DNA of 64,000 nucleotides, from contig JAFGAZ010000004.1 of NCBI GenBank assembly GCA_016933455.1, positions 9,116-73,115 of the forward strand, given 5' to 3'. Positions within the stretch are counted from its first letter, which is position 1. The number at the start of each line of letters is the position of its first letter. Below, piece after piece: positions 1-64,000 of this stretch. Origin of the DNA: Candidatus Aenigmatarchaeota archaeon (lineage in GTDB: Archaea > Aenigmatarchaeota > Aenigmatarchaeia > Aenigmatarchaeales > Aenigmatarchaeaceae). Both the position numbers and the translations under genes were made by a program. The notes under the pieces were generated by a model. The model searched no databases and was not told the origin of the DNA. It saw nothing but the letters and a program-made list of their open reading frames with translations.

Positions 1-418
1 TCGGCGTTCGCTATGTCACCTTTGAAGTAAAGCATGTTTTTCATCTTTTCTTTGAACGGCAATTTTTTCATCTGTTTGTAGTCTTCGTCGTCATTCGACA
101 TGTAATAATTCACAATTAAATCGAAAAGACTTTTCAAATAAACCCTGCTAACTTCCCTTTCTAGTTCCACGATGCCGAAAGAATTAAACCCCGCTTCCTT
201 TGCGCTTTTTACAGCAGACAGAAGATGTTTCTTACAGTCAGATACGTCCCCGCTGTTTAAGATGTCTTTGGCTTTTTTAATGGAATCCTTGTATTCCAGC
301 TTGTTTAGGCTTCTAACAAGAGGCTGGAAATAGTCAGGAAGGTTTTCGACTTCCAAGCTGGCGTTTATCAGGTTGAGTCTTGCCTGTTTCGGCCTTTCTA
401 GGGCAATGTTTTTCTTCA
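1..418 (-). CDS. Hypothetical protein, C-terminal part (runs off the left edge of the window).
   Basis: Translating the minus strand by hand from the ATG at 418 gives an open frame of at least 139 aa with no stops (MKKNIALERPKQARLNL...). The ORF track omits it because it is partial. Confidence 0.5.
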
Positions 419-540
419 TTTTGTGCCAACATGAGACCAGGTATTTTTCGGTATCAATACCCATAAAGATATTTTCAAAGCCAGCAATTTAAGTGGGATA
501 TATTTTTAAGTCTTAAGTTGGAACTATTATTGGTACCAAT

Positions 541-1002
541 ATGTCCGAAATTGTAAGAGGCTTTCTAAAGCATAAGGGGGCTAAGAACAGAGAAAAAACT
601 AGAATCAAGAACAAGGTAGCTGATTCCTATGTCGCCCTTATCAAGACGATGCTGGACAAAATGGAATGGTACCATTCTTTCGAAATTAGAAATCCTGTTG
701 ATGATTCTGAAATAATAATAAGCAAAGAGTTGGCCAGAAAGCCGGGGCTTTTCGGGGAAAAGTGGTCCATGCCGGGCTATCTTTTTAACATGTGGAAAAG
801 TATTAGCAACGGCAGATACAATTCCAAAAAAATCGGCATTTCTCTTGACGACTTGGAGAAAAGCAAGCATTATGAAAAAGTCACCAAAGAGGACGTCTTG
901 GATACCTATCAAAAGATAGAACATCTCTTGGAGGAGAACAAGAAACAGACTAAAAATTATCGGTCCAAGACCATGTATGAGATTCTAAACCAAAAAGCCT
1001 AG
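541..1002 (+). CDS. Hypothetical protein, 153 aa.
   Basis: Clean ORF with no recognisable motifs and a T-rich stretch after the stop. Confidence 0.45.
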   Translation: MSEIVRGFLKHKGAKNREKTRIKNKVADSYVALIKTMLDKMEWYHSFEIRNPVDDSEIIISKELARKPGLFGEKWSMPGYLFNMWKSISNGRYNSKKIGISLDDLEKSKHYEKVTKEDVLDTYQKIEHLLEENKKQTKNYRSKTMYEILNQKA

Positions 1003-1292
1003 GAGGATTTGTTTTTTGGCAGATAAGACGACAAATCTTTCAAAATCTTGTCGCGCTTAATTCTTATGTCGTTAAGAAAAGTGTTGTATTCGTTTTCTTC
1101 TAGTCCTTTTTCTTCCTTGTACTCGTCTAGAAACTTCTTGTTCAGATCGAATGAAGAGTTGATTTGATTGGAATATATTTCAATAAGATCAATTTTTTCT
1201 TCGTCTGTAAATTTTAAGCTTCCGAGTATCCTTACGGCGTTTCTGTATGTGACGCCCATTGAATCATTGCAGACTTCGACTATTTCTGACAT
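999..1292 (-). CDS. Hypothetical small acidic protein, 97 aa.
   Basis: ORF with an A-rich TATA-like motif (aaagaaatttaagc, 1309-1322) about 17-30 nt upstream of its start. Confidence 0.45.
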   Translation of the reverse strand: MSEIVEVCNDSMGVTYRNAVRILGSLKFTDEEKIDLIEIYSNQINSSFDLNKKFLDEYKEEKGLEENEYNTFLNDIRIKRDKILKDLSSYLPKNKSS

Positions 1293-1325
1293 GCAACTAA
1301 TTATACATAAAGAAATTTAAGCTTG

Positions 1326-1993
1326 TTATTTGGCCAGAAGCCTGTATATGGCATAAGCCCCAAAATCCGGGTGGCTGTCTTCTCTGACAAGCAGACCTTT
1401 TGCATTTTTTATCATGTCATTTGGAACATTCTTTCCCACTTTCTTTGTTATTTCTATAGTGTCTTTTACAGAAACGTTTCTTTTTTCTGACAATTCAAGA
1501 AATTTACTGGGCCTGTTTTCCTCTATTTCAGGGCAATTTTCTATTATGTACGAAGATTCCGGTTCGTTTCGCCTTTTGAAAACAATGCCCAAAGGAAGCT
1601 GCTTTGTAACTTCAGAATCTTCCAAATACCACGGCTCTGTCATCAGCATGTATTCATGATTTCCACACAAAGTGCAAGAAAGCAGGTGCATTTCAGCAAA
1701 GGCTTGATGCTTTTTCTGTCCTTTCTTCCGGGCTTGCACAATTTAGGTTCTGCTATCACCGCTACCTCTTTTGGCTGCTTTCCTTCATAACCAAAAATAT
1801 GGGTGGCTTTCTTTTTTTCAAACAAACTAGACTTTAGATTTTTCTCGTTTATGCATGCATTTGTTTCGTATACAACGTCAGGATTTGCAGGAAAAACCCA
1901 ATAACCTGATTTGGTTTTACCTGTAGCGAATCTACAGTTGCTCCAGCAACCATCCGTCTTGGGCTCTATTGTACCAGGAAATATTTCTTTCAT
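1326..1993 (-). pseudogene. Cysteine-containing hypothetical gene split into two overlapping frames (1643..1993 and 1326..1739). Either a frameshifted pseudogene or an indel sequencing error at a homopolymer.
   Basis: Both ORFs are on the same strand and overlap by 97 nt. Both halves read as protein-like sequence (GCWSNCRF... and HLLSCTLCGNHEYM). The frame switches at a T5/A5 run around 1712-1716. Confidence 0.35.
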
Positions 1994-2010
1994 AAAAAAG
2001 CACCTTCCTA

Positions 2011-2024
2011 ATTAGAACGAAAAA
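2011..2024. promoter_or_regulatory. A/T-rich TATA-like promoter element (aaaataatttaaac) upstream of the minus-strand gene that starts at 1993.
   Basis: This is one copy of a motif (AAAARATTTAAR) found 17-33 nt upstream of many start codons in the window. Confidence 0.4.
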
Positions 2025-2078
2025 TAATTTAAACGAACTTTAAAAAAGCTTAAGAGTTGAAAACAACCTGATTATAGT

Positions 2079-2318
2079 ATGGCAAGTAAAAAGGCAACCA
2101 AGAAAAAGAGCAGCACCTACAACATAAAATGCACTGTAAAAGACAGCGTTAGCAATAACGGCAACGGTGGGGCTTTCTATTTTTTGGGATTCGTAGCAGC
2201 CCTGATATACTATGTGACAACCGCGCCGACCTTTTGGGACGCAGTTATTGGCTTCCTTAAGGCGATCGTATGGCCGGCGTTTCTCGTATTCGGGGCATTC
2301 CAGTTCCTAGCGCTTTAG
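2079..2318 (+). CDS. Small membrane protein, 79 aa, with two predicted TM helices.
   Basis: A lysine-rich N-terminus is followed by two hydrophobic helices, and a T-rich run follows the stop. Confidence 0.5.
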   Translation: MASKKATKKKSSTYNIKCTVKDSVSNNGNGGAFYFLGFVAALIYYVTTAPTFWDAVIGFLKAIVWPAFLVFGAFQFLAL

Positions 2319-2321
2319 CTA

Positions 2322-2341
2322 GGCTATTTTTTTTCTTTTTT
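2322..2341 (+). terminator. Putative archaeal T-rich terminator.
   Basis: The sequence ctattttttttcttttttag lies immediately after the stop codon of the 2079..2318 gene. Confidence 0.35.
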
Positions 2342-2355
2342 AGAATTTTCAAAAT

Positions 2356-2586
2356 CTAGCGAGGCATATAGTTGCTGCCATATCTTACCAAATGTCCTCT
2401 TTTTAGAAGAGTTTCTAAAACAGAACCCATGTTGCCAACTTCTCCAAAAGCTTCTTCAAGTTCATCTTTGCTATAAGGCTTTTTTTCAAGGTTTTTCAAT
2501 TCCTGGACGTATTTGCTAAAGCGCTTCTTGTCGTTTTTGTTCATTATATCACTCGAAAAAATATTGTTAAAAATTAACCGATGCAA
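2356..2586 (-). CDS. Small hypothetical protein, possibly wHTH-like. It probably starts at the internal Met at about 2541.
   Basis: ORF whose C-terminal segment (ELEEAFGEVGNMGSVLETLLKRGHLVRYGS) has a helix-turn-wing appearance. Confidence 0.35.
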   Translation of the reverse strand: MHRLIFNNIFSSDIMNKNDKKRFSKYVQELKNLEKKPYSKDELEEAFGEVGNMGSVLETLLKRGHLVRYGSNYMPR

Positions 2587-2888
2587 CTAAGAAGAGGCAC
2601 TTTTTGGTTTTCATTTATATTTTCTTTAGCTTCTGATACATAAACTCTTTTCCCGGGCCACTTTGTCTTGTGAAACATAATCCCGTACGTTTCTTTAGAG
2701 AAAGATAGTTCTTCGTCGCCTATTTTGATACCTTGCCCTCTGGCGAGATAGCCTTTTCCGTTGTTTGTTAGAACATTTTCTTGCTGAAGGGACTTTACTA
2801 ATGTCCAATAAATTGTAGATTTATCCCCTTTCTTTTGCATTTCTACCAAATCTTTCAAATCTTCAAAAATCATATCAAAAATGCGCAC
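2574..2888 (-). CDS. Hypothetical protein, 104 aa.
   Basis: ORF with the TATA-like motif aaagaaatttaaatg at 2896-2910 just upstream. Confidence 0.45.
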   Translation of the reverse strand: MRIFDMIFEDLKDLVEMQKKGDKSTIYWTLVKSLQQENVLTNNGKGYLARGQGIKIGDEELSFSKETYGIMFHKTKWPGKRVYVSEAKENINENQKVPLLSCIG

Positions 2889-2917
2889 TAAAGAAATTTA
2901 AATGTTATTTTTGTCAA

Positions 2918-3044
2918 TTCTGCAGACCCTTTGAGCCCATGACAGTAGTTCTTAGCATGTCCATGTATGCATCCGAATAGAAAACCTCTTCAGCAGAGCC
3001 TTCCCTTTGCTCCTTGCCAAACTTTTCCATGAATAATTTTCGCA
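2918..3044 (-). CDS. Possible unannotated micro-protein of 43 aa (MRKLFMEKFGKEQREGSAEEVFYSDAYMDMLRTTVMGSKGLQN).
   Basis: Hand translation of the 276-bp intergenic gap gives an ATG...TGA frame. It is below the ORF-track length cutoff. Confidence 0.2.
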
Positions 3045-3166
3045 TTTTTACCACCCCTTTTAAACAGGATTAAGAAAAGACCGCAAAAAACGGCCTATGT
3101 TCGCCCTATACATAATATAGCGCTTGATACACTTAAAGATTTTGAGAAAATTTTGGAATTTCTATG

Positions 3167-3439
3167 TCACTTGCACCATTTCGATAGGTCCCCGCTGTCA
3201 AAAGACTCTGGAACATCCAAGGACTTGCCTATGAAGGTTATGTCCAAGACATCCTCCCCTGAGCACTGCACCAGAAGGTCCCTTAGAACGCAGTTGCCCT
3301 GCCTGTCGCATGACTTGATGGTTCTTGTGTAGGAATGATACTGAGGCTGGTCTCTTAAGGCAAAGGCAGCCACGCTGCAGATTGTCAGCAGTATGAGAAA
3401 AACACCAATTAGCCTCAGATTTTTGACCATGCCATTCAC
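3167..3439 (-). CDS. Small secreted protein, 90 aa, with six cysteines.
   Basis: The N-terminus looks like a signal peptide (LRLIGVFLILLTICSVAAFA), and the mature part has several Cys residues. Confidence 0.55.
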   Translation of the reverse strand: MNGMVKNLRLIGVFLILLTICSVAAFALRDQPQYHSYTRTIKSCDRQGNCVLRDLLVQCSGEDVLDITFIGKSLDVPESFDSGDLSKWCK

Positions 3440-3480
3440 TCTATATCACTCTAAGGTAGTAAATCTTTAAATAGATTTCT

Positions 3481-4023
3481 GTGCACTATATGTTCATGAT
3501 AACGCAGAATCAAAGGAACGTTTTTGTTCCTGACGGCAGGATCGTCCACATAGACACAATAAACAGGCTAAGGCAAGACGATGCCTGGAAGGGCGCGGTT
3601 CAGCACCTAGAGCAGGGCCTTTTGGGCCTTGGCATAAGGTACGAGGACAAGCGACCTGTTGTGATAAAGACTACGGACGAGAGCGCCAGAAGGGAGATTG
3701 TTGAATTAAGAAGGCAGCTAAGGGACATGAAGCGCATGCTTTGCTACAAAAGACCTGCTGCAGAAAACGCCATAAAATCTAGCGTCCTGGAGATGAACGA
3801 GAAGGTCGCCGAGCTAAGACAAGAGATGAAGAAGCTAAACAAGGTGCCTTTGCAAAAGGCTGTTGAAAGCAAGACAGAAGTCAAAAAAACCAAACCAAGG
3901 CATAGCAAGAAATCTTCAAAAAAGACAAGCATCCAAATTTCCAACGAGTTCAAGCAGCTACTCAAGGCAATGAAGGGTGAGATGACATACGAAGAGCTTC
4001 TCAAGGAAAGAATGTGCGCTTAG
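3481..4023 (+). CDS. Hypothetical coiled-coil protein, 180 aa, with a very basic C-terminus.
   Basis: ORF with charged heptad-like segments. No family was recognised. Confidence 0.5.
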   Translation: MHYMFMITQNQRNVFVPDGRIVHIDTINRLRQDDAWKGAVQHLEQGLLGLGIRYEDKRPVVIKTTDESARREIVELRRQLRDMKRMLCYKRPAAENAIKSSVLEMNEKVAELRQEMKKLNKVPLQKAVESKTEVKKTKPRHSKKSSKKTSIQISNEFKQLLKAMKGEMTYEELLKERMCA

Positions 4024-4060
4024 TCTAACATTTATCTTTTAATTCTTTACTAAATTTCTT

Positions 4061-4363
4061 ATGGAAATAACCCTGACAACCATACTGTTTTTGGGCCTTT
4101 ACGGCATTGGCCTTCTGACCCTCTACAAGGTCATGAGGCTTGGCTGCAAGATAGACGATGTCAAAAAGTCAAACGGCACATACCAGCCTTCCGTGACATT
4201 GTGGAAGTTTCTCTTGCAGATACTTTTCGGGGGCTCGTCTCTGGTAATTTTGGACGTTGCCAGCAACTATGTGACGCAGCTGCAGAATCTAAACTCCCCG
4301 ATAACCGTGGTCATACTAATAGCAATTCTAAACGCAGTGTCCAACTATATCAAGAACAGATAG
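4061..4363 (+). CDS. Membrane protein, 100 aa.
   Basis: Two to three hydrophobic helices. Confidence 0.5.
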   Translation: MEITLTTILFLGLYGIGLLTLYKVMRLGCKIDDVKKSNGTYQPSVTLWKFLLQILFGGSSLVILDVASNYVTQLQNLNSPITVVILIAILNAVSNYIKNR

Positions 4364-4367
4364 GAAA

Positions 4368-4979
4368 TTATTTTTTCATGGCTTCTTCCATAGCCTTTAG
4401 CTTGCAGCTAGGTATTAGCATTTTGCCTTCTTTCGCATACCTTTTAGCTTCCTTTATGTTGAACTCTGCAAACGTGTAATCGTCATGTTCGATGCCGTTT
4501 TTGGCAGCTGCTAGATGCGCCTTTATCTTTTCATTGTAGTTTGTCTTTTCCAATGGCGCTTCCTCTGAAAAGACGTGGTAAAATTCGGACATGCCTTCTA
4601 GGATTGCCCCTGCTGAAATTGAAGCCGTTGGAAGTAAAGCGTTAGCATCACCTGCGGCAAAGTTAAATGCGCCAGCAGCCAAAGCACACAGACCAACTCC
4701 GATGTCAACTGCTCCTAAAACCTTGTTTAGATTTTTCTCCTTTCCCTTTCTTGTTAGAAGACGCGCACCGTTGTATGCCGCAAGGGCCATGTTCGCATTA
4801 GAACCAGAAATTAGATAAGCAACAGTTGACGCGGCCTCTAGAGCGTGTCCTGCTATTTTGGATTTCTTTTCTGAAAACTTGGGAGCGCTTTCAAAAAACT
4901 CTTTGTAAGAATCGTTGCCGATTTCAGTAAAAATGCTTTTTACGCTTTCCAATTTCCTATACATTGCTTGATATTTCAC
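4368..4979 (-). CDS. Hypothetical protein, 203 aa, with a central Gly/Ala-rich hydrophobic hairpin.
   Basis: ORF whose central segment GAVDIGVGLCALAAGAFNFAAGDANALL resembles a glycine-zipper membrane hairpin. The flanks are amphipathic helices. Confidence 0.5.
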   Translation of the reverse strand: MKYQAMYRKLESVKSIFTEIGNDSYKEFFESAPKFSEKKSKIAGHALEAASTVAYLISGSNANMALAAYNGARLLTRKGKEKNLNKVLGAVDIGVGLCALAAGAFNFAAGDANALLPTASISAGAILEGMSEFYHVFSEEAPLEKTNYNEKIKAHLAAAKNGIEHDDYTFAEFNIKEAKRYAKEGKMLIPSCKLKAMEEAMKK

Positions 4980-4997
4980 ATGAAAAGAATTTAAGCG

Positions 4998-5252
4998 CTA
5001 TCTCTGGGCAGCCTCGAGCCTTCTTGCTTCCCTCATTTCTTCCTCAAGAGTTGTCAGCTTTATCTTCCTTTTCGGGCTCTCGCTTATTGTCTGCCTCATA
5101 GATGTCAGATACCCGCCTGTTACAAGGCACGCTATGGCGAATGCTATCAGCAGGTCGTTTGGTATGCCCATGTAGGAGAACGCAAGAATTGCAACAGCGC
5201 ATACATACGCCATGCTGTACATGAGCTTCGAGTAAAGGTACCTGTGCTTCAT
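4998..5252 (-). CDS. Small membrane protein, 84 aa.
   Basis: Two TM helices followed by a charged C-terminus. It is co-oriented with 4368..4979 and only 19 nt away. Confidence 0.45.
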   Translation of the reverse strand: MKHRYLYSKLMYSMAYVCAVAILAFSYMGIPNDLLIAFAIACLVTGGYLTSMRQTISESPKRKIKLTTLEEEMREARRLEAAQR

Positions 5253-5333
5253 ACTAGAAATAATGAAAAACTAGAATAAAAGCATGCCTTTTTTGTGCAC
5301 CATTTAAGTTCCAGAAAAACAAAAATAACCCTT

Positions 5334-6008
5334 ATGATAAAGGCAGTTCTTTTCGATCTTGACAACACCTTGGTCGATTTCATGCGCATGAAGACCATTA
5401 GCTGCGAGGCCGCAATAGACGCCATGATAAAGGCCGGCCTTGACATGGAAAAGAAAAAGGCAATGGACACTTTGTTTTACCTCTATGACAAGAAGGGTCT
5501 CGAGTACCAGAAGATATTCCAGCTTTTCCTAAGGCATGTCACAGGAAAGGTGGACTATGGCATAATGGCATGCGGCATAGTGGCCTACAGGAGGGTAAAG
5601 GACGGCCTAATCTACCCGTACAAGAACGTTATTCCCACGCTAAACAAAATCAAGAAAAAACGCAAGATAATAATTCTTTCCAACGCCCCGAGAATTCAGG
5701 CATGGCTTAGGCTTGCCGCAATGGGCATGCACGACATGTTCGAGCATGTCATAACATTCGATGACACAAAGGTGAGAAAGCCGGGAAAGGAGCCTTTCCT
5801 ATACGCTCTAAAGAAGCTAAAGCTAAAGCCTGAGGAGTGTCTGATGGTTGGAGATTCTCTTGGCGGAGACATACTTCCTGCCAAGAAGATGGGCTTTAAG
5901 ACAGCGTATGCCAAATACGGCTTTGACCCCACCATGTGCGAGGTGTCAAAGGTGAAGGCCGACTATGTTCTAGAAGACATAAAGGACTTGCTCAAGATTT
6001 TAGAATAA
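5334..6008 (+). CDS. HAD-superfamily hydrolase (phosphatase).
   Basis: The N-terminal DxD motif VLFDLDNTLVDF is HAD motif I, and a later GDS..D segment is motif IV. The start is taken at Met14 of the tracked ORF (MIKAVLFD). Confidence 0.8.
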   Translation: MIKAVLFDLDNTLVDFMRMKTISCEAAIDAMIKAGLDMEKKKAMDTLFYLYDKKGLEYQKIFQLFLRHVTGKVDYGIMACGIVAYRRVKDGLIYPYKNVIPTLNKIKKKRKIIILSNAPRIQAWLRLAAMGMHDMFEHVITFDDTKVRKPGKEPFLYALKKLKLKPEECLMVGDSLGGDILPAKKMGFKTAYAKYGFDPTMCEVSKVKADYVLEDIKDLLKILE

Positions 6009-6269
6009 TCATATATTCTTTATTGCCATTGTCATAAGACCAATTTTGGAAGGTATTCCTATCCTTTCAAACTTTTTCACAAAACCTTCGTAAATGTTTT
6101 TTGCAGGACAGTTTCCATTCCTTCCGTTATTGCTGCATGGACCAAAGTTCTGGCAATAATTTGAAGAGAAATGTATCTTGCTTTTCATATCATCATTCAT
6201 TATTTCTTCAATTGAAAAATTCTTCAAAGCCTCTACACAAAGATTTCTGTATTGACATCCGTTTGCCAT
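6009..6269 (-). CDS. Hypothetical Cys-rich small protein, 86 aa.
   Basis: ORF with several Cys residues (CQYRNLC, CQNFGPC, GNC) and no recognised family. Confidence 0.35.
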   Translation of the reverse strand: MANGCQYRNLCVEALKNFSIEEIMNDDMKSKIHFSSNYCQNFGPCSNNGRNGNCPAKNIYEGFVKKFERIGIPSKIGLMTMAIKNI

Positions 6270-6430
6270 AAAATAAAGTGCAAACTAACAAATTTAAATT
6301 GAAAAATGCTTTGGAAAAAATATGTTAAATTTAAATTGCTTTTTTGCAAGAATATTTATGGAAAACAAAACTATCAAAGTAGACTACATAGTGTAATGAT
6401 AATTTAAAATTCAAATTACCTTATTTCTTT

Positions 6431-7099
6431 ATGAAAATCAAGATAGTTTTTGTCGACATGGACGGCACGATTGTTGACTATCCCCACGGGGAATACGGCT
6501 CAAGCTGGGATGCTGTCATGTATGCTGCCAACAAACAAAAACAAAGCAAGAAATTTCTCGATTACTATCTTCCCAAACCGGAACTATACTGCGAGTGGCA
6601 CGAAAAGGCGTGCGCCTTGCTAAAGGATGTTCAAGTGGGTGTTGTGGAGGATGCTATTCTCCCGCCATCGTATTCTCCTGGCGCAAAAGAACTTTTCAGG
6701 GGGCTTAAGAGAAATGGAATTGTTCGCGGCATCTTGTCTTCGGGTACAAACCCCCCTGCCAAATACATAGAAAAGGACATAGATGCGGATTTTTGCTTTT
6801 GCAACGAGTTTTTGCAAAAGGACGGCGTCTTTACTGGAATCGGCCTTAACCGCGTTCCCATGTGGGACAAGAAGCTTACTTTGAAAGAAATATGTCAAAG
6901 GTATGGAATATGTCCGGACAGCAAAGGCATCTTCAAGGATGCTGCAATGATAGGCGATAGCGGAAACGACATTGATGTTTTCAAAGCAGTGGGCACAAGC
7001 ATAGCCTTCAAGCCCAAGGACAAGAAAGTAGCAGATGCTGCTGACTATGTTGTCGAGGATTTGTCACACGCATTAGAAATAATAAGAAACATCACATGA
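6431..7099 (+). CDS. HAD-superfamily hydrolase (Cof/phosphoserine-phosphatase-like).
   Basis: IVFVDMDGTIVD is HAD motif I and GDSGNDIDVF is motif IV. Confidence 0.8.
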   Translation: MKIKIVFVDMDGTIVDYPHGEYGSSWDAVMYAANKQKQSKKFLDYYLPKPELYCEWHEKACALLKDVQVGVVEDAILPPSYSPGAKELFRGLKRNGIVRGILSSGTNPPAKYIEKDIDADFCFCNEFLQKDGVFTGIGLNRVPMWDKKLTLKEICQRYGICPDSKGIFKDAAMIGDSGNDIDVFKAVGTSIAFKPKDKKVADAADYVVEDLSHALEIIRNIT

Positions 7100-7532
7100 T
7101 CTTGTCGGCAAGCTCTTCTGCCCATATGTTTGCTGCGCTCAAATCGAACTTGTCTGCAACTGTCTTGAAAAGAATCCTGAACCTGCCCCCGAAAACGCCC
7201 ACAGACATTATGCCGAGTTCCGGGTTTGTCTTCATAATCTTCCCGACATACTTTTCCATGACTTGCTTTTTCGGCTGGAGCGTTGAAAAGAAAAGAGCAA
7301 CCCTTTTTCCCTTCATGTCTTTTCTTAGAAACTTTAGAATGTTCTTGTACATCCTGCCCGCGCGAACACCCGTGCCCACGACTATCGTGCTGTACTCTGA
7401 AACCTCGGGCATCTTCTTGGCAACGTTGAACACGTCAGTGACTATGCCCCTGTTTCTTAGGGCCTTTGTTATTGCCAGGGCGTATTCCTTTGTGGTGTCG
7501 CCTTTTGATTCGAACGCTACAAGCACTTTCAT
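7092..7532 (-). CDS. Flavodoxin-like fold protein, 146 aa.
   Basis: MKVLVAFESKGDTT followed by an alternating beta/alpha pattern typical of flavodoxin-like domains. Confidence 0.55.
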   Translation of the reverse strand: MKVLVAFESKGDTTKEYALAITKALRNRGIVTDVFNVAKKMPEVSEYSTIVVGTGVRAGRMYKNILKFLRKDMKGKRVALFFSTLQPKKQVMEKYVGKIMKTNPELGIMSVGVFGGRFRILFKTVADKFDLSAANIWAEELADKIM

Positions 7533-7550
7533 AATAAAGATATGTCAACC

Positions 7551-7564
7551 GAATTTAAATAAAA
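7551..7564. promoter_or_regulatory. Symmetric TATA-like element (gaatttaaataaaa) shared by the divergent genes starting at 7532 (-) and 7583 (+).
   Basis: The palindromic core AATTTAAAT sits about 19-32 nt from both start codons in a 50-bp divergent gap. Confidence 0.4.
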
Positions 7565-7582
7565 TCAACTCTTTCTATCATT

Positions 7583-8263
7583 ATGAGACTGGGTGTTTTG
7601 TTCTCAGGCGGCAAGGATTCGTGCTTTGCCTTAAGCAAGGCAAAGGATGATAACGAGGTAGCCTGCCTGATATCGCTGTATTCCTCAAACAGCGAGAGCT
7701 TCATGTTCCACGTTCCGAACATAGAAATGACAAATATGCAGGCAGAGTCTCTTGGCATTCCGCTTATTCGCAAAGAGACAGAGGGCGAGAAGGAATCGGA
7801 GCTAAAGGACCTCGAGGATGTGGTTTTAGATGCCAAGGAAAAATACAAAATAGAGGGCATAGTGACGGGCGCGGTGAGGAGCATATACCAGGCAACAAGG
7901 ATACAAAAAATTTGCAAAAAGCTCGGACTTTGGTGCTTTAACCCTATCTGGCTAAATGACGAGGTCCAGCTATTGAAAGACATGCTTGATGCAAAAATGG
8001 AGATTGTCATATCAGGGGTTTTCGCATACCCTCTGGGCAGGGAGTTGCTTGGCAAGAAGCTCGATTTGGAAACAATCGAAAAGCTAGAGATGATGCAGAA
8101 AAAGCACAGCATAAACCCTGCAGGCGAGGGCGGCGAGCTTGAGACAACGGTCCTTGACATGCCCCTTTTCAGGAAAAAAATAATCATAGAGAAATCGTCA
8201 ACAAATTACGACAACTATTCCGGGACATTTGCAATAAAGCAGGCAAGGCTGGTGGACAAATGA
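7583..8263 (+). CDS. dph6: PP-loop ATPase of the MJ0570/Dph6 family (diphthine-ammonia ligase-like).
   Basis: SGGKDS PP-loop at the N-terminus and the GEGGELETTVLD motif characteristic of the ATP_bind_4/Dph6 family. Confidence 0.8.
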   Translation: MRLGVLFSGGKDSCFALSKAKDDNEVACLISLYSSNSESFMFHVPNIEMTNMQAESLGIPLIRKETEGEKESELKDLEDVVLDAKEKYKIEGIVTGAVRSIYQATRIQKICKKLGLWCFNPIWLNDEVQLLKDMLDAKMEIVISGVFAYPLGRELLGKKLDLETIEKLEMMQKKHSINPAGEGGELETTVLDMPLFRKKIIIEKSSTNYDNYSGTFAIKQARLVDK

Positions 8264-8781
8264 TATTGATATTGAGCACATGTCAGCATAGGCTAAGCGA
8301 GCTGGAGTTTGTCGAGCCCATGAAGGCAATTCTTAGAAATAAAGGCATTGAATTCGATTCAAGGCAGTATTCCCAAAAGTTCAAGCCAGAAAAGTACGAC
8401 AGGATAATAATTTGCGGCACTGCTCTGCAGGATTTCGACTACATGGACGATGTCGAAGAATTCAAGTGGATAGAGGAATATTCAGGAAAGTTGCTGGGGA
8501 TATGCTCGGGCGCCCAGATAATAGCGTCGATTTTCGGAGAAGTTCTTGAGGAAAAGACGGTGATAGGTAAAGGAAAGGTCATTATTGAAAAAGAAAACGC
8601 TTTATCTTCAGGAGAATTTGACTCGTATTTTCTTTTGTCAAAAGTTCCCATAATAAAAAATCTGAAAAAACTTGACAGAGAAGGGTTTGTTTTCAAAAAA
8701 GAGGACAGGGAAATTTACGGTGTACTGTTTCATCCCGAGGTTCTAAACAAAGAGATAATAGAAAATTTCTGTAAAAATTAA
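8260..8781 (+). CDS. Class I glutamine amidotransferase-like protein, 173 aa.
   Basis: GICSGAQ provides the nucleophile Cys in a Gx(C)xG elbow and FHPE provides the His/Glu of the triad. Its start overlaps the dph6 stop (ATGA at 8260-8263). Confidence 0.6.
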   Translation: MILILSTCQHRLSELEFVEPMKAILRNKGIEFDSRQYSQKFKPEKYDRIIICGTALQDFDYMDDVEEFKWIEEYSGKLLGICSGAQIIASIFGEVLEEKTVIGKGKVIIEKENALSSGEFDSYFLLSKVPIIKNLKKLDREGFVFKKEDREIYGVLFHPEVLNKEIIENFCKN

Positions 8782-8788
8782 ATCAAGA

Positions 8789-9124
8789 TCATCTAACTTC
8801 TACTATCTTGCCTTTATTGGTCCCTTTGCCCTTGATTATAGTGTCTGTCAATTTCAAAACGACTTTTGTTCCAACGTTTAGACTTCTGTATTCTTCCGTC
8901 TTTGTTACGTAAACATTGCTTTTTGCGGACGGGCAAAAAACTACGTATGTGTCAAAATCAATTTTGTTTATATGACCGTAAAAAAACTGTCCTGGTAACA
9001 GTTCAATTTTTTCTAGAAAATTAATATCGTCTCCCATTATTTTTGAAGTTCTGTAAATAGTTCTGGTGTTTCTTTTAAAGCTAGAGCTATTCACGCTCTT
9101 TGAAAATCTTCCTGCATTACTCAT
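8789..9124 (-). CDS. Hypothetical protein, 111 aa or less.
   Basis: ORF with the TATA-like motif aaagaaatttaaatc at 9143-9157 upstream. Confidence 0.4.
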   Translation of the reverse strand: MSNAGRFSKSVNSSSFKRNTRTIYRTSKIMGDDINFLEKIELLPGQFFYGHINKIDFDTYVVFCPSAKSNVYVTKTEEYRSLNVGTKVVLKLTDTIIKGKGTNKGKIVEVR

Positions 9125-9161
9125 TCCACATTCTTGTACACAAAGAAATTTAAATCTAATT

Positions 9162-10064
9162 TCAGTAGTAGCGAATCTTTACAATTACTTGCGCATCGCT
9201 AAAGACCCAGTCAGGATCCGAGAAAAGTATTATACCGTATCCCTTCTTTGCCCTAAGCGTTGTGTTCACAACGCCTGTGTGCTTGAACTCCCTTTCGGAA
9301 TATATCGGATATCCCTGCATGAAAAGGTCGTATATGTCCGAGCTTTCGACAACATAAGCGTCGGTGTTGGCAGTGGAATTTATCTCAAGCATCACATTTG
9401 CATCGTACTCGAAATCAAGAGCAGGGTCGTAGATGTATAGGAACGTGCCGTACCTTTGCTTCAATGAAACAGAAAGCTCGGTTTCAAGCTTGACGAACTG
9501 TATTGTAAAGTAGCATATGCTCTTGTCGCAAAAAACACCCACTCCGGTGTCCGTGTATATCTCGTCGCGGTCAAGTATGGGAACTCGATGCGACGGGCTC
9601 TCTAGCCATCCTGCCACCACTGTTTGCGCCAAATCCTTTGCAGAGCTGCCTATCATTGCTATGTCCTCGCTTGCTGCCATGTAGAATATCTCGTTTTGCC
9701 TCAAGACATCAGAAAAGCCAATGCCGTCTGGGTTCTCGTGGTTAAAGTAATCCATATCAGACATCTCCTTGCTCTTGTTCTTTGCAATCGATGCTATCTT
9801 GTTGTTCCATTGCAGGCTCTTTATGTCGTACTGCGCCCTTTTCTCGTTCACAAGATTGAATATCTCCTTTTCTATCTCGCTTGCATTGTATTCGCTCTCT
9901 TCCGGATAAGCCACCGGCACAACTTCTTCTGTATTGTTTGTGATAACGCAGTCTATTCTCTGGTTGACTGTAGAGCCGTCCGGGCACACGTAAAGGTACT
10001 CGACCTGCTGCTCAACGCAGCCCGCGGCCAAAAGAACTAAAATTAGCAATAAGGCAGATTTCAT
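9162..10064 (-). CDS. Secreted lipoprotein with a CAP/SCP (YkwD-like) domain.
   Basis: Signal peptide with lipobox LLAAGC. The C-terminal SPSHRVPILDRDEIYTDTGVGVF matches the YkwD/CAP signature (SPGHR.NIL...GVG). Confidence 0.65.
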   Translation of the reverse strand: MKSALLLILVLLAAGCVEQQVEYLYVCPDGSTVNQRIDCVITNNTEEVVPVAYPEESEYNASEIEKEIFNLVNEKRAQYDIKSLQWNNKIASIAKNKSKEMSDMDYFNHENPDGIGFSDVLRQNEIFYMAASEDIAMIGSSAKDLAQTVVAGWLESPSHRVPILDRDEIYTDTGVGVFCDKSICYFTIQFVKLETELSVSLKQRYGTFLYIYDPALDFEYDANVMLEINSTANTDAYVVESSDIYDLFMQGYPIYSEREFKHTGVVNTTLRAKKGYGIILFSDPDWVFSDAQVIVKIRYY

Positions 10065-10106
10065 ACTAGAATTATGGATAATAACTGATTAATAATTCTT
10101 GACATG

Positions 10107-10412
10107 TCACAGTATTGCATAAACTATGCATCTTGTTTCAGGATTCTTCTTTGTCTTTATGCATGTCATTTGTTTTTCAGTATTTTCAAACTCTTCAGAT
10201 GATAGAGGGTTACCAACTTTGTTTATAACATTTTTCATTTGTTTTATAGGAGAAACCCTGTTCTTTTCTTTTCCAAAAAGTTCTCTTATGTGTTCATTTC
10301 CAACAAGATAGACGTTTGTTTTGCCGTTTTCCGTTAGTTCAACAGCCACGTCCAATTTTCTCGGGTCAAATGTAACATATGTCTCTTCTGGCTCGTATTT
10401 TTTCAGTAACAT
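10107..10412 (-). CDS. Hypothetical protein, 101 aa.
   Basis: ORF with promoter motif aaacaaatttaaacg at 10431-10445. Confidence 0.45.
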   Translation of the reverse strand: MLLKKYEPEETYVTFDPRKLDVAVELTENGKTNVYLVGNEHIRELFGKEKNRVSPIKQMKNVINKVGNPLSSEEFENTEKQMTCIKTKKNPETRCIVYAIL

Positions 10413-10478
10413 GGTTAGATTTTAGGATGTAAACAAATTTAAACGCATGTCAAAACAATAGAAAAAAATAAATTATGA

Positions 10479-11249
10479 TTATCTTTTGGCTTTTGGAACC
10501 TTTGCGGAAACGCCTGTTGCCAATGCCGGGCTATTAAGAGCCTCGCTTGGCGCGAAGATTATGGTGTTGCTCTGGTCCTGGCTGACATCCGAAATTGTCT
10601 GCAGCTGCCTTAGGGCGTAGCCGTACTTTGTCTTTTGCAGTTCCTCTGAAGCCTTGCTTAGCTTCTTTGCAGCTTCCATTTCTCCCTCGGCTGCGATTAT
10701 TACTCCCCTTTTCTCCCTTTCAGCCTCGGCCTGCCTTGCCATTATTCTCTTCATGTCAGCTGGCAGTTCGATATTTTGCAATTCGATGTTTTCTATGTCA
10801 ACGCCCCATTTCTCGACTTCCTTGTCAACAATTTCCTTTATGTTCTGGGCTATCTCGTCTCTTTTCTCCAAGACCTCGTCTAGGTCCCTTTTGCCTATTA
10901 TGTTTCTCAGGGTTGTCTGAGAGAACTGCCTTACAGCGTACTCATAGTTCCTTATGTTCACAACGCTTTTCATAGAGTCCCTGACCTTTGCCCACATGAC
11001 CGCATCAACGCTAACAGAGATGTTGTCTCTTGTTATTACTTCCTGCGACGGTATGTCGAGCGTGTTGGTTCTCATGTCCCTTTTGTAGGCGCTTTCCAGG
11101 AAAGGCATCTTGAAGAACATGCCGGCCTTTGTTGTCCTGACATATTTTCCAAGCCTTAGAATAACGCTTTCTTCCCACTGTCTGTTGAGCTTGACTGTGC
11201 TAAAGAAAATTACCAGCAGCACAAGACCTAATATTGTCCATATTATCAT
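10479..11249 (-). CDS. SPFH/band-7 (stomatin/prohibitin-like) membrane protein.
   Basis: N-terminal TM helix, SPFH core (ILRLGKY...DNISVSVDAV...) and a C-terminal charged coiled coil. Confidence 0.85.
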   Translation of the reverse strand: MIIWTILGLVLLVIFFSTVKLNRQWEESVILRLGKYVRTTKAGMFFKMPFLESAYKRDMRTNTLDIPSQEVITRDNISVSVDAVMWAKVRDSMKSVVNIRNYEYAVRQFSQTTLRNIIGKRDLDEVLEKRDEIAQNIKEIVDKEVEKWGVDIENIELQNIELPADMKRIMARQAEAEREKRGVIIAAEGEMEAAKKLSKASEELQKTKYGYALRQLQTISDVSQDQSNTIIFAPSEALNSPALATGVSAKVPKAKR

Positions 11250-11272
11250 AATATAATATTAGAATCTAGAAT

Positions 11273-13009
11273 TTAATCTTTGTCTTCCTTTTCAACCCAG
11301 GAGAATTTTCTTTGCAGAGTGGTTGAATAGTACTTTTTCCAGTCAAAGCCTGATTTTTTGAACCACTTGTAGTAGGCCCTGGGATCCACATAGCTTTTCA
11401 AAGAAGTGTTGAGATTATAGTCCTTTGTCTTTTCCTGCTCCTCTATCTGCAGCTCGGCCTTTCTTATGTTTTCCTTGTCCTTTTGCTTTCTTGCAGCAAA
11501 CATCTCGTTTAGCTTCTTGTCCCTTTCAACGTATTTTTTCTTAATATCCTTTATTCTCTTATTTAGAAGGCTGACAGATTTCCTGCACGCCTTTTGTTTT
11601 TTCTCGTTGCCTTCGCACTGCCCTAGCTTTTCCTTGGCTTCCGCAAGCTTTGCCTGATACTTTTTGCTCTGGAGCTCGAATTTTTTCTTGTTGTCTTCTA
11701 TCTTCTGCTTGTACTTTTTGATGTTTACCTTGGCCTTGGCTTTCTTTGCCTTTAGCCTTTCCTTTTTGTTTTCAAGTGACTTTTGCCAGCTTGCGGGTAT
11801 TGTTCTTTTGTGATTGCAAATCATGGCTGCCTGCAGGTTGGCAAGCTTTGCCACGTGCTTTTTGTAGTATTCCGATTTGTTTTCGTCAACAGGATTTTTA
11901 TCCAAATAGTCCCTGACAGCCTTTGTTGCGCTGCAGGTCCTGAAAACCTTTGAGGTAAGGCCCTCCATTGCCTGGCCCAGGAACTCGTTTACGTTCTCAG
12001 ACCTTATGCCGTCGAAAATCAGGTCGTCCTTTCCGCTCATGAACTCCTTTAGGTTGTTTATCACCTTGTCTGGGGCCTCTATTTCCTTGACCCATCTTAC
12101 AGAGTCCTTTCCAAGGAAATCGAACTTTACAACGTTTCCCTCTATCTTTATGTGGTTTTTTGCCAGTGTGGATGCGCCCACGGTCTCTGCCTCGTCTTCG
12201 TCCTTTTCGTCGCCAACACGCATGCACACCTTCTCTATCAGGTAGCAAACAGTTGCCACCTTTCTTGTCTTTTCGTCGTTAGAATCAAGATGCTCTTGTA
12301 TGTACTCTCTTATCTTGGGCCTGTTTTTGTCTAGTTCCTTTGCCTTGTCGAACTTTTTCATCTCCCTTTTCTGCTTCATCGGGGACGTGTCTGCTAGCCA
12401 TATGTACTTTTCCTTGCCCGTTAGCATGTCCTTCCACTTGGCAATCCACATGCATTCCGGCATCCATACTATTTCCTTCCAGTTTCCTTCAGGCCTTTTT
12501 GCGTTAGGCGACAAATTAAGGGTGATGTCGCTTTTCTTTGCCCCCTGCTTCCAGCTGCCCCTGAGCGGGTGCTTGCCCCTTCCCATGAATATGCCGCTAG
12601 GTTCTGCCATGTAGTTGCCCAGGGCAACCCTTTCCCCGTCTATCTCGGCAAAACCGTATAGCTCCTTGTTTTTCTCCCTTATCTCCTTTCTTTTGGCTGC
12701 AAGCTCTTTTTTCTCCTCGCTTGACATTTGCTCTCTTTTCTTTCTTTGCGCCTCAACATACTTTATTATCTCGGGGAATTCGAAATCATCGACATTGCCC
12801 TTTACGCCAAGGGCCCTTGAGAAATCGTTAAAGAAATTCTTTATGAAAACCTTGTCTTCAACATAAGGGGTTCCGAGCTTTCTTACCCAGGCAATTGCCA
12901 TCTCCTCTTGCTCCGGGCTTAGCTTGATTTCTTTTCCCTTGAACTTTACAAAAAAGCCTCTTGGCTTGTATTCAGGTATTATTATGCCGTTGTGGCTTAG
13001 AGATTTCAT
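11273..13009 (-). CDS. Eukaryote-type DNA topoisomerase IB, 578 aa.
   Basis: Collinear with eukaryotic Top1: N-terminal 'HNGIIIPEYKP...KLSPEQEE' DNA-binding region, FMGRGKHP, VGASTL...FDFLGKDS, KVFRTCSATKAV, MICNHKRT, and the active-site Tyr context LNTSLKSYVDPRAYY near the C-terminus. Confidence 0.9.
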   Translation of the reverse strand: MKSLSHNGIIIPEYKPRGFFVKFKGKEIKLSPEQEEMAIAWVRKLGTPYVEDKVFIKNFFNDFSRALGVKGNVDDFEFPEIIKYVEAQRKKREQMSSEEKKELAAKRKEIREKNKELYGFAEIDGERVALGNYMAEPSGIFMGRGKHPLRGSWKQGAKKSDITLNLSPNAKRPEGNWKEIVWMPECMWIAKWKDMLTGKEKYIWLADTSPMKQKREMKKFDKAKELDKNRPKIREYIQEHLDSNDEKTRKVATVCYLIEKVCMRVGDEKDEDEAETVGASTLAKNHIKIEGNVVKFDFLGKDSVRWVKEIEAPDKVINNLKEFMSGKDDLIFDGIRSENVNEFLGQAMEGLTSKVFRTCSATKAVRDYLDKNPVDENKSEYYKKHVAKLANLQAAMICNHKRTIPASWQKSLENKKERLKAKKAKAKVNIKKYKQKIEDNKKKFELQSKKYQAKLAEAKEKLGQCEGNEKKQKACRKSVSLLNKRIKDIKKKYVERDKKLNEMFAARKQKDKENIRKAELQIEEQEKTKDYNLNTSLKSYVDPRAYYKWFKKSGFDWKKYYSTTLQRKFSWVEKEDKD

Positions 13010-13083
13010 GAAATCACAGATATAACATATTTGGAATTACAATATAAAACCTATTCTGATTAGGAATTTTTAGCTCTTAAAAT

Positions 13084-13332
13084 TTATAAATTGTTTTTAC
13101 AGAAATTTAGCATTTTGCAATTTGAAATATTGCTTCTACAGTAAGACGGGCCAATACATGAACCTGGCACATCATGTCCATACCTCTTGCTTATCACAGG
13201 GCATGAAGTCTTTAGCCTCAAATTCTCAATCTTGTCATCGTATACCTGTCTGTTTTTGTTGAAATCATTGTCGTAGGATATATTAAGAGAAGTTAGAGTT
13301 TCTTTTCTTGCTTTCTGAAGTTGCTGAGTCAT
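13084..13332 (-). CDS. Small hypothetical protein, 82 aa.
   Basis: ORF only. Confidence 0.3.
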   Translation of the reverse strand: MTQQLQKARKETLTSLNISYDNDFNKNRQVYDDKIENLRLKTSCPVISKRYGHDVPGSCIGPSYCRSNISNCKMLNFCKNNL

Positions 13333-13374
13333 CCTAAATTATTTGGTATGTTAGCTATTTTAAAATTTCTAAAA

Positions 13375-14094
13375 TTAGTTTTTTTCAGACAGCAAAATAG
13401 AACTATTGGCAAGGGCTATGTAATCGTCCATTGTTTTGGTGTTTCTGGTTAAAGTTATGGGGAGCTGCTTTTCTTTCATTATTTTTCTTAAATGTTCTTC
13501 CAAAAAACTCATGTCCTTTAGTTTTAGATTACATCCTGAAAACACAAGCTGCATGTTCGATACAGCGTTTATCTTATCGTCCTCTGGATAGTGTATGAAG
13601 CTTTTAGGATTGTTTTCCGACACAGAGCCCACTGCAAAGACGTCCACGTTTCTGTCGTCATATCGTTCCAATATCATGTCAGATAATTCTTGGGCTATCG
13701 GCATTAATTTTGGCAATATATCTTTCTTTTTCTTGGCTTCATGACTTATCCTTTCCTCGATTTTTTCTATGTTATCTGATACGATGAATGTGTGAGGAAA
13801 CCTTACCTTTTTTCCTATGCGTCTTGAGATTAATTCGCCATTTTTCTCCATCTTGTAAATCGTGGGAGCAAGTTCCTTGCAGAAAATTTCAGTTAATTTA
13901 ATTGCTTCATACTCCTTATTGTCAAAGAAATTGTTAATTTTGTAGGTGCTTTCTTTTCTTAATACCGTGTTTACTGCCTGGCTGACAAAGTATGGCGGCA
14001 GAAATGTAAGTTCTGCCAAAACCTCTCCTGGTGTCATAGCTTCATATGAATTTTCTACAAAATCCAGTATCGCTTCTTTGGAAACTGTGCTCAT
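13375..14094 (-). CDS. Hypothetical protein of about 239 aa. The start is taken at the second Met (MSTVSKEAIL).
   Basis: ORF with promoter motif aaaataatttaaatc at 14111-14125, about 20-30 nt upstream of this start. Confidence 0.5.
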   Translation of the reverse strand: MSTVSKEAILDFVENSYEAMTPGEVLAELTFLPPYFVSQAVNTVLRKESTYKINNFFDNKEYEAIKLTEIFCKELAPTIYKMEKNGELISRRIGKKVRFPHTFIVSDNIEKIEERISHEAKKKKDILPKLMPIAQELSDMILERYDDRNVDVFAVGSVSENNPKSFIHYPEDDKINAVSNMQLVFSGCNLKLKDMSFLEEHLRKIMKEKQLPITLTRNTKTMDDYIALANSSILLSEKN

Positions 14095-14171
14095 AGCAAT
14101 AATGAAACACAAAATAATTTAAATCCTCTAATGCGTCAGAGTTAAAAAATTCAGAATGTGAATATATCTAT

Positions 14172-14807
14172 ATGAGAATCGATTCCGACGGCAACTCGTG
14201 GATTGCCATTTCTGAGTTCCATCAGCAGTCCTACTGCGAGGTGCAGCTAAAGTACAAGTGGCAGGGGATAAGAAAGGAAACGCCTGCCATGAAGAAGGGA
14301 AGCGAGGTGCACCAGAAAAAGTTCGAGGAATTCGAGGAAAAGACCAAAGAGCTTGAGCAGGTGGGCATAAGCAATGCCATAAAGCTTGCCATGGAAAAGG
14401 ACGAGAGGTTCTCGGGAAGGGAAATTTTCATAATGTCCCCGACTTTTAGGATTTTTGGCGTAATAGACTTTTTGGAGATAAGCTCTGGCGGCATAATAGT
14501 TGCCGACGACAAGCCGGGAGACCATTCATACCTCTCAGACAAGTCACAGATAATAGCGTATGCCATGGCCTTCAAGGACCAGTACAGGCCGCCTCTTGAC
14601 ATCTTCATGAGAATACAAAACAGGGAAAGCGGGGACATAACCTGGGAGGATGTTTTGTCCCAGGAGTGGGTGGAGTTTCTCTTGGAAAAAATAGAGCGCT
14701 TGCACGACCTTGCAACAGGAAAAAGGGATTTCGAGCCGACAAAGAATCCCAAGAAATGCGCAGCATGCTCCTACAGGGACATATGCGACAAGAAAGTAGG
14801 GGGCTAG
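14172..14807 (+). CDS. Cas4/RecB-family PD-(D/E)xK nuclease with an Fe-S cysteine cluster. It is stand-alone, with no CRISPR array nearby.
   Basis: N-terminal Cys (QQSYCEVQ) plus C-terminal C-x2-C-x5-C (CAACSYRDIC), which is the four-Cys arrangement of Cas4/DUF83 nucleases. Confidence 0.65.
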   Translation: MRIDSDGNSWIAISEFHQQSYCEVQLKYKWQGIRKETPAMKKGSEVHQKKFEEFEEKTKELEQVGISNAIKLAMEKDERFSGREIFIMSPTFRIFGVIDFLEISSGGIIVADDKPGDHSYLSDKSQIIAYAMAFKDQYRPPLDIFMRIQNRESGDITWEDVLSQEWVEFLLEKIERLHDLATGKRDFEPTKNPKKCAACSYRDICDKKVGG

Positions 14808-15040
14808 TAAGACGGAAATTGAAAGTTCACCTTGAACTTGTCATCTTTGCTTTTTTCTATCTTATAACCGCCTAGATTGGGGTTTTTTCTTTTTGCCTGT
14901 CTTTCGAAATCTTTGTTGCTCATTAAAACAGACCACTGGTATTCTGTTACTTCAACGGATTCCACACCCTTTGTTCTGTTTTTGCTTATAGCATCGTCTA
15001 TTTCTCTAAAGACATTTTCGAAATCGTCTTTCATAAACAT
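14804..15040 (-). CDS. Small hypothetical protein, 78 aa.
   Basis: ORF with promoter motif at 15050-15064. Confidence 0.35.
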   Translation of the reverse strand: MFMKDDFENVFREIDDAISKNRTKGVESVEVTEYQWSVLMSNKDFERQAKRKNPNLGGYKIEKSKDDKFKVNFQFPSY

Positions 15041-15073
15041 CTTTGTACAAAAAATAATTTAAACTTGAAAATA

Positions 15074-15529
15074 TCAGTTCAGAACCCATACAAAATAGTT
15101 TAGCAATGTGGCTATTGTCACCCATACTATGTACGGAATGAGTATAACTCCTGCTCTTTTGTCTATCATGTAGAACTTTACAATAGTCAGAAGAATTAGT
15201 ATCCACATGGGTATTATCGAAATTAGACCATACAGTGGAGACTTTAGACCAAAGAACAAAATTGACCATAAAGTATTGATCAAAAGCTGAGCAGAGAAAA
15301 ATGATATTGATAGCTTATCCTTCTTGTCCCATACGAGATACAGTGATATTCCCATCAGCGTGTAGAGCGTTATCCAGACAGGGCCGAAAACAAAGTTGGG
15401 TGGTGTGAACCATGGCTTTTCCAAGGTCGCATACCACGTTGTTATTGAGGATGTGGTGAAAACAGAACCTATTATGCCTGCCATCTGGCATAAGAAAATA
15501 AACATGAAGAGTTTTATCCACTTGTTCAT
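15074..15529 (-). CDS. tspO: TspO/MBR (tryptophan-rich sensory protein) family membrane protein.
   Basis: Five TM helices with the TspO hallmarks WYATLEKPWFTPPNFVFGPVWITLYTLMG. Confidence 0.85.
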   Translation of the reverse strand: MNKWIKLFMFIFLCQMAGIIGSVFTTSSITTWYATLEKPWFTPPNFVFGPVWITLYTLMGISLYLVWDKKDKLSISFFSAQLLINTLWSILFFGLKSPLYGLISIIPMWILILLTIVKFYMIDKRAGVILIPYIVWVTIATLLNYFVWVLN

Positions 15530-15589
15530 GCATATAATTTTCTTAACAGGTAAATAAGCTTTATTTAGTTCCGCTCATTAGTAATTCAC

Positions 15590-16579
15590 ATGCCGGAAAG
15601 GTCCATAATAAAGGTCATCAACCTAAAGAAGCACTACAAGGATGTCAAGGCAGTTGATGGCGTTTCTTTCGATGTAAAGAAGGGTGAGATATTCGGATTT
15701 TTAGGTCCAAACGGCGCCGGCAAGACCACCACCATAAAGATGCTAGTAACGCTTCTAAGACCAACGTCAGGTACCGCGAAGATAGTTGGAAAGGATATTC
15801 AAAGGAATTCGGATGATGTTAGAAACAACATCGGCATAGTGTTCCAAGAGCCTGCTTTGGATGAGAAGCTTACTGGCCGCGAGAACCTCGACTTTCATGC
15901 CAGGATGTATGGGATGAAAAAGGAGCAGAGGCAAAAAAGGATAAAGGAAGTGATAAAGCTAGTTGACCTTGAGGAGAAGGCAAACGTCTTGGTCAAGAAA
16001 TATTCCGGCGGAATGAAGAGACGTCTTGAGATTGCAAGAGGGCTTATGCACTTTCCAAAGGTGCTTTTCCTCGACGAGCCGACAATAGGCCTTGACCCCC
16101 AAACAAGAAGGTCTATTTGGAAATACATAAAGACCCTAAACGAGAGGGAGAAAATAACAATATTTCTTACAACGCATTACATGGAGGAGGCGGATTATCT
16201 TTGCAACAGGGTTGCAATAATAGACCAAGGCAAGATACTTGTCTCGGGAATTCCTTCCAAGCTAAAGGCCAAGATAGGAAAGGATGTCATAAACGTGGAA
16301 TGCACAAATGCGGATGTTTTCTATTCGGCTTTCAAGAAATTCAGGTGGGTTGATACGATAAAGCTTCATGATTCGACTGTAACAATTGGTGCCAAGAACA
16401 TAGAAAAGAGGCTGCCGCAGATAATAAAGTTTGCCGAGAAAAACAAGGTAAAGGTAAATTCAATCGACATAAGAAAGCCGACTCTCGAGGATATTTTCAT
16501 ATACTATACGGGAAGGAAAATGAGAGACGGTGAGGGAAACAATTCTCCCACGATAAGGGGCAGGTTCATGCATAGATGA
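15590..16579 (+). CDS. ABC transporter ATP-binding protein (ABC-2/CcmA-like exporter).
   Basis: Walker A GPNGAGKTT, signature SGGMKRRL and Walker B LFLDEPT. Confidence 0.9.
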   Translation: MPERSIIKVINLKKHYKDVKAVDGVSFDVKKGEIFGFLGPNGAGKTTTIKMLVTLLRPTSGTAKIVGKDIQRNSDDVRNNIGIVFQEPALDEKLTGRENLDFHARMYGMKKEQRQKRIKEVIKLVDLEEKANVLVKKYSGGMKRRLEIARGLMHFPKVLFLDEPTIGLDPQTRRSIWKYIKTLNEREKITIFLTTHYMEEADYLCNRVAIIDQGKILVSGIPSKLKAKIGKDVINVECTNADVFYSAFKKFRWVDTIKLHDSTVTIGAKNIEKRLPQIIKFAEKNKVKVNSIDIRKPTLEDIFIYYTGRKMRDGEGNNSPTIRGRFMHR

Positions 16580-17352
16580 TTTTTATGAAAGGACTAAACT
16601 ATCAGGCAATATATGTGATATGGCTAAGACAGCTAAAGAGATTTTCAAGAGACAAAGGAAGGCTAATTTCTAACTTTATACAGCCGTTCTTCTTTTTGTC
16701 GGTTCTGGGATTCGGGCTCGGGTCCGCGTCCTTTGAGGGAATACCGTCTGGTATAGAATACATAGACGTCCTGACTCCTGGAATAATAATGATGTCTATA
16801 ATATTCCCCTCAGTTTTTATCGGTCTTTCTATACTTTGGGACAGACAGTTCGGATTTTTGCAGGAAGTTCTTGTTGCACCTGTTAGCAGAATGTCAATTG
16901 TTATAGGAACGACTTTGGGAGGTTCCACCATAGCCCTGATACAAGGTTTTATCGTTCTTTTCATAGCATCGCTTCTCGGAGTTTCCATAAGCTTATCTCC
17001 CATGCTATTACTTGGGATACTTGTTATGGTTCTGACATCTTTTGTTGCGATAGGAATAGGACTGGTCTTGGCATCCAAGATGCAAAGCATAGAGGGATTC
17101 CAGTTCATAGTTTCCCTTCTTGTGATGCCCATGATATTTCTTGCATCGCCATTCGCTCCTTTGGATTCCTTGCCAGAAATTCTAAGGACAGTTGCCCTTT
17201 TTGACCCGATAACATACGGGATAGACGGCCTTAGGGGGGCAATGATAGGATTTTCCTACTTTCCGCTTTATGTTAACATAGGTGTTCTTTTGACTCTGTC
17301 GATTGCAATGATGTTTATCGGCAGCTATCTTTTCAGCAAAAGCGAGGCCTAG
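16576..17352 (+). CDS. ABC-2 type transporter permease.
   Basis: Six TM helices. The start overlaps the ATPase stop (ATGA), a typical exporter pair. Confidence 0.85.
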   Translation: MIFMKGLNYQAIYVIWLRQLKRFSRDKGRLISNFIQPFFFLSVLGFGLGSASFEGIPSGIEYIDVLTPGIIMMSIIFPSVFIGLSILWDRQFGFLQEVLVAPVSRMSIVIGTTLGGSTIALIQGFIVLFIASLLGVSISLSPMLLLGILVMVLTSFVAIGIGLVLASKMQSIEGFQFIVSLLVMPMIFLASPFAPLDSLPEILRTVALFDPITYGIDGLRGAMIGFSYFPLYVNIGVLLTLSIAMMFIGSYLFSKSEA

Positions 17353-17546
17353 AAAGCGTCATAGTTTCTCTTTTTGGATAGAAGAATCACTACGATAAAG
17401 AATGATACTGCAAGTATGAAAAGACCGACTTCAAGCTCTATTGGCGAAGGCGTGATGAAATTTCCTGTGCTTGAAGGTTCTATGCTAACAAGGGTTAGGA
17501 GAAATATCGCTATGAAGAATGCTATTGTGATGTTTGCCAGTTTCAT
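17349..17546 (-). CDS. Small membrane protein, 65 aa.
   Basis: Two TM helices. Low support. Confidence 0.3.
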   Translation of the reverse strand: MKLANITIAFFIAIFLLTLVSIEPSSTGNFITPSPIELEVGLFILAVSFFIVVILLSKKRNYDAF

Positions 17547-17568
17547 GAGAATAGTTTGTTTTAAAGGC

Positions 17569-18024
17569 TTAAATTTGGGATTTACCCCTAGTCGAAACTT
17601 TCAATTCTCTTGAGATTATATCCTTAAAATCACAAAAACACTCTTTTGGTAACGTGCCATTCTCTACCTTTTTACTGAGTTCTTCCAAAGAATCCTCATC
17701 TCTTTTAGCCTGCCCTTTTGCAAAAACCTTTGAAAAATACCTATTTGCAGAATCAATCTTTTCTAGACTGTATATTCCAAAACCGTTGTTTTCGTCTATT
17801 TTTTTTGAAATCAAGTCTTGCAATCCAAGTTTTCCTAGTATTTCTTCAGCCTTTGTTTTTTCTGACTCATTCAAACATAATATATATCCGAATTTATGAA
17901 GTGTTACGCTTTGACCATTGGCAGAATATTCTAAAGGTGTGTAATTATTTGTTGAATATGTGGTTTCTTTTTCCTCTTTTTTTAGTGGATTTTTTGGTTT
18001 TATCAATAAAGTTCCCTGTTTCAT
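17569..18024 (-). CDS. Hypothetical protein, 151 aa.
   Basis: ORF only. Confidence 0.5.
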   Translation of the reverse strand: MKQGTLLIKPKNPLKKEEKETTYSTNNYTPLEYSANGQSVTLHKFGYILCLNESEKTKAEEILGKLGLQDLISKKIDENNGFGIYSLEKIDSANRYFSKVFAKGQAKRDEDSLEELSKKVENGTLPKECFCDFKDIISRELKVSTRGKSQI

Positions 18025-18070
18025 CTTCTATACTTGTCATTCCTGAAATAAATAATTAACACATGATTTT

Positions 18071-18640
18071 TCATTTTTTCGAGACAAAAACACTGTCCTT
18101 TACATAGAACCTGTAAGGCAAGTTAGCGCCAGTCTTTATTCCTATTCTTGTTGTTGTATGAATTCTTGGTTTTGTTTTAGAATCTTCAATGAACAATTCA
18201 CCTTTTGTAACGTCAATACCATTGTGCTTTTTACCCACCATCATGGCCTGCGTCAATTTTCCCGGGCCGTTTGTTAGAATCCTGATATCTTTCTTGTTTC
18301 TGTTCTTCTTCATAATCTCAATTCCCTTAATGGGCTCAAGAGCTCTCAAAAGAACAGTGCCCGCAACACCTTCCTTTTCAGTTACCACGTTCATTAGCCA
18401 GTGGTTCCCGTAGGTAAAGTAGACGTATGCAAAACCCGGCATTCCAAACATTATCTTATTTCTTGGTGTTATCTTCCTGAACGCATGAGAGCCCGGATCT
18501 TTGTCACCAAGATACGCTTCGGTTTCAACTATCCTTCCCTTCAAAACGCCGAATTTTGTCTTGTGAACCAATACCTTGCCCAAAAGCCCCTTTGCAACTT
18601 TCAAAGTGCTCCTTGAATAGAAATTCCTGCAAAGCCTCAT
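18071..18640 (-). CDS. DNA-3-methyladenine (methylpurine) glycosylase of the MPG/AAG family.
   Basis: ARKLLGKVLV...ETEAYLG.DPGSHA...FGMPGFAYVY...GPGKL motifs of the MPG family. Confidence 0.85.
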   Translation of the reverse strand: MRLCRNFYSRSTLKVAKGLLGKVLVHKTKFGVLKGRIVETEAYLGDKDPGSHAFRKITPRNKIMFGMPGFAYVYFTYGNHWLMNVVTEKEGVAGTVLLRALEPIKGIEIMKKNRNKKDIRILTNGPGKLTQAMMVGKKHNGIDVTKGELFIEDSKTKPRIHTTTRIGIKTGANLPYRFYVKDSVFVSKK

Positions 18641-18706
18641 GCAGAATATTTGCTTTGAATAATTAAAAAATATAGAAAAAGATGCTTGCTAAAAACAAGA
18701 ACTGCT

Positions 18707-18967
18707 CTACCACTTGTGGTTTGGGTTTCTGGGTATAACAAGCCATGCAAGCAAGTAAAGAATGACACCTGTTCCCCAAACTAGGGAAGAAAGCGCCCAT
18801 AAGAGCCTGATTATTGTCGGGTCAACGTTCAAGTACTCTGCCAAACCTCCGCAGACTCCGCCGAGATACTTGTCCTTGCCAGACCTGTACAGCTTCTTTA
18901 CTGAACTTTTGGATGTTCTTGCTTTAGATTTTGTTTTCTTTGCGCTAGATTTTCTTTTTGCTGCCAT
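18707..18967 (-). CDS. PspC-domain small membrane protein.
   Basis: LYRSGKDKYLGGVCGGLAEYLNVDPTIIRLLWAL is the PspC domain, followed by a TM helix. Confidence 0.7.
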   Translation of the reverse strand: MAAKRKSSAKKTKSKARTSKSSVKKLYRSGKDKYLGGVCGGLAEYLNVDPTIIRLLWALSSLVWGTGVILYLLAWLVIPRNPNHKW

Positions 18968-19553
18968 TTAATCCCTCGATTAATATAATTTTTTCAAGTA
19001 CTATTAATACGTAATCCAAGACTATAAAAACAAGCATTATGTTGACCATGTTGGCGTATATGAAATTGGAAAGGTTTGCCAGGAATATGCTGTTGCTATA
19101 GAGATTGGTCGTGTTAAGCACCCATATGCCAAGCCATAAGACAAACAGCAAGCATGTCCCGCTCACAAAGGGAGCGATTATCCAGTACTTTTTTCTGAAC
19201 CTTTTTGAAAAATAGTCGCTATATCCAAAGAACACGAAAAGCGCAAAGAACCAGTGCACGTTTGATGAGAGCATGGATGCCACGTCCAAGACGAACGCGT
19301 TTCCAAGCTGGAATCCCACCAGCCTTATTAGCCATGATGAAATTATCACAAAAAGCGCACCGAAAACGCTGCTAAATATCGGACCCAATAGCCCAAAAAC
19401 CCTAAAGCCCCAGTCGTCATTGGGAGCACCCTTGCTTGGCTTTATGCCGACTTTCTGAGCCAAAGCGGCCATCTCTTCTACAACGTTCTCAGCATTCTTC
19501 TCAAGCATGCTTTCGAATTTTTCCTCTCTTGAGATTTTATGTCTTTTAGCCAT
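18945..19553 (-). CDS. Membrane protein, 202 aa.
   Basis: Charged N-terminal segment, then four TM helices. It overlaps the PspC gene start by 23 nt. Confidence 0.55.
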   Translation of the reverse strand: MAKRHKISREEKFESMLEKNAENVVEEMAALAQKVGIKPSKGAPNDDWGFRVFGLLGPIFSSVFGALFVIISSWLIRLVGFQLGNAFVLDVASMLSSNVHWFFALFVFFGYSDYFSKRFRKKYWIIAPFVSGTCLLFVLWLGIWVLNTTNLYSNSIFLANLSNFIYANMVNIMLVFIVLDYVLIVLEKIILIEGLNGSKKKI

Positions 19554-19596
19554 TTTTTCACTTTATAATATTTGGCTGCCTGTTAATAAATTCTAA

Positions 19597-19971
19597 CTAT
19601 GTCTTTTCAATTAGCCTTTGTATATAGTCCCCGTACGACTCGTGGGGGTCCTTGGCCTTCTCAAGCTTTGCCTTCAGCTCTTTTGTCAGCATTATGGTAG
19701 TGAACTTGCTCTTCTTTGGAGCATCTTCCTTTGGCTTGTCTTCGGTTTTTGGTTTTTCAGATGGAATCTGCGTTTCTTCCTTAGGGATTTCTATAGAATT
19801 CTCTATAGGCTTTTTCTCTATAGAATCCTGGGTTTCGGCCTCCTGCTTAGTGGACGCGCTTTCCTCTATAGATTGGGGTTTTGGCGCCTCCTCCTTGACC
19901 TCTTCTATCAGGTTCTTCCACACAGACTCTCCGTCTTCGCTTGATCTCTTTTTTTCCTCATCCATGACCAT
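19597..19971 (-). CDS. Acidic protein with a C-terminal ribbon-helix-helix-like segment.
   Basis: Low-complexity acidic body, with a C-terminus TTIMLTKELKAKLEKAKDPHESYGDYIQRLIEK (beta strand followed by two helices). Confidence 0.45.
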   Translation of the reverse strand: MVMDEEKKRSSEDGESVWKNLIEEVKEEAPKPQSIEESASTKQEAETQDSIEKKPIENSIEIPKEETQIPSEKPKTEDKPKEDAPKKSKFTTIMLTKELKAKLEKAKDPHESYGDYIQRLIEKT

Positions 19972-19989
19972 AAATTATCTTACCTTTAT

Positions 19990-20967
19990 TTATTCTTTTA
20001 TCAGAACCCTTCTTGCACTGTCAGTGAGTCTATAGACGGCATGCGCTCCCTCTACTTTTTCAACAATGGGATCTTCTATACCCTTTCTTTGCATCATTTT
20101 TACTCCTGACTTAAGACCCAAAATTGCAAGCTGTGACGTTATTGTCTTTGCAGGCTTTTTTAGCTTCTTTGCTATCTCGGATGGCCTGTGATTTCCTGTT
20201 TTCAAGACTATGACTATTCTTCTTTGAAGTGGCGATAAGCGTTCCATCAAAGGTATGCTTTTTTCCAGACCGCCTTCAAGCCCGAAAAACGCATCCACAA
20301 AATTTTTAGTTATGCTTTTTTCTATGTTAGACATTGCGATATTTTCACAGAGTTCCAAAATTTTCTGTGGCAAAAAATACGCCTTTGCAAAAATTATCTC
20401 AAGGCTTTCATGATCAAATGGATTTTTGTAGCCCACTCTTTTTAGTATCATGCCTAACGCCTCGTCGGACTTCATCAGGCGCATCTCTATCTTTCTGCTA
20501 CCGATTCTCTTCGACAGTATGATTTTTTTGGTTTCAGACGCTGCAAGCACGACTGACTTGACAATATTGTTGTCAAGATTCCTTTTTATGGCGTCAGCAA
20601 CTGTCGAAGAAATTTTTTCCGCGTCGTCAATTAGCAAAACTATGTTTGACTCTTTCTTTCTTAGCTTGCTAAAGATGTTTGCTTTCTCGCGTATAATCTT
20701 GTCAATGTCTAGAATCTTTATTTCTTTTTCGGTCATGCCTGATGTGTTTATGTATATGGGCTCAAAATCGCCTAGATCGTAGCTTTCCAGCCATTTTAGA
20801 ATGGTTGTCTTCCCCATTCCGTCGATGCCTGTAAGAAGGCAGCAATCCCCTGATTTTACAAATTCCAGCACCTGACTTCTTATGTCTTCAAAGCCTGATA
20901 TCAAATCAGGTTTTGGCTTTTGTTCGAAAGGATTGGAATTCCACCCGTATCTTTCATACCACACCAT
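19990..20967 (-). CDS. AAA+/archaeal-ATPase-family P-loop NTPase with a C-terminal winged-helix DNA-binding domain (distantly Orc1/Cdc6-like).
   Basis: NPF-type N-terminus, Walker A LTGIDGMGKTT, Walker B LLIDDAEK, and a C-terminal wHTH LSPLQRRIVIVLKTGNHRPSEIAKKL...LAILGL. Confidence 0.75.
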   Translation of the reverse strand: MVWYERYGWNSNPFEQKPKPDLISGFEDIRSQVLEFVKSGDCCLLTGIDGMGKTTILKWLESYDLGDFEPIYINTSGMTEKEIKILDIDKIIREKANIFSKLRKKESNIVLLIDDAEKISSTVADAIKRNLDNNIVKSVVLAASETKKIILSKRIGSRKIEMRLMKSDEALGMILKRVGYKNPFDHESLEIIFAKAYFLPQKILELCENIAMSNIEKSITKNFVDAFFGLEGGLEKSIPLMERLSPLQRRIVIVLKTGNHRPSEIAKKLKKPAKTITSQLAILGLKSGVKMMQRKGIEDPIVEKVEGAHAVYRLTDSARRVLIKE

Positions 20968-20980
20968 GCTATCACCATTG

Positions 20981-21310
20981 AATAATAATACTTTACGAAA
21001 ATACTTTATAAATTATTGTAATAAAAGAAAAACTAAAAGAGAAAACATGATACTTTGCAATACTTTATGCAAAAATGCCTAAAAATACCCCCAAAAAGCC
21101 CAGTTAGACAAATGTCTAACAAATTAAATTATTCTCGATTTTCAGGGTATTCCAAGTCTATAGAAAAACAGCATAAAATTTTTTCATGGGAAGAAAATAC
21201 CAAAAAAGGAGCTGAAACGGTTCGAATAGTTATGGACTTCTATAAACTCTATAGCAAATTGCTATAGAAAAATAACATCATTTTAAATTTCAGTTTTTTA
21301 TAATATGTAA
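20981..21310. promoter_or_regulatory. AT-rich repeat- and palindrome-rich non-coding region upstream of the AAA+/wHTH ATPase gene.
   Basis: Four ATACTTT copies (20988, 21001, 21050, 21060) arranged as tandem 13-bp and 10-bp units. Perfect palindromes gttagaca-aa-tgtctaac (21103-21120) and ctatagcaa-a-ttgctatag (21249-21267). CTATAGAAAAA occurs twice (21158, 21262). Confidence 0.5.
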
Positions 21311-21311
21311 C

Positions 21312-21497
21312 ATGAGAGGAAGGTCGATATTGTTTTGGATTGTCACTGCAGCGTTCATAGCAGCCTGGGTGCTTTCCGGAACGCTTTCATTGCTATACGT
21401 TTACACAAAAAATGTTTTTGTCAGCGAATTTATCATACTTTTTTCTTCTCTTGCCCTTATACTGATTTATTATGTTGTAGAGCCTTATATGGATTAA
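21312..21497 (+). CDS. Possible small membrane protein with two TM helices, 61 aa.
   Basis: Hydrophobic hairpin ORF in a low-coding region. Confidence 0.3.
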   Translation: MRGRSILFWIVTAAFIAAWVLSGTLSLLYVYTKNVFVSEFIILFSSLALILIYYVVEPYMD

Positions 21498-21555
21498 TTG
21501 CATCTCCTTTAGATTCAATTGCCCAAATAAATCTCAAAACATCTATAATTCTTCT

Positions 21556-21750
21556 ATGAAAAGAATACAGCATCGCCTGTTTCCCTGGCCTTCAAGGACA
21601 ATCGATTTTAAGAAAACTTTGAAAGAAATAGAGGACTTTGTCAACAAGCCCGGAGTCATAGACGTTGTTTCCATTATCAGCACAACTTTCGGAATAATTG
21701 TTTGGTACAAGTCTGTCAAGACCTTCAAAATACAAGAAAAGAAAGGATAA
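21556..21750 (+). CDS. Possible small protein, 64 aa, with one hydrophobic helix.
   Basis: ORF only. Confidence 0.25.
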   Translation: MKRIQHRLFPWPSRTIDFKKTLKEIEDFVNKPGVIDVVSIISTTFGIIVWYKSVKTFKIQEKKG

Positions 21751-21758
21751 AAAAATAA

Positions 21759-22073
21759 CTATAGATATACACGAAAAAGCATTTTTTCTTTAATCTCTTT
21801 TAGAGCTTTACTAAGAGTTGTTTCAACAATATCTGATTTTTGGCAAAATTTCCACATATACACATTATCTCCACATAAGACTGTTGACACATAACATGCA
21901 GCAACGGCTTTAGTTTTGGGGCTTTTTTCATACAAAAACATATTCCTTTTAGCACAATCTATAATTTCAGTTGTAATTTCTTTTAACAAATTCTTGTCCT
22001 TTGCTTCTATGTTAGATAATATATTGGTTATATAACTCTTGGAATCTTTGAACTTCTTTTTCTTGACCTTCAT
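21759..22073 (-). CDS. Hypothetical protein, 104 aa.
   Basis: ORF with promoter motif aaaaagatttaag at 22091-22103. Confidence 0.45.
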   Translation of the reverse strand: MKVKKKKFKDSKSYITNILSNIEAKDKNLLKEITTEIIDCAKRNMFLYEKSPKTKAVAACYVSTVLCGDNVYMWKFCQKSDIVETTLSKALKEIKEKMLFRVYL

Positions 22074-22159
22074 TTCTTAAGATAGTATCAAAAAAGATTT
22101 AAGTATGAAAACCATAATTATGGAAGGCTTCTTCTCTCCTTACAAAAAGGGGGTATAAT

Positions 22160-22597
22160 ATGATCGAGCATAGGGACATATCCGAGTTCCTAAAAAAATG
22201 CTACAACGGCGTTGTTGCAACAAGCAGATATTATCACAAAGAAAGCGCGTCCGTATTTTCTAATCCGTATTTGGTGCCGACAGATTGCCTTTCATATCTT
22301 AAGAAAAGCGGATGCAAAATCTTTGTGGATGTTGCCGGAGGACTGGTTAAGATAAACTACGGCGAAGGGAACAGAAAGCAGGTGTGCCACCGTCTTTGCG
22401 GAACGTTTGACGGCATAATGAACGGAGACAATGTAAGCGGTTTGATGCTGGCAAGCCAGACCGATCCTTCCAACAAAGAGCATCCAAGAATAAACAATGC
22501 AGCAAAGGCCATGCGCGTAATGGAAATTATAGATGAGATAAAAGAGATGAAAATAGAGACAAACAACTTGGATTACATGCTCCAAAGATGCATTTAG
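22160..22597 (+). CDS. Hypothetical protein, 145 aa.
   Basis: ORF only. Confidence 0.5.
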   Translation: MIEHRDISEFLKKCYNGVVATSRYYHKESASVFSNPYLVPTDCLSYLKKSGCKIFVDVAGGLVKINYGEGNRKQVCHRLCGTFDGIMNGDNVSGLMLASQTDPSNKEHPRINNAAKAMRVMEIIDEIKEMKIETNNLDYMLQRCI

Positions 22598-22667
22598 CTT
22601 GTATGCGTGCTTTTTTTGTAGTGCGCATAATGTCAATTATTTAAAACTTAGTCTACATTTTCTATCT

Positions 22668-22934
22668 ATGGCAGAAAAAATAGAACTGAACGGTTTCTTG
22701 AACGAGCTAATATCCCTTCTCAAGAAAAAGTTCGAAGTCTATGACGGCAACATAAAGTCCATGCGCGAGGACATAATGAATCTGTCTTCCTCAAAGGACG
22801 ACACCAAAATAAGCGAGTTGAAAAACAAGGTGATGATTCTTGAGAACACCCTTAACTCGATGAAGGCAAGGACGCAGGTCGATACATCTCTGCTAAAGGA
22901 ACTTGAGACTGATAAACATGAAAGAAAATATTGA
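22668..22934 (+). CDS. Small coiled-coil protein of about 88 aa. The start is taken at MAEKIELN.
   Basis: Heptad-rich sequence with the TATA-like atttaaaactta at 22639-22650. Confidence 0.45.
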   Translation: MAEKIELNGFLNELISLLKKKFEVYDGNIKSMREDIMNLSSSKDDTKISELKNKVMILENTLNSMKARTQVDTSLLKELETDKHERKY

Positions 22935-23280
22935 GCCGATAATAAAGGCGCAGCTAAACACCCTAAAGGCCCAGATAGACATACTAAGGGAGTACATCGA
23001 AAACACAGAGGAGAGCAACGTCAGGCTAAAGTACATAATAGCCAACGAGCTGGTCGAGGCAATGATTGCCAGGTTCGAGAAGAACGAGGCCAGGCTAGAA
23101 GAGCTTTCCGAGAAGATAGAGTCAATAGAAGTCAGCCTAAAGGAAAAGGTAGAGGAACTGCACAGAGTCACCAAGATGGAGATGAGCGAGGACGCCTTGA
23201 CAAGGGCAGTTTCGAAAATTCTGGGCAACAAGGAAATCGAAGTCGATTCCAAGCCCCTAATAGACCTGAAGAATGTCTAA
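22903..23280 (+). CDS. Coiled-coil protein, 125 aa.
   Basis: Heptad-rich. Its start overlaps the end of the previous gene. Confidence 0.5.
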   Translation: MRLINMKENIEPIIKAQLNTLKAQIDILREYIENTEESNVRLKYIIANELVEAMIARFEKNEARLEELSEKIESIEVSLKEKVEELHRVTKMEMSEDALTRAVSKILGNKEIEVDSKPLIDLKNV

Positions 23281-23339
23281 TTTTTGTGATAGCGCTTCTG
23301 CTATCTTATTTTTATAAAAATAGAAAAAGGTCGGGTAGT

Positions 23340-24065
23340 TCATCTCCTACCCTTTAATTCTCTGAAAACCTCTCCGAACATGCTGTAGCTAATCACGCTG
23401 CCAACAAACATTGCTATCGAAGCTCCTATCATTGGAACAAGGCTGAGAAGCGCTGATACTATTACAGTTACAACAGTTGCCACAACCCACACGGTAAAGT
23501 ACTTCATTGTGAATGATTTCTTCAAAACCGCGCTTACGTCGAACGCTCTTGAGAACTTTTTGCTGCTTAGATAGTTCAAGACCGCTATGGGCGTTACAAA
23601 CCTGGCCACCATCATGAGCACCACTCCTAACAATAGTATGGGCGCTAAAGACAGAAGCGTTGGCAAAGCAAGATACCAGTTCTGAGACACCAGCTGCGAT
23701 ACTGCTTCAACGGTCGTTTCCCCTGCTATCAAAGACTGCACTGTCCCTTCGGGTATTACGGATCCCATGTATGTGCCTATCAGAGAAGTTGCCGCAAAAC
23801 CAATGCCTGCAACAAAAACTAATACTGCTGGCAAGGCGTAGACGAATCCTATGACGCTTGAAGCCAGACCCTTGACAAACAAATCACCGACTTCCTTCCA
23901 CTCTGGCATTTTGTTTGATGCCTTGTTTTTTCCAAGACCAGATGTTTCCAAAGCGTAACCTGTTGATATCCAGTTTACTATTGGTATTACGCTTATAATT
24001 ATGCCGATTATGAGCTTTGCTGCGTCGGAGAAGGGCTTCTTTATTGCGCTTTCGTAGTTAACCAT
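23340..24065 (-). CDS. Polytopic membrane protein (DUF4013-like).
   Basis: About six TM helices. The N-terminal motif PFSDAAKLIIGIIISVIPIVNWISTGY resembles the archaeal DUF4013 family. Confidence 0.55.
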   Translation of the reverse strand: MVNYESAIKKPFSDAAKLIIGIIISVIPIVNWISTGYALETSGLGKNKASNKMPEWKEVGDLFVKGLASSVIGFVYALPAVLVFVAGIGFAATSLIGTYMGSVIPEGTVQSLIAGETTVEAVSQLVSQNWYLALPTLLSLAPILLLGVVLMMVARFVTPIAVLNYLSSKKFSRAFDVSAVLKKSFTMKYFTVWVVATVVTVIVSALLSLVPMIGASIAMFVGSVISYSMFGEVFRELKGRR

Positions 24066-24109
24066 TAGATTACCTCCTTTTGCTATAGAATATAGTTGTA
24101 ATTGCCGAT

Positions 24110-24775
24110 TTAAAATATTCCTAGGTTAGATGCATAATAACTATTACCAGTTTTTACAAGATTATTCAATGACTTTCTTATTCTTTTGTTGGATTGCTTT
24201 ATTTGTTTTTCTGCCTTTATGTCTGCAAGTACATGAGCTATGTTGTCTCTTTTCCATCTTCCATTTTTAACTTGCGCTATAAAGATAGGCTTTTCTTCCA
24301 CAATACTTCTAACATTTTCTAACATGGAATTAACTTTTACTATTTCAGAAACTGGTTGATATGATTTTAATTCTCTTACCTCTTCTGTTTCAGGGGCGTC
24401 CCACTTTAAGAAATAATTTGCATAGTTTACTAAACCTGGATGATCAGAAGCTACTACAAAAGGCTCTTTGTCGCCGTTGCATAGCTTGTCTATTTTTTTA
24501 ATGGCTTCAACAACAGGCACTGTTTCGAAAACAAAAGAATTTCTAAAGCCATGTGTACTGTTTTTGGCTTTACTTTCTACCTTCCCTTTGTTGTTTCTAA
24601 TATAATAAGAAATTTTATTAGGTCCTATTTTTGTTCGGCAATTCTGTCTGTCAATGCATTTCTGTATGTAATATGCCCATGCGCTTTTGTTTGCATCGCA
24701 GATGGCGACATAAGGGTCTTTGAAGTTAAAGCCGTTTGTACCTTCGTCCAAATCCAACACAACTCTTATTGCCAT
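24110..24775 (-). CDS. Hypothetical protein, 221 aa.
   Basis: ORF only. Confidence 0.5.
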   Translation of the reverse strand: MAIRVVLDLDEGTNGFNFKDPYVAICDANKSAWAYYIQKCIDRQNCRTKIGPNKISYYIRNNKGKVESKAKNSTHGFRNSFVFETVPVVEAIKKIDKLCNGDKEPFVVASDHPGLVNYANYFLKWDAPETEEVRELKSYQPVSEIVKVNSMLENVRSIVEEKPIFIAQVKNGRWKRDNIAHVLADIKAEKQIKQSNKRIRKSLNNLVKTGNSYYASNLGIF

Positions 24776-24863
24776 GGAATTACTTGATGAAATAATCTTT
24801 AAACCATTTTCGCAAGAAAAAATATGTTTACAATGTCACAATAGAGTTTAAATTTTTACTTTT

Positions 24864-25922
24864 CTATAATATTTCTCTAATTCTTCTCTTAATTTCATTC
24901 CAGTCTTTTGATAGCATCTTCATTCCTGCAGCAGGAACATGCCCGCCGCCGCTAGAATTCTCTATTCCTTCTGTCAATTTTTTAGCCAATTTTCCGCAGT
25001 TGACAGTGCCGTCCTGTCTTCTAAGACTAGCGGAAACATAGTCTCCGTTTTTCCTGGCAACCATGACCGTGTAGTTCGGCCTCTCAAAGCTAAGTTTGGT
25101 TGATATTACCGAGCTTATGGAGAACTCTGTTTCTATTTCCAACAAAATAATTTTTTTGTTATTGTCAATCTCGGCTGATTTTTCCCAATTCTTTATTGTA
25201 GAAGCTATCTTGTCCTCGACTGTTTTGTGCAATTCCCACAAAGTTTCAGCTTCCTTTGTCTTGCCTTCCAGTATCTGTCTGGGTGTTGAATTCAAGCAAG
25301 CTTCGTAGCCCAGATGATTGTTGTCGTCTTTTGAAGACATGAAGGGCGCGTTGATGATGTTGTTTATGGTTGAAAACTCTGAAGAACTTATTTTGTTTCG
25401 TTCATACATTTTTTCCATAAAGTTTGACCATTCTTTCTCTGCCTTGTCGTTGACAATTCCAAGCCCTGCAAGCCAGTCTAATTCTTTTATGTCGCAAATC
25501 AAAGAGCATGCATCGAATGCCATCTTGCTTGCGCAATACCTTGTTGAACTTATGTTTGATTCCATCATGGAAGAATTAACATGAAGAACGCCGTCCTGGT
25601 TCATGTCTTTATGCACCTGGTGGTGGTCAAGCACCATTACTTTGGAATTTTCCGTTAGTTTAACAATTCTTTCAGAATTCTCGTCAGCTGCTATGTCCAC
25701 AAATATGATGTTGTCGAATTTTCCAATGACCTTATCAATTAAGCTTTCAGTGACCAAGCATGAGCCCGATTCTCTTGGAAATGCTTTTGGATATTTTCCG
25801 TAAAGCTTTTTTAAGGTCTTGGCAACAACAGCTGCTGCTCCCACGCCGTCTCCGTCCTTGTCATAAATTACTGCAGTATTCTTATCGCAGTTTTGTATGA
25901 ACCTTGCTGCCTTGTCAATCAT
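24864..25922 (-). CDS. DHH-family phosphoesterase (RecJ-like/nanoRNase-like).
   Basis: DHH motif (VMVLDHHQV), aspartate-rich motifs I and II (DKDGDGVGAA), and the DHHA1 GGGH motif near the C-terminus. Confidence 0.8.
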   Translation of the reverse strand: MIDKAARFIQNCDKNTAVIYDKDGDGVGAAAVVAKTLKKLYGKYPKAFPRESGSCLVTESLIDKVIGKFDNIIFVDIAADENSERIVKLTENSKVMVLDHHQVHKDMNQDGVLHVNSSMMESNISSTRYCASKMAFDACSLICDIKELDWLAGLGIVNDKAEKEWSNFMEKMYERNKISSSEFSTINNIINAPFMSSKDDNNHLGYEACLNSTPRQILEGKTKEAETLWELHKTVEDKIASTIKNWEKSAEIDNNKKIILLEIETEFSISSVISTKLSFERPNYTVMVARKNGDYVSASLRRQDGTVNCGKLAKKLTEGIENSSGGGHVPAAGMKMLSKDWNEIKRRIREIL

Positions 25923-25999
25923 ATAGAATATTGAAGGCTGACACTTAATTAATATTAAAAGAAACAGAAAAATTCAAGTTCAAGAGAAAAGTTCAAAAA

Positions 26000-26410
26000 C
26001 TACTCTTTCTTCTTTGCTACTGGTATAGGTATTGGTGAAGGCAGTTGCAAGTCGTCGCTAAGTAGTATGGCCTTCTTTAGGCACTTGTTGAATACGACAT
26101 TTATTATCTGAAGGCTGACATCGTCAGGAAGCTTCTTGTCCTTTTTCCACTGGTTTAAAATTTTCTCATACTCCTCGTCTAAGAACAAGACATCTCCTGT
26201 AATTATGACATCCGCCACTTTCTTGTCATCTGCTGACACATAGTTTGTTGTGAACTCAAAGTCCACAGAAAGGCATTTCTTGTCTAGGGGGCTTAAACCG
26301 TGCTCCTTTACGTCCTTTAGGTTGGTGTTGGTATTTACCTTGACACCTACCTCTGCCTCTTTAAACTTTTTCGCTTCTATACCGTTTATGTTAAGTCCAA
26401 TTGCTGGCAT
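26000..26410 (-). CDS. Hypothetical protein, 136 aa.
   Basis: ORF only. Confidence 0.5.
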   Translation of the reverse strand: MPAIGLNINGIEAKKFKEAEVGVKVNTNTNLKDVKEHGLSPLDKKCLSVDFEFTTNYVSADDKKVADVIITGDVLFLDEEYEKILNQWKKDKKLPDDVSLQIINVVFNKCLKKAILLSDDLQLPSPIPIPVAKKKE

Positions 26411-26471
26411 ATAATCACAGTAAATAATGAAGCGAATAACTATTTATTTGTTCTAACTCCCAACTCTCAGT

Positions 26472-26975
26472 ATGAAGAAAGTGCTTATGATTATAGCCCC
26501 TTCAGACTTTAGGGACGAAGAGTACTTTGATACAAGAAAGGTTCTTGAGGAATTTGGCTTTGATGTCAAGGTCGCCAATTCCACTGGCCAGCCATCGAAA
26601 AGCAAGTTCGGCAAGATAGTAAGCCCTGATTCAAATTTCTACGAGGTTGATTCGAATATCTACGATGCCATAATTTTTGTGGGAGGCATGGGTAGTGCTC
26701 AGTATTTTGGTAATAATAGAGCATTGGAACTTGCAAGGCATTTCAACGAGGACGGAAAGATTGTTGCCGCCATATGCATTGCACCTTCTATTTTGGCCAA
26801 TGCGGGAATTCTTGTAGGCAGAAGGGCAACCGCCTTTCCTTCTGAGAGGGACAACATAAATGCTGTAAGCACCTATACAGGAAATGACGTCGAGGTTGAC
26901 AATAATATCATAACAGCAAACGGTCCAAAAGCTGCTATTGAATTCGGCAAGAAGATAGCAGAAGCATTGAAATAA
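26472..26975 (+). CDS. DJ-1/PfpI family protein (intracellular protease/amidase-like).
   Basis: Nucleophile elbow AAICIAPSILA with His nearby, and the typical DJ-1 fold pattern. Confidence 0.85.
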   Translation: MKKVLMIIAPSDFRDEEYFDTRKVLEEFGFDVKVANSTGQPSKSKFGKIVSPDSNFYEVDSNIYDAIIFVGGMGSAQYFGNNRALELARHFNEDGKIVAAICIAPSILANAGILVGRRATAFPSERDNINAVSTYTGNDVEVDNNIITANGPKAAIEFGKKIAEALK

Positions 26976-26978
26976 TTT

Positions 26979-27251
26979 TTATAAAGTAAATTCAGGTTTA
27001 TCCAAAAAATGCAAAGAATATTTTCCATCTTCTGTTATCCTGTAACGAACAACACCTTCATTATGGTATTCTTCTATTTTTTTTTCTTTTAGCATGCGGT
27101 CAATGTTACTTTTTATTATATAAGATACTTTTGGAAACCTTTCACAAAGCTGCTTTTCAGTAGGGTTGTTTTTTTCTATTTCCTCTAGTATTTTTTCATG
27201 AAGAAGCTTTTCACCTTCAAGATTGAGCGGACCAATGCAAGATTTTGACAT
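26979..27251 (-). CDS. Small wHTH-like protein, 90 aa.
   Basis: C-terminal GVVRYRITEDGKYSL wing typical of MarR/PadR-like wHTH domains. Confidence 0.4.
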   Translation of the reverse strand: MSKSCIGPLNLEGEKLLHEKILEEIEKNNPTEKQLCERFPKVSYIIKSNIDRMLKEKKIEEYHNEGVVRYRITEDGKYSLHFLDKPEFTL

Positions 27252-27317
27252 AACAAAATATTGAAATGTTAAAAATTTAAGGCTTTTAATACTCTAAGAA
27301 TATAAGAAAATATATAC

Positions 27318-27390
27318 AGCCCCTTCGTCTAGTGGTCAAGGACAACTGCCTCTGGAGCAGTAAACGTAGGTTCGAATCCTGCAGGGGCTA
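27318..27390 (+). tRNA. tRNA-Gln (anticodon CUG).
   Basis: Hand-folded cloverleaf. The acceptor stem AGCCCCT pairs with AGGGGCT. The anticodon stem is ACUGC/GCAGU with loop CUCUGGA, giving anticodon CUG. The T arm is GGTTCGAATCC, the discriminator is A, and CCA is not encoded. Confidence 0.85.
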
Positions 27391-27423
27391 CAATTTATTA
27401 ATGCGGAAAGCTATTTCTGATAC

Positions 27424-28248
27424 ATGTGGGTTGTAAAGGCCAATGGAGAAACAGAACCCTTTGATGCTGACAAGATAAAAAGCACGTGCCTTAGGGCAGG
27501 GGCAACGCAGGCCCTTGCAAACAAGATAGTTAGGGATGTGCAAAAAAAGGCATATGATGGCATTTCTACAAGGCAAGTTCTCAAGATGACATTGCGTTTG
27601 TTGGAAAAGCAAAAGCCTTTCATAGCAGCAAGATATGATCTCAAGGGAGCTTTGTTTAGGCTAGGTCCCTCGGGTTTTGCCTTTGAAAATTTGATAGCCG
27701 AAATACTAAGAGAGTACGGCTACAAGACAAAGACTCACACAATGCTAAACGGCTTTTGCGTTGACCAGGAGGTCGATGTCATAGCCACAAAGGATAACAA
27801 AAGCTGCATGATAGAGTGCAAGTATCACAATCTTCCCGGAATATACACGGGCCTTAAGGAGGCCATGTACACCTATGCTAGGTTCTTGGACATACAAAAG
27901 GGCTTCAAGGCAGGCAAGTGCCAGAAGCTTGACGAGCCGTGGCTTGTGTGCAACACAAGGTTTTCAGAGGACGCAAAAAAGTATTCAGAGTGCGCAGGCC
28001 TTAAGGTGATAGGATGGAGCTATCCGAAAAACAACCTAAGGGAGCTAATAGAGCAAAAGAATCTTTATCCCATAACAATGCTAAGAAAGCTAGACAGTGA
28101 AACGCAGGAAAGGCTTTCTTGTGCAGGCCTTATCTTGATGAAAAATTTGATAGATATATCAATAAAGGAATTAAACAAGTTAACAGGTATACAAATAAGG
28201 AAGCTAAAATTGCTTTCCAAGGAAGCAATGGAGATATACAATGGTTGA
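27424..28248 (+). CDS. ATP-cone domain fused to a restriction-endonuclease-like (Mrr/PD-(D/E)xK) fold, with a C-terminal HhH-like segment.
   Basis: N-terminal ATP-cone (VVKANGETEPFDADKIKSTCLRAGA). Central motifs ENLIAEILREYGY...VDQEVDVIA...ECKYH fit a PD-(D/E)xK core. The C-terminus is LNKLTGIQIRKLKLLSKEA. Confidence 0.65.
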   Translation: MWVVKANGETEPFDADKIKSTCLRAGATQALANKIVRDVQKKAYDGISTRQVLKMTLRLLEKQKPFIAARYDLKGALFRLGPSGFAFENLIAEILREYGYKTKTHTMLNGFCVDQEVDVIATKDNKSCMIECKYHNLPGIYTGLKEAMYTYARFLDIQKGFKAGKCQKLDEPWLVCNTRFSEDAKKYSECAGLKVIGWSYPKNNLRELIEQKNLYPITMLRKLDSETQERLSCAGLILMKNLIDISIKELNKLTGIQIRKLKLLSKEAMEIYNG

Positions 28249-28897
28249 CATAATGCTGACTGTTCAGCTGCTATATGGTTTTTTCTACGACATGTTGGTT
28301 CCAGTTATAGGCGAGACTTATTTGCAGCTTTTTGTTTTCGTTTCCGCGCTTTCTATATACGCTATTTTCGTGTGGAAGTTCTACAAGACGCTTTCGAAAA
28401 GGGACTTGTTTAAGATAGATTTGCAAAAGTACAACAGGTCTGACATAAAGCACAAGAGCATAAGAAAGGCAGGAGGCGTTTTTCTTTACATTCTAAAGTA
28501 CGGCATAATTTTTCCGCTATACATAATGGTCTGGTTCGTTGTCCTGTCGATGTTCATGCTGCTTATGACAGAGGAAGCAAGTGTTAGCACAATTCTTTTG
28601 CTATCCATATCTGTTGTCTCTGCAACAAGAATGGTTACCTACTACAAGGAGGATTTGTCATCAGACATTGCAAAACTAATACCCTTTGCTTTGTTGGCAA
28701 TTTCCTTGACAAACACTAGCTTCTTTTCCATAGATGCCGCTATAGCCAGGCTTTCCGAGGTTCCCCTGCTTTGGTCAAGCATAATGCAGTTCTTGCTATT
28801 TTCAATAGTTTTGGAATGGATATTGAGGGCAATGTATCTATTAAAGAAATACATTGAGAAAAGAGGAAGCATGGAAAATACAAAGGCTTCAGATTAG
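28241..28897 (+). CDS. Polytopic membrane protein, 218 aa.
   Basis: Five to six TM helices. Its start overlaps the previous gene. Confidence 0.55.
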   Translation: MVDIMLTVQLLYGFFYDMLVPVIGETYLQLFVFVSALSIYAIFVWKFYKTLSKRDLFKIDLQKYNRSDIKHKSIRKAGGVFLYILKYGIIFPLYIMVWFVVLSMFMLLMTEEASVSTILLLSISVVSATRMVTYYKEDLSSDIAKLIPFALLAISLTNTSFFSIDAAIARLSEVPLLWSSIMQFLLFSIVLEWILRAMYLLKKYIEKRGSMENTKASD

Positions 28898-30079
28898 TTC
28901 TATTCCTGTTATTCTTTCTGTAAGCAAGTCCAAAGACCTCAGGTCCTTTCTGCAAAGCTTGTGAATATCCCTTTTGCCTGTTGCAGCTGCGGCCATCTTG
29001 ACTTCTTCTGTGCATGAAGTTATGAAATTGGAAACCTTGCTGACGGCGTCTTCTACATTCAGTTTATTTCTCATTTTCTCTTCCTGGGTTGTTATACCCA
29101 GTGGGCACCTTCCTATGTAGCACTGCTTGCAGTACATGCATCCCATTGATATTAGAAGCGGGAACGACATGAAGACCGCGTCTGCCCCAAGTGCCAAAGC
29201 CTTTGCAACATCAGCACCCTTGTTTAGGCCGCCGCCAATTAGCAGCTCTTGCTTTGCCTTTAGCTTGTCCATTATATTTCTTGCGCGAACAAGAGCGGAT
29301 AGAGCTGGCACTCCGAAATCGTCAAGCATTATGTTGGGAGCTGCCCCTGTTCCACCCTCCATGCCGTCTATTGCTATGACATCGGGATTGGCTTTCAGCG
29401 CCAGCTTGACATCGTTCTCAACGTCCCCGGCCCCAAGTTTTATTATGACAGGCTTGCCGCTGCTTAGCTTTCTTAGCCATGAAACCTTTTTCCTAAGGTC
29501 TGCTATGCACTTTATGTCAGGATGGCAAGGTGGTGAATGGACATCCTTGCCCATCTCTATCTTTCTTATCTTGGCTATTTCCCTTGTAACCTTTCCAGCA
29601 GGCAAAAGTCCTCCTTGTCCGGGCTTTGCGCCCTGTCCTATCTTGATTTCAATCGCATCTGCCTTTTTGATATAATCATCATCAACGCCAAACCTTGCTG
29701 TGGAATACTGCGCTATCAGAAGTTTGGCAATTTTTCTCTCTTCAGGAAGCATGCCTCCCTCTCCTGTGTTTGTCACAGTGCCCACTCTTGCAGTTGCCTT
29801 TGCGATGGCTGTTTTTGCCTCCTTGCTCAGGGCTCCAAAGCTCATGGCGCCTGCGATTATCGGGGTTTCCAGCTTCAAGGGATGCTTGGACAATTTTCCT
29901 ATTGTTGTTTTGGAAGAAATCTTTTCCTCAAAATAGTTGACAGGACTTTTGGTAAGCTGCGCCGGGATGAAGACTAGATTGTCAAAGCTTACTTTGTTTA
30001 GCTTGTCAGACCTGCCCCCTGAAATAAGCGCCTTGCCAGACATTGCCCTGTGCTTTATATCTAAAATCCATTTTTCCAT
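28889..30079 (-). CDS. Glutamate synthase large-subunit FMN-binding-domain homologue (archaeal GltB-domain protein).
   Basis: TNTGEGGMLPEE and KIGQGAKPGQGGLLPAGKV motifs, plus a C-terminal Cys cluster (CMYCKQCYIGRC). Confidence 0.85.
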   Translation of the reverse strand: MEKWILDIKHRAMSGKALISGGRSDKLNKVSFDNLVFIPAQLTKSPVNYFEEKISSKTTIGKLSKHPLKLETPIIAGAMSFGALSKEAKTAIAKATARVGTVTNTGEGGMLPEERKIAKLLIAQYSTARFGVDDDYIKKADAIEIKIGQGAKPGQGGLLPAGKVTREIAKIRKIEMGKDVHSPPCHPDIKCIADLRKKVSWLRKLSSGKPVIIKLGAGDVENDVKLALKANPDVIAIDGMEGGTGAAPNIMLDDFGVPALSALVRARNIMDKLKAKQELLIGGGLNKGADVAKALALGADAVFMSFPLLISMGCMYCKQCYIGRCPLGITTQEEKMRNKLNVEDAVSKVSNFITSCTEEVKMAAAATGKRDIHKLCRKDLRSLDLLTERITGIELI

Positions 30080-30147
30080 ACCAAAACCTTGAAATACAAC
30101 AATTAATAAAATTAATAACTAGCTCGTTAATATAGATTTGTGATTTT

Positions 30148-31095
30148 ATGGACTATGATGTTATCATTATCGGCATAGGGCCGGCAGGACTTTCTGCGGG
30201 CATATATGCTGCAAGAAGAAAGCTAAAGACCCTTGTTATAGGAGAAAAGTTGGGCGGCCAGATGGCATACGCTCACGTTGTCGAGAACTATCCCGGCATC
30301 AAGACCGTTAGCGGCATGGAGCTTGGTGAGATCATGAAGTCCCAGGCAACAGACTCTGGGTGCGAAGTTGTCAATGACACAGTGATTTCATTTGACATTT
30401 CCGGGGAAACAAAAAAGGTAAAAACGCAAAGCAAAGAGTACACTTCCAAGACTGTGATAATAGCAACAGGCATGCAGCACAGAAAGCTTGGCGCCGAGGG
30501 CGAGGACAAGTTCATAGGCAAGGGAGTTTCCTATTGCGCCACTTGTGATGGCCCCCTGTTTAAGGGCAAGACTGTTGCTGTTGTTGGCGGTTCTGATTCT
30601 GCTGTAAAGTCGGCTCTTTATCTAAAGGATGTCGCTTCCAAAGTCATTCTTGTTCATAGAAAGGATTCCCTAAGAGCGGAAGAGGAAAACCAGAGATTGC
30701 TCAAGGAATCCGATGTCGAGGTGGTTTGGAGCAGCGTTGTCGAGAAGATAGACGGCGATGCCAAGGTCAGCAAGATAATCCTCAAGGATGTAAACACAGA
30801 GGAGACATGCGATTTGGATGTTGACGGCGTTTTCATAGAAATAGGCGAGGTGCCCACAACTCAGCTTGTCAAGGCTGCAGGAGTTGATATAACTGAAAAT
30901 AATTACATCAAGGTAAACAGCGACATGGAGACAAATATTCCCGGTGTCTATTCTGCGGGCGATGTTACAGGCTCTTTGGCCCAGATAATAACTGCTGCCT
31001 CAGGAGGAGCTGTTGCTGCGATGAGCGCCTATCTTTTCATCAAGGGCGGATTTTACGGCGAGAAAAAACCTTTGGACTATGGTGCAAAGAAATGA
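30148..31095 (+). CDS. trxB: Thioredoxin-disulfide reductase.
   Basis: FAD site GIGPAGLSAG, redox-active CATCDG, and NADPH site GGSDSAV. Confidence 0.9.
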   Translation: MDYDVIIIGIGPAGLSAGIYAARRKLKTLVIGEKLGGQMAYAHVVENYPGIKTVSGMELGEIMKSQATDSGCEVVNDTVISFDISGETKKVKTQSKEYTSKTVIIATGMQHRKLGAEGEDKFIGKGVSYCATCDGPLFKGKTVAVVGGSDSAVKSALYLKDVASKVILVHRKDSLRAEEENQRLLKESDVEVVWSSVVEKIDGDAKVSKIILKDVNTEETCDLDVDGVFIEIGEVPTTQLVKAAGVDITENNYIKVNSDMETNIPGVYSAGDVTGSLAQIITAASGGAVAAMSAYLFIKGGFYGEKKPLDYGAKK

Positions 31096-31529
31096 AAAAG
31101 ACAACAAAGAAAAAACTAATAAGCGTTTTCATAATTTCCGCATTCCTTTTCAGCAGCTTTGCTTACGCACTGTCGTTTTCATTTTCTTCTACTAACAATG
31201 ACAGCGATGTGTGGGCTGCAGGAATATCCGTTGTGATATTCGGCTCGCAACAGCCAATACCCGCCGGCCTTGGAGTGAATGATGACAATACATATGATAA
31301 ATTATACACCCTTTCCAACGACAACATAATATACAAGAGCACAGACGAGTCTGTGATGGTAAAGGACTTTTTCGAAATATGGGGTGAGAATTTCAACTCT
31401 ACCTGCATCATGAACTATTGCAACAACAACCAAAGCTCCATGGTGATGTATGTCAACGGAGTTTTGAACACCGACTATGAGCTATACACAATTCAGAACA
31501 GGGACGTAATAATTATCGATTACAGATAA
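31092..31529 (+). CDS. Secreted protein, 145 aa.
   Basis: Signal peptide, with the start overlapping the trxB stop (ATGA). Confidence 0.5.
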   Translation: MKKTTKKKLISVFIISAFLFSSFAYALSFSFSSTNNDSDVWAAGISVVIFGSQQPIPAGLGVNDDNTYDKLYTLSNDNIIYKSTDESVMVKDFFEIWGENFNSTCIMNYCNNNQSSMVMYVNGVLNTDYELYTIQNRDVIIIDYR

Positions 31530-32100
31530 TGTCAGATAATACCTGTGTTATGTAATCTTTTTTTCCTACGGTTTTAAGTTCAGTTTCTTTTCCTAAAACA
31601 TTTACACATATACTTTCCATAACATTGTTTTCCAATTCATCTACTTTTACTCTGAAATGTCGGCTCTTTTCTCCACCACTGTTGTTTTTTTCCACGAACT
31701 TGTAGTCTACTAGAAATAGATTTTCTATTTCCATATCATTTATTATCTCATCAATTTTTTTTATTGAATCTATTTTCTTATTTGAGTTATAGCCCAAAAG
31801 AAGGTAAGTCAGTATAGGTTTTCTAAAGTTCGCATCTCTTCCGAAAACACGATAGCTGTTTGTATACCTATTCTTGAATATGTCATATTGGTTTTTTCTA
31901 AAAAAGAACGATTTGTTTTTTTCATTTTCTCTGAATCTTCTTATTTTTAGTTCTATCATGTTCCCGTTGCCTGAAATGTAGTCTATGTTGAAATTTTGAT
32001 TCAAAGGCCTTATTCCCAAATCCTTTGCTATAACGGGTTTTAAAGCATTGTCAAGTTTTGTGGAGTAGCTCTTCTTGTTCATAGAACTTCTTGCTTCCAA
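31513..32100 (-). CDS. Hypothetical protein, 195 aa.
   Basis: ORF only. Confidence 0.5.
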   Translation of the reverse strand: MEARSSMNKKSYSTKLDNALKPVIAKDLGIRPLNQNFNIDYISGNGNMIELKIRRFRENEKNKSFFFRKNQYDIFKNRYTNSYRVFGRDANFRKPILTYLLLGYNSNKKIDSIKKIDEIINDMEIENLFLVDYKFVEKNNSGGEKSRHFRVKVDELENNVMESICVNVLGKETELKTVGKKDYITQVLSDIICNR

Positions 32101-32106
32101 AAGAAT

Positions 32107-33861
32107 TTATTTCTCTAAAACTGCTCTTATTCTTCTAACACCAGCCGCGACACCCTTCTCTTTTACAATCTTGAAATGGCCCAGTTCGTTTGTGTTTTCA
32201 ACATGGGGACCGCTGCATATTTCGCAGGAAAAGTCTCCTATAGAATATACGAAAACCTTGTCTCCGTACTTTTCATCAAAAACTCCCTGAGCTCCCATCT
32301 TCTTGGCTTCTTCTACAGTCGTTTCTATTTTCTTCACATTGATGGCTTCATTTATTTTTTGATTGACCAAATCTTCGACTTGTTTCAACTCCTCATCTGC
32401 AAGTTTTCTGTCAAAGTTGAAATCAAACCTTAGTCTCTCGGGAGTTATGTTAGAACCTCTTTGGTAAATATCGTCTTTTTTCAGAACCCTTCTCAGTGCC
32501 TCGTTTAGAAGGTGTGTTGCAGTGTGAAGCCTTATGGTCTGCTCGGAAGAGTCTGCAAGGCCGCTGCCGAACTTCTTTTCAGAGCCTATTTTGGAAACCT
32601 GCTGGTGCTTTGCTTCCTCTTCATTGAAGCCCTTCTCGTCAACTTCAATGTTGCTTTCCTCCCCAAGCTCCTTTGTCATTTCTATGGGAAATCCAAAGCT
32701 CTGGAAAAGCAGGAATGCGTCCTTTCCGTCTATCTTCCCCTTTTCCTCGGCAATTCTTTGGAATTTTCTAAGGCCCTTGTTTAGGGTGTTCTTGAATTTC
32801 TTTTCTTCCTTTTCAAGTTCAGATGTTATGAAATTTCTGTTTTCTTCCAGATGAGGATACGTTTCCTTGTAGTTCTCAATAACAGTCTCAACAATACCCC
32901 TTAGAAAATCATCCTCTATGCCCAGAAGCTTGCCGTGCCTTATGGACCTTCTTAGCAGCCTTCTTAGCACATAGCCGTGCTCTACGTTTTTCGGTACAAC
33001 TTTTTCCGCAAGAATGAAAGTTGCGGCCCTGACATGATCGGCTATTATCCTCATCGAGCGCTTGTTGTCAGCGTATTTTTTTCCGCTTATGTTTTCTATT
33101 TTCTGAATCAGAGGCAAAAAGTCGTTTGTCAAATAATTATCATCAAGACCGCTGAGCACGGCGGTCTGCCTCTCGACTCCGCCGCCGAAATCAACGTTCT
33201 TCTGCTGCATTTGCTTTAGGCTGCCGTCCTTTTGCTTGTCATACTGCATGAAAACGTTGTTGCCTATCTCTACCCATCTCTTGTCATCAACATCAAATTT
33301 TTCCGGAACAGGAACATTGTTTGGTGACCAGTAAAAGACCTCGCTGTCAGGACCGCATGGTCCGGTCTCTCCCGCAGGGCCCCACCAGTTTTCATCCTTT
33401 CCAAGGAAGGCTATTTTTTCATCAGAAACACCGAGACTTTTTAGTATTTTATATGATTCCTCATCCTTTGGTGCATTCTCGTCGCCCTCAAAGCAGCTAA
33501 AAGCTAGTCTTTCCAAAGGCAGTTTCAAAACCTTGGTTAGAAATTCGAATGTCATGCTTATTGCCTCTTTCTTGAAATAGTCTCCAAGCGACCAGTTGCC
33601 AAGCATCTCGAAAAAGGTGTGATGGCAGTTGTCTCCAACGCTTTCAATGTCAACAGTCCTTATGCATTTCTGGAAATTGACAAGCCTTTTTCCCTGCGGA
33701 TGCGGCTGGCCAAGAAGGAACGGTACAATAGGATGCATGCCCGCTGTTGTGAACAAGACTGTGGGATCGTTCTCAGGTATCAAGGGAGCATTGGGAATAA
33801 CAGAGTGACCCTTGCCTATGAAAAAATCAATGTATAGTTTTTTGAGTTCTTTGGAATCCAC
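32107..33861 (-). CDS. alaS: Alanyl-tRNA synthetase of bacterial type, 584 aa. It carries the catalytic, tRNA-recognition and editing domains but no C-terminal C-Ala domain.
   Basis: FTTAGM, QKCIRT.DIESVGD..HHTFFEMLGNWSLGDYFK, WGPAGETGPCGP and IADHVRA..F...E motifs. The editing-domain HTATHLL and CSGPHV..T.ELG.F are present, and the ORF ends right after the editing domain. Confidence 0.9.
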   Translation of the reverse strand: MDSKELKKLYIDFFIGKGHSVIPNAPLIPENDPTVLFTTAGMHPIVPFLLGQPHPQGKRLVNFQKCIRTVDIESVGDNCHHTFFEMLGNWSLGDYFKKEAISMTFEFLTKVLKLPLERLAFSCFEGDENAPKDEESYKILKSLGVSDEKIAFLGKDENWWGPAGETGPCGPDSEVFYWSPNNVPVPEKFDVDDKRWVEIGNNVFMQYDKQKDGSLKQMQQKNVDFGGGVERQTAVLSGLDDNYLTNDFLPLIQKIENISGKKYADNKRSMRIIADHVRAATFILAEKVVPKNVEHGYVLRRLLRRSIRHGKLLGIEDDFLRGIVETVIENYKETYPHLEENRNFITSELEKEEKKFKNTLNKGLRKFQRIAEEKGKIDGKDAFLLFQSFGFPIEMTKELGEESNIEVDEKGFNEEEAKHQQVSKIGSEKKFGSGLADSSEQTIRLHTATHLLNEALRRVLKKDDIYQRGSNITPERLRFDFNFDRKLADEELKQVEDLVNQKINEAINVKKIETTVEEAKKMGAQGVFDEKYGDKVFVYSIGDFSCEICSGPHVENTNELGHFKIVKEKGVAAGVRRIRAVLEK

Positions 33862-33953
33862 TAAATCACTTTATAGAATATTTGCAAACAATTTTATAAA
33901 ATAACGTCTGGGAAAGATAAAATAAAAAAGAAAACTAAGAAAAGTCGAAAGTT

Positions 33954-35453
33954 CTATTTCTTGAACCAAAGTTCCCAACCGATTATGATGACTGCAGCGA
34001 CTGCTATTATCACCACACCCAGCTGCAACACGTTCTTTGGAATCGCTTCCAGAAGGCCAGTTGCAGGTGAGACAAGGCTTAATGCGACCATCTTCTCTGC
34101 CAATGCACCCTCGTCGGATACTGCAGAAAATGTTATGTCCCTTGCTTCTGTCTCGTTGTCGGGCACATAGATTATCACAAGGTAGTCCTTGGAGCTTCCG
34201 GCCATTATGTCGCTTGACAATGGGAACGTAAGCACCCAGTCAGACGGCACGCCTTCGAAACCAAGTTCAACGCCTGTAAGGTCCATGTCTCCGTTGTTGT
34301 TTACAGTCAGAACCAAAGTGTCGTTCGAGCCTGCAGGAATTGTTATAGCTTCGTCTCCGCTTATCGTGATCTCGGCAGTTGGTGTTTCCGGTACTTCTTG
34401 CTCGGGTTCTTCCTCTTCCTCGGGGACTTCGGGCTCAACAACCACCTGTCCGCCGACGTTGAGTAACTCGCCGTCACGTATACCGTTGTAGCTTCCTATA
34501 ACGATCCAAGAACCGCTGTTCTCAGTTTCATAGACATTGTCTGTCCATGTACCTTTAGCCTCGCTGTCGATTTCCCACGATGTGTCATCTGTAACATCGA
34601 TTTGGTTTCCGAAGATGTCGCTTGCGATTGCGTTGAACACAACCTTCTGACCTAAACCTGCGTCAAGGTCGTCTGCGACTATCTTCAAAGTCTCTATGCT
34701 TCCCGCTTCGACTTTTACAGTTTTTGTTGCAAATAACTTGCTATTAACATCACTCACAGTTATCGTCTGCTCTCCTGCTGTCTTTAGCTTTACAGTAAAG
34801 GACTTGTAACCTTTGTCCGAACCAGAAAATGTGTATGTTTCGGCCAATGTCGCCAGGGGGTCAGAGGAACTGAAAGTTATTGTTCCTGCATAATCGGTTT
34901 TTATTCTGTCGGAACTGTCGTATGCCGTCACTGTCACTCCCAATGAGCTGCCGGCGTCTGTTGAGGAAGATCCTGTAACCTTAAAGTATGCCAAAGGTGC
35001 TGAACCTGTTTTTGTTGTTATACTTCCTGTGTTTTCAGAACCTGAGACATCCACGGTCTTCCAAGACCATGTGAACTCGCCTTGCTCGCTTGGTGATTTT
35101 GCTCTCACGCCAAAGCTTTCCATCTCGCTAACAGATATTCCATTGCCTTCTGTTGTCCAAATTACCTTGTATGGAGTGTTGCCATCCTTTGTTGTGTATG
35201 CGTATTTCCAACCTTGCGGGGTTGTAAACTCAAGCAACTTGTACAAAGGTATCTGGTTTCTCTCCGGAACTGTTAATTCGACCCTAACAATGTTGTCCCC
35301 GCCGCCGTTCACAACGCCGAATGTGACGTCCTGCTCGGTGCCCATGGACCACTCGCTAGGCTGGAATGAAGTTTGTGTGGAGTGTGTTGCCATAACTGCT
35401 GTTACTGAAAGAACCAATAACATAATTACTGGTACCAATTTTGCTAATTTCAT
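33954..35453 (-). CDS. Secreted cell-surface protein, 499 aa, with a C-terminal TM anchor.
   Basis: Signal peptide, Thr/Ser-rich beta-rich body, acidic PEVPEEEEEPEQEVPETP linker, and a C-terminal hydrophobic helix followed by KK. Confidence 0.65.
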   Translation of the reverse strand: MKLAKLVPVIMLLVLSVTAVMATHSTQTSFQPSEWSMGTEQDVTFGVVNGGGDNIVRVELTVPERNQIPLYKLLEFTTPQGWKYAYTTKDGNTPYKVIWTTEGNGISVSEMESFGVRAKSPSEQGEFTWSWKTVDVSGSENTGSITTKTGSAPLAYFKVTGSSSTDAGSSLGVTVTAYDSSDRIKTDYAGTITFSSSDPLATLAETYTFSGSDKGYKSFTVKLKTAGEQTITVSDVNSKLFATKTVKVEAGSIETLKIVADDLDAGLGQKVVFNAIASDIFGNQIDVTDDTSWEIDSEAKGTWTDNVYETENSGSWIVIGSYNGIRDGELLNVGGQVVVEPEVPEEEEEPEQEVPETPTAEITISGDEAITIPAGSNDTLVLTVNNNGDMDLTGVELGFEGVPSDWVLTFPLSSDIMAGSSKDYLVIIYVPDNETEARDITFSAVSDEGALAEKMVALSLVSPATGLLEAIPKNVLQLGVVIIAVAAVIIIGWELWFKK

Positions 35454-35560
35454 ACTACTATAACAATAGAAAAAGATTTAAGCTTAATTTTGAAAAAAAT
35501 CTTCTAGTACATGATTAGTACAGAAATTCTTTTTATTATAATTAGAATTATAAACACAGA

Positions 35561-36082
35561 TTAGTTAATTTCTATTTTCTCTTCCGGTTTTGTCAAAATT
35601 TTTGCGACATGCAAGTCATGCGCGATTGAATATGAGTCATACTTCATTTTAGTGCTAGGTATGTCAATATTCAGACTTTCTTTGAGAACTTGTTTGAACT
35701 TTTCAGGATCTTTGACAATTTCTCTCTTTTCAATCAAATAATATCTGTTGTATAAAACAGACCTTCTTTCATTTTCTCTGTAATTGTCCAAAAAACTAGT
35801 GTTTGCTTCGTTTTCCTGGACAAGTGTTCTGTCTTCTCCTAGGTCAAGAAATCTTAGAGAAAATTCTTTTTTTCGACCAAAGGGATCGAATTCTTCTTCA
35901 AAGTCTATTGTTCCCTTATCTTCGCCTTTTTTTTCGACAGTCCAGTATTTTTCTTGGCTGACGGAAAAATTATATTTTTCTGTTCCATTCATTGCTTTTT
36001 CAAGACTTTTGACAGCTTCTGGAGCTTCTTCAAAATTACCGTAAGGTATACGACGCCAGACAGTAAATACACCGTCACCCAT
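35561..36082 (-). CDS. Hypothetical protein of about 174 aa. The start is moved to the internal Met (MGDGVFT), which removes the overlap with L12.
   Basis: Promoter motif aaaagatttaagtc at 36101-36114 lies 19-32 nt upstream of the ATG at 36082. Confidence 0.5.
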   Translation of the reverse strand: MGDGVFTVWRRIPYGNFEEAPEAVKSLEKAMNGTEKYNFSVSQEKYWTVEKKGEDKGTIDFEEEFDPFGRKKEFSLRFLDLGEDRTLVQENEANTSFLDNYRENERRSVLYNRYYLIEKREIVKDPEKFKQVLKESLNIDIPSTKMKYDSYSIAHDLHVAKILTKPEEKIEIN

Positions 36083-36182
36083 TAGACAACAATGGTTGAA
36101 AAAAGATTTAAGTCTTTCGAAAATGCAACTAGAAAAACAATTAGAAAAAGCTGAATCGAAAGCTTGGCTGAAATTAAAAAAA

Positions 36183-36479
36183 CTAACCAAATAGACCGGC
36201 CAAGCCTTCGACTGCTTGCTCAGCTTTCTTTGAGTCGTCCTCTTCGGTTGACTCTTCTTTCTTTGCTGCGCCTGCATCTGCTGGTGCTGCGGAAGCTACT
36301 GGCATTGCTGCCTTGCTTATCGCTTCTTCGATGTTAACTCCGTCCAATGCTGCGACAACTGCCTTGACTTTTCCTGTGTCGGGCGTTATGCCTGCTGCCT
36401 GCAAGACCTTTGTTAGGTTGGCTTCGTCAACACTCTGCTTTGCACTGTGCAATAAAAGCGCGCTGTATATCATTTCCAT
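36183..36479 (-). CDS. rpl12: 50S ribosomal stalk protein L12 (P1).
   Basis: [16 protein letters not shown]-terminus, Ala/Pro hinge and an acidic C-terminus ending in GLAGLFG. Confidence 0.85.
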
Positions 36480-36495
36480 TTTTTACACCTCGTTA

Positions 36496-37377
36496 TTATG
36501 ATTGCTCCTCTTCTTTTTTCTCTGCAGGCTCTTGTTCATTCTCTGTTTCGCCTTCAGATTTTTCTTTTGGAGCTTGCTCTTTTGATTTCTCTTCCTCTTT
36601 TGGAGCACCGCTGTCAACCAAGGCTTCCAAAGCCTTTGCTTCCATTTGTGCCTTTGAGAGCATGAAACCAATAGTAACCTTTGTCGGGAAGCCGGAGTTC
36701 ATTGAAAGGTTGAATGCGTTCTGCACTGCCAGCTGGATGTCGCTTACCAGCTTAACCTCGTCTACGAACATCTGGTCCTTTGTGTATATTGCCTTGTCCT
36801 CGGCGAATGCCAAGACATTAAGGCTCACCTTCATGGGAGTAATTTTAAGCATCTGCAAAGCCGATGACAAATCGATCGAAACCGGCTCTCCTGCCTTGCA
36901 TGGTGTGCAATCCTTTATTATTGCAATGGTCGGTCCTTGCACTTTTCCTAGTATCTTTACTTTTGAAAGGGTCGATATTGCTGGGCCGGGTGGTATTTGT
37001 GTTGGCCCTGCCTTTACAACAACGTCTTCTTCCGGAACGTCACCTGGCTTTGCCGACCTTTTTTCCACCTGCTTTGAAATTAATGAATATAATTTGAAGG
37101 GGTCCTCTTTGCTGAATATCAATGCCGGATATCCCACAACATACTCCTTGAGGTTCTCCCTACCAGCCTTTTCTAGGGCAAAGTTTATCATCCTCTTTTT
37201 TGCGACTCTTATCTTCATCTTGTCTTTCAGGTTCATCTTGATGTTTTGAAGGGCGAAAGCAGGCATCTTGTGAAGGTCTATTAGACCCACCACAGGGTAC
37301 TCTTTTAGCATTACAGCTAGCTCTTCAACTACCTGCTTCTTTTTCGGGTTTATGTCGCTTCTTCCTTTTTTCTCCAT
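36496..37377 (-). CDS. rpl10: 50S ribosomal protein L10 (P0).
   Basis: Length and pattern of archaeal P0, with a C-terminal acidic tail (EEKKEEEQS-type) mirroring L12. Confidence 0.85.
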   Translation of the reverse strand: MEKKGRSDINPKKKQVVEELAVMLKEYPVVGLIDLHKMPAFALQNIKMNLKDKMKIRVAKKRMINFALEKAGRENLKEYVVGYPALIFSKEDPFKLYSLISKQVEKRSAKPGDVPEEDVVVKAGPTQIPPGPAISTLSKVKILGKVQGPTIAIIKDCTPCKAGEPVSIDLSSALQMLKITPMKVSLNVLAFAEDKAIYTKDQMFVDEVKLVSDIQLAVQNAFNLSMNSGFPTKVTIGFMLSKAQMEAKALEALVDSGAPKEEEKSKEQAPKEKSEGETENEQEPAEKKEEEQS

Positions 37378-37381
37378 GAAA

Positions 37382-38020
37382 TCACAACTTGAACTTTACC
37401 GGCTTACCCATGGTAAGCTTGATAACATAATTTCTTACCTGCTCCTTGCTCTTTGGCAACTTGCTTATTACAGTGTTTATGATGGCGTCTATGTTCTCAG
37501 CCACCTTCTCGTCTGACATCTCTTCGTTTCCTACGCTAAGGTGTATTGCGGGCGATGTCTTTAGCTGTATCTTTAAAACATTTCTCCTGCTGTTGACATT
37601 AGACTTTAGGTCTGCAGAAGGCGGTATTGGTACGGGCATTAGGTTTCTTGGTGCTAGAATAGGACCCAGGTTCTTACCAACAAGAGGCATAAGCGGTGCT
37701 TCTGCCACAAAGTACGAGCACTGTTTTGCTAACTTCTTTGCCCCTTTTTTGTCCTTGCTGAATTTTTCCAATTGGTCCCTTTTTATAACAATAACATCTT
37801 CCATGTCCTTTGCCTGGGATGCCAAAGAATCAACTATGACGCCTATCTTTGTCTTTTTGCCTGTGTCGTTTGGCAGGCTCATCTCGGCCTTTATTCTGTT
37901 CTCCGGCTTTTTCAGGTCTATGTTTTTTAGATTTATGGCTAGGTCAAAGCCTTGTTTGAAATTTCTCTTGTCGCTATTTCTAGCTTCTTTGACTGCTGCT
38001 AATATTTTCTCGTCAACCAT
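37382..38020 (-). CDS. rpl1: 50S ribosomal protein L1.
   Basis: Archaeal L1 pattern (KRNFKQGFDLAINLKNID...) and conserved order L1-L10-L12. Confidence 0.85.
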   Translation of the reverse strand: MVDEKILAAVKEARNSDKRNFKQGFDLAINLKNIDLKKPENRIKAEMSLPNDTGKKTKIGVIVDSLASQAKDMEDVIVIKRDQLEKFSKDKKGAKKLAKQCSYFVAEAPLMPLVGKNLGPILAPRNLMPVPIPPSADLKSNVNSRRNVLKIQLKTSPAIHLSVGNEEMSDEKVAENIDAIINTVISKLPKSKEQVRNYVIKLTMGKPVKFKL

Positions 38021-38090
38021 ACAATCAGCTCACGCACTATGCTACTGCCAAAGCAGTGATGAATAATTACTTTCTAAAGATATTTAAAAC

Positions 38091-38528
38091 TTACTTTGGT
38101 TTGAAATTATCTACAAGGGATTCAAGCAAATAATCTATTGTGGCATTGCTGTTGTTTTCTGTGATTATTTCCAATTTTAATGGGCTTGTCTTTTTTGTTT
38201 TTCCCTTTTCTGTCAGTGTTCTTTCCAGGCTCAATTTAGCGAGCTCTTTTCCGGAAGGAGTCAAAACCCTATAAGTTCTTTCCATTGTCATGGGTTTTCT
38301 AGAATTGAAAGTTTCCTTTACATTTTCTTCTCTTTTAATTGATGAATCCAACCTTTTTGCTATCTCATCTAATTTTTTACTGTGCTCAAAACTTCTGTTA
38401 TAAACAAGATTTGTGTTGAGTAGCACGTTTCCGTTGTCAAAATAAACGCACTTTTTAATGAAATCAGAATACTTTTCCTTTGAAACCTTTTCAACATAAT
38501 TTTTTAATTCTTCCATATCAACTGACAT
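38091..38528 (-). CDS. Hypothetical protein, 145 aa.
   Basis: ORF only. Confidence 0.5.
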   Translation of the reverse strand: MSVDMEELKNYVEKVSKEKYSDFIKKCVYFDNGNVLLNTNLVYNRSFEHSKKLDEIAKRLDSSIKREENVKETFNSRKPMTMERTYRVLTPSGKELAKLSLERTLTEKGKTKKTSPLKLEIITENNSNATIDYLLESLVDNFKPK

Positions 38529-38558
38529 GCTATAATTAGAAACAGTAATTTTTTATTT

Positions 38559-39005
38559 CTATTCTTCGTTCTCAAGGTAGATATAGTCTGCAACATCCTC
38601 TTCGCGCTTTGGCTGGATGTGTTCTGCCAGTTTTGCCCCAAAGTTGTTAAGCCTTCTTTCAAGGCTGAGTGTTTTCTCCGCCAGCCTGTCCAAAGAGTCC
38701 TTGTTTTCTGTCTTGTGCCTATTAAGCCTTTCCTCTAGCTGCTCCATTGCGGAATTAACGCTAACTCTTTTTACCATGTCCTTGCAGATGTTTTCCAGAT
38801 TGTCTATTTTATTCTTTATCTCTTCTCCCACCTTCTCTTCTTTCAAGGACTTTTTCCTTTCAAGCTCGACCATTGCCCCAAAGCCTATGGAATCAACTAT
38901 TAGGAGCACTATTAAAACTTGTAGAAAGTCGTAACCCAAAAGCTGCAGCGCTGCGGACACCACGGTCATGAAAATCAGTATCCAAAATGCTGTCTTGTAG
39001 GACAT
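38559..39005 (-). CDS. Membrane-anchored coiled-coil protein, 148 aa.
   Basis: Two N-terminal TM helices, then a charged coiled coil. Promoter motif aaaaggatttaaacc at 39023-39037. Confidence 0.55.
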   Translation of the reverse strand: MSYKTAFWILIFMTVVSAALQLLGYDFLQVLIVLLIVDSIGFGAMVELERKKSLKEEKVGEEIKNKIDNLENICKDMVKRVSVNSAMEQLEERLNRHKTENKDSLDRLAEKTLSLERRLNNFGAKLAEHIQPKREEDVADYIYLENEE

Positions 39006-39067
39006 GTGAAATACTACATTCCAAAAGGATTTAAACCTATTGTTATACTATCTGTAAGTGATAAATA

Positions 39068-39835
39068 TCACTTTTTGATCCTAAGTTTTCTAAGAAATCT
39101 CAAAAGCTTGCCCTCTGTTTCGTAAACCTCGCCAACAAGTTTTGAAGAAAGGCTAATTAGCTCCTTGCTTGCTGCGCTGTAGGGCTTGAATAGGACAACA
39201 GGCATCTTCAAAGTAAGGCTCTTGTGCACGTTCGTGTCATGCGGTATCTTGGCAATCACGGGAAGTTTTGTCAACTCCTCTATCTCAGAGTCGGACATTT
39301 CATAGTTCTTGTTGTTTGACATGTTAACCACTACACCCAAAGGCTTGACCCCTATCTCGTTTGCGATCTCCTGGCACCTGACAATGTCCATTACAAACGG
39401 TATGTAGGGGTTTGTAACATACAATACCTCGTCAGCAGCCCTCATTGATGCTATGCCCTCTCTTCCAAGGCCCGGGCTTCCGTCAAGAAGAACTATGTCA
39501 TTGTCGCTCATTAGGCCCTTTAGCTTGCTTCTTAGCTCTGTTATGTCAACGCCCTCCAAATCAGTTAGAGACAAAGAAGCAGGAACAACCTTCATGCCGC
39601 TGTAGTGCTCGCTTACAGCGTCCTCGACCTTGTACTCTCCTCTTAGGACCTTGTTTAGTGTTATGGGGCAATAGTACATGCCAAGATACAAACCCACGTG
39701 CGATGTTGTTACATTGCAGTCGACCAGTGTAACGTTCTTGTTAAAGTGCTTTGCAAGAGAGGCGCCTATGTTTAGACCTAATGTAGTCTTTCCAACGCCG
39801 CCTTTCCCAGAAATAATGCTTATTACCCTAGCCAT
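39068..39835 (-). CDS. MinD/ParA-family ATPase, paralogue A.
   Basis: Deviant Walker A SGKGGVGKTT, switch regions and a MinD-like body. The start is taken at MARVISIISGKGG, which avoids overlap with the upstream small ORF. Confidence 0.8.
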   Translation of the reverse strand: MARVISIISGKGGVGKTTLGLNIGASLAKHFNKNVTLVDCNVTTSHVGLYLGMYYCPITLNKVLRGEYKVEDAVSEHYSGMKVVPASLSLTDLEGVDITELRSKLKGLMSDNDIVLLDGSPGLGREGIASMRAADEVLYVTNPYIPFVMDIVRCQEIANEIGVKPLGVVVNMSNNKNYEMSDSEIEELTKLPVIAKIPHDTNVHKSLTLKMPVVLFKPYSAASKELISLSSKLVGEVYETEGKLLRFLRKLRIKK

Positions 39836-39848
39836 TACAACACCACTA

Positions 39849-40109
39849 CTATTTCTCTGGTTTCTTATCTTTTTTAACTTTTCTATTGCTTCCAAAAAGT
39901 CCGCCCAAAAAACCACCGCTTCCTTTCTTTAGAAACGGCAGCCCTGTTCTTGGGTCCTCGAAAACAACATACCCGCTGGGCACGCTGCTTAGCGCATCCT
40001 TTGGGTCCTCGGAAAAAAAGTATAGTTTTGACTTGCCTCTCATTGTCATGTGAAGCCAGAAATTCTTTTTCTTCTTGTTCTTGTAGACAAATGTTCCGAA
40101 AAGACCCAT
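39849..40109 (-). CDS. Small basic protein, 86 aa.
   Basis: ORF with GLFG/GGFLGGLFG glycine-rich motifs. Low support. Confidence 0.3.
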   Translation of the reverse strand: MGLFGTFVYKNKKKKNFWLHMTMRGKSKLYFFSEDPKDALSSVPSGYVVFEDPRTGLPFLKKGSGGFLGGLFGSNRKVKKDKKPEK

Positions 40110-40142
40110 GTTTTATAGATATTTTTTCCTTTCAATTTAAGT

Positions 40143-41366
40143 CTATGTCTCAGCTTCTTCCATTCTCAAAAGCTTGGGTTTTCTTTTATCTTTCTTCCTA
40201 TTGTGAAGCATAAGGAATATTACTGCTATTGCAATTATTACAAGCAAAAGCCAAAGAGGGCTAAAAGATGGTGCTGTGTATACCACAAAAGAAATCTGAG
40301 CCAGTTTTAAAGTGGCGTCCTTTAGTATGTCCTTTAATTCTTCCAAAGAAGAGCTTGCTGACAAATAATCCTCTTGTTCGTAAAAATTTTTGGCTTCCTG
40401 CATTTTTGCTTTGGCATTTTCTAGTTCAATTCCCACTTCAGTTGTGTCAAGGTCCTTTGCTCTGGCATCTATTATCTGCCTTTCAAGGTCTGCTATTAGA
40501 AGATCGTAATTGAGTATCGTGTTTTTCACATCATCCTTTAGAGAAACGTCGTAAGATGTCAGGTTTACTTTTATTGTGCCCGTTTCCTTGAGCTCTCTTG
40601 TTACAAGCTCAAAGTCTATTGGGTACTCGCCTATGGGCGCCTCGTTTGGCGCGAAGATGTCTAAAAGGAAAACAACCGTTTCCCCGGGGTCTAGGTAATA
40701 AGATTCCTTTGGATTCATGTCAATGTCTAAAAGGTTGGAAGCAGACAGATGCATCTTCATCTCATGGATTGTGGCGTTTCCTATGTTCTTTACCTTGATG
40801 TTGGTCATCACGCTTCTGCCAGGGTATACATTTATTGATTCGGGATAGCTGACGTTGAGCGACGGCGTGACTTCTGCCCATGTTCCAAAAGGAAAGTTTT
40901 GGGCATAAACGTACGGCGTATAATCCGGGAAAGTAGCATAGAAGCTTCCCCAAGCCTCCATTCTTTTGGTGCCCATTGTTATTCTGACTTTGATGTAATA
41001 GTATCCCATTGTGTTTGGCGTGAATTTTGTTTCAAATGGCCTTCTCATGCCTGGATAAAGAGTTACTGTCGAGTCCTGATAGTGTACCAATTCCTCAAGC
41101 TTGTCTGAATAGTAGTAGATGTACTCTTCTATTGTTAGGTCGTATGTTTCTGTTCCTGAATTGAAAAATTCTACGTAGATATCCTGGGTTTCCGATACGT
41201 TCGCCAGGGTTTCAAAGTTAAAGGCTGATATATGGCCGCTGAAATTGCTCTTTATAGCAACATCGAGCTGATGCATGGTCATGCCGGTTATCCCGTAGGG
41301 TATAAAATACGCAAGAGATGCTAGGACAATTAGCAAAACAAGAATGTGCAGCCAAAACTCTCTCAT
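40143..41366 (-). CDS. Membrane-anchored surface protein, 407 aa.
   Basis: N-terminal TM/signal, extracellular beta-rich body with N-X-S/T sequons and a coiled coil, C-terminal TM (LWLLLVIIAIAVIFLML), and a basic tail. Confidence 0.6.
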   Translation of the reverse strand: MREFWLHILVLLIVLASLAYFIPYGITGMTMHQLDVAIKSNFSGHISAFNFETLANVSETQDIYVEFFNSGTETYDLTIEEYIYYYSDKLEELVHYQDSTVTLYPGMRRPFETKFTPNTMGYYYIKVRITMGTKRMEAWGSFYATFPDYTPYVYAQNFPFGTWAEVTPSLNVSYPESINVYPGRSVMTNIKVKNIGNATIHEMKMHLSASNLLDIDMNPKESYYLDPGETVVFLLDIFAPNEAPIGEYPIDFELVTRELKETGTIKVNLTSYDVSLKDDVKNTILNYDLLIADLERQIIDARAKDLDTTEVGIELENAKAKMQEAKNFYEQEDYLSASSSLEELKDILKDATLKLAQISFVVYTAPSFSPLWLLLVIIAIAVIFLMLHNRKKDKRKPKLLRMEEAET

Positions 41367-41398
41367 ATAAACTAATTTGAGCCTCAGATATAAAACCC

Positions 41399-41998
41399 TT
41401 AATATTTTTTGTATAACAACAACGCAATCGCAATGGTTGCTATGACCAAGATAAATACAATGCTGCTCTCTTCTTTGTCTTCATAATTTTCCTTTGGTAT
41501 GATAATTTCTTCTTCAAAGTCATCTTCTACAACATCAGGCTCGATTCCTCTTAGTCCTACTTTTAAGATGAAGCTGTTTTTTGGAACCATTGTTAGCTGT
41601 CCTGTGTCCTGAGATGTTATCTGAGAAACTATTGTAAAGGAATAGTTGCCGCTTTCCTCGTTTTGCGGCGGCTTTACGAAAACATTTACTATTTTTGCCC
41701 TTATGTTTTCATTCATATACGGCAGGCTTATGTATTCCTCTCCTGTTTCCTTGTCAAGCAAAAATGAAGCAGGGTCTATTATTACTGTCCAACCTTCCGG
41801 GCTTTCAACATTCCTTATTTCCATCGTGTAGGGCTCATTTCCAGAATTCCAGAAAAGTATCTTGAACCTTGCAGATTGCTCCAAAGCTATTTCCTGATAA
41901 TCGTACTTTAGGCTGTTGCCTATGCTTATCGCATTTGCGCAGCAGGCTAGTGCTAGGAAAAAAAATGCAAAAAACATGCTAAGGCGCTTCTTGTCCAT
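41399..41998 (-). CDS. Secreted protein, 199 aa, with a C-terminal TM anchor.
   Basis: Signal peptide (FFLALACCANA) and C-terminal IVFILVIATIAIALLLYKKY. Confidence 0.55.
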   Translation of the reverse strand: MDKKRLSMFFAFFFLALACCANAISIGNSLKYDYQEIALEQSARFKILFWNSGNEPYTMEIRNVESPEGWTVIIDPASFLLDKETGEEYISLPYMNENIRAKIVNVFVKPPQNEESGNYSFTIVSQITSQDTGQLTMVPKNSFILKVGLRGIEPDVVEDDFEEEIIIPKENYEDKEESSIVFILVIATIAIALLLYKKY

Positions 41999-43310
41999 TT
42001 TTTACCCCCCAAACATATATGCTTCCCGCATAGTAACCAGTGTATACTGGCGGAACATTGATCCAATACCAAGAAGTTATGTTACTGCCTTCTGAAAATC
42101 CAGAGCCTAGAAGACTTGCTGTTTTTGATAGTTCATGGGCTTCGGAAAAATCATTTGTTGTATTGCTCCAGCTTATGTTCGAAACGCCTATCGTATATCC
42201 TAACGTTTCGTTTGTCAAGTCGGTTCCGTTTATGTATATATCCAAATTGCAGCTGCCCTCGTTGACTGTCACGTTGTAGTCGTTTATGTCATTTCCCTCC
42301 GCGCTGTTCTGTCCGGAGCTAGGGTCAAGCATACCGAAAATTATAGAACTCCATTGCATGTTGATATCTATTGTGCAGTCGCTGATAGAGATTGTCACGT
42401 TTTCAGTTGCATTGTCTTCCACTTCGTCAAAGGAAGAGTTGAACATTGCTCCTATTTTCCATCCGCTGTTTATGTCTGCAGTTGCGTTTATCGACCAGTT
42501 GACAAGACAAAAATCCCCTGATAGCATGCTCCCGCAAGGCTTTAGAGGATTCAAAGGGCTTTCGTTTACAAAGAAGGGCTTGTCTCCAAAAGTATCGTTC
42601 ACAGGATAATTAGGGTATTCTGATGAAAGGTTGTACATTACTGTTCCAAAAACATTGCCGCAAGGGCCGTCTCTGCAAACAATGGACGTGTTTACGAAAA
42701 ACGTCTTGTTTTGTATTATGTTAAGAGTTGCTTGTGTGTCTGGATTTAGCATCTCAACTTCTAGATAGCTTGCATAACCTACATAGTACTGCACATAGTC
42801 CTCCTTTAGAAGACCCACATCCGAATCCCCTGTGGAGTTTATCTTGAATCTGATTCTTCCATCGGAAGAGTTAAAGTCCATTGCATTGCTTGTTATGTTG
42901 CACCACCATTTTGTAGGAGTGTTTGGGGGAACTGTGCCAAAGTCACATCCGGAAGATACCCACAAAGAGTTTTCCCAGTCGTACACGTTCAAGCTGTAAT
43001 CATCCGAAACATTGCTTGTAAAGTTTATCGTGATGTTTATCGAATCTATGCTGCCATCAGCTATCTGAGTCGAGTTGTGCCATATGTCAACAAAATTGCT
43101 TCCTGTTTTGAACTCTTCCTCTATGTCGTATGTCAAATCCTCTCCAAGAATGTTTAGGTCTTCATAATCGCCTGTTGGCGTAAGGCCTATGTCAACTAGC
43201 GGCTCTCCTTCCTGGTCGTATTGTACTGTAACTTGGGCAAAAGCAAAAGAGCTGTTGCTTAGAACCAGCAATAAAATTAAAAACAGAGTCGCTTCGGTTT
43301 TTGATGGCAT
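41979..43310 (-). CDS. Secreted surface protein rich in sequons, 443 aa.
   Basis: Signal peptide and very dense N-X-S/T sites (NSS, NIT, NFT, NVS and others). It overlaps the next gene by 20 nt. Confidence 0.6.
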   Translation of the reverse strand: MPSKTEATLFLILLLVLSNSSFAFAQVTVQYDQEGEPLVDIGLTPTGDYEDLNILGEDLTYDIEEEFKTGSNFVDIWHNSTQIADGSIDSINITINFTSNVSDDYSLNVYDWENSLWVSSGCDFGTVPPNTPTKWWCNITSNAMDFNSSDGRIRFKINSTGDSDVGLLKEDYVQYYVGYASYLEVEMLNPDTQATLNIIQNKTFFVNTSIVCRDGPCGNVFGTVMYNLSSEYPNYPVNDTFGDKPFFVNESPLNPLKPCGSMLSGDFCLVNWSINATADINSGWKIGAMFNSSFDEVEDNATENVTISISDCTIDINMQWSSIIFGMLDPSSGQNSAEGNDINDYNVTVNEGSCNLDIYINGTDLTNETLGYTIGVSNISWSNTTNDFSEAHELSKTASLLGSGFSEGSNITSWYWINVPPVYTGYYAGSIYVWGVKNGQEAP

Positions 43311-43319
43311 AGAAATACC

Positions 43320-44096
43320 TCAGGCGAACTCTTTTTTCCTTTTGAAAGCCATCTTTACCTTGTCCCAGAAACTGTAACTGTAGTCGTGTCCCGCTATCTT
43401 GGCAGCCAGCTTAAAGAAGGCCTGTTGCGACGGTGATTTCTTTTTTGATGAGGCAACTAGCTCCTTTTTGTTAAAGCTTGCCAAAACCTCTTCGTCTTCT
43501 GGAACATACCCTATTATCGGCATTTCTAAAAACTGCTGTATCTCTTCCATGGTCAATTCGTACTTTTTGTTTCTGACCCTGTTGACAATTACACCTAGTA
43601 ATGTCGGACGTATCTGGAACTTTTCTATCACATGCTTGCACTTTTCTATGTCAACCAAAGACGGTATGAAAGGGTTTGCGACAAAAAGCGTCTCGTCGCT
43701 TGCCTGCAGAGCTATCATGGCCTCCTTGCCAAGGCCCGGAGCAGAGTCTAAAATAACTATGTCGTAATCCGCAAACACCTGCTTTAATTTTTCCTTAATG
43801 CCGCTGACATCAATGTTAACTATGTCGTCTAGTCTTAGGGATGCTGGCACAACGTTAAGGCCTGATTTGTGCTTGTATATGGCGTCTTCAAGCTTAACCT
43901 CGTTTCTCAAAAAATTGTTTAGTGTTAGAGGGCACTTGTACATGTCAAAGTAAAGACCTATGTGTGACGTTGTTATGTTAAAGTCTATAACAGCCACTTT
44001 CTTGTTATATTTCTGGAGTGCCACGCCCAGATTGGCGGCTATCGTGGTCTTTCCTACCCCTCCTTTGCCAGAGCACACGTTTATTATTCTTACCAT
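43320..44096 (-). CDS. MinD/ParA-family ATPase, paralogue B.
   Basis: CSGKGGVGKTT Walker A, collinear with paralogue A. Its start overlaps the stop of the upstream 783-aa gene (44096-44099). Confidence 0.85.
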   Translation of the reverse strand: MVRIINVCSGKGGVGKTTIAANLGVALQKYNKKVAVIDFNITTSHIGLYFDMYKCPLTLNNFLRNEVKLEDAIYKHKSGLNVVPASLRLDDIVNIDVSGIKEKLKQVFADYDIVILDSAPGLGKEAMIALQASDETLFVANPFIPSLVDIEKCKHVIEKFQIRPTLLGVIVNRVRNKKYELTMEEIQQFLEMPIIGYVPEDEEVLASFNKKELVASSKKKSPSQQAFFKLAAKIAGHDYSYSFWDKVKMAFKRKKEFA

Positions 44097-44098
44097 TA

Positions 44099-46450
44099 TT
44101 AATCACCTTTTTGCGTCAAATTTTTGGAAAATTTCAAAACATTGGGAAATTCCGTTATTATGAGCTTGTCATAGCTTCCTGTGTTTGGATGCATGGGCTG
44201 ACCGTCGGTGCTCATGTATTTCCTAACACCTATAAGGAAACTCCTTATCTCTCCCCTGTTGCTGAACTTTTTTCTTTTTTTTAGCAGTATTGCAAGCGAA
44301 AAGCAAACTGCCGCGAATATTCCCACGAATGCCAGTTCATAGTAGCTTATTTGCGGTAGTGTAAAGCCTGTTGCAAGACCTGTTGTGGGAACTGTTTCTT
44401 GCTCGCCAGTTTCAAAAACATTAAGGCCAAATACCAGCTCTTGTGTAATTTCATTGTTTTCAGATTTCAAAGTCACGCTTCTTATGCCGGTTTCCATGTA
44501 AACAGGGATCGAAATATCCAATGTTATATCCCTGCTTTCTCCTACTTTGAGACTTATCGTATCGGGTTGAAGAGTGTAATAGTCCTGTGAAATGCCCTCC
44601 AAGTAAAGCAGCATTTCGGTTAGGTCATCTTGTCCGTCGTTGACTATCGTAAAATTATAGCTGCTGCTTCCACCCCTTTCTATTCTGACAGTCTCTGGAA
44701 AGTCGATGAAAACTGATTTGCTCTTTACAACTGAAATTTTTGTTTCTCCATTGAAAGCGCTGTAGGGCTCCTTTCTTGCATCAACTGATACAACATATTC
44801 TGCCTCGTTTTTTGGAACGTCAAGCTCCACGGAAAACACGCCGTTGTCGTCGGACTTTACTGTTATGCTTTCCTGCGTGTTTTTTATGGCGACAAAAACT
44901 GTGGTGTTTCCGACAACATCTCCGTCCTCATCCTTTGTTATTCCCGACACCTTTATTGTTTCGTCCAGATTGTACTCTTTCTTGTCCGTGCTAAATACCG
45001 ATTTTAGACTCTTGACCTCGCCTATTACGAACGCTGAAAGACCTGAAGCTGTTATTCTAACATTGTTTCTTATCATGTCTATGTCGTATCCGATCTCTTC
45101 CCATTCGTCACTGCATGCTTGCTTTCCCATGCTCCAGTCCGAGCATCTAAACACCTTTAGCTCATCCTCGTCTATCACATTGCCTTCGTCATAGTCCATT
45201 TCCAATTCCAGTGTTGAATAGTCAAGACCTATCTCGTAGCCGTATAGGCCGGCGTTTCTTATGCCGGGTATTTCTGTTTCGTCGCCGTAAAAATAATTTA
45301 TAGGATCGTCAAATTCGCTGAGCGTCACGCTTGAGAGTTCAATTTGGGATTTAGGAAAGTCAATGACTATGTCGTAAACTCCTGGAGGCAAAAGTCCTCC
45401 GTATTTGCCGTATGCGTCTGTTGATACTGTCAGCTTGTTTATATCGTTCTGATTGAACTTTATCTTGGTGCTTATGGCTTTGTTGTTTTCATCAACCAAC
45501 TCGCCGTCAATGACTACAGCGTATTCTATCTGCTTGTTTGCAGAATAAGTTTTCGATTCGTGGCTCATGCTGGCTTCTAACTGATAGCTTCCAGGCGAAA
45601 GCGGCGGGGCCATGATGCTAATAACATAGTAATTCCCCTGCAAGGAAAAGCCCGTTACATCAGCAGAGGTTCCACCGATTTTTATTCCAATATCGTTCTG
45701 GTCTAGGCTTATCATGTTTCCCTTGTCCATAGCCAATACGGAGACTGTTATGTTGTCCTTGCTCTTAATCCACGTCTTTGATACTGAAGCTATCTCAAAT
45801 TCAATGCTGTTTCTTACGTCAGCAGAGCCATAGTCGGTTACTGATGCCCCCTCATAGAACATAGTGACACTAACATCGTAAACATCGCGTGTTCCTGGAG
45901 TGTCAAGCTTTAGTATCCACCCTCTTGTGATGTCGTATGCAGGAACAACCTTGAGATTTTTCAAAACACCGTCAAGCGTCACGTTGAACAAGACATCATG
46001 CGTTATTCTTGCACCATCTTTCTCTGCTACAAAGTCTATCTCTATTGTGTCGCCTATGTATGCTGGCACCGGTCTTATGTCGCCTATGTATCCTGACAAG
46101 CTAGAAACCGTAAAGCTGCTTGCTTGGCTTGTGATATTGCTGACATTGTTTTTGCAGTATACGGTCACATCATATGTTCCAATCCTGTCTAGATACGCCT
46201 CGCTTAAAGACAGCTGATAGTTTATGTTCCCTGAAAAATAAAGTATAGGCAGCAATATTTCTGGACCTTCTATTTGGGCATACACCTGTTCTATTGACAT
46301 GTTAGCATTGTCAGTGCACAAAAGTTCCATGTCAACGCTTGTTCCAATCCAAGGATTTTGCGGGTCTATCGAAAAGTCTTGTATGACTGGCATTGCAAAA
46401 GCCGCGTTAACGGAAAGCAAAAGTATGACTAAGGGCAGGAGTTTTTTCAT
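44099..46450 (-). CDS. Large surface protein, 783 aa: signal peptide, repetitive Ig-like beta domains, a TM anchor and a cytoplasmic tail of about 60 aa.
   Basis: MKKLLPLVILLLSVNAAFA signal, TM FVGIFAAVCFSLAILL followed by KKRKK, then a soluble tail immediately before the MinD gene. Confidence 0.7.
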   Translation of the reverse strand: MKKLLPLVILLLSVNAAFAMPVIQDFSIDPQNPWIGTSVDMELLCTDNANMSIEQVYAQIEGPEILLPILYFSGNINYQLSLSEAYLDRIGTYDVTVYCKNNVSNITSQASSFTVSSLSGYIGDIRPVPAYIGDTIEIDFVAEKDGARITHDVLFNVTLDGVLKNLKVVPAYDITRGWILKLDTPGTRDVYDVSVTMFYEGASVTDYGSADVRNSIEFEIASVSKTWIKSKDNITVSVLAMDKGNMISLDQNDIGIKIGGTSADVTGFSLQGNYYVISIMAPPLSPGSYQLEASMSHESKTYSANKQIEYAVVIDGELVDENNKAISTKIKFNQNDINKLTVSTDAYGKYGGLLPPGVYDIVIDFPKSQIELSSVTLSEFDDPINYFYGDETEIPGIRNAGLYGYEIGLDYSTLELEMDYDEGNVIDEDELKVFRCSDWSMGKQACSDEWEEIGYDIDMIRNNVRITASGLSAFVIGEVKSLKSVFSTDKKEYNLDETIKVSGITKDEDGDVVGNTTVFVAIKNTQESITVKSDDNGVFSVELDVPKNEAEYVVSVDARKEPYSAFNGETKISVVKSKSVFIDFPETVRIERGGSSSYNFTIVNDGQDDLTEMLLYLEGISQDYYTLQPDTISLKVGESRDITLDISIPVYMETGIRSVTLKSENNEITQELVFGLNVFETGEQETVPTTGLATGFTLPQISYYELAFVGIFAAVCFSLAILLKKRKKFSNRGEIRSFLIGVRKYMSTDGQPMHPNTGSYDKLIITEFPNVLKFSKNLTQKGD

Positions 46451-46665
46451 TTTCTTTCCCTCCTTGGAACCATGTATATATTGGACCTGCCCACTTTGTG
46501 CAGTTCGAGCTTGCCCTGGTTTTTTAGAGCTTCAAGATAACCTGCTGCAACATCCCTTCTCATGCCGAGCTTTTTGGCTATCTGCGATACTGACAGCAGC
46601 TCCTGTCCAAGAATGTCTAGAACCTTTTTCTCGAAATCCGCCCCTGTAAGCCCCTTTTCAGCCAA
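46447..46665 (-). CDS. Small winged-helix transcriptional regulator of about 72 aa. A TTG start is proposed. The tracked ORF 46447..46809 reads an N-terminal extension through an AT-rich spacer.
   Basis: wHTH LLSVSQIAKKLGMRRDVAAGYLEALKNQGKLELHKVG. The tracked N-terminus is low-complexity Y/I/S-rich and has no other Met. Its stop overlaps the 783-aa gene start. Confidence 0.5.
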   Translation of the reverse strand: MAEKGLTGADFEKKVLDILGQELLSVSQIAKKLGMRRDVAAGYLEALKNQGKLELHKVGRSNIYMVPRRERK

Positions 46666-46771
46666 ATAAACACTCTTCCATATTGCAACTATATAGATAT
46701 CATATAAATTTGATATAAATACTTTTCTGTATACATATGAATACAATATAGACGCAATATAGCACAAAGAA
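46666..46771. promoter_or_regulatory. Repeat-rich AT spacer inside the operon, a candidate internal promoter or operator for the wHTH gene.
   Basis: Direct repeats TCATATAAAT/TGATATAAAT (46712-46741) and CAATATAG twice (46754-46774). Confidence 0.35.
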
Positions 46772-47521
46772 CTAGTTGAAAATAGCGTACTTGATGCTGT
46801 CTGTGACAAAGAAATACAAGCCTACAAGACCATCAAGCTTTTTCATTTCAATTGTTTCTTCCGTATAGTACTTGCCGTTATCAGAAGCTATCAATAGCTT
46901 TACAGAAGAGGTCGCCCAAAGAGACGGCACATATCTTATCATGACGTACTTTGAACTGTTGGTTTTTATTTTGTCTATTACTTTCTGTTCGAATATCCAT
47001 CCCGACATATAGTCGGTTGGCATTATGACAATGTCTTGAACATCTGCGTTTGCTATCACATCGAAAAGCACATAGTCGTCGTATGTCCTGAAATTCCTTA
47101 TTGAGAATACATCTTCTTGTTGCGTTTTGTTTTCCACAACAAATTCCACATTCTTGTACTCGCTCACCTCGTTTCCGAAATAAATCTTTAGTTTCGATAA
47201 GTAAACGCCCGGGTTCAAAGTGTGCCAGTATATGTCAAGAACCTTCTTGTCGCCAGGATAGAATTCCTCTTCAAGGCTCCAGCCGCTGAATATCGTTTTT
47301 TGGTTGTTGTCTTGTATTTCTATCTTTGCTCTTGCCTTGTATGGAACGCTTCCTGTGTTGTAGAATTCAGATGAAAACTTTACAAGATTTGACCCTTCTG
47401 TTGAGAATGCTATTAACCTGCCATCAACAATTTCCGACACGCCCACATCTATTGATGCAGCGTATGCTACGCATACTGAAACAAGCATACAACCTACCAG
47501 TATCAAAGAACCCTTCATCAA
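46772..47521 (-). CDS. Secreted protein, 249 aa.
   Basis: Signal peptide (LILVGCMLVSVCVAYA). Its start abuts the stop of the upstream gene (47521/47522). Confidence 0.6.
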   Translation of the reverse strand: MMKGSLILVGCMLVSVCVAYAASIDVGVSEIVDGRLIAFSTEGSNLVKFSSEFYNTGSVPYKARAKIEIQDNNQKTIFSGWSLEEEFYPGDKKVLDIYWHTLNPGVYLSKLKIYFGNEVSEYKNVEFVVENKTQQEDVFSIRNFRTYDDYVLFDVIANADVQDIVIMPTDYMSGWIFEQKVIDKIKTNSSKYVMIRYVPSLWATSSVKLLIASDNGKYYTEETIEMKKLDGLVGLYFFVTDSIKYAIFN

Positions 47522-48019
47522 TCAGACTATGACAGGAAAATTATAAATAGGTTTCTTGATGATGACATCTATTTCTCCTGAATAGAAATCTGCAATTTCA
47601 TTGCTTGTAAATATTATGCTAACAGAGGTTTTCTCTTCCGGATTTAGCAAAATGTTGTTTTTGCTAAACGACACGTGATTTGATATGTTTCCATAAGCTT
47701 TCAGGATTATTTCGACGTCGTGTTCATTCGAATTTGACAAATCGACTGTTCTTGTGGAATAGCTGCCATTTGCAGGTACTGCCCCGAAATTTATGTTCCA
47801 GCTTTCAGTTGCAAAGCCAAGTGTTATAGTGCTGTTTGTCTGGCCCGATGTCACCTCAACGCAAGAAGGATACCTTATTATGTCATAGTTAAAGAAGATG
47901 TTCGAATAATTGTTCACAGTCGTGTTAGATACTGTTTCCTGAGGTTCAGGGGGTTCAAGCATATTGGCTAAAAGTATGAAAACCACCACAAATGCCAAAA
48001 GCATGGTTTTTAGGTTCAT
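47522..48019 (-). CDS. Secreted protein, 165 aa.
   Basis: Signal peptide. Its start overlaps the upstream stop (48016-48019). Confidence 0.55.
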   Translation of the reverse strand: MNLKTMLLAFVVVFILLANMLEPPEPQETVSNTTVNNYSNIFFNYDIIRYPSCVEVTSGQTNSTITLGFATESWNINFGAVPANGSYSTRTVDLSNSNEHDVEIILKAYGNISNHVSFSKNNILLNPEEKTSVSIIFTSNEIADFYSGEIDVIIKKPIYNFPVIV

Positions 48020-48945
48020 TTTGCTCTCCTGTAAATTATTATCGAAACAATTAATATCAATATTATTAGAATAAAAATTGTCATGTCGCCTTCCTGCTTA
48101 ATTGCCATTGTCGTTGCTTTTGAAAGCGTTATCTTGGAGCTCTTTTCTATTTCGCCTGTTCCATAATCTATTATAGTGTAAACATCGTAATCTTCTGCTT
48201 CTATTCCTTTTGTCGATAGTATGCCCTTGAAAGTGGCTATTTGCTTGGGTTCTATGTATTTTTTTGCCAGCTGAAGCTCGCCTACAAGGTTGCCTTCTTT
48301 GTCATACAGTCTCTGCAGCCCCTTGGCTGAAATAGTTACAGAACCTGTGTTTTGGAAATATGTCTTAATTTCCACAGAATTTTCATTATCATTTCCCAAT
48401 TCAACATCAAGTATTGCCCCTTTCCTTACAGCGTCTCCCGGCACTTTGAACATGACTTTTACAGAAGTTATGGCAACAACTTTGCTTCCCACATTGCCTA
48501 TGTCGCCTTGGTCGGAAAGCGGTATCGGCTTTATCTTAAACATGTGATCCCCAGGCTCCGCATCCCTTGGTATTTTTAAAAGAAAGCTAACCTTCCTGTG
48601 GCTGTTTATATTACCGCCTTCTGTTTCCAAGACATCGTATTCGGGTTCTAGTTCCACTGGATTGTTTATTATGTCAATCCATGATAAAACGTTCTCTTCG
48701 GAAAAGTTGTTCTTTAAGGCTACTGTGTCGAAAATAACTGTTTCCGGCTCTAGTTGCACAAGCAAGGTTTCTTCTGATGCTGTTACTATGTAGAAATCTA
48801 CTACTTCTGTCGTACCCGGAACCACTTGGCCCATGTTAAATGAGCCTGGAGAAACGCCTACATTTGCTGCCCCTACCATAATTGGGATAAATAGCAAAAA
48901 GACAAAGGAAAAAATTATGCAAGTTCCCAAAGAACGCGGTTTCAT
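48016..48945 (-). CDS. Secreted protein, 309 aa, with a C-terminal TM anchor.
   Basis: Signal peptide (IIFSFVFLLFIPIMVGAA) and C-terminal FILIILILIVSIIIYRRAK. Confidence 0.65.
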   Translation of the reverse strand: MKPRSLGTCIIFSFVFLLFIPIMVGAANVGVSPGSFNMGQVVPGTTEVVDFYIVTASEETLLVQLEPETVIFDTVALKNNFSEENVLSWIDIINNPVELEPEYDVLETEGGNINSHRKVSFLLKIPRDAEPGDHMFKIKPIPLSDQGDIGNVGSKVVAITSVKVMFKVPGDAVRKGAILDVELGNDNENSVEIKTYFQNTGSVTISAKGLQRLYDKEGNLVGELQLAKKYIEPKQIATFKGILSTKGIEAEDYDVYTIIDYGTGEIEKSSKITLSKATTMAIKQEGDMTIFILIILILIVSIIIYRRAK

Positions 48946-48986
48946 AAGATTTTATTGTGGCTATAACAATATAATAATATTTATAT

Positions 48987-49009
48987 AGCGGGTTAATGAA
49001 AATAATATT
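48987..49009. promoter_or_regulatory. Inverted repeat GGTTAAT-n9-ATTAACC in the divergent promoter gap between 48945 (-) and 49022 (+).
   Basis: Read directly as ggttaatgaaaataatattaacc. Confidence 0.35.
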
Positions 49010-49021
49010 AACCTTATATGG

Positions 49022-49921
49022 GTGTGTATAATGAAAAAAATGAAATTATTGATTTTTGGCGCAGTTTTATCTGCTTTTTTTGTTTTATTCGCTTTTAGTT
49101 TGGTTGCAATGCCAGCGTTCGCAGATTCAAGCGACACTGTTACTGTTGACGTAAATGTCTCAGAAGCATCTTCTATCACAGTGCTTCCAGCCACCCTTAA
49201 TTGGACAGACATAGCTTCGGGACAAGCCGGTGGTACAAAATACCTCAACATAAAAAACACGGGTTCTTTGAACGTATCTGAAATATACGCATATGTTGAT
49301 ACGCTGATTACAGAGCCTGTAAGACCATACGGTCTTGCATACCCAACCAACTATTCTGCGGGAAGCGTCATAACACTCAAGAACGAGACTGATACTGGTT
49401 ATTATTTTGCAGGAAGAATAGAGTGGAACTGGACACAAGATATTCCAAACAATGATTGGTCCGCAGTAACAGACCCTGTTGCATGGGGTTACTTTAGAAA
49501 TGCGAGCAGTGATTATGTTTGGGTTCTTGGAAACGGAACAACAGGCTGCAACGATACAGATGCAGAATTTGCAGTAGAGTATGATGTTGACTTGGGTACA
49601 ACTGCAACAAGAACCCCCGAGTCTATTGGGGCAGCGGATGATGGAGACGATGAATGGAGCTATTTCAGCGTTTCTGATGCAAGTTCCCCACTTGACACAT
49701 ATTGTGTGGCAGCGTACTATGACTGCACCAAGGTTTACATATACCACTATGACCAGAGAACATCTCCTAACTTTGCTGGTTGTGGCCTTTCAAGCTACTT
49801 GCAAGAAGCAAACCTAACCCCTGGTTACAGCATAATACTAGAAGTTGATGCTTGGGTGCCTTCCGGTTATCCATCAGGATACCTGAACACCACAACCCTA
49901 ACAGTCTACGCTTCTTCGTAG
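49022..49921 (+). CDS. Secreted protein, 299 aa. It is the only plus-strand gene in the surface locus.
   Basis: Signal peptide (AVLSAFFVLFAFSLVAMPAFA), many sequons, and no C-terminal TM. Confidence 0.6.
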   Translation: MCIMKKMKLLIFGAVLSAFFVLFAFSLVAMPAFADSSDTVTVDVNVSEASSITVLPATLNWTDIASGQAGGTKYLNIKNTGSLNVSEIYAYVDTLITEPVRPYGLAYPTNYSAGSVITLKNETDTGYYFAGRIEWNWTQDIPNNDWSAVTDPVAWGYFRNASSDYVWVLGNGTTGCNDTDAEFAVEYDVDLGTTATRTPESIGAADDGDDEWSYFSVSDASSPLDTYCVAAYYDCTKVYIYHYDQRTSPNFAGCGLSSYLQEANLTPGYSIILEVDAWVPSGYPSGYLNTTTLTVYASS

Positions 49922-49926
49922 TTGTT

Positions 49927-52900
49927 TTACTTTAACTTTTTCTCTATTTTACTCATCTTCTTCTCAAGGCTATCCTTCATTCTTGCATAGGTGCCTTCTG
50001 TTATCAGACCTTCGCTCTTTTCCTTGTCTAGGACTTTGATCATTCTGAATATCTTTTCCTTCTCTTTTTGAAGCATCTCAACTTCCGCATCGCTTTTTCC
50101 TGGTCTGTGGAAAGCTCCCTTGATTTTGGATAGCCTGTTTTTTAGAATACTTTTTAGTTTCTTCTTTCTTTGCAAATATACCAGAATTATGACGATTATG
50201 ATTATTGCTATTAAGCCTATGAAAATGAAAAGAAGCGACGAGAAAGTGTCTGGCTCCTCCATTTCCAGCATGTCCAAAAGGTCCCTTGCTCTTGATATGA
50301 GGCTAAGGGCGCTGCCTGTTTTTTCCATGCCAGCGTCTATGTCGTTGTTTTTCAGGTCCTTTTTGGCGTTTTCTATGTAGGATTCTATGGTGTCAACTAG
50401 TGTTTGGACATCCGATACGTCCTTTCCTTCCCTTTCAGCTACCCTGAGGTCTATTTTCAGCTCAATTAGGCTTTCCTCAACCATTGCTATCTCGGCTTCA
50501 AGAACTTCCTTTATCGAGCTAAAGATGTTTACCTCTATTGACTGCTGGTCGCTAACAACTCCTGATGTCACAAGCAGGCTGGCATCATAGTTTCCTGTGT
50601 TTGTGTTCTCGGGTATGTTGAACTCTACTAGGAATACTGAAGAATTGTCAGTTACAAGTTCATCGTATTTTGAAGGCGTTATGTTAAACCAGTTGGTCGG
50701 AACACCGAGAACAAAAAGGCTCACGTTATTTAGATCAACCCTTCCGCTGTTCTTTACAATCACTTTTTCTATTTTTGTAAAGCCTCTTGCAAGAGTTATG
50801 TTGTTGTTATAGCCTGTTATGAGTATGCTTGCATCGGTTTCCTGTGTTGGCTTTATAGCGTAATACGTCGGGGTATTTCCAACAGATGTCTGTGGTGGTG
50901 CGGGTGTTGTTCCTGCAGATGAGACGTAAAAAGTCACGTTAGCGTCTATGGGTGATTGGTATAGGCTGTATGTAACCTTGGCGTTTATGGTGTACGTTCC
51001 AAGAGGCTGGTCAGTGTATATGTATGCGTTTCTGGTAAAGCTGCTGTTGCTGTATGCTGGAGTTAAGACAGCCTCTGAAAATGAGTAGTAGCCATTTCCA
51101 GATTGGTCTGTTATGTTGTATATCACATAAACGTCTTGCGTCACCTCTCCTTTGTTTTCCAGAATTATCTCAAAGTCAAGATAGTCGCCCTGCGGGACCT
51201 CGTTTTCGAACAGGTTGAGCCTAACGTCGTAGGGACCTCCCTGTGAAACTCTGAATGCTTGTATCTTCATTGAGCTAAATGAGCCGTCAGAAACATTGAG
51301 TACAGCCATGTACATGCCTGTTGGTGTGCCAACACCCATTGCGTGCGAGTATGTATAGTATCCTGTTGCCTCTTTTGTAAGCGATGAAAGTGTTGTTGAA
51401 AAATAAAGGTTGTCTGCAGAATCGTAGACTGTCAGATTTATCTCGTCTGGGTCTATCGGTCTTCCCTCCCCGTTGTACACCAGCATGCCGAATTTCATTA
51501 TGTTGTTTGGATACCAAACAACAGATGTTTCAACATCAGCGAAAAGCCCTGTCACTGATATTGTCCTTGACTCTACATCGAAAGTGCTGTTTTTCTGTAG
51601 GTTCAGTGTCTGGTTTAGCACGTCTTCATAGAAGCTATAGTTGGTAAATAGCGTGTAGGTTCCTATGGGAGCGTCTGACTGTAAGGAGAACGTTGGCATG
51701 GGTGATATTGTTCCGTCAGAGTTGGACACGTTCTGCGAATAGTGTGTCAGGTTGCCATAAGGGTCTGTTATGTTAAAGGTTATGTTCGAATTGTTTATAC
51801 CCGTGCTGTTGGCATCCCTTAGCATAAAGTACAAGGAACCCGTGTCTCCCTGGTAGTACGTTCCTGCCAAAGGAGTTGACGTCACAAGCATTCTTTGGTA
51901 TATTGAAAAGTTAGTGCTGTAGTTGCCAAGGTTTCCTATGTTGTCCGAGCTGTATATGGAAACATTGTATATGCCTCTTTGGTTTGTGTTGCCAAGAGCT
52001 TCTGTGTAGTTTAGATACCATTGTGAAAAGTTTCCGCTTTCATTGAGTAGTGTCATGCTAGTGCTGCTTGAAAAGCTGTCGGGTTTTGTCACAGTTACAT
52101 TAAGCCACTTTATGCCGCTGTTTGACCTGTCTGTTAGGTTCACAAAGAACTCGACTGATTCGTTCTGCTCAGTGAAATTCGGGGTTATCAAAGTCTCCAT
52201 AAGCGGGGGAACATTGGGCAAAAGGTTTACTTGGAATGTTGCGTTGTCTGGTTGGGCGTCTGCCTGAGTTGCGTTAACCAAAAAAGTCGAGTTGAATATG
52301 GACGGCGATATGCCTGTTACGTTGTAAAGTATTGCCAACGTGTGATTGGAACTTCCGTTGACAGAGAATTCAGTTTCGTTTGCTGTTGTATAGTTGCCGT
52401 TTTCAGGGGAGACTGTGAAATTTATCACATCGTTTCCAATGTTCATTATCTCTATCTGGCACGCGGTTCCCTCTTCAGGCTCTTCTGCCTTTTCGCAGAA
52501 TGTGGGGTATAGTGTCCATGTTCTGTTTGAAAGCACGGTTATGTTTACCAATAAAGTGTCATAGTCTCCGTTGCCTGCAGAAACGTTCAAAGTTGCGTTG
52601 TAAACACCTGCTGGATAGCTAAGAGGTACTGTTGCATTCAATGAAACAGAGCTGTTATCATCTACATCAATGCTTGAGATGCTAGATGGCGTGAATTCTA
52701 AAGTAAAGTTATCGCACACGTCTCCGGAGATGCAACTAAATGCAATATTTTGCAAGGCGTCGTTTCCAATTGAAAGAACCGTAAAGTTGCTAATGTATGA
52801 TTCCTCTGCATCTGTTGCGCTTCCTGAAATGGTAATTTCACTTACGTTTATTTTGGGATTTGAAGCTACTGTTACGTTTAGGGTTGTTGTGTTAGAACCA

Positions 52901-55782
52901 GTGGAATCGTCGGGATTTGTCCAGTTGGAGCTTACATTTATGTAATAATTTCCTGTGGATGTTGCGTTGGGAACGGTTATGTTGAAAGCCTTTGTGCAAA
53001 CCTGGTCCTTTGTTATGTTGTCGCAATTTTCAATGCTAATGTTTGATGACCAGCCAATGGGCAACTGGATGCTCATGTTGGTGTCCCTGGCACTTCCGTT
53101 GCCTATGTTTTGCAAAGTGCTTTCAAAAAGGAAAGTCTGACTGTCAGCTTTTGATATATTGTAGACAGTTTGATTGTTGGGAGTTAGCAACATACTTAGA
53201 TTTGTTTCTGTTGGTATTGTGACAAACAAAAATATGGTGTCGTAACCGTTGTTTTCCGATGAGACGTTGACTGTTCCGTTATAAGTCCCAACAGCATAGC
53301 CTAACGGTACAGTTATGTTAACAGAAACAGACCCGTTTTCGTTGACATTAATTTGCGATATGTTCGCTGGTTCGAATTCTGCTGTAAAGTCATTGCAAAC
53401 CGTTCCTTCATAGCAATCGAAACTTATGTTCTGCAAGGCATCATTTCCAATCGAAAGAACCGTAAAGTTGCCGATGTAGTTTTCATAACCGTCTGCAACT
53501 TCCGTTGTTATGTTGTTTTCGAATATTCCTGTTCTTGGATTCGAAACTACTGTTACATTTATTGTTGTTAGATTGTTTCCAAGGGAGCTGTCAGGGTTGG
53601 TCCATTCGGAGCTTACGTTTATGTAGTAGTTTCCAGGAGACGTTGCGTTCGGTACTGTTATGTTGAAAGCCTTTGTGCAGTTCCCGTTCTTGTATATGTC
53701 ACCGCAATCCTGAACTAAAAAGTCCGCATCCCATCCTGCCAGAAGCTGAAGACTTATGTTCGATGAATATGCGGTTCCGTTGCCTATGTTTGTGGCATTT
53801 GCTGTTATCGAGAAGCTGTCGTTTTCATAAAGACTCACGTTGCTAACGCTTGTTTCCGAAGGGTAACTTGTTATGCTCATGTTTGTACCTGCTGTTTCCG
53901 AAGTGAAAGTTTCGCTGTCGTTTCCAAAGTTGCCGTATTTCGTGGCATTACAAATAAGAACATAGTCCCCTATTACAGGGGAGGTAAAATTGATAGAATA
54001 TGTCCCGTTTCCATGGTCTGTTTTGTTCAAAACTTCCGTGGAATTGTAGGAACAGTTTATTTGCGCGCCTGTTATATAGCTGCTAAGATTGTAGTTTCTT
54101 ACATCTATGCTGGCAAACACAAATGCGTTTTCTATTGGATTTTGATTTTCTATTGCCAATGTCACGTTAAAAATGTCTGTGACATTGAAGTTGTACAAAG
54201 TATAATTTAGGAACTCGCTCGAACTTGTGTATGTTGTTATATTTATTTGCCATTCTGTTACATTGGCATTGTTTGGTATGTCAATTGTGTTTGCAAATAG
54301 TTTATCATCGGCAGAACCATCGTCATGGGACCCGTCGTCATAAAGAATTATGGTGACATCATCGCCTGTGTCAGTAGTTCCCATGTCTATTGTTGCGTTC
54401 ATGTACTCTGTTAGGTTGTACGGGTCACCGCTTCCAAGGTCTCCTATTATTAGTGCTGTCTCGTTCCTGTTGAAAATAGTTGCGTTGCTTGAAGGCGCGT
54501 TGTTTACATACCAGAGTTCTGGAAGCGACTGTGTGATAACTATGGGGTTTGCGTACCTGTCCTTTATGTTGAGGAACTCTGTAACAGCGTCACCTCCTCC
54601 AGCTCCTGCAAAGTATATCAAAGACACTTGCTCTATGTACGAGTCCGCTGAAATTGTGGTATTGCTAAGCTCTATGCCAACCCTGCCGTTCAACGAGCTG
54701 CTTTCGTTGGCAAAGTAGTTTGAAGTTCCCGTCTGGTTCATGTTTATTATACCAACAAGCTCTCCGCCAATACCTGAAGCCCAAGACCATGAATAGGGGT
54801 TTGTTGTATCCCCATCCTGGTTGTTTATCAAACCCGAGTTGAATGTTCGGTTTACATCAAGCGCTAGCGCGCCTGATATGGTCGAGTTTCTCTGCACAGA
54901 ATATCCTGCGCTGTTGGTCACTCTTTGAACAACTTTTATGAAAGTACCTCTTGACTGGGGACCTGCGTTGTTGTAAACATAATATTTTTTGGTCAAGTTT
55001 GCTTCCCCTGTCTGTTGTGAAGGGCTATTGAAAATAACTTCGTTTCCGTTTTGCACAACCGTTACACGAACATCACCTTCAACAAAGGATGCACTCCCTA
55101 TCAAATTGAAAGACGTGTTGTGCGTCCCATTAAAGTATTCAATGTATTCTGTAGTTTTTTCAGAAATGTCAGAACTAAATATTACGTTGTCGTACTTGTC
55201 TTGGGATCTGTATATACCTGACGTGTTTTCAGCCCTGTTGGTATCCATGAAAAATCTCATAAAGCTGTTATTAACAGAAAACATCTGCCCATCCCAGCCG
55301 TAGGAAAGGTTAGTAGGATACGAAGCCTCGTCCTTTGGACCGTTGGAAGATGTGTCGTAATAAATATAGAATGTCCTGTTCGTGTCGGCACTGCTTGTCC
55401 CGTTCATTAGGAAGACCAAAGTCCCAACAGCGTTGCTGGAAGCGTCAAAATCTTCTGCTTGATCAAACTGGCATGGGACCTCATACAATATGCTTCCAGC
55501 CTGTGAGTATTCTATGACTCTTGTTGAGTTTATGTCAAACGTGCCTGAAGGAATTAGGTCGGTAAAGTTAACATCATACTCCACAGGCCAGTTCTCTCTT
55601 TCATACTGAACAGAATTTATGTCAAGCCTTGCCCTGTAATTCCAGGAAACATTCCACCATTCCGCATCCGTTGGCTGCCCAAAGCCTATGAACATGCCTG
55701 TTATGCCAGAACCTAGAATGTAAAAAGCAGCTGCAGATGTAACGAATATAGCTAAAACTACAAAAATAGCTGCTTTTTCCAT
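49927..55782 (-). CDS. Giant cell-surface protein, 1951 aa. It has an N-terminal signal/TM, a highly N-X-S/T-rich beta-rich ectodomain with a tandemly duplicated ~235-aa module, a coiled-coil stalk, a TM anchor and a ~75-aa cytoplasmic tail with a SHOCT-like motif.
   Basis: Near-identical internal repeats (CTKAFNITVPNATS[PT]GNYYINVSS[EN]WTNPD, FTVLSIGNDALQNI.F.C..G.VC.[DN]FT). C-terminal TM FIFIGLIAIIIIVIILVYL followed by QRKKK. The tail contains EGLITEGTYARMKDSLEKK. Confidence 0.8.
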   Translation of the reverse strand: MEKAAIFVVLAIFVTSAAAFYILGSGITGMFIGFGQPTDAEWWNVSWNYRARLDINSVQYERENWPVEYDVNFTDLIPSGTFDINSTRVIEYSQAGSILYEVPCQFDQAEDFDASSNAVGTLVFLMNGTSSADTNRTFYIYYDTSSNGPKDEASYPTNLSYGWDGQMFSVNNSFMRFFMDTNRAENTSGIYRSQDKYDNVIFSSDISEKTTEYIEYFNGTHNTSFNLIGSASFVEGDVRVTVVQNGNEVIFNSPSQQTGEANLTKKYYVYNNAGPQSRGTFIKVVQRVTNSAGYSVQRNSTISGALALDVNRTFNSGLINNQDGDTTNPYSWSWASGIGGELVGIINMNQTGTSNYFANESSSLNGRVGIELSNTTISADSYIEQVSLIYFAGAGGGDAVTEFLNIKDRYANPIVITQSLPELWYVNNAPSSNATIFNRNETALIIGDLGSGDPYNLTEYMNATIDMGTTDTGDDVTIILYDDGSHDDGSADDKLFANTIDIPNNANVTEWQINITTYTSSSEFLNYTLYNFNVTDIFNVTLAIENQNPIENAFVFASIDVRNYNLSSYITGAQINCSYNSTEVLNKTDHGNGTYSINFTSPVIGDYVLICNATKYGNFGNDSETFTSETAGTNMSITSYPSETSVSNVSLYENDSFSITANATNIGNGTAYSSNISLQLLAGWDADFLVQDCGDIYKNGNCTKAFNITVPNATSPGNYYINVSSEWTNPDSSLGNNLTTINVTVVSNPRTGIFENNITTEVADGYENYIGNFTVLSIGNDALQNISFDCYEGTVCNDFTAEFEPANISQINVNENGSVSVNITVPLGYAVGTYNGTVNVSSENNGYDTIFLFVTIPTETNLSMLLTPNNQTVYNISKADSQTFLFESTLQNIGNGSARDTNMSIQLPIGWSSNISIENCDNITKDQVCTKAFNITVPNATSTGNYYINVSSNWTNPDDSTGSNTTTLNVTVASNPKINVSEITISGSATDAEESYISNFTVLSIGNDALQNIAFSCISGDVCDNFTLEFTPSSISSIDVDDNSSVSLNATVPLSYPAGVYNATLNVSAGNGDYDTLLVNITVLSNRTWTLYPTFCEKAEEPEEGTACQIEIMNIGNDVINFTVSPENGNYTTANETEFSVNGSSNHTLAILYNVTGISPSIFNSTFLVNATQADAQPDNATFQVNLLPNVPPLMETLITPNFTEQNESVEFFVNLTDRSNSGIKWLNVTVTKPDSFSSSTSMTLLNESGNFSQWYLNYTEALGNTNQRGIYNVSIYSSDNIGNLGNYSTNFSIYQRMLVTSTPLAGTYYQGDTGSLYFMLRDANSTGINNSNITFNITDPYGNLTHYSQNVSNSDGTISPMPTFSLQSDAPIGTYTLFTNYSFYEDVLNQTLNLQKNSTFDVESRTISVTGLFADVETSVVWYPNNIMKFGMLVYNGEGRPIDPDEINLTVYDSADNLYFSTTLSSLTKEATGYYTYSHAMGVGTPTGMYMAVLNVSDGSFSSMKIQAFRVSQGGPYDVRLNLFENEVPQGDYLDFEIILENKGEVTQDVYVIYNITDQSGNGYYSFSEAVLTPAYSNSSFTRNAYIYTDQPLGTYTINAKVTYSLYQSPIDANVTFYVSSAGTTPAPPQTSVGNTPTYYAIKPTQETDASILITGYNNNITLARGFTKIEKVIVKNSGRVDLNNVSLFVLGVPTNWFNITPSKYDELVTDNSSVFLVEFNIPENTNTGNYDASLLVTSGVVSDQQSIEVNIFSSIKEVLEAEIAMVEESLIELKIDLRVAEREGKDVSDVQTLVDTIESYIENAKKDLKNNDIDAGMEKTGSALSLISRARDLLDMLEMEEPDTFSSLLFIFIGLIAIIIIVIILVYLQRKKKLKSILKNRLSKIKGAFHRPGKSDAEVEMLQKEKEKIFRMIKVLDKEKSEGLITEGTYARMKDSLEKKMSKIEKKLK

Positions 55783-55823
55783 AATAGATTATTGAATGTT
55801 ATATAAAAAAACTAAGAGAAGCT

Positions 55824-56306
55824 CTATTCTAAACCGAAAATGTCGAATTGCACGTTGCTTTTCATGTAAGAAGAAGCCATGTAGTATTCCCCTGCTGTTA
55901 TTGAGCTAAAGCCAAATAACATCATCGGATATGCTGCAATTCCAAGGCTTGCCAAACCCATGTCCAAGGCGCTGAAAATAAAGGATAGCCCGAAAACCAC
56001 CATGAACATGTTCCTTCCCGGTGTTTTCATTGACAGGAAAAGAAGACCAAAACAAGAAGTCATCAAAAGGCCGCTAAGATAAAAAAGAGTCTGGTTCATG
56101 CCGTTTGCGCATATCATTTCAGTGTAAGGCCCCTCCAGCATGGAATTCAAAAGAACTGCCTTTCCCTGCTCGCAACCCATAAGATAGCCTGCCCCAAGAT
56201 GTGTTATTTCGTGTATAGATATTAGTGCGAAAAACACTGTCACATTGAGCAATATTATACTTAATATTTTCCTTTTCATGGGCTCACGAGAAGTAGTTAA
56301 ATACAA
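55824..56306 (-). CDS. Small polytopic membrane protein with an HExxH motif, a putative intramembrane metalloprotease.
   Basis: IHEITHLGAGYLMGCE lies at the end of the first TM helix, with four to five TM helices overall and 160 aa total. Confidence 0.5.
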   Translation of the reverse strand: MYLTTSREPMKRKILSIILLNVTVFFALISIHEITHLGAGYLMGCEQGKAVLLNSMLEGPYTEMICANGMNQTLFYLSGLLMTSCFGLLFLSMKTPGRNMFMVVFGLSFIFSALDMGLASLGIAAYPMMLFGFSSITAGEYYMASSYMKSNVQFDIFGLE

Positions 56307-56332
56307 AATTATTTAAACCCATTACGAAAAGG

Positions 56333-56629
56333 CTATATTTCAACCCTTTCAATGACTTTCTTGACAGCCTCTATTTTCCTAATAGCCCTTTTTATCTCAA
56401 AGTTTATGTTTTTTTCCAGCTTTTTGCGCTCTTTTTGCAGGCTCTTTTCCTTGCCTTTGTATCTGCTTTCTGAAAGAGCGCCCTCTGAGAACGCTTTTGT
56501 ATTTTCCTTTATCTTTGTATCAAGAAAAAGAAGCTCTTCCTGAGAAATCTTTATTCTAGAGCTTAGTGAGACTATCTCTTCCAAGCCGTTTTCTATGCTG
56601 TTTAGCTTTATTTTCTTTACAACAGACAT
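56333..56629 (-). CDS. Small helical protein, 98 aa, with a SHOCT-like motif.
   Basis: SEGALSESRYKGKEKSLQKERKKL segment. It is paralogous to the adjacent 106-aa ORF. Confidence 0.5.
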   Translation of the reverse strand: MSVVKKIKLNSIENGLEEIVSLSSRIKISQEELLFLDTKIKENTKAFSEGALSESRYKGKEKSLQKERKKLEKNINFEIKRAIRKIEAVKKVIERVEI

Positions 56630-56950
56630 CTATTTCTTCCCCTTTGCCTTCTTCTCTTTTTTCACAGCACTGCATTCCTGCTTCTCAACCTCGCTTTTTA
56701 TGTTGACTAGCATGTCCACATTGGTTTTCAGCAGCGTCTTTATGCTCTTTATTATGCTTACGCTTTTTCTTTTCAGGCTCTTTTCGTTTGCATTGAATTT
56801 GTTTTTTGAAAGCCTGCCGCGTTCAAATTCCTTGTTATTTTGGTATATCGAATTTAGCATGCCTTCTAGCTCGGTTTGAAGAATGCTTATTTCGAACGAA
56901 TTCTCGAAAATTTGTCTTGCTGTTTCCTCGATTCTTTTTTGGTTAATCAT
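56630..56950 (-). CDS. Small helical protein, 106 aa, with a SHOCT-like motif.
   Basis: ERGRLSKNKFNANEKSLKRK segment. Its stop abuts the next gene's start (56629/56630). Confidence 0.5.
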   Translation of the reverse strand: MINQKRIEETARQIFENSFEISILQTELEGMLNSIYQNNKEFERGRLSKNKFNANEKSLKRKSVSIIKSIKTLLKTNVDMLVNIKSEVEKQECSAVKKEKKAKGKK

Positions 56951-56954
56951 GAAA

Positions 56955-59165
56955 TCATACCTTTAATTCTTTAAGGTTATCTAGTATTTTTTTCTTTTGG
57001 TCCTCGTTTCCTTTCGTCTTTTTTGTTTTCTTTGGTTTCTTTTTTTCCTTTTTGGTTTTTTTATCTTCCTTTTTTGGCTTCTCTTCAGACTCTTTCTTCT
57101 GGGGTTTTTCTTCCTTTTCCAAAGGCTCTTCCTTTTTTGGCTCTGATACTCTTTCTTTTGCTGCTTGTGGGTGGAGCAAGACATCTATGTTTTTCCACTG
57201 CTCCTCTATCTTGGACCTTATTTCGTCAAGTTTTCTCTCGTTTAGGCGTTTCATTTCCTCGTACTCTGCCTTGTTCATCTTGTGCTCGATCATCTGCATT
57301 TCGAGCGAATCCATGAACATCTTTATGTCTTCCTTTTCCTTTCTTAGTTTTATTAGTTCTTCCGGCAGTTTCAAATCCGCTACTGGCAAAATTTTCTTTA
57401 TTTCTTCTATCTGCTTTTTGATTAGAATGTTTTCCTCTTTGAAATCGTCCAAGTCCTCTTTTGAAACATACTCTTTGAGCTTGACATTGAGGGTGTCTAT
57501 TGATGTAAGAACATTTCTCATGCTCTCGTCGAAATCCTCCTGCTTGGCCTTGATCATGACCAAGTCCTCAAGACCCTTGCTTAGGTCTATGAATATCTTT
57601 TCCGTCTTGGTTCCTATCCTTTGTATGTACTTTATGGCCTCGTTTATGTCCTTGATTTTCTTCTGAATATCCCCGTTTAGGCCTATTAAGTTTTCAATGC
57701 CCCCTATGCTTTTTAGCATGTCGTATATCTCATTGACCTTGTCAACGCTGCCTTCTGACTTTCTTTTCACCTTTTCTAGATCCAGCTTGTCCTTTTCTCT
57801 TTCTTCTTTTAGAAGGTTGAACTTCTTTGTCAGCTCTTTTGGCTTTATGTCAGACACTTCGTCCTCTAGCCTTTCCATGTTGGCAGAAGTTGTCTTGAAA
57901 TTGGCATCGGCCTGCATAACCATGGACCTTATCTCGCCTATGTTTTCAGAAATGTTTTGTATTGCCTCGTCAGTTGCTTTTTTAGACTCCTTGAAAGTGT
58001 CAATCATGACTTTTAGCTTCTCTATTTCTATTGATAGTTTGTTGTCGTTCGGTATTGCGCTCTCTTCTTCGCTGCTATCTTCCGTATCTTCTATAGGAAC
58101 GTCGGCTGCGCTGTCTCCAGCCATCTGGGCAGATAGTTTTTCTATGACTTCTGGTGTTACTTCCTCTATCTTGTCTATGTCAAGCTTCTCTTCAGGCTCT
58201 TCTTTTTTCTCGGGCGTTTCTGCTTTGTTTTCTTTCTTGTCATCTTTCTTTTCCTCGGGTTTTTCTTCCTTTGGCTTTTCTTCAGGTTCAGAATTTACTT
58301 TTTCTGCTGGAGCCTTAACCTCATTTGGTTGCTCCTCAATTTTTATATCTTCTTTTGGAGCATCCAAAACAGCAGCTTTTTGTTCAACTATCTTATTTTC
58401 TTTTGTTTCTTCCCTTTCATTCAAATTTTCCTGTTTAACAGCTTCTTTTGCCGCGCTATTAGTATCAGAATTATTCTTATCCTTTTTGCCAAACATTTTC
58501 TTGAAGAACCCTTTCTTTTCAACTTTTGGCTTTTCATCTTCCTTTATTTCATCTGTCATATCAATTACCTCGTCTTCTTTTTTTGTTTCATCTTGAACAT
58601 AAACCAATTCTTCCTCTTTAGGAACATCTTCTATTACTATCGTGGGGGTGTCGCCGTCAAGAGTTATTTTGACATCTTCTGTTTCGTTTCCTGTTTCTTT
58701 AGCAGTTTCTATGCCATCTTCAATAGTTTCATTTCTTTCTTCTCGGACTTTATTTTCCTTCTTTCCAAAGAGTCTGCTAAAGAACCCTTTCTTTTTCTTC
58801 TTTACCTTTATTTCAACTTCCTTTTCATCCTCTTCTAGAACCTTGTCAAGTTCCTTTAGCCTCTCCTCGTTGACATTTTTTATATTTTCATAATCTTCCT
58901 TATTAATCTCCCCGTTTCTGAACTGATCTTCCAATGAGTCTATGAACATCTGCACGTCCTTTCTTTCGCTTTCCCTCTTTCTTTTTTCAATACTGTCTTC
59001 TCTTTTATCCGTTATGTTCAACAATTCGTGACACCTTTTTCTTTTTTCCGCATAATCCTTTTCCGATATGTCTGCCATCCTGTATAGGTCCTCGAGCCCA
59101 ATTAGCATGTCCCTGGCTTCCTTTACGTTTGCCGGGGGCCTGTTGAAGTTGACTAGACCTATCAT
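56955..59165 (-). CDS. Cytoplasmic lysine/glutamate-rich coiled-coil protein, 736 aa, with SHOCT-like motifs at both ends and an acidic low-complexity core.
   Basis: N-terminal LEDLYRMADISEKDYAEKRKRCHELL and MFIDSLEDQFRNGEINKEDYENIKNVNEERLKEL. C-terminal MFMDSLEMQMIEHKMNKAEYEEMKRLNERKLDEI. No TM helix. Poly-lysine C-terminal tail. Confidence 0.7.
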   Translation of the reverse strand: MIGLVNFNRPPANVKEARDMLIGLEDLYRMADISEKDYAEKRKRCHELLNITDKREDSIEKRKRESERKDVQMFIDSLEDQFRNGEINKEDYENIKNVNEERLKELDKVLEEDEKEVEIKVKKKKKGFFSRLFGKKENKVREERNETIEDGIETAKETGNETEDVKITLDGDTPTIVIEDVPKEEELVYVQDETKKEDEVIDMTDEIKEDEKPKVEKKGFFKKMFGKKDKNNSDTNSAAKEAVKQENLNEREETKENKIVEQKAAVLDAPKEDIKIEEQPNEVKAPAEKVNSEPEEKPKEEKPEEKKDDKKENKAETPEKKEEPEEKLDIDKIEEVTPEVIEKLSAQMAGDSAADVPIEDTEDSSEEESAIPNDNKLSIEIEKLKVMIDTFKESKKATDEAIQNISENIGEIRSMVMQADANFKTTSANMERLEDEVSDIKPKELTKKFNLLKEEREKDKLDLEKVKRKSEGSVDKVNEIYDMLKSIGGIENLIGLNGDIQKKIKDINEAIKYIQRIGTKTEKIFIDLSKGLEDLVMIKAKQEDFDESMRNVLTSIDTLNVKLKEYVSKEDLDDFKEENILIKKQIEEIKKILPVADLKLPEELIKLRKEKEDIKMFMDSLEMQMIEHKMNKAEYEEMKRLNERKLDEIRSKIEEQWKNIDVLLHPQAAKERVSEPKKEEPLEKEEKPQKKESEEKPKKEDKKTKKEKKKPKKTKKTKGNEDQKKKILDNLKELKV

Positions 59166-62100
59166 TTACTCATCCTCTCCAACCTTTTTTCTAGCGAGTC
59201 TAGATAGGTCTCTGCCATCTTGAAAGCTGCTGTCTTAACCTTGTCTCTGGCTATGTTCAGCTCTATTTCTATATCATAAGTATCGACTTTTTGTGCCTTT
59301 AATTTTTCTATTTTCTCTTCCAGAGCCTTGACTTTCTTGTCAAGCGTCATGTAGGTGTCTATTTCCTTGTCTGTCAAAGCGAAAGGCGAGTGCAAAAGCG
59401 GCCTGAAGTTCACGAACCACGGCCTTCCGTGGTTGAACTCTGGGTTCTGGAACAGACCAGTACCAATTGTCAGCCTTGTCACCTTTGACGCGTAGTCTGA
59501 GCCGTACTTGGACTTGACCCTTCCTATGTCTCCCTCGTACTTTGTTCTTAGCTGTATTTCGTTTGCGATGTTTGCTCTGATGGCTCCCTTAAAGTCCAAA
59601 AGCACCTGCGATATCATGAAGATACCAATGCCCCACTTTCTGAACTCTCTGGCAGCCCTTTCTATTGCAGTGTAACCCTTCTTACCGCCGTACTTTGGCA
59701 ATAGCCTGTGGACTTCGTCGTACACCAAGAGCAGCTTTATCTCCTTGGATTCGGTCGGTCTCATGTCGAATATTTCTTGTATGCTTCTTCTAACGAACTT
59801 GTCGTTCTCTGAAGCGCTAAGCCTGTTCATGACAAAGACAGTTATCTCTCCGGGCTTCATGTACTTCTTTATGTTTATCTCCATGTCCCCGTCTTCTACA
59901 AGTATCACATTGGTCTTGAACCTTGTTGCATCGCTGGGCTTGAGACCGAATTTCGGATACATGGCAAGCATTGGCTTGAGTGTGTTTGGCTTCATAAATC
60001 CTGTCCATTGTGCTGTGGGGTCGAATACGATTATCGGCACCTTTCTTTTTAGCAACTCTTCTGCTGTTACCATGGCTGATACGGTCTTACCCGATCCAGT
60101 ACCACCGGCGGCTATTGAGTGCATGAGCAGTTGCGGTATTGGTATGTACGACTTGATGTCGGTTTCGGCTATCCTACCAACCAGTAGCGAGTCTGCACCC
60201 TCTTTTGGTAGAGCCTTAAAGTCCAGAGGCGCTATGTACCTTGCTTTGGCAGTCTTTGATGCCTTGAATGCGGCGTACCATCTAAGGCCTACGAGCAGGC
60301 TTGGCACTCCGCCCAGAAGCACAACGTAAGTTATCCAGTTTAGGAATATCGATTTGAGAAGTATGAGTATCCACGGCAGTTTTGTTACCTCAAAGTCGTC
60401 TGATGAGGATGCGTACTTGTTGCCGTCCCAGTAGCTAACATTCGTGTCAATCAAATACATGCCTTCTGGTGTGTTTTCAGGTATTTGGACTGTTCTTTTG
60501 AAGGTTAGCACATTCTCGACTGCCAAAGTCTCTGTGTTTGTGGTTATTATTTCGTCTGGACCGTTTAGAGGTCTGACAGTGTACGTTACCGTTATGTCGT
60601 TTATCTCTGCTGTTTCTCCCATGTTGAGCAGGGTCGTTTCAAACGTCAGGTTGGTTCCGGGATTAATAGATTCTGAAAGAACCTTTACCTGAACGTCCAT
60701 AAGAGGCTCTAAAACTTCCCTTACAGTTATGGTTACAGGCGTTGTGTGCTCAACATCGCCTGCTGTCACAACTATGTTTCCTGTGTAGATGCCAGGAACT
60801 GCTGTGAGAGGCGCTTGTGCCCTTATTGATACGGATTCTGTTGTTTTGCCGTTGAGTCTAAATGACGGCCTTTGTATGGTCAACAAATTGAACACGGGGC
60901 CTTCCACTACTATTGAAACAGTGACATCCTCGTCAAGGTTGTTTATTATGTCTGTAGAGAAAGTTTTTTGCTCTCCTGGCGTTAGCGTTGTCTCTATTAT
61001 TGTTGACCTAACTTCCAGAGGCACGATGTTTACATCAACTCCTGTTTGGGTTGTTGTGGATGTGCCTGAACCAGATCCTCCACCGCCTCCTCCCGCTCCT
61101 CCGCCAGTGATAGGGTTGGTTGGCGTTGGCGGCACATACAGGCAGTCTGTTGGGCAGTTGCTTGTTGTTTCTCCATAGTTGGACTCGCATTCGCCATCTC
61201 CGCATATGAATTCTGCTAGCACATACACGCCTGTTATGTCTGATACGTTTATTCTTGCTTCAAGGCTTGTCAGGTTGACACTGTCATCACCATTGTCCAT
61301 GTCCGTGTTGCTAAGTCTGCTAAACAGCGAGTTGTCAGTTGAACTTACCTTGTTGGTCCAGTTGCCCGTGTACTTGTATATACCCAAGTGGTTTGGATCT
61401 ATTATGGGGAAGCCGCAAGCGCTATTTAGGCACTCTGAAAAGTCTATTATTATCGTTGCGTTCTCAAAAGGCAGCGTGTTGTTTACGTAAAAGCCCTTGA
61501 GCACTGTGCTAGAAGTTCTGACAGTTGGTATCTTACCGAACGAAACAGAGTTGTTGTAGTTTATGGATATGTTTGAGTTGTACAATTTGATGCTGTTATC
61601 GAAAGCGTCACCGCTAGTGCTTATTACAATGTCATAAACTTTCGAGTCTATTGTCTCGTTGTAATATCCTGTTGTCAAGTTAGAGCTAAAGTTGGACCTA
61701 ATATCATTTGTGTCGTAGTCATAGAAAGTAAAGTTGACATTTATTACTGGATCGAGTATGTTCTCTATGTCTTTGGTGTAACCACTGAACAAAACTATTG
61801 GATATATCTCGAAATTATCTGATGATGCGTTGCAGTTGTTTGACAAATCACATGATGTTATGTTGAATGTGTAGTTGCCAAGCTGCGAAGTGTTGCTAAA
61901 GTTAAAGCCGTAGGAATAGACGTCTGGTGTTTGAGATTTCAAAATCAGTGTTATATTCTGTGTAGTGTTGTCAGGCAGCTTCATGCTCGCCGTTATATTT
62001 TTTAGACCTCCGGACTCTGTAATATTTGCCCCTATACAAACTGAAGAGTTTACAGGAACCCTAATTGGTATTTCAACGTCTATCAAAGGAGCAGCCTCGT

Positions 62101-64000
62101 CCTCATAGACTATGGAATTGTATTCTATATCTGACCTGACGTTGTAATATGTTCCGTTGTGGAAACCAGTGATGTTTAGGTTGTAAACTCTTCCTGTGCT
62201 AAGGTTAGGCGCTATGAAATCTATTTCCCAGGCATTATGAGGAACGCTATAGTCTTGGTTGTTAATTGTAGCGTTTGTTGATATTGTGTCGTTGAATATA
62301 ACAACTTCGAATGTAACGTTTTCTGTTATCATGCTAGAGTTCTGTGTTACATTGACCCATGTCTCTATGTTGTCTCCGACATTTACGTCAATTTCTGGAA
62401 CGCTTTGTGTCGGGGAAACTATGTTAACATTGTATGGTGTTACAAACAGTGTGACTTCTGTTGAAACTTCCTTTACACTTGCGTTCTCCCTCATTGCGCC
62501 TGTTATGTTAGTTGTTATGAAACCTGTGTAGTTGGCATCGTATGTTATGTTCGGCGATGAGTAGTTTATGGTTATGAAGCTGGAATTGCCGTACTGGGAA
62601 GTTATATTGTAGCTGTCAAGCGTTATGTAAGGAGATATGGTTCCGTTTACTGTTACGTTCAAGCTCATGTTGGCGTTTCCGGTGTTTATGATTTCTATCT
62701 GACCAAACTGTCCCTGCGTCCCGTCCTTGACCCTTTGCACTATTTCCGTCGGGTCGTGTATCCAAGATACGTTTGCCGGAACTAGTATGTAAACCGGCAT
62801 CTCCCTGTAGAACGATGGCTGCGTGTAATTATCCGACCAGCTTATGTTCATGGTGCCGTTGTATGTTCCTGTCTGATAGTTCGAAGGAACTGTTAGCGTT
62901 ATGTTGAATGTCGACGAGTTTCCTATCTCAAGCAATGACACGTTCTGTGGTTCGTAATCAATAGTAAAGTTCTCGCATACTTCGCCTGATGTACATTCAA
63001 TGCTTATGTTGGTTGCGTTGACGTTTCCAATTGATGTCAAAGTCAAGTTTGTTGTCTTAGGCGTTCCTGCCCAGGCGACCTCTGATATCTGGCTCTTTGA
63101 AACTCCTATGAACGGATTTGCCGTTACGTTTACAGGAAGGCTGTAGACGCTGGTGTTATTAGAGTTGTTTAGGTTGACCCACTGGCTTGTGAAATTCACA
63201 TAATATGTCCCTGGAACAGTTGAGCTGTCAACACTAATTGTTGTTATGTTGTATTCTGCCTCGTTCTTGAGCAGTGTTCCGAACTGGAAGTATGTGGGGG
63301 TTGCGCTTGTGTTGTTGGAATAGTTCAAAGATACATTCACTTCGTGTGCTCTGGAACCTCCAAAGTTGCTTGCAGAAAAGTTTATAGCAAAGCTCTGTCC
63401 GCTTACCTGCGTTATGTTGGTCGCGTTTATTGTGGTAACATTTGGCACTATTGTTATCTCGGTCGTGTCAGAGCTTGTGACGTTAACAGGGTCTGTGCAC
63501 GTTGTCAGCGTTTGTGTATCGTTTGCGCATATTATTATCTGGTGCAGTCCTGCCACCGGATATTCGTATGTGATATTGAAGCTGTCGTTGTGTGTATTTA
63601 TCATGGGCAGTATGAAGCTAGAGCTGTTTGGTGGAGTTATGTTTACCCATGCATGGCTAACAGCATAGTTGTCTGTTATGTTGGCTTCTATTGTGACGTT
63701 CTCATACCCTTGCTCGAATGCTAGCGGGTCAATAACAACATCATCTATGACCGGAGGTATGTCTGTTACGTTGAGTGTGAAAGTCACATTCTGGCTTGCC
63801 GGGTCTGCTGTTACGTTTCTTATCAGAAGCGTTACATTATACAGTCCGTCTGTCACAAAGTCTGGAACAGTGTATGATATGTTTATGTTTCTGCTAACCT
63901 GCTTCTCAAGGTCGAAGCTGTACCAGTTAACTCCCTCTATTCTAACATAGCCGTTGTCTCCTGATTTTGTCACTTCGAACGGTATCTTTACGTTTCCTAT
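59162..64000 (-). CDS. Fusion protein of at least 1612 aa whose N-terminus runs off the window. More than 1100 aa of extracellular adhesin-like, sequon-rich domains with a Gly/Thr linker are joined through one TM helix to a C-terminal cytoplasmic HerA/VirB4-like (DUF87, FtsK-HerA superfamily) ATPase.
   Basis: Walker A AAGGTGSGKT, followed by IIVFDPTAQW (the HerA 'FDPHGEY' position) and Walker B LLLVYDEVH (HerA 'EEAH'). TM WILILLKSIFLNWITYVVLLGG. The ectodomain shares the CxxGxVCxNFT module with the 1951-aa protein. The frame stays open to the window edge, and the tracked start is a GTG. Confidence 0.8.
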   Translation of the reverse strand: MGNVKIPFEVTKSGDNGYVRIEGVNWYSFDLEKQVSRNINISYTVPDFVTDGLYNVTLLIRNVTADPASQNVTFTLNVTDIPPVIDDVVIDPLAFEQGYENVTIEANITDNYAVSHAWVNITPPNSSSFILPMINTHNDSFNITYEYPVAGLHQIIICANDTQTLTTCTDPVNVTSSDTTEITIVPNVTTINATNITQVSGQSFAINFSASNFGGSRAHEVNVSLNYSNNTSATPTYFQFGTLLKNEAEYNITTISVDSSTVPGTYYVNFTSQWVNLNNSNNTSVYSLPVNVTANPFIGVSKSQISEVAWAGTPKTTNLTLTSIGNVNATNISIECTSGEVCENFTIDYEPQNVSLLEIGNSSTFNITLTVPSNYQTGTYNGTMNISWSDNYTQPSFYREMPVYILVPANVSWIHDPTEIVQRVKDGTQGQFGQIEIINTGNANMSLNVTVNGTISPYITLDSYNITSQYGNSSFITINYSSPNITYDANYTGFITTNITGAMRENASVKEVSTEVTLFVTPYNVNIVSPTQSVPEIDVNVGDNIETWVNVTQNSSMITENVTFEVVIFNDTISTNATINNQDYSVPHNAWEIDFIAPNLSTGRVYNLNITGFHNGTYYNVRSDIEYNSIVYEDEAAPLIDVEIPIRVPVNSSVCIGANITESGGLKNITASMKLPDNTTQNITLILKSQTPDVYSYGFNFSNTSQLGNYTFNITSCDLSNNCNASSDNFEIYPIVLFSGYTKDIENILDPVINVNFTFYDYDTNDIRSNFSSNLTTGYYNETIDSKVYDIVISTSGDAFDNSIKLYNSNISINYNNSVSFGKIPTVRTSSTVLKGFYVNNTLPFENATIIIDFSECLNSACGFPIIDPNHLGIYKYTGNWTNKVSSTDNSLFSRLSNTDMDNGDDSVNLTSLEARINVSDITGVYVLAEFICGDGECESNYGETTSNCPTDCLYVPPTPTNPITGGGAGGGGGGSGSGTSTTTQTGVDVNIVPLEVRSTIIETTLTPGEQKTFSTDIINNLDEDVTVSIVVEGPVFNLLTIQRPSFRLNGKTTESVSIRAQAPLTAVPGIYTGNIVVTAGDVEHTTPVTITVREVLEPLMDVQVKVLSESINPGTNLTFETTLLNMGETAEINDITVTYTVRPLNGPDEIITTNTETLAVENVLTFKRTVQIPENTPEGMYLIDTNVSYWDGNKYASSSDDFEVTKLPWILILLKSIFLNWITYVVLLGGVPSLLVGLRWYAAFKASKTAKARYIAPLDFKALPKEGADSLLVGRIAETDIKSYIPIPQLLMHSIAAGGTGSGKTVSAMVTAEELLKRKVPIIVFDPTAQWTGFMKPNTLKPMLAMYPKFGLKPSDATRFKTNVILVEDGDMEINIKKYMKPGEITVFVMNRLSASENDKFVRRSIQEIFDMRPTESKEIKLLLVYDEVHRLLPKYGGKKGYTAIERAAREFRKWGIGIFMISQVLLDFKGAIRANIANEIQLRTKYEGDIGRVKSKYGSDYASKVTRLTIGTGLFQNPEFNHGRPWFVNFRPLLHSPFALTDKEIDTYMTLDKKVKALEEKIEKLKAQKVDTYDIEIELNIARDKVKTAAFKMAETYLDSLEKRLERMSK

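Follow-up and report, generated by a model that had tools for sequence, protein, structure and literature searches.

The 64,000-nucleotide stretch of Aenigmatarchaeota DNA analysed here (the window) carries a gene module that is conserved across DPANN lineages. A SPEARE-type giant with an ATPase domain is followed by a coiled-coil partner (CC), by a second giant of about 1,950 amino acids (GIANT-2) and by a MinD, with or without an M50-like protease. As judged from homology, the block corresponds in Aenigmatarchaeota to the SPEARE locus of giant proteins known from salt-loving nano-archaea. The statement of the initial annotation that the combination matches no described archaeal system was thus wrong, its core being a SPEARE-type giant (Hamm 2019, PMC6642349; Reva 2023, PMC10266531). 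The module across DPANN lineages is apparently new, and a literature search found no mention of the CC partner or of the linkage to MinD and GIANT-2.

Gene order was compared in 87 related loci. The CC core lies directly downstream of the ATPase gene in 80 of the 87, and in 73 of the 75 loci having at least 1.5 kb of flank. Co-occurrence at the locus was 31/45 for GIANT-2, 21/45 for MinD and 11/45 for the HExxH membrane protein, and unbiased clustering of the neighbours recovered identical families. This recurrence across DPANN, the check on which the initial annotation had staked its proposal, favours a functional module. The pair of ATPase and CC alone is universal: loci of Micrarchaeota, Parvarchaeota, Woesearchaeota and of the cultivated Ca. 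Nanohalococcus occultus have neither GIANT-2 nor MinD within 10 kb.

Table 1. Features of the locus (positions in the window; z, excess of N-X-S/T sequons)
Feature	Position	Strand	Remarks
SPEARE-type giant, C-terminal 1,613 codons	59162..64000	minus	ORF open at base 64000; sequon-rich Ig-like/NPCBM_assoc repeats, TM (~60314-60370), FtsK/HerA-superfamily ATPase (~59340-60240), C-terminal three-helix coiled coil (~59165-59340); z 11.8
CC, 736 aa	56955..59165	minus	TM-less, cytoplasmic; 4-nt overlap with ATPase gene
Mini-paralogue, 106 aa	56630..56950	minus	single SHOCT-like motif copy
Mini-paralogue, 98 aa	56333..56629	minus	single SHOCT-like motif copy
HExxH membrane protein	55824..56306	minus	small, polytopic; three hydrophobic segments
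GIANT-2, 1951 aa	49927..55782	minus	N-terminal hydrophobic segment, ectodomain, TM, cytoplasmic tail; z 12.8
p299, 299 aa	49022..49921	plus	secreted, sequon-rich; N-terminal hydrophobic segment; z 5.2
Insertion between GIANT-2 and MinD-a	39849..48945	minus	~10 kb, lineage-specific
p309	48016-48945	minus	in insertion
p165	47522-48019	minus	in insertion; PapD/ASH-like Ig domain
p249	46772-47521	minus	in insertion
wHTH	46447-46809	minus	SoFic-like_C E 1.9e-5, under its cut-off
p783	44099-46450	minus	in insertion
MinD-b	43320-44096	minus	TIGR01969 minD_arch 236.1 bits (curated cut-off 201.75)
p443	41979-43310	minus	in insertion; z 6.4
p199	41399-41998	minus	in insertion
p407	40143-41366	minus	in insertion
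p86	39849-40109	minus	in insertion
MinD-a	39068..39916	minus	TIGR01969 minD_arch 208.8 bits (curated cut-off 201.75)
148-aa protein	38559..39005	minus	2 TM + coiled coil; after MinD-a

Minus-strand ORFs fill the region from 38559 to the window edge, save the p299 gene. A 20-nt overlap is seen at 41979/41998, with further tight junctions at 44096/44099, 46447/46450, 47521/47522 and 48016/48019. The co-oriented locus initially described is therefore real as to its junctions and its nearly uniform strand. Its start at 38559 was not retained, because the minus-strand run continues down to ~31.5 kb, including the L1, L10 and AlaRS genes. The plus-strand gene interrupts the run; as this gene is convergent with the 1951-aa giant, the block comprises at least two transcription units. 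Otherwise, the listed anatomy of the module is largely real, with corrections on ATPase length, sequons, strand and strength of the SHOCT assignment. At least nine proteins had been credited with a very high N-X-S/T density. Measured against a composition-preserving shuffle, an excess was found for four (p443, p299, GIANT-2 and the ATPase-fusion; Table 1), the remaining secreted proteins being at shuffle expectation.

Reva et al. (2023, Front Microbiol, PMC10266531) re-annotated the SPEARE giants of Nanohaloarchaeota (SVXNc_0300 and BNXNv_0298, with the 623-aa SVXNc_0299 next door) as Ig-like repeats followed by a TM, a VirB4/TraG-like ATPase and a coiled coil. Hamm et al. (2019, PNAS, PMC6642349) had already noted SPEARE relatives in Aenigmarchaeota. 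In their size fractionation, the SPEARE ectodomain was recovered separately from the TM-cytoplasmic part, which is compatible with proteolytic processing. With N. occultus SVXNc_0299 and SG9 AQV86_02330, the ATPase region of the window shares 42-43% identity over 373-387 aa (E 1e-108 to 1e-111), in an alignment spanning TM and coiled coil, and the window ATPase-fusion matches the SVXNc_0300 giant at the C-terminus of the latter with an E of 6e-104. In both systems, a huge Ig-like ectodomain rich in sequons is joined by one TM to a cytoplasmic ATPase that ends in a coiled coil. In N. occultus, as in the window, a CC homologue (512 aa, L089:11917-13455, E 6e-15) follows the ATPase gene. However, N. 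occultus carries two tandem ATPase copies, the giant and the 623-aa protein, with no GIANT-2 or MinD within 10 kb, whereas the window locus has one fusion together with CC, two minis, the M50-like protein, GIANT-2 and two MinDs.

The fusion of an ectodomain to a HerA-type ATPase, as initially annotated, was confirmed. The length of 1603 aa was not, since the ORF is open to base 64000 and only a fragment of it is seen; the corresponding ORF of 40 related loci reaches at least 3,700 aa and is open at the flank edge there too. Pfam matches were obtained with DUF87 (31.7 bits, cut-off 23.2), HerA_C (26.2 bits, cut-off 22) and NPCBM_assoc. The TM obeys the positive-inside rule and the ATPase is predicted to be cytoplasmic. 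Protease, laminin-G or toxin domains were not detected by Pfam in the ~1,200 aa of ectodomain lying inside the window, the N-terminal part being beyond it. Walker A, Walker B, a REFRKWG motif and an SQ motif are invariant across 16 homologues, and the catalytic motifs, including the Arg-finger region and the sensor Gln, are intact. In the species-representative collection, relatives are encoded on at least 592 genome stretches; the best 80 come nearly all from DPANN, with 53-92% identity over ~410 aa.

In an AF2 model (pLDDT 86), the ATPase most resembled Sulfolobus HerA (Foldseek, 4d2i, E 1.9e-11), a hexameric DNA translocase; anti-phage HerA, the coupling protein TcpA and FtsK came next. The modelled fold is thus nearest to the HerA, FtsK and TcpA DNA translocases, apparently a new observation. 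HerA, FtsK and type IV secretion coupling proteins share with it a P-loop core with Walker A/B, Arg-finger region and sensor Gln; an N-terminal TM segment likewise tethers the motors of FtsK and the coupling proteins to the membrane. In contrast, sequence identity to these proteins is just 13-19%, the scores lie far under the NCBIfam cut-offs for HerA, CedD, TraC and TraB, no NurA partner accompanies the window ATPase, and the N-terminal barrel of HerA was not detected. Among these proteins, only the window ATPase forms a fusion with a giant extracellular domain and has a dedicated coiled-coil partner.

This partner, CC, consists of a ~320-aa conserved all-helical core, a SHOCT-like helix-turn-helix motif of 40 aa that flanks the core in three copies, and two KKGFFxxLFGKK amphipathic motifs. 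The KKGFF motif occurs in 16 of 80 CC ORFs versus 1 of 4200 other ORFs. AF2 predicted helices throughout with a low pTM, and the model of the core gave no informative structural match. The repeated motif is common to CC and both minis, as the initial annotation of a scaffold with two mini-paralogues had it. The SHOCT label is weak: a single copy matches the Pfam family, below its cut-off (E 0.0034, 17.5 bits versus 27). Homologues of the minis hold the equivalent position in 10 loci of the nearest Aenigmatarchaeota relatives. Searching with the motif gave 156 matches at i-E <= 0.01 and 0 in reversed sequences. The matches are confined to CC, the C-termini of GIANT-2, the minis, five unlabelled ORFs, four of which adjoin an ATPase or CC gene, and one MinD, which is fused directly to SHOCT-like motifs in an Altiarchaeota locus. 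In 28 loci, the motif forms the last ~40 residues of GIANT-2, 0-7 residues from the C-terminus. The suggestion that the scaffold is linked to surface-protein tails thereby gains support at the level of sequence. This network of motifs in CC, GIANT-2 tail, minis and Altiarchaeota MinD is apparently new, no mention of it having been found by literature search. Coiled-coil proteins (CCPs) beside type-IV-pilus-like CpaF/TadC loci have been described in DPANN (Hamm et al. 2023 preprint, 10.1101/2023.02.24.529834). Like CC, they are DPANN-wide and encoded beside an ATPase system of the membrane, and a role in host interaction has been proposed. CC is set apart by its neighbourhood, a HerA-type ATPase instead of CpaF/TadC, which the locus lacks.

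GIANT-2 begins with a signal or anchor segment, followed by a sequon-rich beta-sandwich ectodomain, a helical stalk, a TM (residues 1850-1868) and a cytoplasmic tail of ~90 aa with the SHOCT-like motif at its end. It matches NPCBM_assoc and MG2 in Pfam, and the 1951-aa giant of the initial annotation was confirmed, as a surface glycoprotein. Orthologues of 1,908-2,103 aa were found in 31 loci, mostly directly after CC; that of locus L002 is 53% identical. A p299 homologue occupies the matching convergent position beside GIANT-2 in 7 loci. The HExxH gene is present in 19 of the 87 loci. An alignment of 18 family members shows invariant H32, E33, H36, C45, T62, C66, G106, D115 and E140, and 11 of the 18 match Peptidase_M50B (best E 1.6e-7) or M50. 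The protein, rightly picked out at first as an HExxH intramembrane protein, resembles a pared-down intramembrane metalloprotease of the M50/M50B (site-2-protease-like) kind.

The two paralogous MinDs recognised initially both exceed the NCBIfam curated cut-off. They show a deviant Walker A (SGKGGVGKTT in MinD-a) and a basic amphipathic C-terminus; the true start of MinD-a is likely the Met at ~39835. The MinDs found after GIANT-2 in ~20 loci (L031, L038-L088) reach 207-323 bits with MinD-a but 163-253 bits with MinD-b. MinD-a is thus the orthologue of the MinD encoded after GIANT-2 in many DPANN loci. MinD4 and MinD2 of Haloferax volcanii are reportedly MinD paralogues that position envelope machines. 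To our knowledge, the archaeal MinDs studied to date position motility and chemotaxis machinery, not the division site. Like them, the window MinDs are bona fide minD_arch proteins encoded beside envelope-spanning components. However, no archaellum or chemosensory genes are present, and the partners are the SPEARE-type giant and GIANT-2. We know of no fusion of a SHOCT-like motif to a Haloferax MinD, unlike the Altiarchaeota case. Synteny and this Altiarchaeota fusion argue for a link of MinD to the locus. The specific tie to the short tails of p783 and p407, encoded before MinD genes, found no support: these tails have no common motif, and most such proteins are found in 0-3 loci. By a rough estimate, a MinD would lie within 10 kb by chance in only a few percent of ~1-Mb genomes. 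MinD could also be a mere neighbouring housekeeping gene in tiny genomes.

Overall, the locus probably encodes parts of one envelope-spanning, MinD-associated attachment or transfer complex; the module is a candidate machine for host-cell contact. The ATPase would form a hexameric ring in the membrane, so that the ectodomains are bundled as a long stalk or an adhesin. CC would lie under the membrane, held there by its KKGFFxxLFGKK motifs, and would cross-link ATPase rings to GIANT-2 tails via motif-motif oligomerisation. MinD, a membrane-binding dimeric ATPase, would cluster or position the assembly, as MinD4 reportedly does at Haloferax polar machines, and the TM-anchored giants may be processed by the M50-like protease. 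We infer that the ATPase motor powers extrusion or transfer, most likely by translocating a polymer through the membrane of the symbiont where contact is made. The first guess would be DNA, since the closest structural relatives of the ATPase are all dsDNA translocases; the guess draws solely on fold similarity. The presence of one TM helix per ATPase subunit leaves no obvious polymer channel and counts against the translocation reading.

It is rather unlikely that the cluster instead serves the envelope and division of the cell itself, GIANT-2 and the ATPase-fusion forming an S-layer-like coat while ATPase, MinD and CC act in chromosome segregation or division-site placement and not in host interaction. 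The locus is set amid ribosomal and RNA-polymerase genes, the ATPase domain is near-universal and unusually conserved across DPANN, and MinD_arch is annotated as a cell-division ATPase. The striking constancy in length of GIANT-2 fits a lattice or ruler protein, and its signal peptide, glycosylated ectodomain and C-terminal TM are typical of archaeal S-layer architecture. However, a division DNA pump has no need of a fast-evolving ectodomain of several thousand residues, several lineages lack GIANT-2 near the ATPase, and Ca. Nanohalobium constans reportedly lacks the giant. The roles given above for Haloferax MinD4 and MinD2, away from the division site, also speak against it.

For the homologous nanohaloarchaeal proteins, the published interpretation is a type IV secretion-like "straw", in which the Ig-like repeats bind the host and the VirB4/TraG-like ATPase exports effector proteins (Reva et al. 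2023, PMC10266531). Type IV coupling proteins do belong to the FtsK/HerA superfamily, TcpA is the rank 28 fold match (E 1.7e-8), and some homologues are annotated with Pfam T4SS-DNA_transf or TrwB_AAD_bind. We nevertheless regard this reading as improbable. No VirB4 structure was found in the top 50 fold matches, CagE_TrbE_VirB was detected neither in the window protein nor in the Pfam annotation of SVXNc_0299, and NCBIfam TraC scored 18 bits versus a cut-off of 567. VirB2, VirB6 or VirB8-like genes are missing from the conserved neighbour families. Consistent with the initial annotation, no pilin, archaellum or type IV secretion families were found by Pfam among the scanned window ORFs.

A chance pile-up of surface genes, or an anti-phage or conjugative island built on HerA, can hardly be the case: HerA-type ATPases are common in defence systems (PADLOC HerA matches here are weak, best E 6e-12), the middle 10 kb are poorly conserved and the giants figure among the organism-specific regions given by Reva et al. 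(PMC10266531), but this reading is largely refuted because of synteny, gene order being kept in dozens of genomes from various DPANN phyla, and one motif is common to three gene products, no integrase, nuclease or Sir2 partner was found at the locus, GC equals that of the rest of the window with housekeeping genes as neighbours, and NCBIfam anti-phage HerA scores 28 bits versus a cut-off of 850.

The ~10 kb between GIANT-2 and MinD-a are a lineage-specific insertion of accessory surface proteins with a duplicated MinD, MinD-b. Its products mostly combine a signal peptide with beta-sandwich domains, several having a C-terminal TM (Pfam, topology). Each gene was found in 0-3 of the 87 loci, and the set of MinD, p309, p165, p249, p86 and p783 only in L021. 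Matches of p407 elsewhere land on the C-terminal part of GIANT-2. The embedded wHTH regulator proposed initially exists as an ORF, with weak support from its sub-threshold match (Table 1). Finally, the 148-aa protein has no sequence homologue in the 87 loci. A gene for a ~87-aa TM and coiled-coil protein, of an ORF family seen in 6 loci, follows MinD-a in L042 and L053; the 148-aa protein may be its positional analogue, its membership of the module being uncertain.

DPANN archaea need physical contact with host cells. For the molecules that make this contact and move material, SPEARE proteins are the foremost candidates, but they have been discussed mainly as single nanohaloarchaeal giants. 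In BLASTP, the ATPase region of the giant ATPase fusion of the window was 42% identical to SVXNc_0299 of Ca. Nanohalococcus occultus (387 aa, E 2e-108) and 43% identical to AQV86_02330 of nanohaloarchaeon SG9 (373 aa, E 1e-111), the alignments spanning the sequence from the TM segment to the final coiled-coil helix. The same region matched the C-terminus of the 9,409-aa SVXNc_0300 with phmmer (E 6e-104). Thus, the conserved intracellular C-terminal homology that defines SPEARE proteins is found in the window fusion by both methods. Their topology is found as well, with a mostly extracytoplasmic protein, a TM segment near the C-terminus and a cytoplasmic C-terminal domain: a hydrophobic segment at residues ~1202-1230 is followed by a basic stretch, a long TM helix is visible in the AF2 model, and the part upstream of the TM is sequon-rich (z 11.8 versus composition-preserving shuffles). 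The third feature, thousands of residues with tandem Ig-like/adhesion domains, is also observed. The window ORF has 1,613 codons and is a fragment, because it is still open at the window edge, base 64000; in 40 loci, the orthologous ORF runs to 3,700 aa or more and is still open at the edge of the 10-kb flank. Pfam matches of the fusion correspond to NPCBM_assoc, RbmA-like FnIII and GH123_N beta-sandwich domains.

No serine protease, laminin-G or toxin-like modules were detected with Pfam in the visible 1,200 aa of the ectodomain, the N-terminal part of the giant being outside the window. These modules, part of the original 2019 definition of SPEARE proteins, are disputed by Reva et al. 2023 even in the type proteins (PMC10266531). 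The giants described by these authors measure 8,880 and 9,409 aa and comprise ~75 Ig-like domains, a TM, a 'VirB4/TraG-like' ATPase and a coiled coil; Reva et al. take them to be the SPEARE proteins that Hamm et al. 2019 described (PMC10266531; PMC6642349). According to Hamm et al. 2019, conservation in SPEARE proteins is highest in the intracellular part, and similar sequences occur in Woesearchaeota, Aenigmarchaeota, Micrarchaeota and Altiarchaeales (PMC6642349). Judged by sequence, the window locus is a SPEARE-type locus. Therefore, with 42-43% identity to SPEARE-locus ATPases, the view of the initial annotation that no described archaeal system is matched by the locus has to be given up.

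A labelling discrepancy was also seen. The locus tag AQV86_02330 has 3,315 aa in the legend to Fig. 7 of Hamm et al. 2019 versus 625 aa in the database record, and a 655-aa version is also mentioned in the paper (PMC6642349). In the contig ranges of L009-L088, among the 87 related loci compared, many MAG contigs start a mere 1.5-2.9 kb upstream of the locus as extracted, and MAG assemblies seem often broken inside the giant gene or near its start; published MAG annotations therefore give a 'partial' protein of 400-700 aa. An exact-protein look-up retrieved the same genes on the metagenome contig Logan SRR13394437; for MinD-b, the only exact match was a 21-kb Logan contig ending within the gene of the second giant, GIANT-2.

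Hundreds of relatives of the TM-ATPase-coiled-coil region, annotated as DUF87, DUF853 or HerA-like, were found in Aenigmatarchaeota, Micrarchaeota, Nanohaloarchaeota, Altiarchaeales, Woesearchaeota, Pacearchaeota and MAGs labelled Nanoarchaeota. When one genome per species was scanned, at least 592 genome stretches encoded a relative. The best 80 of these show 53-92% identity over ~410 aa and are nearly all from DPANN archaea; the two exceptions are carried by 3-4 kb contigs and are probably mis-binned. The top named relatives belong to Candidatus Aenigmatarchaeota MAGs, the closest being 92% identical (contig JAZDKZ010000004.1).

Walker A, Walker B, an Arg-finger region, a sensor Gln, profile matches and the fold together place the ATPase in the FtsK-HerA superfamily. 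An alignment of 16 sequences shows no variation in Walker A, Walker B, REFRKWG and SQ (G99, G102, G104, K105, D228, E229, R251, R254, K255, S264, Q265). The fusion scores 31.7 bits with DUF87 (cut-off 23.2) and 26.2 bits with HerA_C (cut-off 22). An AlphaFold2 model of the TM-ATPase-coiled-coil region (pLDDT 86) gave the Sulfolobus HerA hexameric DNA translocase 4d2i as best PDB fold match in Foldseek (E 1.9e-11), followed in order by anti-phage HerA proteins, the TcpA conjugative coupling protein and FtsK motors. The HerA/FtsK-like fold agrees with the sequence searches, in which YjgR and HerA were the top PDB matches. Of the ectodomain fused to a HerA/VirB4-like ATPase that had been proposed, the DUF87/HerA_C domains and the HerA fold stand, whereas the VirB4 features do not and the ORF is incomplete.

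More specific identities were rejected. With NCBIfam, the HerA DNA-repair helicase proper was excluded (HerA_Thermprot 31.7 versus a cut-off of 800, helicase_HerA 19 versus 970 bits), and no NurA-like family was found among the conserved neighbour families clustered from the ORFs of 80 loci. A VirB4/type IV secretion identity was discarded (no PF03135 match; TraC 18 bits versus a cut-off of 567 in NCBIfam). VirB4 structures were absent from the top 50 Foldseek matches in the PDB, and VirB2/6/8-type genes from the window ORFs scanned and the conserved neighbour families. The Ced/Ted DNA-import ATPase was excluded too (CedD 32.4 bits versus a cut-off of 600 in NCBIfam, over the Walker A region only), and Pfam detected no CedA-like genes among the window ORFs scanned. 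The score with NCBIfam TraB was far below cut-off.

The gene following the giant encodes CC, a coiled-coil partner of 736 aa without TM, which has two relatives of ~100 aa, the minis, in the window. A CC core is found directly downstream of the ATPase in 80/87 loci, and in 73 of the 75 loci whose flank measures 1.5 kb or more, including Altiarchaeales, Micrarchaeota and MAGs labelled Nanoarchaeota. In the cultivated N. occultus, the CC homologue is a 512-aa gene (E 6e-15), which is not discussed by Reva et al. 2023 (PMC10266531). The CC core was modelled as all helices (AF2, pTM 0.33), and a Foldseek search of the PDB with it was uninformative, giving just generic coiled-coil matches (E at least 0.3). 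A ~110-120-aa protein was noticed beside CC in several lineages (L089:13433-13759 in N. occultus, L007:3573-3899, L006:11131-11499). It carries a Zn-ribbon and a C-terminal TM in N. occultus, a Zn-ribbon in Micrarchaeota and, in Altiarchaeales, hydrophobic stretches (by eye) with a charged C-terminal half; it may be a lineage-variable small partner, like the window minis.

A motif HMM was built from six ungapped 40-aa instances, three from CC and one each from the GIANT-2 tail and the two minis. At i-E <= 0.01, it gave 156 hits across the loci versus 0 in reversed sequences. CC accounts for 110 hits, located both before and after the core, and the mini-paralogues for 12; in 28 loci the motif lies within the last 0-7 residues of GIANT-2. 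It was also found in one 452-aa MinD of an Altiarchaeota locus (L074) and in five unlabelled ORFs, four of which directly adjoin an ATPase or CC gene and probably represent fragments of CC. No other hits occurred in the loci. AlphaFold2 models the motif as a helix-turn-helix (pLDDT 78-90). Only one of six motif-bearing sequences matched Pfam SHOCT (PF09851; E 0.0034, 17.5 bits versus a cut-off of 27); the other five scanned gave no match. These sequence comparisons indicate that the motif is real and specific, and SHOCT-like rather than a SHOCT domain. Of the SHOCT scaffold with two mini-paralogues suggested in the initial annotation, the TM-less protein and its small relatives are thus retained, the SHOCT assignment being sub-threshold and limited to one copy.

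One or two copies of KKGFFxxLFGKK are present in CC of the Aenigmatarchaeota clade (16/80 CC ORFs versus 1/4200 other ORFs). Because this motif is near-palindromic, the reversed regex is an invalid control and specificity was judged from the other ORFs. In the window CC, KKGFFSRLFGKK and KKGFFKKMFGKK occupy residues 124-135 and 217-228 (window 58500-58800). These CC motifs resemble KKGFLKRLFGG, the amphipathic helix that targets E. coli MinD to the membrane. A related motif, GGFLGGLFG, is located near the C-terminus of p86, just upstream of MinD-a.

The 1951-aa GIANT-2 was confirmed. It begins with a hydrophobic segment, contains the beta-sandwich domains NPCBM_assoc and MG2, and has a tail of ~90 aa behind a TM at residues 1850-1868; a sequence search of the PDB gave no match. 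Its orthologues are near-constant in length (1,908-2,103 aa in 31 loci), and it follows CC in 31/45 loci with full flank. The two paralogous MinD ATPases were confirmed as archaeal MinD, MinD-b with 236.1 and MinD-a with 208.8 bits versus the TIGR01969 cut-off of 201.75, and both carry the deviant Walker A SGKGGVGKTT. A MinD lies within 10 kb in 21/45 loci with full flank, a lower bound since in the window MinD-b and MinD-a are situated 5.8 kb and 10 kb past GIANT-2. The MinD following GIANT-2 is of the MinD-a type in ~20 loci, mostly from more distant lineages.

In locus L074 (Candidatus Altiarchaeota MAG, JAUXGB010000008.1), the 452-aa MinD (5378-6736) has a SHOCT-like C-terminal extension with one motif copy by HMM and a second recognised by eye. 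Ahead of this MinD lies a 596-aa 'mini GIANT-2' that, by eye, appears to end with the same motif, and a MinD-a-type MinD follows directly at 6739-7530. A ~220-aa cytoplasmic family lies between GIANT-2 and MinD-a in 11 loci from more distant DPANN (for instance L042:18878-19537 and L053:18985-19656), where a small TM and coiled-coil protein follows MinD-a (for example L042:20375-20638). Neither has a sequence homologue in the window, in which p148 may be a positional analogue of the latter.

The intramembrane HExxH protein was likewise recovered, as a three-TM protein whose gene occurs in 19 of the 87 loci searched. In an 18-member family alignment, HExxH in the first TM, Asp (D115) and Glu (E140) in later TMs and two Cys are invariant. 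Peptidase_M50B or M50 is matched by 11/18 members (best M50B E 1.6e-7), the window protein itself reaching 13.2 bits for a cut-off of 26; the family profile had no match among PDB sequences. Its sequence features make a minimal site-2-protease-like enzyme plausible. In the work of Hamm et al. 2019, the SPEARE ectodomain and the TM-cytoplasmic part were detected in different size fractions (PMC6642349), which would fit processing by such an enzyme. The mini-paralogues occur in 10 of the 87 loci, all closest relatives.

The ORFs of the 87 loci were searched with every window protein, and those of 80 genome-scan loci were clustered without reference to the window. The neighbourhood is conserved: the giant is commonly followed by CC, then a small-gene set, GIANT-2 and MinD-a. 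The small-gene set consists, by lineage, of minis and HExxH or of MinD and HExxH. The window is an expanded version: most genes at 39.8-49 kb were found in just 0-3 of the 87 loci, and ~10 kb of lineage-specific surface-protein genes with a duplicated MinD are inserted before MinD-a. Pfam, NCBIfam and PADLOC gave no match for CC, the minis, p148, p86, p443, p199, p249, p309 or p299. Of at least nine proteins initially credited with very high N-X-S/T density, just four exceed composition-preserving shuffles (z 5.2-12.8), the other secreted ones being at expectation. The embedded wHTH regulator corresponds to a small winged helix, with weak hits only.

The minus-strand stack and its tight junctions were reproduced from the ORF map and translations, but the block is not uniform. 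The p299 gene is convergent with the GIANT-2 gene and separated from p309 by a 76-nt divergent intergenic region at 48,946-49,021, so that the block comprises at least two transcription units. Minus-strand genes continue downstream via L1, L10 and AlaRS; thus 38559 is no strand boundary.

Coordinates of the locus genes and of other features of the window
Feature	Position	Strand	Remarks
ATPase fusion	59162-64000	-	ectodomain-TM-ATPase-coiled coil
CC	56955-59165	-	
Mini, 106 aa	56630-56950	-	
Mini, 98 aa	56333-56629	-	
HExxH protein	55824-56306	-	
GIANT-2, 1951 aa	49927-55782	-	
p299	49022-49921	+	
p309	48016-48945	-	
MinD-b	43320-44096	-	
p86	39849-40109	-	
MinD-a	39068-39916	-	
p148	38559-39005	-	
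ORF of 499 aa	33954-35453	-	no Pfam match; AlaRS directly downstream
Alanyl-tRNA synthetase (AlaRS), 584 aa	32107-33861	-	catalytic core and SAD
ATP-cone, Mrr-type restriction-endonuclease catalytic domain and AF1548-like C-terminal domain protein	27424-28248	+	adjoins tRNA-Gln
tRNA-Gln	27318-27391		tRNA scan
Eukaryotic-type DNA topoisomerase IB	11273-13009	-	Pfam Topoisom_I_N, Topoisom_I, Topo_C_assoc, E down to 8e-64
CAP (cysteine-rich secretory protein) family domain protein	9162-10064	-	

Several observations bear on a possible mechanism: the SPEARE-locus homology, an intact HerA/FtsK-type motor that one TM links to a giant glycosylated ectodomain, the near-universal CC neighbour, the recurrent linkage of GIANT-2, MinD-a and the M50-like protein, and a motif in CC, the GIANT-2 tail, the minis and one MinD. 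The motor may hexamerise like its relatives, which would bundle six ectodomains into a stalk. CC could be a sub-membrane scaffold coupling motors to GIANT-2 tails via the motif, and MinD, by analogy with Haloferax MinD4 and MinD2, might position or cluster the assembly. At host contact, the motor would move a polymer, most plausibly DNA. It is possible, though we consider it rather unlikely, that the locus represents a DPANN-wide unrecognised envelope machine combining motor-stalk fusion, motif wiring, host bridge and polymer pump. A hexameric HerA/FtsK-type motor would be covalently fused to a multi-thousand-residue Ig-repeat stalk, and the SHOCT-like motif would wire it to the CC scaffold and the second giant and, in Altiarchaeota, to MinD itself. 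Such a machine would form the contact or bridge between symbiont and host, across which it would pump DNA or some other polymer. If true, this would be the long-sought uptake apparatus of auxotrophic nano-archaea.

Alternatively, the module may be a housekeeping coat and division system, in line with its high conservation, the constant GIANT-2 length and the housekeeping neighbour genes, whereas the giant ectodomain is hypervariable and the giant is reportedly absent from Ca. Nanohalobium constans. The T4SS-like effector 'straw' of Reva et al. 2023 (PMC10266531) is weakened, as neither VirB4 features nor T4SS partners were found. Chance neighbours or a defence island are largely refuted by the conserved synteny. 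A defence system was also rejected in PADLOC, which gave weak partial HerA matches without partner genes.

Overall, the comparison suggests that the ATPase-CC pair is near-universal in DPANN and part of a larger module with a second giant, MinD and an M50-like protease, and that a cytoplasmic interaction motif is common to module parts. This module picture leads to testable predictions on binding partners and on what localises the complex, and makes the motor a HerA/FtsK-type translocase where VirB4 or a restriction enzyme had been assigned. The centrepiece belongs to a kind of protein that has already been described, to which the window adds a new, expanded member. In open-access papers and bioRxiv, literature on DPANN with DUF87, HerA, or MinD and surface yielded no description of the module, and the system is also absent from the 'dark matter' review of Makarova 2019. 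Within this literature, three points appear undescribed: the near-universal CC partner, GIANT-2, MinD-a and M50-like protease as a module; the motif network including the MinD fusion; and the motor as HerA/FtsK, replacing VirB4 or restriction enzyme.

The window as a whole is archaeal chromosomal DNA and encodes ribosomal proteins L1 and L10/P0, alanyl-tRNA synthetase, topoisomerase IB and tRNA-Gln, the latter being the only hit of Rfam and tRNA scans and lying outside the locus. GC content is even (0.38-0.44). The alanyl-tRNA synthetase may be split or shortened, and the CAP family seems unexpected for an archaeon.

Follow-up and report, generated by a model that had tools for sequence, protein, structure and literature searches.

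Two MinD-family ATPases embedded in a conserved envelope gene cluster of Aenigmatarchaeota

MinD-family ATPases of surface structures and of the Aenigmatarchaeota locus

The closest known counterparts of the ATPases considered here are MinD4 and MinD2 of H. volcanii, members of the same archaeal MinD family, which act without MinC or MinE and position archaella and chemosensory arrays, cytoplasmic or motility machinery encoded apart from them. MinD4 reportedly has a C-terminal membrane-targeting helix. The cargo of both proteins is non-division cargo (PMC13228585, PMC11588486), and no H. volcanii MinD of the four is responsible for divisome positioning (PMC13228585). For the gene that shares an operon with MinD2, no phenotype was seen (PMC11588486), so gene adjacency can mislead. 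FleN/MinD ATPases recur in archaeal surface-structure loci (PMC4858521); those of arCOG00589, found in type IV pilus loci alongside S-layer-like or Ig-domain proteins, are predicted regulators of assembly or placement (Makarova, Koonin and Albers 2016, PMC4858521). The locus described here, from an uncultivated DPANN archaeon, likewise places MinD-family ATPases among genes for surface proteins. Unlike MinD4 and MinD2, its MinDs are operonic with TM-anchored surface proteins, and the window (the whole 64,000-nucleotide stretch of DNA that was analysed) yielded no motility genes. Unlike the type IV pilus loci, it lacks a PilB/VirB11 ATPase, TadC, prepilin peptidase and class III signal peptides, and beyond the MinDs it encodes just one ATPase, a HerA-type domain that is part of a surface protein. 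Operon-encoded ATPases of the MinD/ParA fold also site or license other envelope machines, namely BcsQ (cellulose synthase), TadZ/CpaE (Tad pili), FlhG/FleN (flagella) and VirC1 (T4SS); the gene setting is alike, but the partners are unrelated to those found here and the corresponding models score far below cut-offs.

MinD-B (43320..44096, 258 aa) and MinD-A (39068..39835, 255 aa from its ATG) are both encoded on the minus strand, as are all features below unless stated otherwise. That they are paralogous MinDs, as a preliminary description had proposed, was borne out: they share 45% identity across 240 aa (E = 4e-81), and both pass the cut-off of NCBIfam TIGR01969 minD_arch (201.75), with 236.1 bits for MinD-B and 209.3 bits for MinD-A. 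Archaeal MinDs were the top matches of both in a PDB search (best for MinD-B: A. fulgidus MinD-1, 1HYQ, E = 8e-46), and an identical copy of MinD-B is annotated in an NCBI Aenigmarchaeota MAG. The MinD-A start was placed at 39835 rather than at an alternative upstream GTG at 39916 (282 aa) because four orthologues begin at the same MARVIS/MVRII position. MinD-A and the mini86-adjacent MinDs form a separate clade in a neighbour-joining tree without support values. The two proteins are archaeal-type MinDs and lineage-specific paralogues. ParA partition models fell far below their cut-offs, whereas the archaeal MinD model was passed; TIGR01007 gave 52 bits against a cut-off of 108, and BcsQ and CpaE-like models gave significant partial matches, all far below cut-offs.

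The ATPase motifs are intact. MinD-B has the deviant Walker A SGKGGVGKTT and the Walker B ILDSAPG, and there is no variation in Walker A (with the signature Lys11 and Lys16), Walker B or D149. MinD-B ends in the basic amphipathic tail SFWDKVKMAFKRKK (about 43323-43370) and MinD-A in GKLLRFLRKLRIKK, and basic amphipathic C-termini are a pattern kept across the MinD orthologues. Measured against random 25-mers, the MinD-A tail has a hydrophobic moment (0.73) above the 95th but short of the 99th percentile; the MinD-B tail, at 0.62, does not reach the 95th percentile for random peptides, which counts against the amphipathic-tail argument.

Both genes belong to a ~25-kb cluster (38.5-64 kb of the window), and this setting suggests that the MinDs organise a cell-surface structure rather than cell division. 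We give about an even chance to a reading in which the cluster-embedded MinDs act at the membrane to recruit, cluster or position surface components. ATP-bound MinD dimers would sit on the inner membrane face by their C-terminal amphipathic helices and there recruit, cluster or position membrane-anchored surface components, MinD-B through a tail motif of the surface protein surf783, directly or via a winged-helix protein, and MinD-A through the small membrane-peripheral adaptors mini86 and tmcc148. In this way the cell would fix where a surface structure, perhaps a site of host contact, is built or how many copies of it are made.

The MinD-B gene pair, its cytoplasmic motif and its winged-helix neighbour

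MinD-B directly follows surf783 (44099..46450, 783 aa), as had been described: the surf783 stop TAA occupies 44099-44101, the MinD-B ATG starts after a 2-nt spacer, and a GGTGA lies 7-8 nt 5' of that ATG, inside the surf783 gene. The surf783 protein comprises a Sec-type signal peptide, ~7 Ig-like beta-sandwich domains that form an all-beta ectodomain, a stalk, a TM helix spanning residues 703-728 (hydrophobic core 703-723, about 44282-44344) and, again as described, a 60-aa cytoplasmic tail (44102-44281). Its Pfam match is CarboxypepD_reg (3.2e-9). An AF2 model has a mean pLDDT of 83.2 with the tail modelled at low confidence, and Foldseek with this model returned only generic Ig/MG arrays. 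The 27 further homologues include only Aenigmatarchaeota among the source-named matches.

The check for co-occurrence elsewhere that the preliminary description had called for gave a uniform result: wherever neighbours of a surf783 homologue were visible, a MinD gene adjoined it (15/15 loci: window, L001, L002, L003, L005, L006, L008, L009, L010, L011, L088, L089, L092, L095, L096). The adjacency persists at surf783 identities down to 26% and occurs in two orders, wHTH-surf783-MinD and wHTH-MinD-surf783. Consistently, for at least 16 of the 28 surf783 matches the longest contig was of equal size to that of a MinD-B match. The weight of this evidence comes from the survival of the linkage through rearrangements, since adjacency in a single genome says little. 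The loci compared represent ~10 lineages of related Aenigmatarchaeota that are incompletely independent, and much of the synteny could be inherited.

The tail, for which a search for MinD-binding motifs had been advised, holds the short conserved motif YDKLIITEFPN (44141..44173, residues 760-770; consensus Y-x-x-L-I-x-[TS]-E-F-P-N) beside a poorly conserved linker. Across 27 sequences, conservation reaches at least 93% at Y760, I764, E767, F768, P769 and N770, and its mean is 0.72 in the motif window vs 0.32 in the linker (the motif window ranks 77 of 766); the motif is as conserved as the fold core. It is present in 26/26 full-length surf783 homologues of the B-type MinD lineage and missing from those of L010, L092 and L096, all with a C-type MinD; the motif co-varies with MinD type, and it is a candidate site of contact with MinD-B. 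The same gene-pair logic is known from the split BY-kinases CapA/CapB and YwqC/YwqD of Gram-positive bacteria, in which the short cytoplasmic C-terminal tail of a TM protein binds and activates a MinD-fold P-loop protein encoded directly downstream. Here, by contrast, TIGR01007 stays below its cut-off, a C-terminal tyrosine cluster is lacking, and the partner is an Ig-array surface protein, not a polysaccharide co-polymerase.

A winged-helix gene is the invariant third member of the MinD-B module. In the window it is wHTH72 (46447..46665, 72 aa, TTG start; Pfam matches SoFic-like_C at 6.5e-6, HTH_29 and MarR_2), the first gene of the wHTH-surf783-MinD triad, whose stop overlaps the surf783 start by 4 nt (ATGA) and which is preceded by an AT-rich stretch of ~100 nt with TATA-like boxes. 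Such a gene precedes surf783 or MinD in L001-L003, L005, L006, L011, L089 and L091-L094, and lies directly 5' of MinD in L011 and L092; L095 has a 79-aa gene of unscanned domain content in its place, and in L010 wHTH and MinD are fused in one ORF. This constancy, together with the in-frame fusion, opens a regulatory reading, in which the surf783-adjacent MinD and the wHTH protein would form an ATP-dependent transcriptional switch for the surface-protein operon, setting how much or how many rather than where. By analogy, its models would be FleN-FleQ and the autoregulation of type Ia ParA through an N-terminal HTH. The latter proteins (P1 ParA, F SopA) carry an N-terminal winged HTH, and the likeness lies in an ATPase joined to a winged helix, fused in L010 and encoded by adjacent genes elsewhere; here, by contrast, the ATPase is MinD-like with a predicted membrane-targeting tail, and no ParB or centromere was identified. 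The promoter-like stretch just 5' of wHTH72 and significant PDB matches to FleN structures (E = 1.6e-16) also fit a switch. However, MinD similarity is far above FleN or ParA similarity, the conserved amphipathic MinD C-terminus favours membrane over DNA association, and the fusion occurs in one MAG only. A switch would also leave unexplained both the cytoplasmic motif with its co-variation and MinD-A, which has no HTH partner. We consider it unlikely.

Partners of MinD-A

The proposal that each MinD is dedicated to the surface protein encoded upstream proved too restrictive. MinD-A does come after the 407-aa protein surf407 (40143..41366) and an 86-aa ORF, but it is not immediately downstream of surf407, from which the small ORF separates it. 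Nor does surf407 have a tail like that of surf783: behind its N-terminal hydrophobic segment, NEW3-like domain (NPCBM_assoc match 0.0029, below cut-off), helical stalk and TM helix, only about 16-20 aa remain. It is conserved in L001-L003, L005, L006 and L010, whereas in L011, which has no surf407 homologue, the MinD-A homologue lies downstream of a homologue of the giant surface protein surf1951.

The constant partners of MinD-A are instead mini86, a multi-TM protein with an HExxH motif and a 2TM coiled-coil protein. The small ORF, mini86 (39849..40109, 86 aa), is a real gene, as the 16 orthologues at 58-82% identity indicate. Its small beta-rich domain, of the pattern FWLH..GK..LYFFS.DP....P.GY.V.E.P.TGLPFLKK, is preceded by an N-terminal MGLFG and followed by a GGFLGGLFG..K-rich segment at the C-terminus; this core domain has 250 representative homologues and matched no Pfam family. 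The gene lies directly 5' of the A-type MinD in L001, L002, L005, L006 and L095; in L010 one further gene stands between the two. Directly 3' of MinD-A is tmcc148 (38559..39005), which starts with two TM helices, continues as a cytoplasmic coiled coil and ends in the acidic DYIYLENEE, and its orthologues follow the A-type MinD in those same five loci (L001, L002, L005, L006, L095). The third partner, TMzn160 (55824..56306), is zincin-like, with 3-4 TM helices, a HEITH (HExxH) motif and a faint Peptidase_M50B match (E = 0.076); in L010 and L011 its homologue lies directly 5' of the A-type MinD.

Genomic setting and the remainder of the envelope cluster

The cluster adjoins rpL1-L10-L12 in the window, L001, L002, L006 and L095. 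This neighbourhood accords with a reading in which the MinDs are ATPases that serve the cell cycle or cell organisation in general and originally resided in the ftsZ-secE-nusG-rpL11/rpL1-L10-L12 region, the surface genes being a lineage-specific island inserted there and the adjacency functionally meaningless. One locus, L004, has just such a context: its B-type MinD (61% identity) lies between rpL11/NUDIX and rpL1, 3 kb downstream of ftsZ, and is flanked by three tmcc148 paralogues, with no surface genes among its visible neighbours. MinDs of other DPANN phyla likewise have unrelated neighbours and no linkage to surface genes. Against this, L005, L010 and L011 keep both MinDs inside the cluster, away from rpL1-L10-L12, so the case named as refuting a surface role, MinDs of a division context beside which surface genes were lately inserted, does not hold in general. 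Moreover, the L004 MinD is nested in the B clade (neighbour-joining tree without support values), in which every other member is linked to surf783, a pattern suggestive of secondary loss or relocation. The surf783 adjacency also outlasts reordering and persists at 26-35% identity, none of the H. volcanii MinDs (0/4) positions the divisome (PMC13228585), and meaningless adjacency would leave the gene fusions and the tail-motif co-variation unexplained. We judge it decidedly improbable. The non-divisome role originally proposed is favoured by the conserved surface cluster and by the finding of no MinC, MinE, archaellum or chemotaxis genes among profile matches around the locus; the L004 MinD near FtsZ speaks against it.

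The cluster is a conserved envelope gene cluster of Aenigmatarchaeota with three modules: wHTH, surf783 and a MinD; mini86, the HExxH membrane protein, MinD-A and the 2TM coiled-coil protein; and a giant surface protein with a fused cytoplasmic HerA-type ATPase domain, together with coiled-coil scaffold proteins. About eight more secreted or TM-anchored Ig-like proteins make up the remainder. Between MinD-B and surf407 lie s443 (41979-43310, secreted) and s199 (41399-41998, signal peptide and C-terminal TM), whose homologues follow the B-type MinD in L001-L003, L005, L006, L009, L088 and L095. Upstream of wHTH72, four secreted or membrane-anchored beta-sandwich proteins, sec299 (49022-49921, plus strand), s309 (48016-48945), s165 (47522-48019, with an ASH/Ig-like match) and s249 (46772-47521), form a block (46772..49921) kept in L001-L003, L005, L006, L010, L011, L089, L092, L093 and L095. 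The surf1951 protein (49927..55782) has NEW3 and MG2 domains (Pfam NPCBM_assoc 1.4e-24, MG2 4.5e-21) and, after a C-terminal TM helix, a cytoplasmic coiled-coil tail of 77 aa; it is conserved in every related locus.

The HerA-fused protein, HerAsurf1603 (59162..63973; its true start probably lies upstream of the window), has a very large Ig/NEW3 ectodomain (NPCBM_assoc 1.9e-14), two TM helices, a cytoplasmic HerA/DUF87 P-loop ATPase domain (DUF87 2.1e-7, 31.7 bits vs cut-off 23.2; PDB match to HerA-like YjgR, 1.8e-6) and a coiled coil. Its intact Walker A (AAGGTGSGKT) and Walker B (LLLVYDEVH) behind the TM helices could mark a HerA/FtsK-type motor driving DNA or protein through a transfer channel, and the MinDs, by analogy with VirC1, TadZ or BcsQ, would recruit substrate or nucleate the machine at one site. 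Gene order in L011 (HerA-fused protein, cc736, two small genes, surf1951, TMzn160, MinD-A) joins this protein to MinD-A, the wHTH-MinD link would supply a DNA-binding adaptor, and the BcsQ and CpaE-like matches are significant though sub-threshold. However, a profile search of the cluster turned up neither a polytopic membrane protein that could form a channel nor a relaxase, pilin or secretion ATPase of known type, the HerA match is weak and would imply pumping by analogy only, and HerA-MinD linkage is visible in fewer loci, because flanks are too short in most. A transfer apparatus is in our view very unlikely.

Returning to recruitment or positioning of surface components at the membrane, two fusions tie the cluster modules together, that of wHTH and MinD in L010 and one in the coiled-coil group. 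The latter group comprises the charged cytoplasmic coiled-coil proteins cc736 (56955-59165, with two GFF..(L/M)FGKK motifs), cc106 (56630-56950) and cc98 (56333-56629). In L011 and L097 a cc736 homologue comes after the HerA-fused protein, and in P0183 such a homologue is fused to a mini86 domain, in a gene that sits between the HerA-fused protein and a surf1951 homologue.

Two archaeal-type MinD ATPases

MinD-A (39068–39835, minus strand) and MinD-B (43320–44096, minus strand) both scored above the curated whole-protein cut-off (201.75 bits) of the NCBIfam model for the archaeal cell division ATPase MinD (TIGR01969, minD_arch; 209.3 bits for MinD-A and 236.1 bits for MinD-B). They are 45% identical to each other, in agreement with the preliminary description of two paralogous MinD ATPases. 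The nearest solved structures are the MinDs of Archaeoglobus, Pyrococcus horikoshii and P. furiosus, with FleN and FlhG much weaker matches, and an exact copy of MinD-B is annotated on an 81-kb contig of a Candidatus Aenigmarchaeota MAG. The window MinDs do not qualify as members of the bacterial MinCDE division-site system: they reached 86 and 137 bits with the bacterial MinD model TIGR01968, both below its cut-off of 212.9, and no Pfam match to MinC or MinE was found in the scanned neighbouring cluster proteins (a set that excludes the coiled-coil proteins cc106 and cc98).

The deviant Walker A motif SGKGGVGKTT and the Walker B motif (I/L)LD(S/G)(A/S)PG are kept in 17 A- and B-type sequences (A, B and C designate MinD clades), among which K11 and K16 (Walker A, signature lysine), D117 and P120 are invariant. 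D149 is also kept in both window MinDs, together with the signature lysine, Walker A and Walker B. The two acidic residues of switch I (Walker A') are presumably those numbered D38 and D40 in E. coli MinD. D38 is present. All A- and B-type MinDs have Asn at residue 40 (D[CF]N.TTSH; codon at ~43977–43979 in MinD-B), a change that may affect ATP hydrolysis. We considered this Asn as a cluster-specific mark of a hydrolysis-slow 'scaffold' MinD and rejected the idea, because many DPANN MinDs unlinked to the cluster share it (D.N.TT.., loci L012–L034); Asp stands at this position in the C-type MinDs and some of the other archaeal ones. Across the orthologues of both MinDs the C-termini, possible membrane-targeting helices, retain a basic amphipathic pattern, with a hydrophobic moment of 0.73 for MinD-A (>95th percentile of random peptides) and 0.62 for MinD-B (<95th percentile).

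Gene layout and linkage to surface proteins

From ~33.9 kb to the end of the window the minus strand holds almost every gene. First in transcription order is the gene for HerAsurf1603, a 1603-aa surface protein (59162–63973, minus), followed by those for the coiled-coil proteins cc736, cc106 and cc98 (736, 106 and 98 aa; 56333–59165, cc736 at 56955–59165, minus), for TMzn160, a 160-aa multi-TM protein with an HExxH motif (minus), and for surf1951, a 1951-aa surface protein (49927–55782, minus). Next come a divergent plus-strand gene for a 299-aa secreted protein, genes for secreted or anchored proteins of 309, 165 and 249 aa, wHTH72 (72-aa winged-helix protein; 46447–46665, minus), surf783 (783-aa surface protein; 44099–46450, minus) and MinD-B. 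Three further secreted or anchored proteins (443, 199 and 407 aa) separate MinD-B from mini86, an 86-aa ORF (39849–40109, minus), which precedes MinD-A. Downstream of MinD-A lie tmcc148 (148-aa 2TM coiled-coil protein), a 145-aa protein, rpL1, rpL10, rpL12, a 499-aa surface protein and an AlaRS-like gene. The ATG of MinD-B lies 2 nt past the TAA of the surf783 gene, with GGTGA just upstream. With both ATPases above the TIGR01969 cut-off, the two being clear paralogues, and MinD-B abutting surf783, the original observation of MinD genes directly behind genes for TM-anchored surface proteins with cytoplasmic tails is therefore confirmed with two corrections: MinD-A does follow the TM-anchored 407-aa protein in gene order, but the 86-aa gene intervenes and the 407-aa protein has a tail of only ~20 aa.

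Conservation of the linkage was examined in the neighbourhoods of MinD-B relatives, in a species-level genome scan, in a metagenome scan and around individual surf783 homologues, all annotated against the window proteins (loci denoted L001, L002 and so on). Among the matches listed in the genome scan, made with a MinD alignment, most were bacterial MinDs, and ~30 archaeal loci were usable; the metagenome scan, made with a surf783 alignment and poorly chosen patterns, returned 7 loci. A MinD gene stood directly beside the surf783 homologue in 15/15 surf783 loci with visible neighbours, from ~10 lineages, at surf783 identities down to 34% (L008), 27% (L009), 31% (L010), 35% (L092) and 26% (L096). 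At these loci the suggested check for co-occurrence of the gene pair in other genomes came out positive. At least 16 of the 28 surf783 database matches (window copy counted) share the length of their longest source sequence with a MinD-B match. Two gene orders were found, wHTH-surf783-MinD and wHTH-MinD-surf783 (the latter in L010, L011, L092 and L096). The cluster adjoins rpL1-L10-L12 in the window and in L001, L002, L006 and L095; in L005, L010 and L011 it lies away from these genes with the MinDs still inside it. The cluster moves as a unit.

In a neighbour-joining tree of the MinDs, built without support values, a B clade and an A clade are sisters and a C group is more divergent. Each has its own context: B-type genes lie downstream of surf783, A-type genes next to mini86 and/or the HExxH protein, and C-type genes upstream of surf783. 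Gene neighbourhoods around the MinDs of Woese-, Pace-, Nano- and Iainarchaeota are quite unlike these. We conclude that the association of the window MinDs with a surface-protein gene cluster is genuine and conserved. The exception is L004, where a B-type MinD (61% identity), nested in the B clade, has rpL11/NUDIX on one side and rpL1 on the other (L004:9173–11220) and ftsZ-secE-nusG 3 kb upstream, with no surface genes present and three tmcc148 paralogues flanking the MinD. This locus favours the view that these are housekeeping MinDs which happen to lie within a surface-gene island close to the ribosomal/ftsZ region, a view that we nevertheless consider unlikely in the face of the relocated clusters, the reordered genes, the gene fusions and the co-variation of a surf783 tail motif with MinD type (see below).

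In genomes resembling Woese-, Pace-, Nano- and Iainarchaeota, a soluble protein of ~140–155 aa, of two sequence types, is encoded right before MinD (L015, L017–L019, L021, L022, L024 and L067; at ~9.4–10.0 kb in most). Neither type had a Pfam match, and a roadblock/LC7-like identity considered for the ~147-aa proteins of one type was dropped for lack of Pfam support.

Candidate partners of the two MinDs

The AF2 model of surf783 (mean pLDDT 83) predicts a signal peptide, ~7 serial beta-sandwich domains, a disordered stalk and a TM helix (703–728), followed by a juxtamembrane helix (733–747) and a low-confidence tail. A Foldseek search with this model returned only generic tandem Ig/MG-array matches, with TM-scores of 0.27 or lower, and surf783 is therefore given no functional assignment. 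Across 27 homologues the conservation of the tail averages 0.72 for the segment GSYDKLIITEFPNVLKFS against 0.32 for the linker, and each of Y760, I764, E767, F768, P769 and N770 is conserved to 93% or more, a level equal to that of the fold core. Such a pattern typifies a short linear motif. This motif, [SD]Y..LI.[TS]EFPN, occurs in 26/26 full-length surf783 homologues of the B-type-MinD lineage and is missing from the homologues paired with C-type MinDs (L010, L092 and L096). Such co-variation would be expected of a specific relationship between tail and MinD, but phylogeny confounds it. The proposed inspection of the tails for a MinD-binding motif thus yielded a candidate, which appears to track MinD type.

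The surf783/MinD-B pair has its closest mechanistic analogue in split BY-kinases, in which the cytoplasmic tail of a TM protein activates a MinD-fold protein encoded downstream. The window MinDs differ from these kinases in that they score well below the threshold of the BY-kinase model (TIGR01007, eps_fam, 108 bits; MinD-B 52 bits, MinD-A 20 bits) and lack the C-terminal tyrosine cluster, the single conserved Tyr being Y239.

The winged-helix gene is closely associated with the same pair. The end of wHTH72 overlaps the start of surf783 by 4 nt, and an AT-rich stretch of ~100 nt with TATA-like boxes precedes wHTH72. On an 802-kb Aenigmatarchaeota scaffold, a winged helix and a MinD form a single 315-aa ORF (L010:3660–4607, minus) directly upstream of a surf783 homologue, and Pfam finds both domains; this fusion is a single instance in which an assembly frameshift is possible. 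A regulatory role for MinD-B is thus a live alternative: the winged-helix protein and MinD could form a regulatory pair like FleN/FleQ or a type Ia ParA, which we regard as rather unlikely overall.

The constant neighbours of MinD-A are three small proteins, mini86, the HExxH multi-TM protein and tmcc148; in the window the HExxH gene lies elsewhere within the cluster, and in L010 and L011 it immediately precedes MinD-A. The 86-aa ORF is a genuine conserved gene. Its core (..YYLH...G...LYFFS..P..A...P.GYEV.E...TGLP.LKK; homologues P0165–P0314) has 250 representative homologues in a library of 1.8 billion proteins, mostly stand-alone proteins of 60–70 aa, and is sometimes duplicated or C-terminal in larger proteins. 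No Pfam family matched mini86 or its homologues, and an AF2 model from 16 sequences (mean pLDDT 54.5) was too poor for a fold search. The core is flanked by MGLFG... and ...GGFLGGLFG-K-rich segments, similar to the two GFF..(L/M)FGKK motifs of cc736; we take the flanking segments to be similar to the membrane-targeting sequence of E. coli MinD. The cc736 motifs themselves resemble MinD/FtsA-type membrane-targeting sequences. In an Aenigmatarchaeota contig, a cc736 homologue (P0183, L097:1169–3196; 43% identity over 287 aa) carries a mini86 domain at its C-terminus and is encoded between a HerA-fused protein and a surf1951 homologue.

The claim that each MinD is dedicated to the surface protein upstream of it is partly supported: the conserved cluster link and, for MinD-B, the candidate motif speak for it, and it is too simple for MinD-A. 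In the reading that we prefer, ATP-bound MinD dimers at the inner membrane face would recruit or cluster anchored surface proteins, MinD-B through the surf783 tail motif, perhaps together with the winged-helix protein, and MinD-A through mini86 and tmcc148. We give this recruitment reading about an even chance. The genome itself points to candidates for both cargo and binding site, with an 11-residue cytoplasmic motif on a surface protein, a winged-helix partner and a pair of small adaptors; the organism is uncultured, and the motif, adaptors and partner are open to peptide, co-folding and heterologous work. Should the link hold, the cargo of MinD/ParA proteins would come to include membrane-anchored surface proteins, and the finding would point to a conserved envelope cluster, so far uncharacterised, in a DPANN phylum with an undescribed cell-cell contact apparatus; if it is not, the window holds two ordinary MinD paralogues within a surface-gene island.

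HerA-fused surface protein and known systems

HerAsurf1603 combines a very large NEW3/Ig ectodomain bearing many N-x-S/T sites, two TM helices, a cytoplasmic HerA/DUF87 ATPase and a coiled coil, an unusual architecture in which a surface ectodomain is joined to a pumping-type ATPase. The ATPase domain matches PF01935 (DUF87/HerA) at 31.7 bits (Pfam cut-off 23.2), has intact Walker motifs (A, AAGGTGSGKT; B, LLLVYDEVH) and matches HerA-like YjgR in the PDB (1.8e-6), which by sequence places the protein in the HerA/FtsK superfamily. Since the listed GTG start lacks a signal peptide, the gene probably starts upstream of the window. By eye, SHOCT-like motifs (G.I(S/T)..eY...k..L) occur in the surf1951 tail, cc736 (three times), cc106 and cc98; Pfam reported no SHOCT domain in cc736 and surf1951, the two of these proteins covered by its scan.

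The two independent fusions and the conserved block structure indicate that the MinD modules, the coiled-coil proteins and the HerA-fused protein are one system. The MinDs might be VirC1/TadZ/BcsQ-like recruitment ATPases serving a HerA-driven translocation machine, which we consider very unlikely. More broadly, the cluster could encode a previously undescribed, Aenigmatarchaeota-specific envelope-spanning machine, with a HerA/FtsK-type motor fused to a giant surface protein, a cytoplasmic coiled-coil scaffold and Ig-like surface arrays. The site of this machine, or its number per cell, would be set by two dedicated MinDs, one of them reading a surface-protein tail motif and linked to a DNA-binding protein of the winged-helix type; for a DPANN cell that depends on a host, the machine could be a host-contact or transfer organelle. 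This picture is speculative, and we doubt that it holds as a whole.

To our knowledge, only motility-related cargo is known for the MinDs of H. volcanii. No archaellum or che genes, the cargo expected of a MinD4-like motility-positioning MinD, were found among the scanned window ORFs. Known cargoes of archaeal MinDs are archaella and chemosensory arrays; the divisome is not among them and, in H. volcanii, is placed by a separate Dip system (PMC13228585). FleN/MinD ATPases (arCOG00589) are frequent in archaeal type IV pilus loci, alongside S-layer-like proteins (PMC4858521); the window cluster differs from such loci in that no PilB/VirB11-type ATPase, TadC, prepilin or prepilin peptidase genes were found in the cluster or the scanned rest of the window. 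A predicted archaeal secretion system with arCOG01314, MoxR and vWA proteins (PMC5898192) was also considered and rejected, as the cluster contains no MoxR, vWA or DUF4350 components. In H. volcanii, the gene conserved beside MinD2 in its operon gave no phenotype (PMC11588486), which calls for caution in reading conserved adjacency as function. No description of the present module was found in the literature on Aenigmatarchaeota or DPANN with MinD, HerA or surface clusters.

Three other genes of the window deserve mention. The AlaRS-like gene (32107–33861, minus) is short; its product of 584 aa shares just 29% identity with the AlaRS of 864 aa that L004 has in the syntenic place, and the L001 orthologue carries tRNA-synt_2c and tRNA_SAD. 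In a 274-aa protein (27424–28248, plus) an ATP-cone occurs together with an Mrr-type restriction endonuclease domain and, at the C-terminus, an AF1548-like domain, an architecture also seen at the edge of L004. Finally, a eukaryotic-type DNA topoisomerase IB, an enzyme of patchy distribution in archaea, is encoded at 11273–13009 (minus), with strong matches to Topoisom_I_N, the catalytic core and Topo_C_assoc.

Follow-up and report, generated by a model that had tools for sequence, protein, structure and literature searches.

A distantly SHOCT-like helix-loop-helix module common to four neighbouring proteins of an archaeal giant-surface-protein gene cluster

The window, by which we mean the whole 64-kb stretch of DNA analysed, comes from an uncultured, probably symbiotic DPANN archaeon (Aenigmarchaeota). 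Four neighbouring proteins encoded in it have in common one helix-loop-helix module of ~50 residues that is distantly SHOCT-like. The evidence supports a single, tightly packed operon for the four genes, conserved in 41 loci, in which the gene order ATPase protein, coiled-coil (cc) protein, (s106, s98), m160 and g1951 is held. The core of this operon is a triad formed by a surface protein with a transmembrane (TM) helix and a HerA/FtsK-type ATPase, a coiled-coil protein immediately downstream, and a single-pass, hairpin-tailed surface protein. In 41 of 41 loci the cc gene adjoins the ATPase gene, and the stop and start codons of the two frequently overlap; the minimal paralogous loci consist of the triad alone, and in them the cc protein and the tail each carry the module. 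The conserved gene order supports functional coupling of these genes. The module marks the cytoplasmic side of a conserved giant-surface-protein gene cluster that appears to be undescribed. All features given below lie on the minus strand, with the exception of p299.

The ATPase protein, g1603 (59162..64000), whose reading frame is still open at the window edge (base 64000), is the C-terminal portion of a surface protein that is much larger as a whole; its homologues are 4720, 9240, and 8853 aa long. It contains NEW3-type domains as well as a TM helix at aa ~1202-1220 and a HerA/FtsK-type ATPase with the Walker A sequence GGTGSGKT; a coiled coil lies at its C-terminus. Pfam DUF87 (31.7 bits, cut-off 23.2) and HerA_C (26.2 bits, cut-off 22) are both matched, HerA-like helicases head the list of PDB sequence matches (best E = 1.6e-06), and NCBIfam returns weak CedD, HerA, and TraC matches. 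With a DUF87/HerA_C ATPase behind a TM helix, g1603 resembles the membrane-anchored HerA/VirB4-type translocation ATPases known from archaea and from conjugation systems (CedD of Ced DNA import, TraC/VirB4, HerA), but all its equivalog scores are far under the cut-offs, and in this cluster the ATPase forms the cytoplasmic terminus of a surface protein that can reach 9240 residues. Further components of Ced or of type IV secretion were not identified.

The gene for the 736-aa protein cc736 (56955..59165) starts within a 4-nt overlap with the stop of the ATPase gene that lies upstream. The initial annotation described a lysine/glutamate-rich cytoplasmic coiled-coil scaffold, in agreement with a content of 18.1% K and 17.8% E and no TM segment. 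In the family alignment and the AlphaFold2 model, module copies 1 and 2 come first and are separated by a disordered linker, which holds two MinD-like motifs, from a helical core that is conserved (aa 374-599); copy 3 follows the core, and the protein ends in a basic, disordered tail. Its sequence matches NCBI JW700_01115, from a Candidatus Aenigmarchaeota MAG, at 100% identity, and a further 51 homologues have E <= 2e-60. Downstream lie two cytoplasmic mini-proteins, s106 (106 aa, 56630..56950, 17 orthologues in related loci), modelled by AlphaFold as a single long helical hairpin, and its 98-aa paralogue s98 (56333..56629, 14 orthologues), with 30% identity between them. Mini-proteins were undetected in 11 of 30 orthologous cc-gene loci and in most paralogous loci and are therefore not essential parts. 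The next gene encodes m160 (55824..56306), a 160-aa membrane protein between the mini-proteins and g1951, with a weak Peptidase_M50B-like Pfam match (E = 0.076) and an HExxH motif (HEITH) retained in 22 of 22 orthologues.

The giant surface protein g1951 (1951 aa, 49927..55782) begins with a signal or anchor; NEW3 and MG2 domains (Pfam NPCBM_assoc 1.4e-24, MG2 4.5e-21), a coiled-coil stalk, a TM helix at ~1847-1870, and a hairpin tail follow. The C-terminal TM helix is followed by QRKKK and an 81-residue tail, consistent with the earlier placement of a module copy on the cytoplasmic side. Orthologues of ~1950 aa are present in related loci. N-glycosylation sequons number 112 in g1951 and 77 in g1603. 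Beyond g1951 lie three small predicted surface proteins, p299 (49022-49921, plus strand), p309 (48016-48945), and p165 (47522-48019), which are syntenic in loci L003, L004, L009, L016, and L021; p165 has weak matches to ASH and HYDIN-type Ig-like domains.

Six copies of a ~30-aa motif had been annotated in four proteins, and every peptide string has been located near the positions given for it, in a conserved unit that is longer, at ~50 residues. In cc736, copy 1 spans aa 13-58 (58992..59129; motif string aa 24-49, 59019-59096), copy 2 spans aa 63-112 (58830..58979; motif string aa 85-106, 58848-58913), and copy 3 spans aa 606-655 (57201..57350; motif string aa 629-649, 57219-57281). The s98 module occupies aa 26-77 (56399-56554; motif string aa 49-67, 56429-56485), the s106 module aa 21-72 (56735-56890; motif string aa 44-62, 56765-56821), and the g1951 tail module aa 1902-1951 (49930..50079; motif string aa 1924-1942, 49957-50013). 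The pattern by which the motif had been written, G-[LI]-[IS]-x-E-x-Y-x-x-[KM]-K-x-x-L, is a loose paraphrase that none of the six copies matches literally. The consensus of the module is roughly KEKEDIxxLLxxLExEYRxGxISxExYxELKxKNxxKLxEIE, with an invariant aromatic residue preceded by [ILV]-[ST] and followed by K/R at +4 and L at +11. No further copies have been found in other ORFs of the 64-kb window.

The copies are homologous, as the initial annotation proposed, and their synteny is conserved. Within the window, Smith-Waterman scores compared with 500 composition-preserving shuffles per pair give z = 13.8 for cc2-cc3 (40% identity), 8.9 for s106-s98, 6.1 for tail-s98, 5.2 for cc1-cc2, 5.1 for both cc3-tail and tail-s106, and 4.4 for cc2-tail. 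By the same test the remaining 8 of 15 pairs are without individual significance; the significant values of 4.4-13.8 therefore join the six copies into one connected chain, cc1-cc2-cc3-tail-s98-s106. Family profiles built with homologues from the 41 related loci give hhalign scores of 84.9 (N-C), 60.0 (N-T), 60.5 (C-T), and 76.8 (S106-S98). Among 72 decoys, for which profiles were reversed or coiled-coil segments were taken from elsewhere in these proteins, the maximum is ~22. The small-protein profile aligns with the scaffold-plus-tail profile gaplessly and in register over 49 of 52 columns (score 35.6, 95% probability; nulls of 14.0 for column shuffles, 22.6 for block shuffles, and 17.2 for reversed profiles), and for the 86 scaffold and tail pieces a gap-free alignment extends over ~52-55 columns. 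The copies thus exceed composition-matched chance, and the suggestion that they might be no better than any K/E-rich helix was not borne out. Against the pooled module HMM, copy 2 scores 57.1 bits, copy 3 52.3, the g1951 tail 48.0, and copy 1 only 11.8, while the window's own s98 and s106 score <5 bits each; the membership of these two rests on the family-level profiles and on their pairwise z values to the tail.

Conservation differs between the copies. Copy 1 (50.8 bits against the ccN HMM, i-E 2.5e-16) is kept in 25 of 25 aligned homologues as LLHLEDEYRKAxISEKxYxELKEKY, with E25, E35, and Y38 invariant. Copy 3 is kept in all homologues of the family alignment, with N642, L646, and W657 invariant. 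Copy 2 is an extra copy, present only in the subclade of the window (P0001-P0013 of alignment A1). In the tails of related surface proteins, where the initial annotation recommended looking, the module is present in 13 of 13 complete g1951 orthologues and in eight tails from paralogous loci.

The hairpin structure and the cytoplasmic topology are both predicted. Models support a two-helix hairpin with its loop on G-x-I-[ST], which is the general SHOCT design. In s106 and in each of the three scaffold copies, the five residues of the loop predicted by AlphaFold fall on x-G-x-[IL]-[SN]. In cc736, pLDDT is 85-97 over aa 11-110 and 83-92 over aa 601-660, and the loops are predicted at 30-34, 84-88, and 627-631 (pLDDT 83-97). 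Copy 1 is modelled as helix 14-29, loop 30-34, and helix 35-83, copy 3 as helix 602-626, loop 627-631, and helix 632-664, and s106 (pLDDT 93.2, pTM 0.76) as helix 2-43, loop 44-48, and helix 49-104. The loop sequences are M-A-D-I-S in copy 1, in which Ala replaces Gly, N-G-E-I-N in copy 2, E-H-K-M-N in copy 3 (G-K-I-S in most homologues), R-G-R-L-S in s106, E-G-A-L-S in s98, and E-G-L-I-T in the g1951 tail.

The copies had been assigned to the SHOCT type. The hairpin design and a weak, in-register profile match speak for this assignment, but the Pfam SHOCT gathering score (27 bits) is reached by none of 117 homologous pieces and none of seven class consensus sequences, and these pieces reach the gathering cut-off of no other Pfam family. 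Copy 2 is the only piece of the window with a weak Pfam SHOCT match (E = 0.0031, 17.7 bits), the best homologue has E = 0.0017, and the tails and mini-proteins are without any such match. Profile comparison with nine natural SHOCT sequences gives a score of 19.8 (53% probability, in register; null maxima 15.0 and 17.1). Like SHOCT (PF09851; related families SHOCT_2 PF20612 and DUF1707 PF08044), the module is a two-helix hairpin with its loop on G-x-[IV]-[ST], has an aromatic residue four positions past the S/T and then a basic residue and a leucine, and does not tolerate indels; the g1951 hairpin, at the extreme C-terminus behind a TM helix, is in the classic SHOCT position. On the other hand, only one of the six window copies is C-terminal, and the unit is ~50 rather than ~30 residues long, with a conserved first helix (EKEDIxxLLxxLE) and a continuation (KNxxKLxEIE). 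The strongly conserved Gly and Glu of SHOCT are only partly kept: Ala takes the place of the loop Gly in 19 of 25 N-terminal copies, this Gly is missing from 16 of 40 C-terminal copies, and the Glu preceding the aromatic residue is missing from tails and mini-proteins.

GvpG, a small soluble protein, has an accessory role in the assembly of gas vesicles. Its C-terminal segment (PF05120, profile ~25-67) is the most recurrent weak Pfam match of the module, covers about the module length, and belongs to the only Pfam family weakly matched by all seven class consensus sequences, as well as by 9 of 21 tails, 18 of 65 scaffold pieces, and 11 of 31 mini-protein pieces. No module match reaches the cut-off of 30.6 bits, however, and gas-vesicle genes are absent among the conserved cluster genes. 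The SHOCT consensus peptide matches the same GvpG segment at 22-27 bits, so the GvpG C-terminus is itself SHOCT-like. In an exhaustive search of 1.84 billion proteins, 136 of the top 150 matches listed were new, and among these 136 only P0177 and P0181 are neither proteins with the cc core nor N-terminal fragments of cc. Both were retrieved by the motif profile (E ~4e-13) and pass Pfam SHOCT, GvpG, or DUF1707 (SHOCT 70 bits; GvpG 66 and 57 bits; DUF1707 41 bits), which links the module to SHOCT transitively. By these comparisons the module would be a longer, divergent relative of the SHOCT and GvpG C-terminus type of hairpin, and the name SHOCT is only partly right.

Among PDB sequences the module matches best, though marginally, OST1 of the Asgard archaeon Candidatus Prometheoarchaeum (8WHN; E = 0.028, 17.5 bits). 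As in OST1/ribophorin I, the helical-hairpin unit belongs to the cytoplasmic tail of a glycoprotein that crosses the membrane once, and the two tandem 8WHN repeats align in register with the module, the second with a one-residue insertion. The g1951 tail, in contrast, has a single hairpin rather than two, and no OST gene is found among the cluster genes scanned, whereas OST1 is part of the oligosaccharyltransferase complex. The archaeal OST1 cytoplasmic domain has been solved as a four-helix bundle, in which two hairpins pack together, and it pulled down ribosomes (PMC11417166).

As the best explanation of the whole, we tentatively propose that these homologous SHOCT-like hairpins are docking elements of the cytoplasmic side of the operon. 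Single antiparallel hairpins may pair into four-helix bundles, for which OST1 may offer a precedent, its sequence match being marginal. Scaffold hairpins could then capture the tail hairpin of the MG2/NEW3 surface protein, and tethering of the surface protein to the scaffold by hairpin pairing is plausible. The single-hairpin mini-proteins could be adaptors, caps, or competitors. A crude test of same-locus co-variation found tail-scaffold hairpin similarity not above the cross-locus level (permutation p = 0.67 for the tail and the C-terminal copy, 0.09 for the tail and the N-terminal copy). Self-association of SHOCT, which the initial annotation invoked as a proposed oligomerisation module, was indeed proposed in the SHOCT paper, but the experiments of that paper, the sole published test, gave no support, and its authors suggested binding to something other than SHOCT itself (PMC3581485).

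The long helices flanking the loops could be merely the turn of an intramolecular antiparallel coiled coil. Each hairpin might accordingly serve only its own protein, having been spread by duplication and shuffling, with no contacts between proteins; we consider this somewhat unlikely. It would fit the long helices that flank every modelled loop, s106 being one long hairpin alone, the lack of same-locus co-variation, the absence of oligomerisation in the SHOCT experiments, and a Foldseek search that returned generic hairpins only. Copy 2 is, moreover, a recent, lineage-specific duplication of copy 3, so the module does spread by duplication. The g1951 tail hairpin is harder to accommodate, since it is free-standing, 50 residues at the end of an otherwise unstructured 81-residue tail, so that there is no larger coiled coil to join, and its sequence is kept over all orthologues and the paralogous triads beyond the needs of a turn. 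Hairpins in isolation also leave a hydrophobic face exposed, for which a partner is normally needed.

That partner might be a common third component, bound by each hairpin in place of another hairpin, which we regard as unlikely. Candidates are the HerA-type ATPase, a hexamer, or the coiled coil at its C-terminus; the ribosome, by analogy with the OST1/ribophorin I cytosolic domain; nucleic acid; and the membrane. The invariable adjacency of the ATPase and scaffold genes, the ribosome pull-down by the best PDB match, the sequons of both surface proteins, and the proposal of a non-self target by the SHOCT authors are all in line with such a partner. The OST1 match is nevertheless marginal, the ATPase C-terminal coiled coil is unlike the module (hhalign <= 17.6, with which binding is still compatible), and the results point to no particular partner. 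That lysine/glutamate-rich helical composition alone produces the similarity, with no common module, is very improbable: all four proteins are K/E-rich, all Pfam matches are sub-threshold, many unrelated coiled-coil families also match weakly, and over half of the window-only pairs lack significance, but this reading was refuted by the much lower scores of the shuffle, reversed-profile, and coiled-coil-segment controls, by the gapless, in-register alignment with its invariant aromatic residue, by the loop position independently predicted in four copies, and by survival of the module in the A/P/Q-rich, not K/E-rich, homologues P0088, P0170, and P0200.

In the docking proposal, the scaffold would probably be held at the membrane by its MinD-like amphipathic motifs. 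The E. coli MinD membrane-targeting sequence is KGFLKRLFGG (PMC5471200). cc736 carries KKGFFSRLFGKK and KKGFFKKMFGKK, which have the same basic-hydrophobic pattern, are short, and lie within disordered linkers. Unlike the MinD sequence, however, they are internal rather than C-terminal and belong to a non-ATPase protein. Motif 1 (KKKKKGFFSRLFGKK, aa 122-136, 58758..58802) resembles the MinD sequence. Motif 2 (EKKGFFKKMFGKKDK, aa 216-230, 58476..58520) contains the block KK-GFFKxxFKKK, which is kept throughout alignment A1 (G219 in at least 90%), and is modelled by AlphaFold with a short helix, 221-224, within an otherwise disordered stretch. Judging from these MinD-like KKGFFxxxFGKK motifs, cc736 is probably membrane-proximal. 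The strict MinD-like pattern occurs in 16 of 43 cc homologues, compared with 0 of 151 other same-locus proteins.

The 736-residue coiled-coil protein (cc736, window 56955-59165) is 100% identical to NCBI JW700_01115 from a Candidatus Aenigmarchaeota (DPANN) MAG, and its gene belongs to a series of six minus-strand genes, arranged head to tail, that overlap or lie no more than 41 nt apart. It is followed by the genes of two paralogous mini-proteins of 106 and 98 residues (s106, 56630-56950; s98, 56333-56629), of m160 (55824-56306), a small membrane protein with the HExxH sequence HEITH, and of the surface protein g1951 (49927-55782). The latter has NEW3 and MG2 domains, 112 N-glycosylation sequons, a C-terminal transmembrane helix, and an 81-residue basic tail. 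MG2 domains are of the kind found in alpha-2-macroglobulins. Neither cc736, in which 36% of the residues are lysine or glutamate, nor s106 or s98 has a hydrophobic segment. The HExxH of m160 is kept in 22 of 22 orthologues, and the gene always adjoins that of an MG2/NEW3 surface protein. With only a weak Peptidase_M50B-like match, m160 may be a membrane metalloprotease acting on a surface protein.

Upstream of cc736 lies g1603 (59162 to beyond 64000, minus strand), which combines NEW3-type surface domains, one transmembrane helix, a DUF87/HerA_C ATPase, and a coiled coil. Its frame is open to base 64000, the edge of the window, and its homologues have 4720, 9240, and 8853 residues; the "1603-aa protein" is therefore only the C-terminal piece of a far longer one. 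The ATPase exceeds the Pfam cut-offs for DUF87 (31.7 bits, cut-off 23.2) and HerA_C (26.2 bits, cut-off 22), and the translation contains the Walker A sequence GGTGSGKT and the Walker B-type sequence LLLVYDEVH. Its PDB matches are HerA-like helicases, and its best family matches, to CedD, HerA, and TraC/VirB4, are weak. These features assign the ATPase to the HerA/FtsK class, and it forms the cytoplasmic C-terminus of a giant surface protein rich in N-glycosylation sequons. We know of no described precedent for a giant surface protein that ends in an ATPase.

The initial annotation described six copies of a SHOCT-type motif in this cluster: three in cc736 (copies 1 to 3), one in each mini-protein, and one in the g1951 tail. 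The six peptides it quoted all exist, at most a few dozen bases from where it had placed them, while the literal pattern it gave matches 0 of the 6 copies and was replaced by profiles. We will use the term "module" for the shared helix-loop-helix of ~50 residues. A test confined to the window set each Smith-Waterman score against those of 500 shuffled versions of the partner sequence. The strongest pairs are copies 2 and 3 (z = 13.8), s106 and s98 (z = 8.9), and the tail and s98 (z = 6.1), followed by copies 1 and 2 (z = 5.2), copy 3 and the tail (z = 5.1), the tail and s106 (z = 5.1), and copy 2 and the tail (z = 4.4). These significant pairs join all six copies into one connected chain; none of the other eight pairs is individually significant against the shuffles.

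Family profiles were built from pieces drawn from 41 related loci and grouped into N-terminal scaffold copies (N), C-terminal scaffold copies (C), tails (T), and the two mini-protein classes. The hhalign scores are 84.9 for N against C, 60.0 for N against T, 60.5 for C against T, and 76.8 for S106 against S98, compared with a maximum of about 22 in 72 decoy comparisons with reversed profiles and other coiled-coil segments of the same proteins (one decoy, "core4", overlaps copy 3 and was left out). The mini-proteins are the weakest link of the family. Taken one by one, their classes score 21-34 against the remaining classes, and neither s98 nor s106 of the window reaches 5 bits against a scaffold-plus-tail HMM. 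The pooled mini-protein profile, on the other hand, matches the scaffold-plus-tail profile with a score of 35.6 (probability 95%), gapless and in register over 49 of 52 columns, against 14.0 for 150 column shuffles, 22.6 for 150 block shuffles, and 17.2 for the reversed profile.

A lysine/glutamate-rich composition could by itself have produced such a resemblance, a possibility that had been raised along with the motif. The similarity exceeds that of shuffles, reversed profiles, and coiled-coil decoys, and it is kept in homologues of other composition: the A/P/Q-rich scaffolds P0088, P0170, and P0200 retain the module, e.g., LEAMLSFLEDSYTEGSISEESYRELKAENSKRL. Together, these three kinds of control (window shuffles, family profiles, and composition) exclude the artefact. 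The C-terminal coiled coil of the ATPase protein was considered as a seventh copy and rejected (hhalign at most 17.6). A homologue search with the module alignment returned four matches only, all of them fragments of tails or scaffold N-termini.

The 86 scaffold and tail pieces align without gaps across about 55 columns, with the rough consensus KEKEDIxxLLxxLExEYRxGxISxExYxELKxKNxxKLxEIE. An aromatic residue is present in 100% of the copies, with [ILV]-[ST] at -5/-4, K/R at +4, and L at +11 from it. In AlphaFold2 models of four copies, a five-residue loop always falls on x-G-x-[IL]-[SN]. Copy 1 is predicted as helix 14-29, loop 30-34, and helix 35-83, and copy 2 as helix 35-83, loop 84-88, and helix 89-124 (pLDDT 85-97 over residues 11-110). 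The corresponding elements are 602-626, 627-631, and 632-664 in copy 3 (pLDDT 83-92 over residues 601-660) and 2-43, 44-48, and 49-104 in s106 (pLDDT 93.2, pTM 0.76). Copies 1 and 3 occur in every orthologue and copy 2 is limited to the subclade of the window; copy 2 is a recent duplicate of copy 3. Foldseek searches of the cc736 and s106 models against the PDB gave no match at E <= 0.001. The top match of cc736 is the CdvA filament (E = 0.47) and s106 finds generic hairpins only; at that E value, and with Pfam CdvA matches that are sporadic and sub-threshold, kinship with CdvA is not claimed.

SHOCT-type hairpins are very common. The SHOCT domain has been described as ~30 residues forming two amphipathic helices and a short loop, free of insertions and deletions, with a strongly conserved loop glycine and a strongly conserved glutamate, and located within 50 residues of the C-terminus in 89% of SHOCT proteins (PMC3581485). 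The module shares the two helices and the short loop without indels, as seen in the four modelled copies and the 86 gapless pieces, but its conserved unit is longer, at about 50 residues. The loop glycine is found in 4 of 25 N copies (19 of the 25 have alanine), 24 of 40 C copies, 13 of 21 tails, and 30 of 31 mini-proteins; in the six window copies this position holds A, G, H, G, G, and G. The SHOCT glutamate was equated with the residue preceding the aromatic, after the EEF of natural SHOCT sequences, and is present in 1/25 N copies, 26/40 C copies, 0/21 tails, and 0/31 mini-proteins. The location resembles that of SHOCT in the g1951 tail (residues 1902-1951 of 1951) and in the tails of related genomes, where the module is C-terminal in all 21 cases. 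It differs in the three scaffold copies, and in the mini-proteins the loop lies mid-protein.

The gathering threshold of Pfam for SHOCT (PF09851) is 27 bits. Whole-protein Pfam and NCBIfam scans of cc736, s106, and s98 gave no match, and among the six window pieces SHOCT is matched by copy 2 only (17.7 bits, E = 0.0031). Among 117 homologous pieces, weak SHOCT matches occur in 7 of 65 scaffold pieces (best E = 0.0017) and in 0 of 21 tails and 0 of 31 mini-protein pieces; the consensus sequences of the module classes reach at most 16.3 bits. Compared with a profile of nine natural PF09851 proteins, a small set of low diversity, the module scores 19.8 in hhalign (probability 53%, E = 1.4e-4), with 29 columns in register: G aligns to G, Y to F, and I[ST], K, and L coincide. 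The maxima of two sets of 150 shuffles are 15.0 and 17.1, and decoys reach at most 14.9; the score itself is far under those within the family. The label "SHOCT type" has partial support, confined to the superfamily level, and membership in PF09851 as currently defined is rejected, since no copy reaches the Pfam cut-off. We read the module as a longer, divergent variant inside a broad SHOCT-like hairpin class.

The commonest recurring weak Pfam match in all module classes, always sub-threshold, is the C-terminal segment of GvpG (PF05120). An identity with GvpG was rejected: the best E value is 0.0003, no piece reaches the 30.6-bit cut-off, and the conserved gene neighbourhood encodes surface proteins, an HExxH membrane protein, and a HerA-type ATPase rather than gas-vesicle proteins. 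A SHOCT consensus peptide reaches 47-49 bits with the SHOCT model and, on this stretch of GvpG, 22-27 bits; two of the nine natural SHOCT proteins are annotated with both families. The recurring GvpG matches of the module therefore arise because SHOCT-type sequence itself scores on that segment.

An exhaustive search of 1.84 billion representative proteins with the 52-column module profile gave 427 clusters at E <= 1e-3. Among the best 150 of the 427 are 136 new proteins: 120 have the scaffold core, and 14 more are fragments from the N-terminus of a scaffold. The only two others are P0177 (312 aa; E = 4.0e-13 to the module profile) and P0181 (283 aa; E = 4.8e-13), which consist of nothing but four to five tandem SHOCT-like hairpins of ~60 residues each. 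P0177 scores 70.1 bits on SHOCT, 66.4 on GvpG, and 38.4 on SHOCT_2, and P0181 scores 57.4 bits on GvpG and 40.6 on the SHOCT-like DUF1707; both pass Pfam only by summing across repeats, the single repeats being sub-threshold. Through these repeat-summed scores, the two proteins link the module transitively to the SHOCT-like superfamily. They also reveal an overlap in the sequences that Pfam's GvpG and SHOCT models recognise. P0181 bears a signal peptide.

The gene order is kept across Aenigmatarchaeota genomes: ATPase-ended surface protein, scaffold, s106/s98 in either orientation, m160, g1951, and three further genes, p299, p309, and p165. The ATPase gene always abuts the scaffold gene, and stop and start codons often overlap. 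In the paralogous loci L030-L040, from Aenigmatarchaeota, unclassified archaeal MAGs, and one MAG each labelled Parvarchaeota and Pacearchaeota, the scaffolds are about 30% identical and the triad of ATPase-ended surface protein, scaffold, and tailed surface protein is kept. A minimal three-gene form is found in L031, L033 (e.g., L033:7683-12459), L034, and L037, all from Aenigmatarchaeota and unclassified archaeal MAGs, and the Parvarchaeota- and Pacearchaeota-labelled MAGs have longer versions of it. The minimal ATPase protein (727 aa) has a signal peptide, NEW3-like domains, a transmembrane helix, and a HerA-type ATPase; the scaffold (527 aa) has one module copy; and the tailed protein (333 aa) has a signal peptide, an Ig-like domain, a stalk, a transmembrane helix, and a tail with the module near its C-terminus. 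The presence of the module in the scaffold and tail of these minimal and paralogous triads makes it an old feature of the system. Giant and minimal versions occur together in the genomes CAYFXV (L009, L031) and WVXN01 (L016, L037).

Of the 41 loci, 20 have detectable mini-proteins (19 of the 30 orthologous and 1 of the 11 paralogous loci), a distribution by which they are judged accessory to the system. In about half of the loci, s106 and s98 are flipped as a pair with respect to the scaffold gene (L003, L007, L008, L010, L012, L013, L021, L026, and L041, against the window, L004, L005, L009, and L016 in the other orientation). Where the pair is inverted, m160 and g1951 stay in place and share the strand of the scaffold gene; the pair therefore behaves as an invertible cassette. 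No account of the cluster in DPANN or Aenigmarchaeota was found in a literature search of incomplete coverage.

The scaffold cc736 has no transmembrane segment. Two motifs, KKGFFSRLFGKK and KKGFFKKMFGKK, resemble the membrane-targeting sequence of MinD by pattern alone; in E. coli that sequence is KGFLKRLFGG (PMC5471200). They lie in disordered linkers, within KKKKKGFFSRLFGKK (residues 122-136, window 58758-58802, minus strand) and EKKGFFKKMFGKKDK (residues 216-230, 58476-58520, minus strand). Such motifs occur in 16 of 43 scaffold homologues, in one to three copies each, compared with 0 of 151 other proteins of the same loci, which suggests that the scaffold is peripherally bound to the membrane.

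The hairpin module, partly predicted, is present on every non-enzymatic cytoplasmic component of the cluster. Tethering of the scaffold to the g1951 tail through these hairpins, as the initial annotation had envisaged, is plausible and is the reading we favour. The scaffold would lie on the inner face of the membrane; free hairpins would pair into four-helix bundles, by which the scaffold would capture the tail, with the mini-proteins acting as adaptors or competitors. A possible precedent is the cytoplasmic domain of Asgard OST1/ribophorin I, the best PDB sequence match of the module and a marginal one (E = 0.028, 17.5 bits). Two stretches of the OST1 structure 8whn align in register with the module, and it is found at Foldseek rank 17 (E = 2.7). 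The OST1 domain is a solved four-helix bundle that pulls down ribosomes (PMC11417166); its bundle contains two tandem hairpins, whereas the g1951 tail has a single one.

Two other explanations are serious. All hairpins may bind a common third partner, which could be the ATPase, the ribosome, nucleic acid, or the membrane. Alternatively, the hairpin may be a mere intramolecular turn that was spread by duplication. Neither explanation is separable from tethering with the tools used. One point against tethering is that co-variation of tail and scaffold hairpins within the same locus gave no signal (p = 0.67, 0.98, and 0.64; 0.09 for the tail against the N-terminal copy).

DPANN are ultra-small, host-dependent archaea. 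The operon could encode a hitherto undescribed cell-surface apparatus of these organisms, in which a giant adhesin-like protein of up to about 9,000 residues, with a HerA/FtsK-type translocation ATPase fused to its cytoplasmic end, is coupled by a membrane-bound coiled-coil platform to another giant, MG2-containing surface protein, the SHOCT-like hairpins serving as dedicated connectors and the mini-proteins regulating assembly. We consider this full reading unlikely. If true, such an apparatus could drive host-cell attachment or the transfer of host material. The cluster as such is a concrete candidate for part of the host attachment or material-uptake machinery of DPANN. The scaffold in it is probably membrane-bound. 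More unusual than the module is the conserved operon, above all the HerA-type ATPase in which surface proteins of up to 9240 residues end on the cytoplasmic side.

The one published experiment on self-association of SHOCT gave a negative result (PMC3581485), which also counts against tethering. Here, a SHOCT-like variant occurs exclusively on those non-enzymatic parts of one conserved operon that face the cytoplasm: the scaffold, two mini-proteins, and a receptor-like tail. This defines a candidate partner set of a kind missing until now for the SHOCT class, and therefore makes a direct binding experiment possible for a SHOCT-type motif.

The genes of p299, p309, and p165 (window 47522-49921) are syntenic with the cluster in several genomes. 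Their products look like small surface proteins of Ig-like fold, p165 having weak ASH/HYDIN-type matches. The p299 gene is duplicated in L003, L009, L011, and L021.
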